Virus record (IMG/VR): IMGVR_UViG_3300030361_000015
Coordinates: 1-29,055 of that record
Reading direction: 5' to 3' (one strand)
Source of the DNA: a virus
Lineage: Duplodnaviria; Caudoviricetes
DNA length: 29,055 bases
Shown here: positions 1-29,055 of the stretch, in pieces
Position numbering within the stretch: the stretch's first letter is position 1
Layout of the letters: each line of letters starts with the position of its first letter
Program-made: the position numbers and the translations under genes
The notes under the pieces: model-generated
What the model saw: the letters and a program-made list of their open reading frames with translations, nothing else
Told to the model about the DNA's origin: nothing
Databases searched by the model: none

Positions 1-99
1 TCTGAAAATTATGAATGCCCTAATTGGGCATACAAGCAAGCGGATTTACTGGGCTACGAGCGAGCTCTTAGGGAAATTTTAAATTTAATTGAAAAATAA
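1..99 (+). CDS. 3' end of small phage protein (partial), probably the gene between portal and scaffold
   Basis: Frame 1 open from window edge: SENYECPNWAYKQADLLGYERALREILNLIEK, TAA at 97-99; identity inferred from position upstream of scaffold. Confidence 0.6.
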   Translation, partial: SENYECPNWAYKQADLLGYERALREILNLIEK

Positions 100-275
100 T
101 TAAAAAAGTTTCGTCTTTTTTTCGATTTTTTCGGTATATATAAGTATACTTAGATAATTACTTAGATAGTTGCTTAGAGTTACTTGTTTACTATAATATA
201 ATATACAATAAATATATTAAGAATTATGCTAAGCATTATTCTAAGCAATAGGTAATTAACAATAAATAAAAGGAT
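100..275. promoter_or_regulatory. AT-rich intergenic region with short direct/inverted repeats (candidate late promoter and/or replication origin)
   Basis: Very AT-rich; TACTTAGATAAT/TACTTAGATAGT/TGCTTAGAGT/TACTTG at 147-186; inverted CTAAGCA copies at ~229 and 241; TTTCG three times at 108-133; AAGGA SD before ATG 281. Confidence 0.5.
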
Positions 276-280
276 AATAA

Positions 281-1021
281 ATGTCAGACCAGACTTTATT
301 CAGCGATAATAATAATAGTCCTGAGGTAACCCCTCAACAACAAGAAACACCGAATCAAAATTCCCAATCTCTGTTTGCAGACCAGCTTGCGGGTATTAAG
401 AATGAGAGCGGTGAGCAGAAATACGATACTCCTGAGAAAGCGCTAGAGGCACTTAAGCACTCTCAGCAATATATTCCTCAATTGAAGCAAGAGCTAGCTT
501 CTAAGGATGAGGAACTAAAATCATTAAAAGAGAAGCTTGAGGCGGCAAATAAAGTGGAAGATATCGTTAATCAGCAAACCTCTCAACCCAATGGTAGTGA
601 CCAACAAACCTTAGGTGAGCAGGATATCGAGTCTATTGTAGCTAAAGTACTAGGGCAATCTAAGACTGCCGAAGTACAATCAGCTAATGAGGCTCTAGTT
701 AATAAGGCGCTTAGTGATAAGTTTGGTGCAGGTGCTCAGGTTGAGGTAGCTAAGAAAGCTGCTGAGCTTGGTATGAAGCCATCTGAGATAGGCGCTCTCG
801 CTAAGAAAAACCCTAAAGCGGCACTAGCCCTTTTCGGTCAATCAGTTGGTACTCCTTCCCCAATTACTGGTGGTTATAATATTGCACCAGAGCCGAATGA
901 ACCTGAACCATTAGGTAGACCTGACAAGAGCTTATTAAGGGGCTCTACAGCGAAAGACCAAGCAGAGTTTATGCGAAAGGTTAGGGAAGAAGTATACCGC
1001 AAGTACAATATTACAGAATAG
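281..1021 (+). CDS. capsid assembly scaffold protein
   Basis: Polar low-complexity N-terminus, coiled coil (LKQELASKDEELKSLKEKLE), basic C-terminal helix, directly upstream of the capsid gene. Confidence 0.75.
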   Translation: MSDQTLFSDNNNSPEVTPQQQETPNQNSQSLFADQLAGIKNESGEQKYDTPEKALEALKHSQQYIPQLKQELASKDEELKSLKEKLEAANKVEDIVNQQTSQPNGSDQQTLGEQDIESIVAKVLGQSKTAEVQSANEALVNKALSDKFGAGAQVEVAKKAAELGMKPSEIGALAKKNPKAALALFGQSVGTPSPITGGYNIAPEPNEPEPLGRPDKSLLRGSTAKDQAEFMRKVREEVYRKYNITE

Positions 1022-1030
1022 GAATTCTAG

Positions 1031-1969
1031 ATGCAATTAACAAGTAATACTCGCCCGTTTATCGAGTCGGAACAGTACAGTTCATTCATTCTATTAAACT
1101 TACATGATGGACTATTACCAGAATCTTTCTACCGCAATGTGACAGATTTTAGTTCTGGTGATACACTACACATTAAAACAGTTGGTAGCGTGACGTTGCA
1201 AGAGGCGTCAGAAGATACGCCACTAACTTACAACCCAATTGAGACTGGTGAAATCACCATGCAAATCACTGACTATGTTGGTGACGGTTGGTACGTAACT
1301 GATGACTTACGTGAAGATGGCACATCAATTGAGATGTTAATGGCAGAGCGCTCAACTGAGTCATCTCGTGCAATCCAAGAGAACTTCGAGACTCGCTTCT
1401 TAGCTACTGCCCAAGAAGGTCAAGCTAATGCTGACCCCAATACCATCAACAACTTCCCTCACCGTATCTCGTCTACTGAGGTGGGTAACGTATTCGCATT
1501 AAGTCAACTAATCGCACTTCGACTAGCGTTTGACAAAGCTAACGTACCAGCAGAGGGTCGTGTATTTATCTGTGACCCAGTAGTTGAAGCTACATTAAAT
1601 GGCTTAGTTACTATCACTCACGATGTAACTCCATTCGGTCAGAAGATTTTAGAGCAGGGTTTAGCAAGCGGTCAACGCTTCTTAATGAACCTTTACAGCT
1701 TTGACATTATCCAGTCTAACCGATTACCTGTTGGTACATTCTCGGATGGTACTACTGAGGTAACTAACGCTGTAGCTAACATTGCTATGTGTGTATTAGA
1801 TGACCAGTGCAAGCCAGTTATGGCAGCATGGCGTCGTATGCCTAAGGTAGAGGGTGAGCGTAACAAAGACCGTGCTCGTGACGAGTTCGTAGTACGTGCT
1901 AAGTGGGGCTTTGGTATTCAACGCCTAGATACACTTGGTGTTATCATCACATCAGCAGTTAACTACTAG
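1031..1969 (+). CDS. major capsid protein (HK97 fold)
   Basis: 312 aa; podoviral MCP-like motifs (GDTLHIKTVG, FDKANVPAEGRVFICDP, C-terminal WGFGIQR); strongly biased codons; double stop TAGTAA. Confidence 0.85.
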   Translation: MQLTSNTRPFIESEQYSSFILLNLHDGLLPESFYRNVTDFSSGDTLHIKTVGSVTLQEASEDTPLTYNPIETGEITMQITDYVGDGWYVTDDLREDGTSIEMLMAERSTESSRAIQENFETRFLATAQEGQANADPNTINNFPHRISSTEVGNVFALSQLIALRLAFDKANVPAEGRVFICDPVVEATLNGLVTITHDVTPFGQKILEQGLASGQRFLMNLYSFDIIQSNRLPVGTFSDGTTEVTNAVANIAMCVLDDQCKPVMAAWRRMPKVEGERNKDRARDEFVVRAKWGFGIQRLDTLGVIITSAVNY

Positions 1970-1983
1970 TAAGGAGATAATTA

Positions 1984-2352
1984 ATGGCTAACAAATATGA
2001 AAGTGGCTCTGGCTTAAATGTCAACAACCACTATGGCCCTCGTACAACTGGCGGCACGGAAGGTCTAGTCAAGACTGAGGGTGTCTCTAACGAGTTTATG
2101 GAAGACTTAGATAATACTGATTTATCTTTTGGCTTCCCTTTTACTGATGGTACTGCATGGGTTACTGAGGTAGATGTATCACAACTAGGTGGTACTATCA
2201 CTGCAATTACCATTGGTGGTGTGGATGTTACAGCAGCAACCCCAGAAGCTCCTGTACAAATCCCAGCAGCTAACTCTGGTGTTATCGTTTACACAGGCTC
2301 TAATGGCACTGGTAAATCTCTTATTAAGTTTAAGAAGTATTCATTAGTTTAA
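1984..2352 (+). CDS. putative head decoration / minor structural protein
   Basis: Strong SD TAAGGAG; Gly/Thr-rich beta-type sequence; co-transcribed with MCP before the terminator. Confidence 0.55.
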   Translation: MANKYESGSGLNVNNHYGPRTTGGTEGLVKTEGVSNEFMEDLDNTDLSFGFPFTDGTAWVTEVDVSQLGGTITAITIGGVDVTAATPEAPVQIPAANSGVIVYTGSNGTGKSLIKFKKYSLV

Positions 2353-2365
2353 TTTAATGATTTTC

Positions 2366-2400
2366 AAAGGGCTAGTCAGTTTTCTGGCTGGCCTTTTTTT
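2366..2400 (+). terminator. Rho-independent terminator after the capsid genes
   Basis: GGCTAGTCAG-TTTT-CTGGCTGGCC stem (G-U pairs) followed by T7. Confidence 0.85.
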
Positions 2401-2415
2401 ATTGGGAGAAAGTAA

Positions 2416-3033
2416 ATGACTATTGAACACAAAGATATACCAGAGGATGGCTTGCACGAACCTAAGGGCGTAAGTGTAGCTAACTCAGGTCAAGTGTACG
2501 TAGCGAATGGAGCAGGTTCAGGTAATTGGACGGATGCTTTCCAACTAGCTAACCTAGGTATTGAGAGGTTAATTGATGGCTCCAGTGCTGCCACTTCACA
2601 AGAGCCAACTGGACTAGGTGATGCTAATGCCATCCAGATTGAGTTCGGGGCTGCTGAGGGCACTGCACTAGACCCAGTTAACTTATTAGCTGATGGCACC
2701 TTACAAATTAACGAAACTGGATTGTATCGAATTAAGATAGCACTGCAATTTGGCAGAACTGGTGGTGCTGGCACTTCACTACTTATGTTCAGGGTACTGG
2801 GTAGTGGTGTTCAGTTAGGTAGGAGTGTAGGTTCTAGGTTGGACAGTGCGGAAGTAGACTTGTACTTTGAGAATGATACTTGGGTGACATTGCCGGCTGG
2901 TACAGAGTTGACATTTGAGATTATTAGGGATGCCGCTGGAAACAACTCTGGCGGATTGTTTGCCATAGCTGCATCAGGTAGTTGGAATGACGTACCTTGT
3001 GCATCATTACGAGTAGAAAGGTGGTCAGCATAA
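2416..3033 (+). CDS. virion fibre-like structural protein, possible C1q/BclA-like C-terminal domain
   Basis: N-terminal LHEPKG...GQVYVANGAGSGNW; C-terminal LQINETGLYRI...LPAGTELTFEI resembles a jelly-roll trimer head. Confidence 0.45.
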   Translation: MTIEHKDIPEDGLHEPKGVSVANSGQVYVANGAGSGNWTDAFQLANLGIERLIDGSSAATSQEPTGLGDANAIQIEFGAAEGTALDPVNLLADGTLQINETGLYRIKIALQFGRTGGAGTSLLMFRVLGSGVQLGRSVGSRLDSAEVDLYFENDTWVTLPAGTELTFEIIRDAAGNNSGGLFAIAASGSWNDVPCASLRVERWSA

Positions 3034-3054
3034 TGTGGTACTAGGAGATAATTA

Positions 3055-3840
3055 ATGAAATTAACACTACTTGACATAGTTCAAGACATATTAAATGATA
3101 TGGATGGTGACGAAGTAAACTCAATTGATGATACGTTTGAGGCTGGTCAAGTAGCTCAGATAGTTAAGTCAACTTACTTCGCCATGATTTCAAATCGTAA
3201 CTGGGCGCATACACGTAAGTTAGTTCAGGTGTTGCCCTCAGGTGATGACACTTTACCTACCCACATGAAGGTTCAAGAGGATATCAAAGAGCTTAGTGGA
3301 ATTAATTACAATGCAGCTAAGCATGGCGAGACTAGACGTAAATACAAAGCTATTAGGTATCTAGAGCCAGATGACTTCCTTAGGGTGCTAAATAAGCGCA
3401 ACAATGACAACGACAACATAGATGTTATTATCGACCCCACTGGAGTTGAGTTGCTAATACGCACAGATATAGCCCCCTCCTACTACACCAGCTTCGATGA
3501 TGAAGAGTTAGTATTTGACTCTTATGACAATGAGGTTGATTCTACATTACAACAGTCTAAAGTGCAAGCACGAGCTTACGTAATACCTGAGTGGGAGATG
3601 ACTGATGACTTTATTCCTGACTTACCTGACATGGCTTTTACAGCCCTACAGGAAGAGTCCAAGAGTAAAGCAATGTTTAAGCTCAAGCAAGTGCAAGATA
3701 TTAAAGCTGAGCAAGAAGCTACTAGGCAGCAGCGCTGGTTATCACGTAACCAACGACGAGTTGAAGGTGGTATTAGATACCCTAACTATGGCAGGAACAC
3801 GCGTAAGTACAGGGATGTTACATTTAAAGAGGATAGGTAA
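3055..3840 (+). CDS. tail tubular protein A (adaptor)
   Basis: N-terminus TLLDIVQDILNDMDGDEVNSIDD matches the T7 gp11-like pattern; position before the nozzle gene. Confidence 0.75.
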   Translation: MKLTLLDIVQDILNDMDGDEVNSIDDTFEAGQVAQIVKSTYFAMISNRNWAHTRKLVQVLPSGDDTLPTHMKVQEDIKELSGINYNAAKHGETRRKYKAIRYLEPDDFLRVLNKRNNDNDNIDVIIDPTGVELLIRTDIAPSYYTSFDDEELVFDSYDNEVDSTLQQSKVQARAYVIPEWEMTDDFIPDLPDMAFTALQEESKSKAMFKLKQVQDIKAEQEATRQQRWLSRNQRRVEGGIRYPNYGRNTRKYRDVTFKEDR

Positions 3841-4037
3841 TGGAATATAAAGGTTTTAAGTTACAGCACGACGGCAAGTTTGGATACTACCACATTAAGG
3901 CAACTGGCAGGGGCAGCGTTCCTGTAGAGCTTAGGGGTACTTACACTACACCGAAGTTTGCACAAGATAGTATTGACGCCCACTTAGCTAAGAAGGGGAA
4001 GAAAGATGACAAGGCGAAGTCTAGTAACAGAGACTAA
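3840..4037 (+). CDS. small hypothetical protein
   Basis: TAATG coupling to upstream gene, SD GAGG; 65 aa. Confidence 0.65.
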   Translation: MEYKGFKLQHDGKFGYYHIKATGRGSVPVELRGTYTTPKFAQDSIDAHLAKKGKKDDKAKSSNRD

Positions 4038-6342
4038 CACATTTGTTGGCGGGTTAATAACAGAAGTAAGTCCCCTAACCTTCCCACCTAATACAGCAGC
4101 AGATATTCTAAATTTTAATATCAATAAAGATGGTACTATATCCCGAAGACTGGGCGTAGACTACGAGGAGGGTTACACAGTAGTTGACTCTGGCGTTAGT
4201 TTAGATAGTGCAGGTGAAGTCCCTTTCAATGTATTTGATTGGGATAATGCAGGTGGTAATGCTGACGTTAAGATTAAGGTGGTTCAAGTAGGTAATAAAC
4301 TTGATTTCTTCTCCACCTCCGGTAGCACTATATCTGGTGAGCTATTACATTCACATCAGTTTATTGATAATACTAAAGTTAACTATTCTAGCTCTGTGGT
4401 AGATGGTATACTAGTGGTAGCCTCTGGCTCTAGGAAGTTGACATCATTCACTTACGATGACGGAGTAATTACGGCTGGGGAGTACCAACTAAAGATTAGG
4501 GACTTGTTTGGCGTAGCTGACTTTATTGGTGGTGCTGATTACCGAGATACTAGTAACGTAAACTTCCGACCATTCGCTAGGAATCTTACCAACAACCACA
4601 TCTATAACCTACGTAACTCTACCTACTCCCAGTTAAGGCTGTATGGTAACAGAGAATCTTTATCAGACCCTATCAAAGCATTTGAAGATGAGTCTGTCAA
4701 TGGAGCTTTCTACGATATACCTAGAAGTCCATCTAACGCTGATAATGTTATTCAAGCCTTATTTGCAGACGCTAATGATAGTGATGACAGGATAGCTGAG
4801 AGGTTCTTCCCTGATAAGTTAATGAAGTCACCTCCGGGTAACTTTGAAAGTCCTAAGGGTTATTTCATTATCGATGCTATGGATAGGGGAGCTAGTCGCC
4901 TAGAGGAAGCCTCAAACCTAGTAGCTGGTATTAGCGGCTATGATTACTTCGTACAAGACTTACCTGCTGACAGGACTCCGGGAGGTGCTTCCGTTGTAGG
5001 AGAGTTTGGTGGTCGTATTTGGTACGGTGGCTTCTCTGGTGAAGTGGAGGGCGGAGATGAGTATTCTCCAAACCTATCGTCTTACTTAATGTTCAGTAGG
5101 TTAGTGGAGAATCCAACAGACCTTGGTAAGTGTTATCAGGATGGAGACCCAACATCTACAACTAGCCCAGACTTAGTAGCCACTGATGGCGGCTTTGTTA
5201 GGCTTGATGGTGCGTATGGCATCCTTAAGATGATTAACATTGGAGCTAGTTTAATCGTAGTGGCAAGCAATGGAGTGTGGGCTGTTAGTGGGGGTAATGA
5301 CTATGGGTTCTCTGCATTGGACTATAGAGTTGATAAGATATCCAATCATGGTGGGCTTAGTGCCACAAGTATTGTGCAAGTTGATAACTCTGTGCTATAT
5401 TGGTCTGATGCTGGCATCTATCAAATAGGTGTAAGTGAGTTGGGTGACTTAGGTGACACTAATATATCTAACAACACTATCCAAAGGTTCTATGAGGATA
5501 TCTCAGATTTAGATAAGGAATACGCACAAGGTACTTTCGACAGGTATGAGCGTAAGGTTAGGTGGGTGTATGGTAATAGGTTGAACTCGTCAGAAGGAGT
5601 TAGCGAACTAATACTTGACGTAAACCTAGGGGCATTCTACCCACATAAATACGGCTCTACTGGTGGAGTATTCCCTATACTAGTAGCACCTCTAGAAGTA
5701 CCTCCCTTTAAGATTGGAGAGGTTGATTCCTTTATAGTTAATGACTCTAACCCTGTTGTATATAACGGAGAGTCTTTAGTATTTAAGGAAGCTCTGAAAC
5801 TACAGGGGCTCAGAGAGATTGCCTATTTAACAATAACTGAGACAGTACCAACAATTAAGTATACAATCTCAAAGCTGAGGGATAGAGACTTCCTAGACTG
5901 GAAGAGTTCAAACTCTTTAGGTGTTGATGCACCAGCTCACCTTATTACAGGTTACGATGGGGCAGGAGACTTCCAGAGGTACAAGCAAGTACCTTCTATT
6001 ACTTTCCACTTCCACAGGACTGAGGATGGTTTCGAGGCGGATGAACTGGGAGACCTTTTCCCAACTAATCCATCCTCTTGTAAAGTACAAGCTCAGTGGG
6101 ATTGGGCTAACTCCTCTAATTCAGGTAGGTGGGGCAAGGAATTCCAAGCCTATAGGTACAGGAGATTCTACATGCCACAGGATGAACAAGACCCTTACGA
6201 CACAGGATTCGCTGTAATCTCTACCAAGAATAGGTTGAGAGGTAAAGGTAGGGTTCTTTCATTATTAATAAAGACCGAGGCAGGTAAAGATTGTAGGCTG
6301 CTTGGATGGTCGCACATAAAGAGCGTAGCAGAGAATGTCTAA
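4006..6342 (+). CDS. tail tubular protein B (nozzle)
   Basis: 778 aa beta-rich; N-terminal TFVGGL...RRLG typical of T7 gp12/P22 gp10-like nozzles. Confidence 0.8.
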   Translation: MTRRSLVTETNTFVGGLITEVSPLTFPPNTAADILNFNINKDGTISRRLGVDYEEGYTVVDSGVSLDSAGEVPFNVFDWDNAGGNADVKIKVVQVGNKLDFFSTSGSTISGELLHSHQFIDNTKVNYSSSVVDGILVVASGSRKLTSFTYDDGVITAGEYQLKIRDLFGVADFIGGADYRDTSNVNFRPFARNLTNNHIYNLRNSTYSQLRLYGNRESLSDPIKAFEDESVNGAFYDIPRSPSNADNVIQALFADANDSDDRIAERFFPDKLMKSPPGNFESPKGYFIIDAMDRGASRLEEASNLVAGISGYDYFVQDLPADRTPGGASVVGEFGGRIWYGGFSGEVEGGDEYSPNLSSYLMFSRLVENPTDLGKCYQDGDPTSTTSPDLVATDGGFVRLDGAYGILKMINIGASLIVVASNGVWAVSGGNDYGFSALDYRVDKISNHGGLSATSIVQVDNSVLYWSDAGIYQIGVSELGDLGDTNISNNTIQRFYEDISDLDKEYAQGTFDRYERKVRWVYGNRLNSSEGVSELILDVNLGAFYPHKYGSTGGVFPILVAPLEVPPFKIGEVDSFIVNDSNPVVYNGESLVFKEALKLQGLREIAYLTITETVPTIKYTISKLRDRDFLDWKSSNSLGVDAPAHLITGYDGAGDFQRYKQVPSITFHFHRTEDGFEADELGDLFPTNPSSCKVQAQWDWANSSNSGRWGKEFQAYRYRRFYMPQDEQDPYDTGFAVISTKNRLRGKGRVLSLLIKTEAGKDCRLLGWSHIKSVAENV

Positions 6343-6799
6343 CATTACATACCACAAAGAAAAGTTATTCGATATTAAGGAAGAGATTGAGCCAATCCTA
6401 GTTCAACACTATGAAGAGATAGCGGCTTACACTGACGTAATAGAATTAGCCCCTGACTGGGACAGGTATAAGACGCTAGAGGAAGCTGGAATACTAAAAG
6501 TTATGACTGTCAGGGATGACGGAGTGTTGGTGGGTTATTATGTGACTATGTTAGTTCCTAACTTACACTACTCAAAAGACTTTTACGCGGTTAATGATAT
6601 TGTCCTTATTAAACCTGAATACAGGAATGCTAAAGTTGGTCTGGGTTTATTTCAGGAGGTAGAGAAATGGATGAGGGAAGAGGGTGCATCAGTAATGACT
6701 ATGCACATGAAAGTTAAACAACCTTTCGATGAGCTATGTCAAGGCTTGGGTTGGGACTACATGGAAAGGATTTATACTAAATGTATTAAGGAGGTATAA
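6335..6799 (+). CDS. GNAT-family acetyltransferase-like protein
   Basis: Motif A-like LIKPEYRNAKVGLGLFQEVE; T7 gp13-like position between nozzle and internal virion genes. Confidence 0.75.
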   Translation: MSNITYHKEKLFDIKEEIEPILVQHYEEIAAYTDVIELAPDWDRYKTLEEAGILKVMTVRDDGVLVGYYVTMLVPNLHYSKDFYAVNDIVLIKPEYRNAKVGLGLFQEVEKWMREEGASVMTMHMKVKQPFDELCQGLGWDYMERIYTKCIKEV

Positions 6800-7233
6800 T
6801 GGCAGTAACAACAGCGATAGCTGCTGTAGTCGGTACAGCCGTTTCCATAGATGCTGCCAATAAGTCAGCGGCAGCTCAGAAAGAACGTAACAAAGTAACT
6901 AACGCCACTCAAAAAGCCGAGGATGCTAGGAACATCCGACAACAAGCTAGGGAGGAGCGTATCAGGAGAGCTGAGATATTACAAGCTAGTGAGAGTACAG
7001 GAGCATCTGGCTCTAGTGCTGAGGCTGGCGCTGTAGCTTCTCTAGGGGTTCAGGTGGCAGAGAACAAAGCCCGTGTGAGTGGTCAACAATTAGCTGCCCA
7101 AGGCATAGGTCAATCCAACCAAGCGATAGCTGATGCCCAAGTTCAATCACAACTAGGTCAAAGTATCACAAGTATCAGCTCCCAAGCTTTCAGTGAAGCA
7201 GGTGGCTTTGATACATTATTCAAGGGTGGTTAA
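6799..7233 (+). CDS. internal virion (ejection) protein, small
   Basis: SD AAGGAGG; hydrophobic Ala/Val N-terminus, Ala/Gln-rich helical body; T7 gp14-like position. Confidence 0.65.
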   Translation: MAVTTAIAAVVGTAVSIDAANKSAAAQKERNKVTNATQKAEDARNIRQQAREERIRRAEILQASESTGASGSSAEAGAVASLGVQVAENKARVSGQQLAAQGIGQSNQAIADAQVQSQLGQSITSISSQAFSEAGGFDTLFKGG

Positions 7234-7234
7234 T

Positions 7235-10200
7235 ATGGAAGAGATGGTAGTAGGAGTTAATGAGGTAGAAGTTGACAGTAATATGTACGACTTACAGGAG
7301 GTGACTGCCAGTGAGGAGAATCAGAAGAAGTCTGCCTCAGTTGATGTAGCCGCCTCTACCATTTCTCAGGGCGGTAATCTTCAAGAAGCTATGCAGTCTA
7401 TTGAGAGCAAGACAGTGGGCGAGTTAGATGCAGAAGCAACTACACAATATCAAAATACACAGAAGCAACTACTTGTTGATACTATAGAGTATAACGCCTC
7501 AGTGGATTCACCAAACCTGCCAGCACTAGTACAGAATGCGCCTAAGGTTATGAGTGAGATTGAAGCTGCTGGCTCTTCAAAGCTAACCCCTTATTTACAC
7601 TGGGTTAACAGGCTAGATGGTTCAGAGAAACTGTCCCTTAAGGAGCGAAAGTCAATCGCCACTGATGCCCTACTGTTGAGAGCTATCTCCGAGGGTGCGG
7701 ATAGTAGGGGGTTTTGGGACAATGCTTGGGATGTCCTAGGCATGATGGCTGTACCAGATGAGTCCTACAATGCTGCTGAAATTCAATCTCAGTTATTTGG
7801 AGATAGTGCTGGTTTTACTGAATGGTTAGACAGTGCGGATGCTTGGAGTAACATAGCTGGTTTCCGTGAGTCACTCCCCGCAGAAGAACGTGTGATGTTC
7901 GATGAGAGGCTTGTAGAGGTTATCAGAGGTGTTGACGATAATGTAGTTCAACAAGTATCTGCTGTGCTAGGTATCCTAGGTCGTGACCCAGAATCAATCG
8001 CTTTCCAATCACTAGAGAAGGTTGATGCCTTGTTACTAGGTGCTGGTATCGGTGCTAGTTTACATAGGGGGCTGCGTTCATTAAATGTAATGAACCGTAC
8101 AGCTAAATCTGGTGATGCACGTACAGCCGCTAAGATAGCTGATGCAGTGGCTTCTAGTATTGAAGTGTCTAGGGCATCCGGTGTATCACAGGCTGACGCT
8201 GCTGCATTAGGTAATCCAGTCAGGGCTGAGGGTGTATTCACTGGAGCACCTGATGGACTACAGGCAGAGTATCGTAGGTATAGTCAAGGTATTACCGAGG
8301 CTCTTAATAAAGCTACTGATACACTAGGTTATGTAATTACACCAGATACAAAAGATGCTGACGAGATTGCAGCAGCAATTAACCGTAGACTATCAAAGAA
8401 TGATGACATAGATAACATCAAAGTTACGCAAGGTGTGGAAGGTATCAACATTGAGTATGACGTTATTGATGGGGATAACCTAACAACTGTACGTGAGTCT
8501 AGGTTCTTTACACTAGATGACTTAGGTGGCTTTGAACAGAAAGAGGCTGGATTAGTTGCCTCTTTCTTACGTCCATTCGTTAGCCCTAACACTCTGGCAG
8601 GGGCTGACCGTAAGTTCTTCGTACAGAGCGCAGAGGCTTTATTGCCCGCTAAAGCTCGTATGGGTAAGGCTTATGGTGAAGCAGTAGACGCTGCACTAAA
8701 ACCAGTAAATGGTAACAAACAATCACTAACTAAGATTGACTCTTTGATGAAAGTGCTAGATGGCACTGACATTGATATTAACTATCATACATTAGTTAAC
8801 GAGGGTGTAGGTGGTATTCGTTTAACTGATAAAGAGTTTATTGCTGTCAAGGGCTTACGTGAAGTATTAGATGATGCCTACAATACTAACAACAATACAC
8901 TACGTCGTGAGATGGAGCTTAGGGGAACTAAGGGTGTTAAGTTAGAGGGCGAGATTCAATACGCTAAGCCTTATGATGAGGCGGAAGAAGCTTACACAGC
9001 GTTCTCTGCTGATGCTGAAAACATGCACATTGTAGATGTTGATGATGTTGTAAAGGTTGGTATTGGTCTTGACGAACTTAAGCAAGCTTACAAAGAAGGT
9101 AAGGTGTTGGTTCGTAATGATTCAGCCAATGTACAGGATTGGTTCACTTCACCAGAGGGTTTAGTTAAATATGCCTTAGTAGGTAAAGACCAAATCACAG
9201 AGTTGCCACCTAATGTATTAGGTAAGATTAAGAACTATCTACCTAAGTTAAGGGAAGATGCTAACTTCTTCGTTAAACAGAAACGTAACGTAACAGTTAA
9301 CGGAGTTAAGAAGAGGCTTGAAACTACTTTAGCTTATGCTGCCACTGAATCGCAAGCTCAACGGTACATTCAAAAACTACAGCGTGTCGCAATGGACGCT
9401 GGTGAAGAGTTTGATGTAAATAACTACACCATTAAGTTTGACCGTGAAGTAAGTAAAGGGGTGCAAGGCTCTGATACATTATCGGTTGGTGGTGGTTTAA
9501 TTAGGGGTAAGCGTAAGTCTACTGAACTAGATTGGGCTGGTGACTTTGATGAAGGTGGTCGTACAGATACACTGGACTCTCTCCAACGTTACATGTCTAT
9601 AACCGCTGACCGTCAGGTTATGTCTGAGTGGAGGTTAGAAGCTAGGGCACGTATTCGTAATGAAGCTAGCTTACATCCTGATATTGGAGATAAAGGTATG
9701 TCAGAGGATTGGGATGGCTTAAGGGCTGTAATAGATAAAAGTGGTATGGACTTGAAAGCCAAGGCTAAGCTACTTAGTATGTATGACCAAACCTCTACGT
9801 TATCTAACATTCCAACTAAGTCTGACCAGAAGTTCCAAGGTGCGGTACGTGCTATTGGTAAAGCTTTTGATAAAGCAGGTAAAGAGAATGTAGCTAAATA
9901 CATATACCAAATGCACGATAAGAGTTTGGTAGATGTAATGAAAGGGGCTACATTCAACTTAACGTTAGGTATGTTTAACCTTGTTCAAGTCCCTGTACAA
10001 TTGTTTGGTGCTTCTGTAGCAGCTAGTATTAACCCGATATCAGCAGCCAAAGGTGCCCCTAGGTGGCTAATGGCTAGTACATTAGATTTTGTAACTAATG
10101 AGAAGTCAGGCAAGCAATTCCTGAGGAAGATGTCAAAGGCACTAGGTTTATCTCCTGAGGAGTTGGCACAAGACTATGCAGCTTGGCGTAAGTCAGGTAT

Positions 10201-11530
10201 GTACGAATCTGTAGTGAGAGGTAATGCTGATGCTAGTTCATTAGCTAACCGACTACCTTACGATGCTGGATTCTTACGCAGGGGTTTTAATAGGTTTGTT
10301 GAGTTAGGTCAAACACCGTACCGCATGGGTGAATTATCTAACATGCGCATCTCTTTCTTTACAGCTTTAGAGAACGAGAAAGCGCTATTAGGTAAGGCAT
10401 TTAAGTACGACGATACAACTATCGCTAGGGTGGTAGCACGTGCTGAGCAATACAGGCTTAACATGTCTGGTGGTAACAAAGCTGCTTTCCAGAAAGGTAT
10501 CTGGGCACTGCCTACACAGTTTAAACAAATCTACACTAAGTACATTGAAGCAGTGACAGGCTCACACTTCACTGGTCAAGAAAAGGCTAGGCTACTAGTT
10601 GGTCAGGCTGCACTGTTCGGTGCTGCTGGTGTGCCAATTATTAACTACGCTACAGATGAAGTGGTAGATAAGGTGTTCGGTTTGACTGGGATGGAAGCTG
10701 ATACAGAGAGCTTGATAGCAGCTAAGCGTGGGGCTTTAGGTTGGTTGATTAACCATGAGATGGATATCGATGCTTTAATCTCTGGTCGATTAACAGTTAG
10801 TGCTGATGTAGTTGGTGACTTGCAGAAAGCTTTCTTTGATGAGAAGACTCCTATGCTAGCCACTATGCTAGGCCCATCTTACTTAATCGGAGACAAGTCT
10901 ATTGACTTATTCCAAAATATGATTATGGCAGGTGGTCACGTAATTGATGATATGCTTGAGGGTGAGGACTTAACGCCAGTAGCTAAAGAGTCTGCTATTA
11001 TCTTAGCTAGGTCTACAGCGGCATTAGCCTCTTCTTCTAGGAAGTGGATGGCAGCGGTTGACTTAACTAATGGTTGGGTTAGGAAATCTGATGGTATGCC
11101 ATTGTACTCCACACAAGCTGACCTAGGTGATATATACGCTAGGGCTGTAGGTTTTGGTAGTCAAGAGATGGATGACCTATATAAATTATCACAGTCTAAC
11201 TTCAAGACTAAGGATAAGATTAGGGCTTACTCTACTAGTTACATTTCAATTCTACACGACTTACACAACGCTATTGATTCAGGTGAAGAGTTTCAAACGG
11301 AAGCTGCTCAACGTGCCGCTAGTATGGCGGCTAGGCAGATTCAACGACTAGACCCTGACGTAGCTAAGCAAGTGTGGGCTGCGGTTAACAGGCAAATCAC
11401 CAACCCTCGTGACTTCAAGGAACAGGTAATTAAGGAAGCTATTATGAACAGCATCCAAGACTTGACAGACTCAGCTAATAAAGTGAGTGTTGAGAAGCAG
11501 AAATTTATTGAGGAGAATAACCTTGAGTAG
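7235..11530 (+). CDS. large internal virion (ejection) protein
   Basis: ~1431 aa helical, Ala-rich; likely start ATG 7235 (TAA T ATG after upstream stop, GGTGG SD) rather than 7193. Confidence 0.7.
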   Translation: MEEMVVGVNEVEVDSNMYDLQEVTASEENQKKSASVDVAASTISQGGNLQEAMQSIESKTVGELDAEATTQYQNTQKQLLVDTIEYNASVDSPNLPALVQNAPKVMSEIEAAGSSKLTPYLHWVNRLDGSEKLSLKERKSIATDALLLRAISEGADSRGFWDNAWDVLGMMAVPDESYNAAEIQSQLFGDSAGFTEWLDSADAWSNIAGFRESLPAEERVMFDERLVEVIRGVDDNVVQQVSAVLGILGRDPESIAFQSLEKVDALLLGAGIGASLHRGLRSLNVMNRTAKSGDARTAAKIADAVASSIEVSRASGVSQADAAALGNPVRAEGVFTGAPDGLQAEYRRYSQGITEALNKATDTLGYVITPDTKDADEIAAAINRRLSKNDDIDNIKVTQGVEGINIEYDVIDGDNLTTVRESRFFTLDDLGGFEQKEAGLVASFLRPFVSPNTLAGADRKFFVQSAEALLPAKARMGKAYGEAVDAALKPVNGNKQSLTKIDSLMKVLDGTDIDINYHTLVNEGVGGIRLTDKEFIAVKGLREVLDDAYNTNNNTLRREMELRGTKGVKLEGEIQYAKPYDEAEEAYTAFSADAENMHIVDVDDVVKVGIGLDELKQAYKEGKVLVRNDSANVQDWFTSPEGLVKYALVGKDQITELPPNVLGKIKNYLPKLREDANFFVKQKRNVTVNGVKKRLETTLAYAATESQAQRYIQKLQRVAMDAGEEFDVNNYTIKFDREVSKGVQGSDTLSVGGGLIRGKRKSTELDWAGDFDEGGRTDTLDSLQRYMSITADRQVMSEWRLEARARIRNEASLHPDIGDKGMSEDWDGLRAVIDKSGMDLKAKAKLLSMYDQTSTLSNIPTKSDQKFQGAVRAIGKAFDKAGKENVAKYIYQMHDKSLVDVMKGATFNLTLGMFNLVQVPVQLFGASVAASINPISAAKGAPRWLMASTLDFVTNEKSGKQFLRKMSKALGLSPEELAQDYAAWRKSGMYESVVRGNADASSLANRLPYDAGFLRRGFNRFVELGQTPYRMGELSNMRISFFTALENEKALLGKAFKYDDTTIARVVARAEQYRLNMSGGNKAAFQKGIWALPTQFKQIYTKYIEAVTGSHFTGQEKARLLVGQAALFGAAGVPIINYATDEVVDKVFGLTGMEADTESLIAAKRGALGWLINHEMDIDALISGRLTVSADVVGDLQKAFFDEKTPMLATMLGPSYLIGDKSIDLFQNMIMAGGHVIDDMLEGEDLTPVAKESAIILARSTAALASSSRKWMAAVDLTNGWVRKSDGMPLYSTQADLGDIYARAVGFGSQEMDDLYKLSQSNFKTKDKIRAYSTSYISILHDLHNAIDSGEEFQTEAAQRAASMAARQIQRLDPDVAKQVWAAVNRQITNPRDFKEQVIKEAIMNSIQDLTDSANKVSVEKQKFIEENNLE

Positions 11531-13424
11531 AGAAATTTATCAACCACAAGTGTCCCAGATTAATTCTACGGTCACTCCTGAACAGGGGGTGGTTGACTCT
11601 GGGGCTGTTCAACTATTTACAGACGTAGCTCAGGTTGCTACAGAAGCTACTTTTGCTTTTACAAGGCAGGAGGAGTTATCAGAGCTTAGAGGTACATTTG
11701 ATAAGATAGTACAGGCAAGGCAGCAGGGAGGAGATTCCACCAAACTACAACTACGAGCAAGGGCAGCATTAGATAAAGCTAAGGCTAATACACCTTGGGC
11801 TGCTCAGGAAGCAGACGCTCTCTTCCGCTCAACATTTAGTGGGGGTGGTTCTGGTGGGGTCTTCTCCAAGACTCCTGAGGAGAAAGCGCAGGAAGCTCAC
11901 TTGCAGAAGGTAGAGGAGACTAGGCTAGCGCTTGGTCTTTCCTCTGCCGAGGAAGCTCAGAAGCGTATCACCTTAGAAGAGAATGCTAAGAGCGCTAAGA
12001 TTATGGCTGACTCTCAAAAGGAAGTGCGTAATTATAACAGTGAGCTTGTATTCTCTAACACACAAACGCAGTTGAATAACCAAAGTATTAAATTCATGGA
12101 TGCTATGAATCGTATGATTAATACTGGAGGTGGCTCACTGAGTGCGGATAATGTACGTTCTATTAACTTAACAGTTGACCAAGAGGCTCTAAGGCTTAGG
12201 CAAGAGCTTAACGCTCAAACTCGTGACCCTAAGACTGGCCACCTGCTTATCTCTAAAGATGGGTATGAGACTAACTTAAAAGAGATTGAGGATTGGGTTA
12301 CTGAGACTAAGGCTATGGCTGCTGACCAAGGCTACCTTAAGTTGATTCAAGAGCTCAACTCTGAGCAATCTGCTGAGATTAACTTTATAGCCAACAATAA
12401 ATACAGGGTGATAAAGATTTTAGAAGCCGCTGGTGGTCAAGCCCATGTAAAAGCTTTCTTGGATATTGCCATGCAACCAGAGGGCACTAAGAAAGAGTTC
12501 CTTAAAAAGTTCAGTAGCCCTATAGTACAAGAAATGTTCAAGCAGCAAGGCAGTTTTAAGGAAGCTAGCTCTACTGGTTTTGATAAACTTGTATTGCCAA
12601 CCCCTAACAACATCTTTATGACTGAGGCTGAGGCATACGCTACAGGCACAGAACTTAATGACCCACGTAACAGTGTGCTGTTAACTGCAATACTAGATGG
12701 TCTTACTACTGGTATAGGTAATGTAGACCCTTACATGTCGATGATTAAAAAGAATCCAGATAGCTCTGCTTTAACTTGGAGTGATAGATTTAAATCATGG
12801 GCGGCTAGCAATAAAGGTAAGGCTAAGACAGCACTAGACGCTACAGTGCAATCACTACGTACTTCTTTCTTATCAGCGTATGTATCTGACAATAGTTCTC
12901 TTCCAACTGACCTAGAGGTTGTTGATATTGAGGGCACTGATGTAGGCACTGGCAGGAATCGACGTAATGTACGTAATGTAACTAGGCGTAATGTTGTTCG
13001 TGGTACTGGCGTTAGTCCTGAGTCTGGTAAGATTATCTCTAATATGTTGTCAGTGTTTGTACACAATCCAGATTTCGCTAAGCAAACAGCTAGTGACTTA
13101 GGTATGGCAGGTGCTACGCCACATGAACTAGTTAAGGCTGTTATCATGGGAGCTCCTGAGGAAGCCCCTGAGGAGACTACTAGTGAAAGTGGTGCAAGTG
13201 TACCAGCTAAAGTACAAGAAGCTCCTGTAGAGCCAGTAGAAGAGCCTAAAGAGGATTTGAACGCTATAGCTTTAGAGAGGTATAAGTCTGCTATTGAAAG
13301 GGCTAATACACCGTTGTTAAGGAGTGAGGTTGATAAAGCTTTCCTTAATGGATTCTTTAAACGAGCAGAGGATGGGGGTGTTAATCTACCACCTAAGGGG
13401 GAGTCATCACAATCTCCAAAGTAA
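11523..13424 (+). CDS. internal virion (ejection) protein
   Basis: Likely TTG start at 11523 after GAGGAG; helical Ala/Gln/Glu-rich; acidic Pro-rich linker near the C-terminus. Confidence 0.6.
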   Translation: MSREIYQPQVSQINSTVTPEQGVVDSGAVQLFTDVAQVATEATFAFTRQEELSELRGTFDKIVQARQQGGDSTKLQLRARAALDKAKANTPWAAQEADALFRSTFSGGGSGGVFSKTPEEKAQEAHLQKVEETRLALGLSSAEEAQKRITLEENAKSAKIMADSQKEVRNYNSELVFSNTQTQLNNQSIKFMDAMNRMINTGGGSLSADNVRSINLTVDQEALRLRQELNAQTRDPKTGHLLISKDGYETNLKEIEDWVTETKAMAADQGYLKLIQELNSEQSAEINFIANNKYRVIKILEAAGGQAHVKAFLDIAMQPEGTKKEFLKKFSSPIVQEMFKQQGSFKEASSTGFDKLVLPTPNNIFMTEAEAYATGTELNDPRNSVLLTAILDGLTTGIGNVDPYMSMIKKNPDSSALTWSDRFKSWAASNKGKAKTALDATVQSLRTSFLSAYVSDNSSLPTDLEVVDIEGTDVGTGRNRRNVRNVTRRNVVRGTGVSPESGKIISNMLSVFVHNPDFAKQTASDLGMAGATPHELVKAVIMGAPEEAPEETTSESGASVPAKVQEAPVEPVEEPKEDLNAIALERYKSAIERANTPLLRSEVDKAFLNGFFKRAEDGGVNLPPKGESSQSPK

Positions 13425-13876
13425 TTAACTCAGAGGCTTCACAGATTGCCAAGGATGAGGGTACTGTCACTACTTTGATGGGCTCTCATAAATCCTACTT
13501 AGACTCTGAGGGACTATTAACTGGCGGTATTGGTCACCTAATGACTAAGGAGGAGCAAGCACAATATCCAGAGGGCACAAAGATTCCTGAGGAAGTTGTA
13601 CAAGCTTGGTTTGAAGAGGATTTAGCTGAGGCTGAAAAGGACGCTGAGATTCTACTTAAAGGGGTAGATGTGCCAGATGAGGTGAAGTCCATAATCACTA
13701 ACATGGCATTTAACCTAGGTCGCACTAGGCTCAGTAAATTCAAGAAGATGTTCTCAGCTATTGAGGTTGGCGACTACGAGACTGCTGCCAAGGAGATGGA
13801 AGACAGTAGGTGGTTTAATCAAGTAGGGGGCAGGGCTAGAAGGCTTGTATCTCGAATGGCTGGAGTAGATGGTTAA
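13406..13876 (+). CDS. T4-type (GH24) lysozyme / endolysin; probable non-canonical ATC start (13406 or 13412)
   Basis: IAKDEG...YLDSEGLLTGGIGHL matches T4 lysozyme Glu11/Asp20/Thr26; NMAFNLG, FKKM, SRWFNQV motifs; the catalytic Glu codon (13457) is upstream of the first TTG/ATG (13475/13478); in-frame TAA at 13394. Confidence 0.85.
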   Translation: MTISKVINSEASQIAKDEGTVTTLMGSHKSYLDSEGLLTGGIGHLMTKEEQAQYPEGTKIPEEVVQAWFEEDLAEAEKDAEILLKGVDVPDEVKSIITNMAFNLGRTRLSKFKKMFSAIEVGDYETAAKEMEDSRWFNQVGGRARRLVSRMAGVDG

Positions 13877-14316
13877 TGATTGAACTAGTAACTATGGCTG
13901 TGGGTAAGTTGTTTGGAATGGGCGAGACTTGGGTGGAGGCTAAGACTAAGCAAGCCACCGCCAAAGTTGAGAACAAGATTGCCCTAGAACAAGCTACCAC
14001 ACAAGCTAAAATAACAATTAAACAGAAAGATGCTGACGCTACAAATAACATTGATTTAATAGCGGTTAAGAACCATAGGTTTACTTGGACTGATGAATAT
14101 ATTAAGGTGGTATTCACTCTACCTTTTATACTAATGTTCTTACCTTGGACACAACCTTACGTAATCTCTGGTTTTACAGCTTTCACTGACTCCACACCTG
14201 AGTGGTATAAGTATGTGATATACGGTATTGTAATTTCAGAACTTGGGTTAAGGCGAATATTTATGAGACTATTTGATACATTAATGACATTAAGGACGGG
14301 TAAATTAAATGGCTAA
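13876..14316 (+). CDS. putative holin-like membrane protein
   Basis: Directly after lysozyme (TAATG); coiled coil followed by hydrophobic segments (WTDEYIKVVFTLPFILMFLPW, PEWYKYVIYGIVISELG). Confidence 0.55.
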   Translation: MIELVTMAVGKLFGMGETWVEAKTKQATAKVENKIALEQATTQAKITIKQKDADATNNIDLIAVKNHRFTWTDEYIKVVFTLPFILMFLPWTQPYVISGFTAFTDSTPEWYKYVIYGIVISELGLRRIFMRLFDTLMTLRTGKLNG

Positions 14317-14716
14317 TGCTTTATACGACAAAGGTCGTGAAGGTTTCCTAGGTGCGGATATCGCTTGGGATACAGATAATATTAAGACAGTGCTTGTAGA
14401 TACAGCAGATTACACTGTTAACCTAAGTACGCATCAATTCTTGTCAGACATTCCACTGGCAGCGAGAGTGGCTACAAGTGCTAACCTTACGTCAAAGACT
14501 ATCACAAATGGGGTGGCTGACGCTGCTGATGTAACTTACAGTGCTGTGAGTGGTGATGAGAGTGAAGCTCTGGTTATTTTCCAAGATACTACAGTAGATA
14601 GTACATCTAGGTTAATCGCCTACATTGACACAGCAACAGGCTTACCAGTTACACCTAACGGTGGTGATATCACTGTTGTGTGGGACAATGGCACTAACAA
14701 GATTTTCAAACTATAG
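14309..14716 (+). CDS. tail-associated structural protein
   Basis: Thr/Asp-rich beta protein ending LPVTPNGGDITVVWDNGTNKIFKL, a pattern recalled next to phage tail-fibre genes. Confidence 0.55.
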   Translation: MANALYDKGREGFLGADIAWDTDNIKTVLVDTADYTVNLSTHQFLSDIPLAARVATSANLTSKTITNGVADAADVTYSAVSGDESEALVIFQDTTVDSTSRLIAYIDTATGLPVTPNGGDITVVWDNGTNKIFKL

Positions 14717-14725
14717 GGAGGTTGA

Positions 14726-14899
14726 ATGGACTTTATTAAAACTTTATGGTACGCTTACAAAGTTAAGAGTTATGAGAAGTTAATTATTGTAGCTACTAAA
14801 CGAAGGGAAGCTATCAAAGCTAGGCAAGCTAAGTATACAGCCAGCCAAGAGAAATACAGAGAGTTACTTAAAAAATCTACAGGAGTGAAGGATGTCTAG
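14726..14899 (+). CDS. small basic hypothetical protein (57 aa, not in ORF track)
   Basis: SD GGGAGG, ATG 14726, MDFIKTLWYAYKVKSYEK...TGVKDV, TAG 14897-14899 overlapping the next ATG. Confidence 0.7.
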   Translation: MDFIKTLWYAYKVKSYEKLIIVATKRREAIKARQAKYTASQEKYRELLKKSTGVKDV

Positions 14900-15248
14900 G
14901 GCTGCCACTAAGCGAAGCATAAATATTGTTAATCACTTTGACAACACTAAAAAAGGCTGGGCTAATGTGACGGCTCAGTTCAATTCATCTGTGAATGAGG
15001 CTGTTCAATTAACGGCATGGATTCACGACAATGTTTTAAACAACAAGGGTGATATTAGTAATGAAGACAGGCAAGAGGATAGGGTTGAATTCCTAGAGAA
15101 GTTGACCTACCTTAAAGAACTAATTTCAAAATTAGATGATTGTCACGCTGTATACAGTGAAGACTTACAAGTATACCAAGATAACTACTCAAGTTTCGTC
15201 GCTAAGTATGGAATTAACATACAAGAAGTGGACTCTAAGTTTAAGTAA
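14892..15248 (+). CDS. hypothetical protein (possible tail-fibre chaperone)
   Basis: SD AGGAG; 118 aa helical; immediately precedes the fibre gene; function inferred from position only. Confidence 0.5.
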   Translation: MSRAATKRSINIVNHFDNTKKGWANVTAQFNSSVNEAVQLTAWIHDNVLNNKGDISNEDRQEDRVEFLEKLTYLKELISKLDDCHAVYSEDLQVYQDNYSSFVAKYGINIQEVDSKFK

Positions 15249-15257
15249 GGAGTTGTC

Positions 15258-16892
15258 ATGTCTTTTGATGGAACTCTATGGGGACGTAGAGTACAACTTA
15301 CTGGTATAACGCCTGTGGCAACTGCTACGGGCTTTGTCGGTTTGATCACTGCTGATAATATGCCTGCCGAAGTAATGGACGGTGGCGTAAATTCTGCGCT
15401 TAATGGTGGCGGTGATTTACGTGTATCAACTGATAACGCTGGCGCCAATCAAATACCGTTAGAGGTTGTTAATTTTGTAGTAAGCGGAACACCTTCACTC
15501 AGACAAGCTCAATTGTGGGTTAGGTTCCCCACTTACGAATCTGCAAACCGCTCATTGTGGTTGTTCTACAATCGCGCAGGACAAACACAACCACCTGTTA
15601 CTGATCCGTTCGGGCGTAATTCAGTGTGGCAAGATTTTGAAGCGGCTTGGCATTTTTCAAATGGAGATGATAGCACTGGTAACGGTTATGATTTAAATCT
15701 TGGTAGTGGGTTAACACAAAACACAAATTCAATAACCTTTAGCGGTGCAAATTCAAGCTCGCAAGCTACTTTTACAGAGTTAACGCAAGCAACAGGTAGA
15801 GTAAGAATACGGTTTAACCCTACAACCACAGGAAACGGTATATTTTCAGGAAGAAGCAGCACGACAAACAACTGGTTTGGTAATTTTAACGGTGGCATAA
15901 CGTACAGGCCACCTGATAGGGTAATAGGCGTTCGTTCTTTGCCAACTGCAAATGTAGATTATTTTGCAGAAGTCACAAATATAGGCGGTACCGCCAATCT
16001 TAAGGTTTTTGATTCGTCAGGCTCACAAGTTGGCACAACAATCACTGGTTCTAATCCTTCGGGAAGAATCACTGATATGTTTGGTGATTTTACTGCTAAC
16101 GGTGGTGTTAGGTTTGTTGGTGATTTAATTGAGTGCCATGTTAATTTAAACAATGATACTCAATCGCTGATAGACCTTGAGCTTTCAAACCAATCATCAC
16201 CAAGTACATTCTGGACAACAGGAACTCCAGAAGATACAGGTGGCGGAAGTGGTGGCGATACAATATCTCCAGTAGGGGTATTCTCCGCAGAAGCTTTCGG
16301 AACTGTAGGTGTAAGCGTTGGTGGGGTGCTAGTGTCCCCAAGCAGTGTTAGTTCTCTAGAACAAATACCGCAACCGCAAGTAGTGTCCTCAGGAGTGTTG
16401 TTATCTCCGTCAGGTATACCATCTGGCGAGGTGATTAATCTGCCTACCATACAAGTAGGGGATTACGCATTACTACCTGTTGGTATTGGGAGTGCAGAGT
16501 TGTTTGGTAACCCCTTAATATCTGCTGGAGGCTTAGAATTACTTCCAACTTCAATAAGCAGTTCTAGTAGTTTCGGAGTGCCTGCACTAGTGTACGCACA
16601 AGTAGTTCAAACTGTAGGTATAGGTAGTAAAGAAGTGTTTGGGTTGCATATAGTTAGTGACGGGGAAGCTTTATTAATACCTCTGGGGGATAGAGAAACT
16701 TACCAGAAGCTAGCAAACTACTTGAGAAGCACTGGGAGGTTTGTCAGTGAACAAAACAATGACATTATTATTGAATGGCTAAGGTCTGAATTACTTGAGA
16801 GCGGTCAGTTTAATGATTTGTTTATGGAGTATTGGAACAGGGCTGGGTTAACTGGGGCTTATAACGATAGGTGGAAGAAGTGGAGGAGTTAA
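15258..16892 (+). CDS. tail fibre / receptor-binding protein (DUF2341-like + lectin-like N-part, 23-aa repeats, C-terminal helical domain)
   Basis: SD TAAGGAG; GGDLRVS...IPLEV...LWVR...LWLFY is DUF2341-like; VWQDFEAAWHF...DSTGNGYDL and FVGDLIE are LamG/ConA-like; Gly linker then six repeats. Confidence 0.65.
   Translation: MSFDGTLWGRRVQLTGITPVATATGFVGLITADNMPAEVMDGGVNSALNGGGDLRVSTDNAGANQIPLEVVNFVVSGTPSLRQAQLWVRFPTYESANRSLWLFYNRAGQTQPPVTDPFGRNSVWQDFEAAWHFSNGDDSTGNGYDLNLGSGLTQNTNSITFSGANSSSQATFTELTQATGRVRIRFNPTTTGNGIFSGRSSTTNNWFGNFNGGITYRPPDRVIGVRSLPTANVDYFAEVTNIGGTANLKVFDSSGSQVGTTITGSNPSGRITDMFGDFTANGGVRFVGDLIECHVNLNNDTQSLIDLELSNQSSPSTFWTTGTPEDTGGGSGGDTISPVGVFSAEAFGTVGVSVGGVLVSPSSVSSLEQIPQPQVVSSGVLLSPSGIPSGEVINLPTIQVGDYALLPVGIGSAELFGNPLISAGGLELLPTSISSSSSFGVPALVYAQVVQTVGIGSKEVFGLHIVSDGEALLIPLGDRETYQKLANYLRSTGRFVSEQNNDIIIEWLRSELLESGQFNDLFMEYWNRAGLTGAYNDRWKKWRS
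16263..16655 (+). repeat. six ~23-aa degenerate protein repeats (xxPxGIxSxExFGxP)
   Basis: ISPVGVFSAEAFG / VSPSSVSSLEQIP / LSPSGIPSGEVIN / LLPVGIGSAELFG / LLPTSISSSSSFG / VQTVGIGSKEVFG at 23,23,23,23,22 aa spacing. Confidence 0.75.
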
Positions 16893-16898
16893 TGAGGT

Positions 16899-17237
16899 AT
16901 GACAAATAGCGCTGTGCAGTGGGTGGGAGTTGGTCTCACCTCACTTGTAGTGATAGGCGGTAGTATTGCGGCTTATGTAGATGTTAAGAGTGATATTGCT
17001 GTGGTTGAGACTAAGCTAGACCAAAATAAGGAAGATAAAAAGGAATTAGATAAGTACGATAGCTACTTACAGAAACAACTAGATGAGCATGGTGATAGAC
17101 TTCTTAAGACGGAAGCCAAACAGGAGGGCATTGAGAAAACACAAGATAGGTTAGAACGCACTATGGATGAAATCCTGAAAGAGATGCGAACCATGAACGA
17201 CAATATTATTATTTTAACTGAAAAAGGAAAAGATTAA
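16899..17237 (+). CDS. membrane-anchored coiled-coil protein (possible lysis accessory)
   Basis: N-terminal TM (WVGVGLTSLVVIGGSIAAYV) followed by a long coiled coil. Confidence 0.6.
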   Translation: MTNSAVQWVGVGLTSLVVIGGSIAAYVDVKSDIAVVETKLDQNKEDKKELDKYDSYLQKQLDEHGDRLLKTEAKQEGIEKTQDRLERTMDEILKEMRTMNDNIIILTEKGKD

Positions 17238-17296
17238 TGTCAGACGACCCAAAGAAAAAGACAGATGACGCTGACCCTAAGAAGAAAAAGGATTGA
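17237..17296 (+). CDS. putative 19-aa micropeptide MSDDPKKKTDDADPKKKKD
   Basis: TAATG overlap with upstream stop, AAGGA SD, TGA just before the terminator. Confidence 0.4.
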   Translation: MSDDPKKKTDDADPKKKKD

Positions 17297-17299
17297 TGT

Positions 17300-17340
17300 A
17301 AGAGGGGGAAGGGCAGTACAAGCCCCTCCCCTTTCTTTTT
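17300..17340. terminator. bidirectional terminator between the convergent arms
   Basis: GGGGAAGGGC-AGTACAA-GCCCCTCCCC stem (one mismatch) then TTTCTTTTT; lies between convergent stop codons. Confidence 0.8.
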
Positions 17341-18301
17341 ATAGGACGTTCATACGTAAGGTAGCACGCTTCTCTTTAGATAAGAGGTTAGTCCTTCCCC
17401 TACTCTCACTACCACAATTAGTACAACGATATCGCTGGAACTTAGATAAGTTCGTATAAGCGAAGCCATCCTTGACAAACTCAGTACTGCCACATTTACA
17501 TGTGATTCCCAAATCGTCATTATATAAATTGAAGTTAGGCAGTTTGTTATCCCACGGAGATAATTTGTAGTATAGCTCTTCTAGGGAAAGTACATCATAC
17601 CTGTTATATTCCTCCATCTCATTCCAAGCATCTAGATTACCTGCTAGACATTCCTTCCACAATTCAAAGCCGGGGAATTTACCGTGCTTAAGCTTCTTAT
17701 ATTTAGTATTTAACTGGTCAGTCATATACTCAAGCTTGTTACTAGTGAAAGCAAACTTACGCTTAGCTATAGCGAGAGTATCAATATGCTTATAAGAACT
17801 AGGCGGTTGAAACCCATTAATAATGAAACGTGCATTAAGTTTTTTACTATCAAACTTAATTCCATTCTGAGTGATAACCACATCAGCTTCATCCAGTAGC
17901 TTCCAAATACCGCGTAAGAGTTCAGCATCTTCCTCTAAGTTCTCCGCATGTCTGTTGTCTTGGTACATAACACCATCTTCACCCAACCACTTAGCTGACC
18001 AAGATAGGACATACCAATCTGTCTCTATTTGATTTAACCCAAACCCCTGTTGCCACATACTCCACATATAAGACAACATTGGAGCGGTCTCTATGTCAAA
18101 TACCAACACCCTAGGACTTCCTGTATGGCTCTTCAAGGGACTATCTCCTGCATCTCCTACCAAGCCCCTACGTTTAAGTACATAGTGCACTGTAGACGCT
18201 GCTGTACGCTTCCCGAATACAGCCTCAGATATATCCCTATGCTTAGTCCCTTTAATCTTGAGCTCACAAATGAGGTCTTCTTGTTCTTTACTAATACTCA
18301 A
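17339..18301 (-). CDS. DEDDy / RNase H-fold 3'-5' exonuclease with N-terminal HTH and C-terminal Zn ribbon
   Basis: VFDIET, QNGIKFD, YNRYDV Exo I-III motifs; CKCGS...CTNCG; TTG start after GGAG. Confidence 0.8.
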   Translation of the reverse strand: MSISKEQEDLICELKIKGTKHRDISEAVFGKRTAASTVHYVLKRRGLVGDAGDSPLKSHTGSPRVLVFDIETAPMLSYMWSMWQQGFGLNQIETDWYVLSWSAKWLGEDGVMYQDNRHAENLEEDAELLRGIWKLLDEADVVITQNGIKFDSKKLNARFIINGFQPPSSYKHIDTLAIAKRKFAFTSNKLEYMTDQLNTKYKKLKHGKFPGFELWKECLAGNLDAWNEMEEYNRYDVLSLEELYYKLSPWDNKLPNFNLYNDDLGITCKCGSTEFVKDGFAYTNLSKFQRYRCTNCGSESRGRTNLLSKEKRATLRMNVL

Positions 18302-18313
18302 TACACAATCTCC

Positions 18314-18586
18314 TTAAAAACCACCATTTTGAATAATTAATTGGTCTAGGTATTCGCGAGCCTTAAGTAGGTCTTCTAGGCCATTCTTATTTTTATACCT
18401 ACACACGTACTTAATTACGTTACCTTCGTTAAAGCCCAAGTTATTTTTGTTAATAAAGGTTAGTGGTGGGATAGGCATATTGTAGTGGAGGGGTTTAGTC
18501 TTAGCGCTAGACTCCGCCTTTAACAGCCTATCACTACGTTCATTAATTTCCTTGTACCAGCTTCCCCTGTCATAGTGCTCAGGCAT
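18314..18586 (-). CDS. DUF3310 (T7 gp1.7-like) protein
   Basis: PLHY...GFNEGNVIKYVCRYKNKNGLEDLLKAREYL signature. Confidence 0.8.
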   Translation of the reverse strand: MPEHYDRGSWYKEINERSDRLLKAESSAKTKPLHYNMPIPPLTFINKNNLGFNEGNVIKYVCRYKNKNGLEDLLKAREYLDQLIIQNGGF

Positions 18587-18891
18587 TAGTGCATACTCCT
18601 TCTTGGCACAACATCGGCTTCAACATTCTGCTGGAAGCTCTTGCCCACGGTACCTTGCTCAATCTCCTTACGTACTACCTCAGCACCACGAGCAGCGATG
18701 TACTGGTACATTGCATACATCTGCATACGTTCAAGCTCACCTAAGCATTCAGCATATTCCTTAGCGAAGTTAGTTTCCTTATGCTGTGAGTTGATGTTAA
18801 AAAGAACTACGCACCGGTTCCAAGTGCGTAACGTAACGTCTTCAACGTCATTAAATAAGCTATAGCCTTTGTAATTGTTTTTATTCGCCAT
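18586..18891 (-). CDS. hypothetical protein
   Basis: 101 aa, overlaps both neighbours, SD GGAG. Confidence 0.65.
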   Translation of the reverse strand: MANKNNYKGYSLFNDVEDVTLRTWNRCVVLFNINSQHKETNFAKEYAECLGELERMQMYAMYQYIAARGAEVVRKEIEQGTVGKSFQQNVEADVVPRRSMH

Positions 18892-19744
18892 TATTTTCTT
18901 TCTCCTGCTCTTTACGAGTTCTTATTTGTTCTTTAGTTGGACTTGGTTCAAGCTCAAAAGCTTCCTCAATAGTCCAGTTATTGTTTAATCTGTAACTTAT
19001 GGTTGACCTATTTACCTTAAGAAAATCAGCCCACTCTTGTAGAGTTAACGTGACTCCCTCGTACTCTATGTAGACATTCCTCCTAGTGTTATTAGATTGA
19101 ACCTTGTGAGTAGTCCACCTACAGTTGTCAGGTTCATAATCACCTTCTGGGTCAACCCTGTCTAAAGTAGTGCCGTCTGGTCGGGCACCTAGGTCATTAT
19201 AGAAGTTGATAAAATCATCCTCCCAAGACTTGCATACTTTAATACCCCTCCCACCGTAGTAATCATAGTCAGATTTATTAGGGTTACTGCACCTACCCTT
19301 CATAGCTACATAACAAGGGTACTCGTTGGGGTGTGTTTTATAGTAGCCCCTCCTCCCTTTTGCCACAGCCTTCTCCCCGTTAGTCTTAACTTCATGACAG
19401 TCTCCGCAGAGTAATTGCAAGTTGTCAAGCTCTGAGAACATACGTTCTATGCAGTCGTCCCAAGTAGTCCAACCTATGGAGGGGTCAACTATTGGGTTAA
19501 TATGGTCAACGTGAATATTCTTCTTACGTCTTCCGTTTTCGTCTTTAATGCTGGCTGGAACCTCAGCCCCACAACCAGCGCATTTATATAAGCCACGCTT
19601 AACTCTAGCTTGTTTCTGACATAAACTAATTGGAGCCCATTTCATTGTAGCTCGTCTTAGGTTACCTTTAACAAATGACCTGAACTTAGCCTCAGTCCAT
19701 GTATTGTTACAACGTGTCTTCTCTCCACCTATTCTACCAGCGAT
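18881..19744 (-). CDS. double-HNH endonuclease; probable ATC start at 19744
   Basis: Domain 1: CAGC...HVDHINP...NLQLLCGDCH; domain 2: AMKGRC...YGGRGIKVC...TLDRVDPEGDYEPDNCRW; frame is open 33 codons upstream of ATG 19645 to ATC behind GAGGT. Confidence 0.8.
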   Translation of the reverse strand: MAGRIGGEKTRCNNTWTEAKFRSFVKGNLRRATMKWAPISLCQKQARVKRGLYKCAGCGAEVPASIKDENGRRKKNIHVDHINPIVDPSIGWTTWDDCIERMFSELDNLQLLCGDCHEVKTNGEKAVAKGRRGYYKTHPNEYPCYVAMKGRCSNPNKSDYDYYGGRGIKVCKSWEDDFINFYNDLGARPDGTTLDRVDPEGDYEPDNCRWTTHKVQSNNTRRNVYIEYEGVTLTLQEWADFLKVNRSTISYRLNNNWTIEEAFELEPSPTKEQIRTRKEQEKENNGE

Positions 19745-19745
19745 A

Positions 19746-20096
19746 TTAATACCTCACAACTTGGACTAGTAAACCCTTTTCTAGTGCAATATCAATCATA
19801 TGTTTAGTGCCCTTAGACTTTCCATCCCAGAAAGCTACTAGCATCTCAGAGTGATTAGCCATGTCAACATTACGCCTATAACCCGCGGACTTACCGTACT
19901 CATCCCACTTGGCAGGGAACACCCTAACTCTGAGGTCATTTTCCCTGCCCCACAACTCTCCAAGGGCGTCCGCACCCTTCGCCCCACCTGAAACTACGGT
20001 GATGCAATGAGCTAACCTGTCGTTCAAGAAGTCCATCTCCTCTTCCAGCAAGCTATAATTATTAAAGTCACGACCACCTGCAATAATAACTCTCAT
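19746..20096 (-). CDS. SLOG-family (DUF2493 / YpsA-like) protein
   Basis: RVIIAGGRDF, VVSGGAKGAD, AGYRRN, AFWDGKSKGT motifs. Confidence 0.85.
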   Translation of the reverse strand: MRVIIAGGRDFNNYSLLEEEMDFLNDRLAHCITVVSGGAKGADALGELWGRENDLRVRVFPAKWDEYGKSAGYRRNVDMANHSEMLVAFWDGKSKGTKHMIDIALEKGLLVQVVRY

Positions 20097-20221
20097 ATCT
20101 TACAAGCCCCGCCTTCACAGCCTTCATCTTCATCACTTTCAAACCTCTCCACTTCGTAGTCAGGTTCTTCAACCTCTAGACCATCGAATAGTGTGAAGTC
20201 CATCTCATCTTCTTTAATCAT
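20093..20221 (-). CDS. 42-aa acidic microprotein ending GCEGGACKI (RNR-alpha C-terminal tail-like; not in ORF track)
   Basis: SD GAGG, ATG 20221, MIKEDEMDFTLFDGLEVEEPDYEVERFESDEDEGCEGGACKI; ATGA overlap with the SLOG gene; fills the gap exactly. Confidence 0.75.
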   Translation of the reverse strand: MIKEDEMDFTLFDGLEVEEPDYEVERFESDEDEGCEGGACKI

Positions 20222-21155
20222 TCAACCTCTCATCAAACATTTTATAATGAATTAAGTTACCGTCATCGTCAACTTCCTTGACCATCCAAGCTAGTTGACA
20301 TTGCTCTAACATCTCTTCCCTACAAGTTTCTTCTCCGTAGAAGTCCCTGTAAGCCCCTAGGACGGCTTCAAATAACTCACCCTCACTATCACATTCATTA
20401 AGTAGTTTAAAGGCTTTAACGTCCCCACAGCGTGGTAAGCCGGGGTAGTCATCAGTCTTGTCACCAGTCAACACTTGTGAATAGAAGAACTTCAAGCCAG
20501 TGCCAGAGAGTTTATTCCTGCCAGATAACTTAATCTCACCTACACCATCTACACGAGTTAGTGGAAACTGTGGTTGCTTGCCACAAGCCCAACCGAAGTG
20601 CATCCCTTCTATAATCTTTAAGTCCTTGTCACGAGAGCAGATAACTGTAGTTAAAGGTTTAGCTGCCGTCTGGTGAATAGCTAGTAAGTCGTCAGCTTCA
20701 CACCCCTCAGCTACGATAACTTCACGAGTAGCACATACATAAGCTACTAAGTTCTCATAGTGAATAGGTCGTGGATTCTTACGACTACCTTTGTACACTT
20801 TCTTCTTAGCTACATCATCCCTGAAATTAGGGACATACTCACTTGGTTGATAAAGCTCTACCATATCTTTAGCAACATCATCGAGTGGATTCTCCTCAGC
20901 ACGCTTACTGGCACGCTTAAGGGCTTTAGCTTTCTTCTTCTCTCTTGCTTTATGTAACTGAGCGTTATTAGTCATAAAGAATAGGCTAGGTTCAGTTGCC
21001 CAAACCTCTGCCTCAATCTCTTTAACTTTGTCGTCGAATGCCTTAGATACATTGTCAAATGGTTTGGCAACTATCTCTTGTAACTCTTCGTCAAAGTATT
21101 GACCAATACTACTAATCTCATAGAGCAATATGTCTAAATCAATTAGGCACTTGAT
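20214..21155 (-). CDS. 5'-3' exonuclease (T7 gp6 / FEN-like); probable ATC start at 21155
   Basis: YKGSR, EADD, SRDKDL, GDKTDDYPG motifs; N-terminal CLIDLDILLY with its Asp residues lies upstream of TTG 21128. Confidence 0.85.
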   Translation of the reverse strand: MKCLIDLDILLYEISSIGQYFDEELQEIVAKPFDNVSKAFDDKVKEIEAEVWATEPSLFFMTNNAQLHKAREKKKAKALKRASKRAEENPLDDVAKDMVELYQPSEYVPNFRDDVAKKKVYKGSRKNPRPIHYENLVAYVCATREVIVAEGCEADDLLAIHQTAAKPLTTVICSRDKDLKIIEGMHFGWACGKQPQFPLTRVDGVGEIKLSGRNKLSGTGLKFFYSQVLTGDKTDDYPGLPRCGDVKAFKLLNECDSEGELFEAVLGAYRDFYGEETCREEMLEQCQLAWMVKEVDDDGNLIHYKMFDERLND

Positions 21156-21445
21156 GAATCACCTTCCTCAGCAAAATCTGCTTCTAGTTGAGCGTATAAC
21201 TTCTCCTGCTTAGTTTTACTTACAGCCCTTAAGTTAATACCATCCATAGTTAACGGTTTGCTGACAGCATCTACATGCCCATCCTTGACAAACGCTGCAA
21301 TGAATAGCTTACGCATAGCATACGGGTCGTCATCACCTACATGTACTACTGTATCGCCAGCTAAGTACATTAAGTCACCTTTCTTAACCCCGTAGTCTAA
21401 GTAGCGGCTGCTCTTTACTGTTACAAATTGACCCACTTCTAACAT
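21143..21445 (-). CDS. hypothetical protein
   Basis: SD GAGGA; 100 aa. Confidence 0.7.
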   Translation of the reverse strand: MLEVGQFVTVKSSRYLDYGVKKGDLMYLAGDTVVHVGDDDPYAMRKLFIAAFVKDGHVDAVSKPLTMDGINLRAVSKTKQEKLYAQLEADFAEEGDSSSA

Positions 21446-21485
21446 ATTTTAAGTCCTCTCTTCTTTGTTGTTTAAATCTATTAGA

Positions 21486-21517
21486 TAGGCTGAGCGGTCT
21501 CCCGCTCGGTAACCTAT
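21486..21517 (-). promoter_or_regulatory. stable stem-loop with GAGA tetraloop after the SSB-like gene
   Basis: Minus strand ATAGGTTACCGAGCGG-GAGA-CCGCTCAGCCTAT; no clear U-tract. Confidence 0.5.
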
Positions 21518-21535
21518 AAGAATGTTTATAGAAGA

Positions 21536-22261
21536 CTACCACGGTTGTTGGTCTTCTGGGTCGTCGTTAACCTCTGGCTCTGATTCATCATTAACCTCAG
21601 GTTCAGGTTGTGGTTCTGGCTCTTTCTTTTGCTCAGTCTTGCCATCAAGTAGTCGTTGTAACTCACTACCATTGTACTCAAGGTTAGATTTAATCTTATC
21701 TTGAATCCACTCAGGTAATGAACGGAATACATCAAGGTCAGGCTCACTAACAATAAACACTTTAGGGTCATTGACCAGTGGGGCAGCCTTAGCAGCTTCC
21801 TTAGCACGCATTGGAGCAACGTTAGCTACATTATTAAATGTACGACCAGCGTTCTTGCCTTTACCCGGTGTGGCTGTAATAGTCACCATGCTAGGTGTAC
21901 CCATCAGTTGAGTGAAGTCACCATCATGCTCTAGGTTAGGGTCAAGAGCTTTGTAGCGCTTAGTTGAAGTAGCTAAGTCTACATCTAGGTTGTTTAAGGT
22001 GATGGTCTCGCCAATCCAACGTGGCTTGTCTTCAAGCTCCTCTCCATTCTCGTCAACACAGAACTCATCTAGTAGTTCATACGTTAACATAACCTCTTGC
22101 TTAGGTGGTTTCTCGTTACCATCCCAAGCCTTTTGTGGTTGTAAACCTAAGTCGATTAGTTGAACCAATCGGTTAGGGTATGTGCCAGCGTCTACTGCCT
22201 CTTGTGGTGCAATCTTCTTACCGCCGCCATTCATAGCTACTTTCTTTACATTTAAACCCAT
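21536..22261 (-). CDS. putative single-stranded DNA-binding protein
   Basis: In the replication module; beta-rich core and acidic C-terminal tail ending in an aromatic residue (…EPEVNDDPEDQQPW). Confidence 0.55.
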   Translation of the reverse strand: MGLNVKKVAMNGGGKKIAPQEAVDAGTYPNRLVQLIDLGLQPQKAWDGNEKPPKQEVMLTYELLDEFCVDENGEELEDKPRWIGETITLNNLDVDLATSTKRYKALDPNLEHDGDFTQLMGTPSMVTITATPGKGKNAGRTFNNVANVAPMRAKEAAKAAPLVNDPKVFIVSEPDLDVFRSLPEWIQDKIKSNLEYNGSELQRLLDGKTEQKKEPEPQPEPEVNDESEPEVNDDPEDQQPW

Positions 22262-22262
22262 A

Positions 22263-22667
22263 TTACTTGCCCTCTTTATTAAGCATATCCATTATAATTA
22301 ACTCTAGCTCTGGGTCGAACGTACCATACTCGTCAGGTATATCCAACTCTGTTACTGGCGTCACACCCAGTAAATTTAAAGCCTCTAATAGTTTCCGAAC
22401 TACCACAACTTGCTCTGACACTACGTAGATTTCATCAGCCCACACAAGTAAAGCTTCGCTTATCGGTACTAGTGCGTACTCCTGACTGGTGCCACAAGCC
22501 CTTGTGTTATACCCCAATTGCGTTAACAACTTGGCTATGGTTGGACTTCGTAGCAAACCAGCAGAGCAAACACACAGGGCTTTCTTGCTATTTCCTTGAT
22601 ATGGGTTGGTAACATTAGCTAGTTGATTCCTACTAGCCCTTGGCATTGAGTAATTATCCACCATCAA
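22263..22667 (-). CDS. low-molecular-weight PTP / ArsC-fold phosphatase-like protein
   Basis: ALCVCSAGLLRS (CX5RS P-loop), WADEI, LDIPDEY general-acid loop; start uncertain (22664 or 22646). Confidence 0.75.
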   Translation of the reverse strand: MMVDNYSMPRASRNQLANVTNPYQGNSKKALCVCSAGLLRSPTIAKLLTQLGYNTRACGTSQEYALVPISEALLVWADEIYVVSEQVVVVRKLLEALNLLGVTPVTELDIPDEYGTFDPELELIIMDMLNKEGK

Positions 22668-22752
22668 TCTCCATCAATTGTTGTTCTAGTTCTTCTATCT
22701 TTTGTTTGTGTTGCTCGATAGCTTCCTCCAAAGCCTGAGCCTGTTTAATCAT
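22654..22752 (-). CDS. 32-aa coiled-coil microprotein
   Basis: ATG 22752 after GAGAG: MIKQAQALEEAIEQHKQKIEELEQQLMEIDGG; the longer track ORF overlaps the upstream gene. Confidence 0.5.
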   Translation of the reverse strand: MIKQAQALEEAIEQHKQKIEELEQQLMEIDGG

Positions 22753-22798
22753 ATTCTCTCTATTTGCTAACACACCACAACAGGTGTGCTTAATCTGT

Positions 22799-23113
22799 TC
22801 ACTTAGTTTCAATTTCTTTAATCCTACCCTCAAGTTCTTGAACCTCTGCCTCCAGAGCATTGAGATTGTTCCTGCAATAAGCAATGGAATCTAACTTACT
22901 CTCCAGTCTATTCTTAAGTAGCTCCAGTTCGAGCTCATTACTGGCAGGAATTTTGTAAGTGAAGTACACCTCGTCCCCTTCATAAATATCAAAAGCTATA
23001 TCCTCAGCACCCTCGCCTTGAAGTTTAACTATTTCTCTTCTAATTAGCTCTAGGATTTCAAGAGGTTGCAACCCCTCACTAAGTGGTATAGCACAAGAAG
23101 TAGTAAGTATCAT
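22799..23113 (-). CDS. hypothetical protein with C-terminal coiled coil
   Basis: SD GGAG; abuts the polymerase stop codon. Confidence 0.65.
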   Translation of the reverse strand: MILTTSCAIPLSEGLQPLEILELIRREIVKLQGEGAEDIAFDIYEGDEVYFTYKIPASNELELELLKNRLESKLDSIAYCRNNLNALEAEVQELEGRIKEIETK

Positions 23114-24982
23114 CTAATGTATCTCCGCATAACTATCTCCAAATTGAACGTCAACATCTAACGCTCTGTTAAGTTTTAATAATTCATTAACCTGACCTAC
23201 AGCCCACTTACAAACCTCAGTGGCTCTAGCTCTAAGCCCTTTACGAATACACGCTATAATTTCATCGTGCATCTGACCAATCAATGGCATTCCTTTACTA
23301 CGTACAAACTTCACCCACATATCAAAGCAATAGACACCAGTACCTTGGTTAAGTGTACTGAACCTATCTTTCTCGTGACGTAAGCTGTACCAGAATCGAC
23401 TCACTGGATTATATAACCACTTCTGCTTATTACAAACCTTAACGATTTGTGCCTCAGCAACAGCCTTAACAGCCCAGTTACGTTCCCAGTAAATCTCTAC
23501 TAACCTCTCCCCATCAGGAATAGAAATACCAGCAGCACGAGCCACAGTAGCCCCACCTGCCCCGTAAACACACGAATAATTCGTTTGCTTGGCTGTGCTT
23601 CTGGCTTCCTTGAGAGCCGAATACACTTTCGAGTGTTTGAATTTTTCATCTGCATTTTTAAATCTATCTCCATCAGCTTTCGACATCATACCTGCTTGTA
23701 CTGCGATATCAATGTGAGGGTCGAAGTCATCAGTCATCATTTCTTTGACGTATTCTGGGTCGTAGTCCCACATGTAGTGTTGCTTAGTGCGGTCTTCCAA
23801 GCTTGACATATCACTTCCAAGCAACTCATACCCATCTGGCGCAATGAGAGAACCACGAATATCAACACCATAAGGCTTATCCACACCGGGTAAATTAACC
23901 ACCACTTTGTGCTTGAAGCGTAACGTGTTCGTGAGTCCTTGAATTTGCGCCTCAATATATCCAGCATCATCAACGCTCTCCAAAAAACCTTTAAGTAATG
24001 AAATCCTATGAGTAAGTATTGATAACCCCTCCAATACTTCAAGCTTAGGTTCTACACCAAATAACCTCTTAATGCTTGGGCATATACCCTTGCCATGCTT
24101 AAGGTTTATTTGAGGTATTTTCTTTACGTCACCAGTTTCTTTGTTACGTTTAAACTCAAACGTTTCAGGAATCCAGCCGAAAGAATCCAACCATGCTTTT
24201 ATTTGAGGGGTGCTATTAGGATTAGGTTCCTTATAACTACTCACCACCTCAACTACTCCTTCATAATCCTCAGGTAAACCCTTCTCCTTTAACAGAGAGA
24301 ACCACCTCTCGCCTACAGCACTAGGTTCACCACTAAGTTTATAAGGCTTAGCTGGTCGAGTCTTCTTAGTGATTACAGGAACCTTAGGCATCACAGACAT
24401 TAACTCTGCAACCTTATCTTCCTTTATACCAACAAGTTTATTGTGTGCATTAGTGCAACGTTCTATGTCAAGCTTCCACTTGTTCTCTTCTTGCTCTCTT
24501 GCACAATCAATCTTGAATGACAGGTAATCAATGAATCTCCAAGCTTCCTCTTCACTGCCATATAGTTTAAGGAGTTGTTTCCACTGACGTTCCCACAACA
24601 GCGTATTGATTTTAACATCTTCTTCACAGCGGTGAATGTATTCTTCTGTGCTTAAGTTGTCCCAATCTTCTACCACTGGCTTAGGTACACCAAACTCCTC
24701 ACCATAGTCAGCTAGTCCATGCCTAGCCCTGTGAGGCTCTAGATACCACGAGAGGGCTAAAGTATCAACAAGACGGGCTTTCACCTTAATACCTAATAAA
24801 CGTTCCACTACGGGGACGTCATAGCGTATAATGTTATGCCCTATTAATACCTTAGCTCCACGAAAGAACTTACGCTGGTTCTCGTAGCTATCAGTGGAGT
24901 GAATACCACTATCCGTATTGACAGAGAGGCAATGAATCTTAGTAGGTTTAAGTCCATTAGCTTCTATGTCGAATACGTTCAT
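23114..24982 (-). CDS. polA: family A DNA polymerase with 3'-5' exonuclease (T7-like)
   Basis: FDIEA, GHNIIRYD, CEEDV exo motifs; GSDMSSLE (motif A), RSTAKQTNYSCVYGAG (B), QMHDE (C). Confidence 0.95.
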   Translation of the reverse strand: MNVFDIEANGLKPTKIHCLSVNTDSGIHSTDSYENQRKFFRGAKVLIGHNIIRYDVPVVERLLGIKVKARLVDTLALSWYLEPHRARHGLADYGEEFGVPKPVVEDWDNLSTEEYIHRCEEDVKINTLLWERQWKQLLKLYGSEEEAWRFIDYLSFKIDCAREQEENKWKLDIERCTNAHNKLVGIKEDKVAELMSVMPKVPVITKKTRPAKPYKLSGEPSAVGERWFSLLKEKGLPEDYEGVVEVVSSYKEPNPNSTPQIKAWLDSFGWIPETFEFKRNKETGDVKKIPQINLKHGKGICPSIKRLFGVEPKLEVLEGLSILTHRISLLKGFLESVDDAGYIEAQIQGLTNTLRFKHKVVVNLPGVDKPYGVDIRGSLIAPDGYELLGSDMSSLEDRTKQHYMWDYDPEYVKEMMTDDFDPHIDIAVQAGMMSKADGDRFKNADEKFKHSKVYSALKEARSTAKQTNYSCVYGAGGATVARAAGISIPDGERLVEIYWERNWAVKAVAEAQIVKVCNKQKWLYNPVSRFWYSLRHEKDRFSTLNQGTGVYCFDMWVKFVRSKGMPLIGQMHDEIIACIRKGLRARATEVCKWAVGQVNELLKLNRALDVDVQFGDSYAEIH

Positions 24983-25467
24983 GTAGTATCTCCAAACTCT
25001 CTAAGAATGTCAGACCTAAACCTGTAGACAATGGATTGAACTGTTGTCCTAGGTTGATTTAATATCTGACCTACCTCCCTCATGTTATATCCCTTAAAGA
25101 AATTAAGTTCAATGATATCTTTCACTAAACCCTCTTGGGTTTTTAAATAACCTTTAACCTTCTTAACTAAATCAGAGGAATAATCACACAGCTCATAAGT
25201 GGGCTCGTGCTTCTCCTCCATCTCGACAGACATACCACTAATACGTTCTTGCTGTCGATAGTTATTGAAAGCGTTGTTAGCTATTGAATAGAACCATTTC
25301 TCAATGGACTGACGCTCAGGGTTAAAGGACTTGTGGTATTTCAAGGCTCTAGTAAAAGCCTCTTGTACAATGTCCTCGGCAGCCTCGTGACTACCAGCCC
25401 TACGCTTGAAATAGTTAACTAGGTTATTATAATTATCTTTATAATATTGTTCTATTTGTTTATACAC
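24979..25467 (-). CDS. ECF-type sigma70-family factor
   Basis: Region 2 AEDIVQEAF...WFYSIANN; region 4 GYNMREVGQILNQPRTTVQSIVYR; GTG start after GAGGG. Confidence 0.85.
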   Translation of the reverse strand: MYKQIEQYYKDNYNNLVNYFKRRAGSHEAAEDIVQEAFTRALKYHKSFNPERQSIEKWFYSIANNAFNNYRQQERISGMSVEMEEKHEPTYELCDYSSDLVKKVKGYLKTQEGLVKDIIELNFFKGYNMREVGQILNQPRTTVQSIVYRFRSDILREFGDTT

Positions 25468-27122
25468 TAAACCCTCACTTCATTAAACAAGCCAGTCTTC
25501 CTGTCCCAGAATAGCTTAACCACACCACTTTCACCGAATTCACGGTCAGCAAGCATGACTAACTCACGCATATTCTGTTCATTCTCACTTAGCTCTGGGT
25601 CTTTATTACCTTGTAAGCCAATGGCATAGTTACAACTACGTGCCATAGCACTACTACCTGCGAAGTAGTCAGTTGTAATCTTACCACCCCTATCCCAAGG
25701 TGTAGCACCCTTTGGTGGTTTATTTAAATGGCAGAAGAACGCTATGTGAATATCTAAATCCATTGCCATAGCAGCAGCCTCTTGTGCAACACCTTTCAAA
25801 TGTGCATCAATGTCACTGTGACCCATGCCGTTAGTCAGGTTGGTAATCGGGTCAATGATTACTAACTTAACACCCTCAGCTACGGCGGCTAAGATATCTA
25901 ACTTAAGCGAATCCCAACCAATGTGTTGGTAGAGGTTTAACATGCAAAGATTATTCCTTACAATAGCTCCACCACGTTCGTACGCCTCACTGTCAAACTC
26001 AACTGTAGGGTCATGGAAAATCTTACCCGTCACTTTACTCAACACCATCTTGTAGGTCTTATTGTTAGCCTCCTCAGGCTTAGCAACCATCACCTTTAAG
26101 TTGTGCTCTTCTATAAAGTGGGCTGTAAGAGCGTTGACAACCTCACTCTTACCCATTTTCTCACCAGCAGCCCAGTAGCTAGTCTCCTTGAACCGAAGAC
26201 CTCGCATTATCTTGTTCAAGCCGTCCCAAGGGAGACTTAAACCCCACTGTGCAGGTTCTTTAGCTTGCTCATGTACGTCACCACCCCATACTAACCTAGA
26301 GTTTTTCTGTTTTTGTGCGTTAAACATGATAGCTTTGAACGCTGCCTTACCGCAGGTCTTAATGCACTCATTACCATCCTTGGCAGGGAGTGGGATTACT
26401 GTAGCCTCAGGGAACACTTTGCAAGCTTCCTCTGTTGCCTTTCGACCTGCTTCATCTTGGTCAAAAGCAAAAGAAACTTCCTTAAAATGCTTCCTAATTT
26501 TACTAGCCAGTCTAGCTAAGTCTTTACCAGCGCTAGCAGCTCCATGAGGTAGAGATACAGGATAAGGCATGTAGTCCTTATACTTCTCTTCTGTGTAGAT
26601 TTGTAGAATCTTCCACAGGGATGGTGCATCTAGCTCACCCTCGACAATGATTAATCGCCTAGCGCCTGACTTAATAGCCCCTTCCCAACCAAATAGGTCT
26701 ACGTTACGTTGGTCACCTACTGACCACATTTTCTTACCTTCGACAAGCCTAGTCTTATATGACTTTAAGACCCCATCCTCAGTGTACGGATAGAAATGGT
26801 AAGCAGGTGTCTTACCATCCTTCTCACTGAATCCAATCTTAATGCCATACTCTTCAAGAGCATCCTTACGTAAACGTCTATCTACTAAGTCCACTGCACC
26901 TAACTCAGAGATTTCTTTTATACGTTCTTCTACTTGCTCCCTACTAAGACCTAGTTTCTTGTCTGGGATATCTTCAACCTTACGTTCTTCTCCATAGGGA
27001 TTTGGTACATACGTGTCACATGCAAAGCAGTAACCATTCGCTACACCATTCTCCCCCTCAAAGACCTGTAAAGCATCAGATGTGCCACAACTGTGACCGA
27101 TTTTATCAATACATCTACCTAT
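25467..27122 (-). CDS. T7 gp4-like primase-helicase; probable ATA start at 27122
   Basis: Zn domain HSCGTSDA...YCFAC (upstream of GTG 26894), TOPRIM IVEGELDA and FDQDEAG, Walker A AGEKMGKS, IIDPIT, HLNK; ATA behind TAAGGGGG with in-frame TAG two codons before. Confidence 0.9.
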   Translation of the reverse strand: MGRCIDKIGHSCGTSDALQVFEGENGVANGYCFACDTYVPNPYGEERKVEDIPDKKLGLSREQVEERIKEISELGAVDLVDRRLRKDALEEYGIKIGFSEKDGKTPAYHFYPYTEDGVLKSYKTRLVEGKKMWSVGDQRNVDLFGWEGAIKSGARRLIIVEGELDAPSLWKILQIYTEEKYKDYMPYPVSLPHGAASAGKDLARLASKIRKHFKEVSFAFDQDEAGRKATEEACKVFPEATVIPLPAKDGNECIKTCGKAAFKAIMFNAQKQKNSRLVWGGDVHEQAKEPAQWGLSLPWDGLNKIMRGLRFKETSYWAAGEKMGKSEVVNALTAHFIEEHNLKVMVAKPEEANNKTYKMVLSKVTGKIFHDPTVEFDSEAYERGGAIVRNNLCMLNLYQHIGWDSLKLDILAAVAEGVKLVIIDPITNLTNGMGHSDIDAHLKGVAQEAAAMAMDLDIHIAFFCHLNKPPKGATPWDRGGKITTDYFAGSSAMARSCNYAIGLQGNKDPELSENEQNMRELVMLADREFGESGVVKLFWDRKTGLFNEVRV

Positions 27123-27133
27123 AAGCTACCCCC

Positions 27134-27307
27134 TTATTTAACTAACTCAATGTCTTTAACGTCAGCGTAATGACCGAAGTTTTGCTGTTTCTTCCACTTA
27201 CGTACAGCCATGTGAGCTTTACTTTCACTTAAGAATATCTGTTGCTTAACTGTTACAGGATTACTGTCATACAGCTCTTGAAATGTAACTAAATATGCTT
27301 TACTCAT
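27134..27307 (-). CDS. 57-aa hypothetical protein (not in ORF track)
   Basis: SD AGGTG, ATG 27307, MSKAYLVTFQELYDS...VKDIELVK, TAA 27134-27136; fills the gap. Confidence 0.65.
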   Translation of the reverse strand: MSKAYLVTFQELYDSNPVTVKQQIFLSESKAHMAVRKWKKQQNFGHYADVKDIELVK

Positions 27308-27314
27308 GCATCAC

Positions 27315-27818
27315 CTATTTCAATTGTTTCTCTAGCTCAGCGATTTGAGCTTTTAACTCATCAACTTTACGTTCAATTTCTAGTTGCTTAGCGTCTTTGT
27401 CAATCAGCTTGTATAACTCATCAATAGCACAATCTTCGGAACTGCCTGCAACCCTGCCGTAAGTGCCACATGGAGTGAAGTAGAACTTACCAGTTGTACT
27501 AATACCTATAGTAAACTTACCATCCAACTGGTCTTGGAACTGTTGGAATAACTTAATAGCCGACACCATTTTATCTTTACGAATTGTATTATCAATTCTG
27601 TATTTCTGGCGTTGGGAAGTGGTCACTGGAGCACCTGAGCGCCACTTAGTAGCTCTATTTGTAATACCTTTAACACAATCAACTACCTCGACATCTTTGA
27701 AGCAGTGATTTGCAAGCACATCAGTTAGCTTACCCTTTGTGAAAGCTCTCATAGAGGCATATTCGTAAACCTTACTTGTATTAAACCCAGTTTTAAATCT
27801 CACTTTAATAGTGTACAT
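27315..27818 (-). CDS. hypothetical protein
   Basis: 167 aa, TAATG coupling, C-terminal coiled coil. Confidence 0.65.
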   Translation of the reverse strand: MYTIKVRFKTGFNTSKVYEYASMRAFTKGKLTDVLANHCFKDVEVVDCVKGITNRATKWRSGAPVTTSQRQKYRIDNTIRKDKMVSAIKLFQQFQDQLDGKFTIGISTTGKFYFTPCGTYGRVAGSSEDCAIDELYKLIDKDAKQLEIERKVDELKAQIAELEKQLK

Positions 27819-28195
27819 TACCTATTCACCTTTTCAATTAAATAACGAGTCCAATCACCAGACTCAATAAAAATATCAGATGGTTCACCTTGCTGGAAGT
27901 AAATCCAAGCCTTTTGTATGCCATCTTCTGTGTGAACATCAACAATACGACGGTTGTAGTATGATGGATAGCCCTCTAAGCGGTCTAAACGGCTCATAGA
28001 GATGTTATCCACCTCATAAAGCTCTACTACTACAGGTACGTGTTTACCGTCGCTAGAAATGGCTGGATAAGCGCCTAATGAATATAAACCAAATCCATTT
28101 ACACTACCCATTCCAACCATAGGGCTATCACCAAGCACTCGATGGTTGTGTAGTCCTTGCCTAAGGGAGCCATACACTGCCACTAACTTAGTCAT
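27818..28195 (-). CDS. gamma-glutamylcyclotransferase (GGCT / AIG2-like)
   Basis: VAVYGSLRQG..NH, YPA, ELYEV, LDRLEGYPSYY, AWIY motifs. Confidence 0.9.
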   Translation of the reverse strand: MTKLVAVYGSLRQGLHNHRVLGDSPMVGMGSVNGFGLYSLGAYPAISSDGKHVPVVVELYEVDNISMSRLDRLEGYPSYYNRRIVDVHTEDGIQKAWIYFQQGEPSDIFIESGDWTRYLIEKVNR

Positions 28196-28422
28196 AATTT
28201 CACCCCTAAGGATTTCATCCTACCTTCTATCGCAGAGATTCGTGTGGTTAGTAAACCTTCAATCTCTTGTTTAGTGAGTTTTAGATGTAATCCGTTGTTG
28301 ACATTTAAGTCTGCGGAGTACTCTTTCACGTGACTGTAAATGCCCATGACACGGAGGGCTTCTTTATACCCCTCACGTTTATGCTGTAATTGCTGAACCT
28401 CTCTTAAATATTTTACGTTCAT
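28192..28422 (-). CDS. hypothetical protein
   Basis: 76 aa, ATGA overlap with the GGCT gene. Confidence 0.6.
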   Translation of the reverse strand: MNVKYLREVQQLQHKREGYKEALRVMGIYSHVKEYSADLNVNNGLHLKLTKQEIEGLLTTRISAIEGRMKSLGVKL

Positions 28423-28432
28423 CCTTCACCCC

Positions 28433-28642
28433 TTAGAATATGCTGTCATCATCACCTTCGAGAAGGTCTCCGACTAACCCACCTAGAAAACTGCCACCTA
28501 ATAGACCACCTACAATAGATGAACCTACGGCAGCACCGATTACGCCACTGACTAAGAACTTCTCAAAATCACTGCTGCTAAGCTTTCGTTTAATAGCGTC
28601 AACTTCTTGCTGTGAATAATACTTACCATTAATCATCGGCAT
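28433..28642 (-). CDS. small glycine-zipper membrane protein
   Basis: SD AAGGAG; FLVSGVIGAAVGSSIVGGLLGGSFLGGLVG GxxxG repeats; acidic tail. Confidence 0.65.
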   Translation of the reverse strand: MPMINGKYYSQQEVDAIKRKLSSSDFEKFLVSGVIGAAVGSSIVGGLLGGSFLGGLVGDLLEGDDDSIF

Positions 28643-29055
28643 TTTTAAGCTCCTTAAGACTATCAGCTAACTTACGCATTTCAGATTCAATACGTTCAAT
28701 CTCTATTTCACGTTCAGTCTTCTGTGGTTTGATTCGGAATTCAAAGTCCGTACTAAATACACCAAAAACCTCGCCATCTACGTAGGGGCAGTAATCAAAC
28801 CACATATGGTCTTCGTTTATCTGAATTGTAGCTCCATCCGCCCATGCTTTAATAATCTCAGCATGTTTATGTGGTGGGTTTGGGTAAGAGGTGCTTAGAA
28901 CTTCTACGTAATTCTTGCTCCAATAGTATTTACCTAACTCTTTAGCCCCAATATTACCGCTTGGAGAGAATTCAGTTACCTCCACCACCTTGCCTACATG
29001 ATGCCTAAACCAATTAACCCAACCACAGTTATTATGGTCCACTGCACCCCTATAA
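28629..29055 (-). CDS. hypothetical protein (5' end probably outside the window)
   Basis: Frame open to the window edge; PHKHAEIIKAWADGATIQ...FRIKP pattern recalled from phage hypothetical proteins. Confidence 0.6.
   Translation of the reverse strand, partial: YRGAVDHNNCGWVNWFRHHVGKVVEVTEFSPSGNIGAKELGKYYWSKNYVEVLSTSYPNPPHKHAEIIKAWADGATIQINEDHMWFDYCPYVDGEVFGVFSTDFEFRIKPQKTEREIEIERIESEMRKLADSLKELKNADD

Follow-up and report, generated by a model that had tools for sequence, protein, structure and literature searches.

Candidate ATA and ATC start codons on four enzyme genes of an oyster-associated podovirus

The 29,055-nt stretch of DNA analysed here (29 kb, hereafter the window) belongs to an oyster-associated bacterial virus, of whose genome a further ~20 kb lies outside it. 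It raises the question how four of its genes are translated that carry ATA or ATC, preceded by a Shine-Dalgarno (SD)-like sequence, at the position where ATG would be expected. A preliminary description had placed these codons in the genes of a primase-helicase, a 5'-3' exonuclease, an HNH nuclease and a lysozyme, and had proposed that they form a regulon. Judged by its core genes and gene order against 11 retrieved relative records, all classified as Zobellviridae, the window appears to derive from a Zobellviridae-type podovirus related to PA11 and CW02. The core genes are closest to those of classified members (50-63% identity to named members for the primase, 61-79% for the capsid protein), and gene order and proteins resemble those of Paundecimvirus (PA11, O4), Salinovirus (CW02) and Citrovirus (CVT22).

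All four contexts were found in the window, with in-frame stop codons 2, 2, 4 and 4 codons upstream of the ATH codon (ATA, ATC or ATT) of the primase-helicase, exonuclease, HNH and lysozyme genes, respectively. The following features belong to the three genes on the minus strand:

25467..27122, minus strand: DNA primase-helicase, 551 codons from ATA 27122 (phrog_239, E 1e-136; Toprim, DnaB_C)
27129..27136, minus strand: SD-like TAAGGGGG of the primase-helicase, 6 nt before ATA, -12.6 kcal/mol; contains the TAA stop of an upstream 57-aa gene
20214..21155, minus strand: 5'-3' exonuclease, FEN type, 313 codons from ATC 21155 (phrog_107, E 5e-52; Pfam 5_3_exonuc); first 13 nt shared with the upstream gene (21143-21445)
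21159..21169, minus strand: SD-like GAGGAAGGTGA of the exonuclease, -9.6 kcal/mol
18881..19744, minus strand: HNH nuclease from ATC 19744 (phrog_3106 at residues 10-135, phrog_3377 at residues 138-283)
19751..19755, minus strand: SD-like GAGGT of the HNH gene, from the last codons of the SLOG gene, -6.9 kcal/mol
19746..20096, minus strand: YspA/SLOG-family gene (PF10686), an optional insert just upstream of the HNH gene

A genome-wide scan for ATH codons at most 6 codons from an in-frame stop, with no canonical codon in between, an SD of -5.5 kcal/mol or stronger and at least 60 open codons, yielded seven sites. Five of them lie in the four genes (two for the lysozyme), and the other two are followed by a canonical start 2-6 codons downstream.

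The first ATG, GTG or TTG past the ATH codon is located at codon +76 in the primase, +9 in the exonuclease, +33 in the HNH gene and +23 in the lysozyme. Essential motifs had been suggested to precede this codon in three of the genes; conserved sequence was found upstream of it in all four. In the primase-helicase the N-terminal Cys/His (zinc-binding-type) motif lies upstream of GTG 26894, and H10, G13, C32 and C35, invariant in 11/11 aligned proteins, would be lost with a downstream start. The exonuclease residues D6 and D8 (invariant in 15/15) are encoded ahead of TTG 21128. Since a PDB profile search with the exonuclease left the N-terminal Asp region unaligned, the catalytic role of these two residues rests on their invariance and on FEN chemistry. 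In the HNH protein F24 and R30, invariant in 117/117 aligned matches, would be lost if the first canonical codon were the start. The orthologue alignments proposed in the preliminary description placed ATG at position 1 of primase, exonuclease and HNH orthologues; ATA 27122 and both ATC codons occupy this position in the window, with no ATG, GTG or TTG before the invariant residues.

In the HNH gene a family-conserved nuclease (first ~135 aa) continues in the same reading frame into another HNH domain (18907-19421), which is mobile and missing from contigs of the runs X5 and X6. The joint of the SLOG insert (19745-20095) was found in X2, X5 and X6. Without the insert the HNH gene gets a perfect AGGAGG SD, and the IMG/VR contig L021, read base by base, retains the ATC. 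This ATC was seen in L021, L022 and L052, and it is retained in two different upstream contexts.

The ATH codons of the window do not appear to be sequencing errors, because L021, which is 97.5% identical across the exonuclease region, has the same ATC in the exonuclease and in the HNH gene. The window is a metagenomic fragment, and its bases were confirmed from contigs: L021 for the exonuclease and HNH genes, and X2, from another sample of the same study, for the lysozyme. X2 is identical over 13000-17169, including the lysozyme start region, and shows 10 differences in 24324-27500, the primase region; relatives at 47-65% identity have the same primase ATA. An origin in sequencing errors, pseudogenes or a code in which ATA/ATC specify Met is extremely improbable considering these independent contigs, the intact, full-length reading frames and two cultured phages with such codons, CW02 having ATT in its exonuclease and O4 having ATC in its amidotransferase. 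A changed genetic code was rejected, as internal ATA/ATC/ATT stood opposite Met in 2-5% of aligned cells (ATG 44%) and opposite Ile in 45-53%.

Within the family, strict ATH starts were detected in 23 of 291 orthologue clusters of the three genes (primase 6/87, exonuclease 10/104, HNH 7/100) compared with 2 of 506 structural and packaging clusters (Fisher p 6.5e-9); among the other early/middle clusters the count was 5 of 663 (p 1.4e-8). By this comparison the suggested near-cognate initiation with a bias to low-dose enzymes gains support. GTG and TTG are likewise commoner in the same three genes (53/260 vs 20/500, p 2e-12); over 28 families the ATH share and the GTG/TTG share are weakly correlated (rho 0.31, p 0.11). 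The trees require 10 changes for 10 ATH rows among 99 in the exonuclease and 5 changes for 6 ATH rows among 86 in the primase, and the swap thus appears to have arisen repeatedly, in unrelated lineages, on the same few enzymes. GC content did not separate ATH genomes (0.431, n=29) from others (0.445, n=83; p 0.28).

The nucleophile of class-II amidotransferases is a free N-terminal Cys. In 8 of 41 clusters of these enzymes ATC or ATT directly precedes Cys2, which gives indirect support to fMet initiation at ATH codons.

The SD sequences are stronger at ATH sites (median -10.3 kcal/mol, n=26) than in the comparison set (-6.6, n=159; p 9e-7), and a strong core was present at 29/31 ATH compared with 103/226 ATG sites. 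Pairing extended 3' of GGAGG towards the start scored 1.81 (n=29) and 1.80 (n=103), respectively (p 0.82), and the extended-SD model known from Staphylococcus aureus was rejected since this extension is not enriched at ATH sites. A pyrimidine at -1, a single base, is enriched (25/30 vs 72/129, p 0.006).

We infer translation from the ATH codons, and consider it most probable (roughly two in three) that those of primase, exonuclease and HNH are weak starts which are likely read by the unmodified host ribosome with initiator tRNA and which would keep each enzyme low, gene by gene. A strong SD would park the 30S subunit so that AUH is placed in the P site, and IF3 discrimination would then reject most of these complexes, leaving roughly 1-30% of AUG output according to published reporters. 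Reported values comprise 1-2% of AUG (bioRxiv 10.1101/063800), 5-7.5% for a phage murein hydrolase (PMC5499595) and, at natural sites in S. aureus, about 10-30% (PMC13009471). ATH would accordingly form the bottom rung of a dial ATG > GTG/TTG > ATH, along which genes may move independently, and the lysozyme probably employs the same device as the three replication enzymes. An ATH start need not imply very low output: one capsid cluster (L195) and one gp205 cluster (L221) likewise have forced ATH starts, and PMC5499595 reports good competition of AUA against AUG in vitro as well as a fairly high expression of infC.

The cluster counts would fit both selection for a low dose and tolerance of it. 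It is conceivable, if rather unlikely, that the ATH starts are real and unselected, enzymes needed in tiny amounts and having a strong SD and tight upstream coupling outliving the loss of the G and reverting later. The ATH lineages are indeed mostly tree tips with ATG sisters, in the three genes an ATH start mostly overlaps the upstream stop or is at most about 15 nt away from it, and the strong SD could have been a prerequisite instead of a compensation. Against such drift stand the codons themselves: all exonuclease (10/10) and amidotransferase (8/8) cases are ATC or ATT, which are transversions, never the transition product ATA, whereas 5 of 6 primase cases are ATA. Moreover, other GTG/TTG-rich genes (thyX 0/28, sigma 0/77) lack ATH, and the HNH ATC is common to proteins of 70% identity (L022).

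The proposal of a coordinated regulon de-repressed via IF3 did not find support, since ATH starts do not co-occur across genomes outside the window and are switched on and off gene by gene on the trees. According to this improbable scenario, IF3 discrimination would fall, through the phage itself or through a condition such as cold or growth state, and all ATH genes would rise together. It would fit the 3-4 ATH genes of the window, the only one among 71 genomes with ATH on all three genes (0.04 genomes expected), and the mild enrichment in its subclade (window excluded, 4/18 vs 16/267; p 0.03, post hoc), which together may hint at a lineage or host effect. It would also fit the temperature sensitivity of IF3 fidelity (PMC5499595), the variation of ccpN AUA output with the medium (PMC13009471) and the block of M13 propagation by IF3 overexpression described in PMC2268962. 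However, the window was chosen for its several ATH starts, and with the window excluded ATH was found on both primase and exonuclease in 0/78, on both primase and HNH in 0/74 and on both exonuclease and HNH in 1/92 of the genomes having both genes (pairs p 0.43-1.0). A co-occurrence of non-ATG starts in primase and HNH (raw p 0.03) disappeared in independent pairs (median p 0.51). The sites share no common extended SD, and the proposed set combines middle genes with the lysozyme, a late lysis gene on the opposite strand. Neither translation-factor families (by profile search) nor tRNA genes nor any other candidate factor were detected within the 29 kb; the remaining ~20 kb of the genome were searched for and not found. 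Promoter and terminator scans of the window returned no more hits than shuffled sequence did (27 vs 32.7 and 8 vs 10.9).

A bolder and rather improbable version would regard AUH starts as a sensor of host initiation stringency. A drop in the IF3-to-ribosome ratio or in fidelity (infection, cold, growth state) would raise primase, nucleases and lysin together, the lineage having shifted most of its dangerous enzymes onto the dial; the lysozyme SD may serve two products, a free endolysin initiated at AUC and a virion-bound version made by a -1 shift.

The lysozyme frame overlaps the end of an upstream gene in the -1 frame. The features at this junction are:

11523..13424, plus strand: internal virion (ejection) protein, likely TTG start
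13394..13403, plus strand: SD-like TAAGGGGGAG, -10.5 / -8.9 kcal/mol
13406..13876, plus strand: T4-type (GH24) lysozyme in the endolysin slot (PF00959; matches to T4 lysozyme and gp5; slot synteny)
13416..13424, plus strand: CCA AAG TAA closing the internal virion protein gene; its NNA_AAG hexamer is a putative -1 frameshift site leading into the lysozyme frame
13876..14316, plus strand: putative holin-like protein, directly after the lysozyme (phrog_2524, a phrog of unknown function)

The label of the putative holin-like protein derives from its position and its hydrophobic stretches; the two proteins most similar to it, in L025 (54%) and L177 (50%), are encoded after a peptidase-type lysin that starts at ATG. 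Candidates for the lysozyme start are ATC 13406 and a second ATC at 13412. D20, E21 and G22 are invariant (10/10), E21 lying upstream of TTG 13475 and ATG 13478. The lysozyme probably uses the same ATH device as the other three genes, even though the best SD register leaves 4 nt before ATC 13406, slightly less than the spacing of 5-9 nt at ATH sites of the family.

For the lysozyme only, an alternative is possible, though less probable: a -1 slip at CCA AAG would yield a virion protein of ~784 aa carrying the lysozyme at its C-terminus, in place of a start at ATC or perhaps in addition to it, and TAAGGGGGAG could serve either ATC initiation or the stimulation of a shift 12 nt downstream. The junction has before the stop the 0-frame NNA_AAG hexamer, of a motif class described for B. 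subtilis cdd and IS1222 (PMC5009743), as well as a lysozyme frame open across the last 28 nt of the upstream gene and the upstream SD-like motif. Furthermore, four of the closest lysozyme homologues (54-58%) are C-terminal domains of proteins of 754-861 aa, a size matched by 633+151 codons, and the internal virion protein is homologous (E 1e-18) to the N-terminal 560 aa of T2S2 ORF39, a single 800-aa ORF annotated as endolysin. The frame offset was kept in X5, with no indel at the junction. On the other hand, the hexamer is CCA AAG and not CGA AAG as in the known system, NNA_AAG shifting occurs at a low level (PMC5009743), and the predicted downstream hairpin is weak. The long homologues had no significant similarity to this virion protein (2/2 compared, best E 0.02-0.09), and the pyrimidine at -1 of ATC 13406 agrees with the other ATH sites. 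Synteny favours a separate gene: the nearest relatives L177 and L025 hold a separate, ATG-started and different lysin between the virion and holin-like genes, an arrangement resembled by L184, L077, L084 and PA11, while one distant relative is fused. Matches to the lysozyme with genomic context reached only 32-55%, none of them at the same junction.

Phage T4 gene 26' has an AUU start, and the product of E. coli pcnB is toxic if overproduced. Like the sites described here, E. coli infC and pcnB (AUU) have near-cognate AUH codons at the start; initiation in these two genes is low-level or IF3-sensitive according to 10.1101/063800 and PMC5499595. Both are individual host genes whose start codon is conserved, and infC forms an autoregulatory loop, whereas the start codons of the phage enzymes vary between ATG, GTG, TTG and ATH from lineage to lineage. 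The S. aureus genes ccpN (AUA), cvfC1 (AUU) and citZ (AUA) combine AUH with strong SD pairing and reduced output (PMC13009471); their pairing is extended proximal to the start, whereas the phage sites have a stronger core, and their starts were mapped by Ribo-Ret, whereas those of the phages are deduced from sequence. In Enterococcus faecalis ebpA the start had been annotated at an ATG further downstream, and initiation at the true ATT lowers expression (PMC4447247); this is a single bacterial pilin gene, whereas the phage trait recurs on a set of enzymes within a virus family. AUA/AUC mutants of T4 rIIB and the HB-3 murein hydrolase demonstrate that phage mRNAs can start at AUH in vivo, at levels between a few percent and about 15 percent (PMC5499595). 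T4 gene 26' and these mutants are cases of an internal start or of mutation, and none of them concerns a replication enzyme with AUH as its only natural start codon.

According to PMC5499595, AUH accounts for 0.004-0.024% of annotated bacterial starts and is treated as very rare. In the phages compared here ATH occupies 7-20% of the orthologue clusters of four enzymes, with repeated origins. Literature searches found no report of ATH starts for Zobellviridae; they are present in CW02, O4, T2S2 and KZY1 as in the window, in which they are more numerous than in any sampled relative. Due to these starts, gene callers would truncate the enzymes ahead of key residues. The lysozyme of the window has been recorded as a protein of 132 aa that lacks the invariant Glu (P0016), the GenBank entries of the CW02 exonuclease and the KZY1 primase start 49 and 19 codons past the ATH codon, the O4 amidotransferase record begins 36 codons past ATC and loses Cys2, and the T2S2 HNH gene has no annotation at all. 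Since cultured phages hold natural ATG/TTG/ATH allele pairs, for instance O4 with ATC and PA11 with TTG in one gene, the old question why there are non-AUG starts at all can be tested directly.

The window (29,055 bases, 42% GC) is part of a podovirus genome. The best tblastn matches of its primase all belong to Zobellviridae (T2S2, 63%; PA11, 57%; CW02, 56%; CVT22, 50%), which is the classification of 11 of 11 related records examined. Near-identical DNA was detected in four runs of one study labelled oyster metagenome, and the same lysozyme is encoded on a 49.5-kb contig, so that about 20 kb of the genome lie outside the window. The plus strand carries the structural genes (capsid, tail, two internal virion proteins, lysis) and the minus strand the replication genes (primase-helicase, sigma-like factor, family-A polymerase, exonucleases, HNH). 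A GNAT acetyltransferase gene (6335-6799) follows the tail B gene in the structural module, a position common to several relatives. The YspA/SLOG-family (SLOG) gene at 19746-20096 and small genes at 22263-22664 and 22799-23113 are optional, the sequences flanking them being joined directly in contigs of related strains.

The occurrence of ATH codons (ATA, ATC or ATT; AUH in the mRNA) at the start of four genes is real, and their sequence contexts match the preliminary description:

27122, minus strand: primase-helicase, ATA; 551 codons from the ATH; first ATG/GTG/TTG 76 codons downstream; H10/C32/C35 invariant (11/11 relatives)
21155, minus strand: exonuclease, ATC; 313 codons; first canonical codon 9 downstream; D6/D8 invariant (15/15 relatives)
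19744, minus strand: HNH, ATC; 287 codons; first canonical codon 33 downstream; F24/R30 invariant (117/117 matches)
13406/13412, plus strand: lysozyme, ATC; 156 codons; first canonical codon 23 downstream; D20-E21-G22 invariant (10/10 relatives)

All these invariant residues are encoded upstream of the first canonical codon; presumably they bind zinc in the primase, form the FEN metal site in the exonuclease and include the equivalent of T4-lysozyme E11. PDB alignments began downstream of them. The IMG/VR contig L021, 97.5% identical across the exonuclease region, has the same exonuclease ATC and HNH ATC. The SLOG gene upstream of HNH is missing in contigs of three runs; L021, also without it, has a perfect AGGAGG motif before HNH and keeps the ATC. 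According to contig-level comparison the lysozyme region is identical in run X2, and run X5, from another study, preserves the lysozyme frame offset. A second HNH domain (18907-19421), fused in frame to the conserved one, is missing in the contigs of runs X5 and X6, which have 75 other letters there; it is likely a mobile homing-endonuclease insert, and T5S1 carries a similar fusion. Further weak starts in the window are TTG 11523 (internal virion protein), TTG 18301 (RNase H-like exonuclease) and GTG 25467 (sigma-like factor).

Start codons were classified in 33 gene families from 253 loci (10 GenBank genomes, the remainder IMG/VR), near-copies being collapsed into clusters at roughly 90% protein identity. 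Strict ATH starts, defined by the lack of any ATG/GTG/TTG between the ATH codon and the preceding in-frame stop together with a Shine-Dalgarno (SD) energy <= -5.5 kcal/mol, were detected in 6/87 primase, 10/104 exonuclease and 7/100 HNH clusters, a few of the HNH calls being less sure as they lie 6-9 codons off position. The pooled 23/291 clusters (20/288 without the window) compare with 2/506 for structural/packaging genes (13 families, p 6.5e-9) and 5/663 for other early/middle genes (16 families, p 1.4e-8); the denominators include the ambiguous calls, which number 8, 4 and 17 in these three classes. Several likely ATH starts (CVT22 HNH, L029, L122) were left out due to a nearby canonical codon. 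Alignment of orthologues, as proposed in the preliminary description, placed the primase, exonuclease and HNH ATH codons at the orthologous start position. A reassigned code reading ATH as Met was rejected: internal ATH codons align with Ile in 45-53% and with Met in 2-5%, so the code is standard. Elsewhere in the survey the L195 major capsid gene has a forced ATC start, the L221 gp205 structural gene a forced ATA start and the L014 DNA polymerase an ACG start with a very strong SD; assembly errors are possible in all three.

Sequence comparison of the class-II amidotransferase, a family absent from the window, provides independent support for ATH initiation. ATC/ATT immediately precedes Cys2 in 8/41 clusters; loci with such starts are L110/L264 (phage O4), L126, L134, L137, L141, L143, L156, L157, L158, L162 and L168. 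If the enzyme needs Cys2 at the free N-terminus, as expected of class-II amidotransferases, a removable Met has to come from the ATH codon. The start codon is ATC in O4 and TTG in PA11. The O4 GenBank record begins 36 codons past the ATC and thus without Cys2.

In FastTree trees ATH starts required 10 changes for 10 of 99 exonuclease rows (500/500 shuffles were as low), 5 for 6 of 86 primase rows and, with long-branch warnings, 5 for 7 of 31 amidotransferase rows. Primase and exonuclease both start with ATG in the nearest relative of the window. GTG/TTG are enriched in primase, exonuclease and HNH (53/260 vs 20/500, p 2e-12), although across 28 families the ATH share correlates only weakly with the GTG/TTG share (p 0.11). 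The SD is stronger at ATH sites, with a median of -10.3 (n=26) against -6.6 (n=159; p 9e-7); the extended SD pairing reported for S. aureus, however, is not enriched at the ATH sites surveyed (p 0.82). ATH is preceded by a pyrimidine in 25/31 cases and never by G, compared with 72/226 ATG sites, or 72/129 after removal of stop overlaps (p 0.006). Pairing of initiator-tRNA A37 with U does not explain this excess, since it is mainly C. In five of the ten exonuclease genes with an ATH start the overlap with the upstream gene is exactly 13 nt, which looks like an ATGA stop-start junction minus its G; ATA would preserve such a stop, yet is never used there. In the subclade of L004, L024 and L025, whose HNH proteins have N-terminal extensions from TTG, weak starts rotate among primase, exonuclease and HNH.

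The lysozyme is read in the -1 frame of the internal virion protein, and its frame shares 28 bases with the end of the virion-protein gene. We consider synthesis from the ATC start alone the better explanation (probability about 0.65-0.7), given two ATC codons downstream of a strong SD and an independently ATG-started lysin in the slot between virion and holin-like genes of the nearest relatives, which likewise speaks against any -1 frameshift from the virion protein. Such a frameshift seems less likely, even though CCA AAG directly precedes the virion-protein stop with an SD 12 bases upstream, NNA_AAG being a known low-level -1 frameshift site (PMC5009743). Also in favour of a frameshift, four close lysozyme homologues form the C-terminal part of 754-861 aa proteins, and T2S2 ORF39, a virion-protein homologue annotated as endolysin, is a single 800-aa ORF; however, two long lysozyme-bearing homologues tested failed to match the virion protein. 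In X6 the last ~76 virion-protein codons and the entire lysozyme (13195-13874) have been exchanged as a single module for 674 other bases.

The proposal that the four enzymes form a regulon de-repressed together via IF3 is not supported, as ATH starts do not travel together across genomes outside the window. Among 161 genome units, ATH starts co-occurred outside the window in 0/78 genomes with primase and exonuclease, 0/74 with primase and HNH and 1/92 with exonuclease and HNH, the few ATH genomes giving low power for weak co-occurrence. The 71 units with all three genes comprised 56 with no ATH start, 13 with one, one with two and one with three, the latter being the window, which was chosen for its ATH starts (0.04 expected). 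Its subclade is mildly enriched with the window excluded (4/18 vs 16/267, p 0.03, post hoc). For primase and HNH, non-ATG starts co-occurred in the raw counts (one of 15 tests, p 0.03), a signal that disappeared in independent pairs (median p 0.51). No tRNA and no translation-factor family was detected within the 29 kb of the window.

The ATH starts, observed in their codon, position, recurrence, gene bias and strong SD, would fit a known class of mechanism, in which the SD holds the host 30S subunit at the ATH site, the initiator tRNA may read AUH and IF3 would reject most of the complexes. T4 gene 26' starts at AUU. AUH initiation is already known for infC, pcnB, ebpA (PMC4447247), ccpN and cvfC1. 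Published AUH outputs range from 1-2% of AUG (bioRxiv 10.1101/063800) to 10-30% in S. aureus (PMC13009471); in PMC5499595 a phage murein hydrolase gives 5-7.5% and a T4 rIIB mutant about 15%. The latter paper also cautions that AUA can be a good competitor and that infC reaches a fairly high level, so low output from the ATH starts is likely, not certain. Within the openly licensed PMC/bioRxiv literature, no report was found of AUH starts in Zobellviridae or recurring on phage replication enzymes; the family-wide convergent use of ATH is apparently undescribed. The choice of codon is family-specific, with ATC/ATT in 18/18 exonuclease and amidotransferase ATH cases and ATA in 5/6 primases, which leans towards a low dose that is selected rather than merely tolerated.
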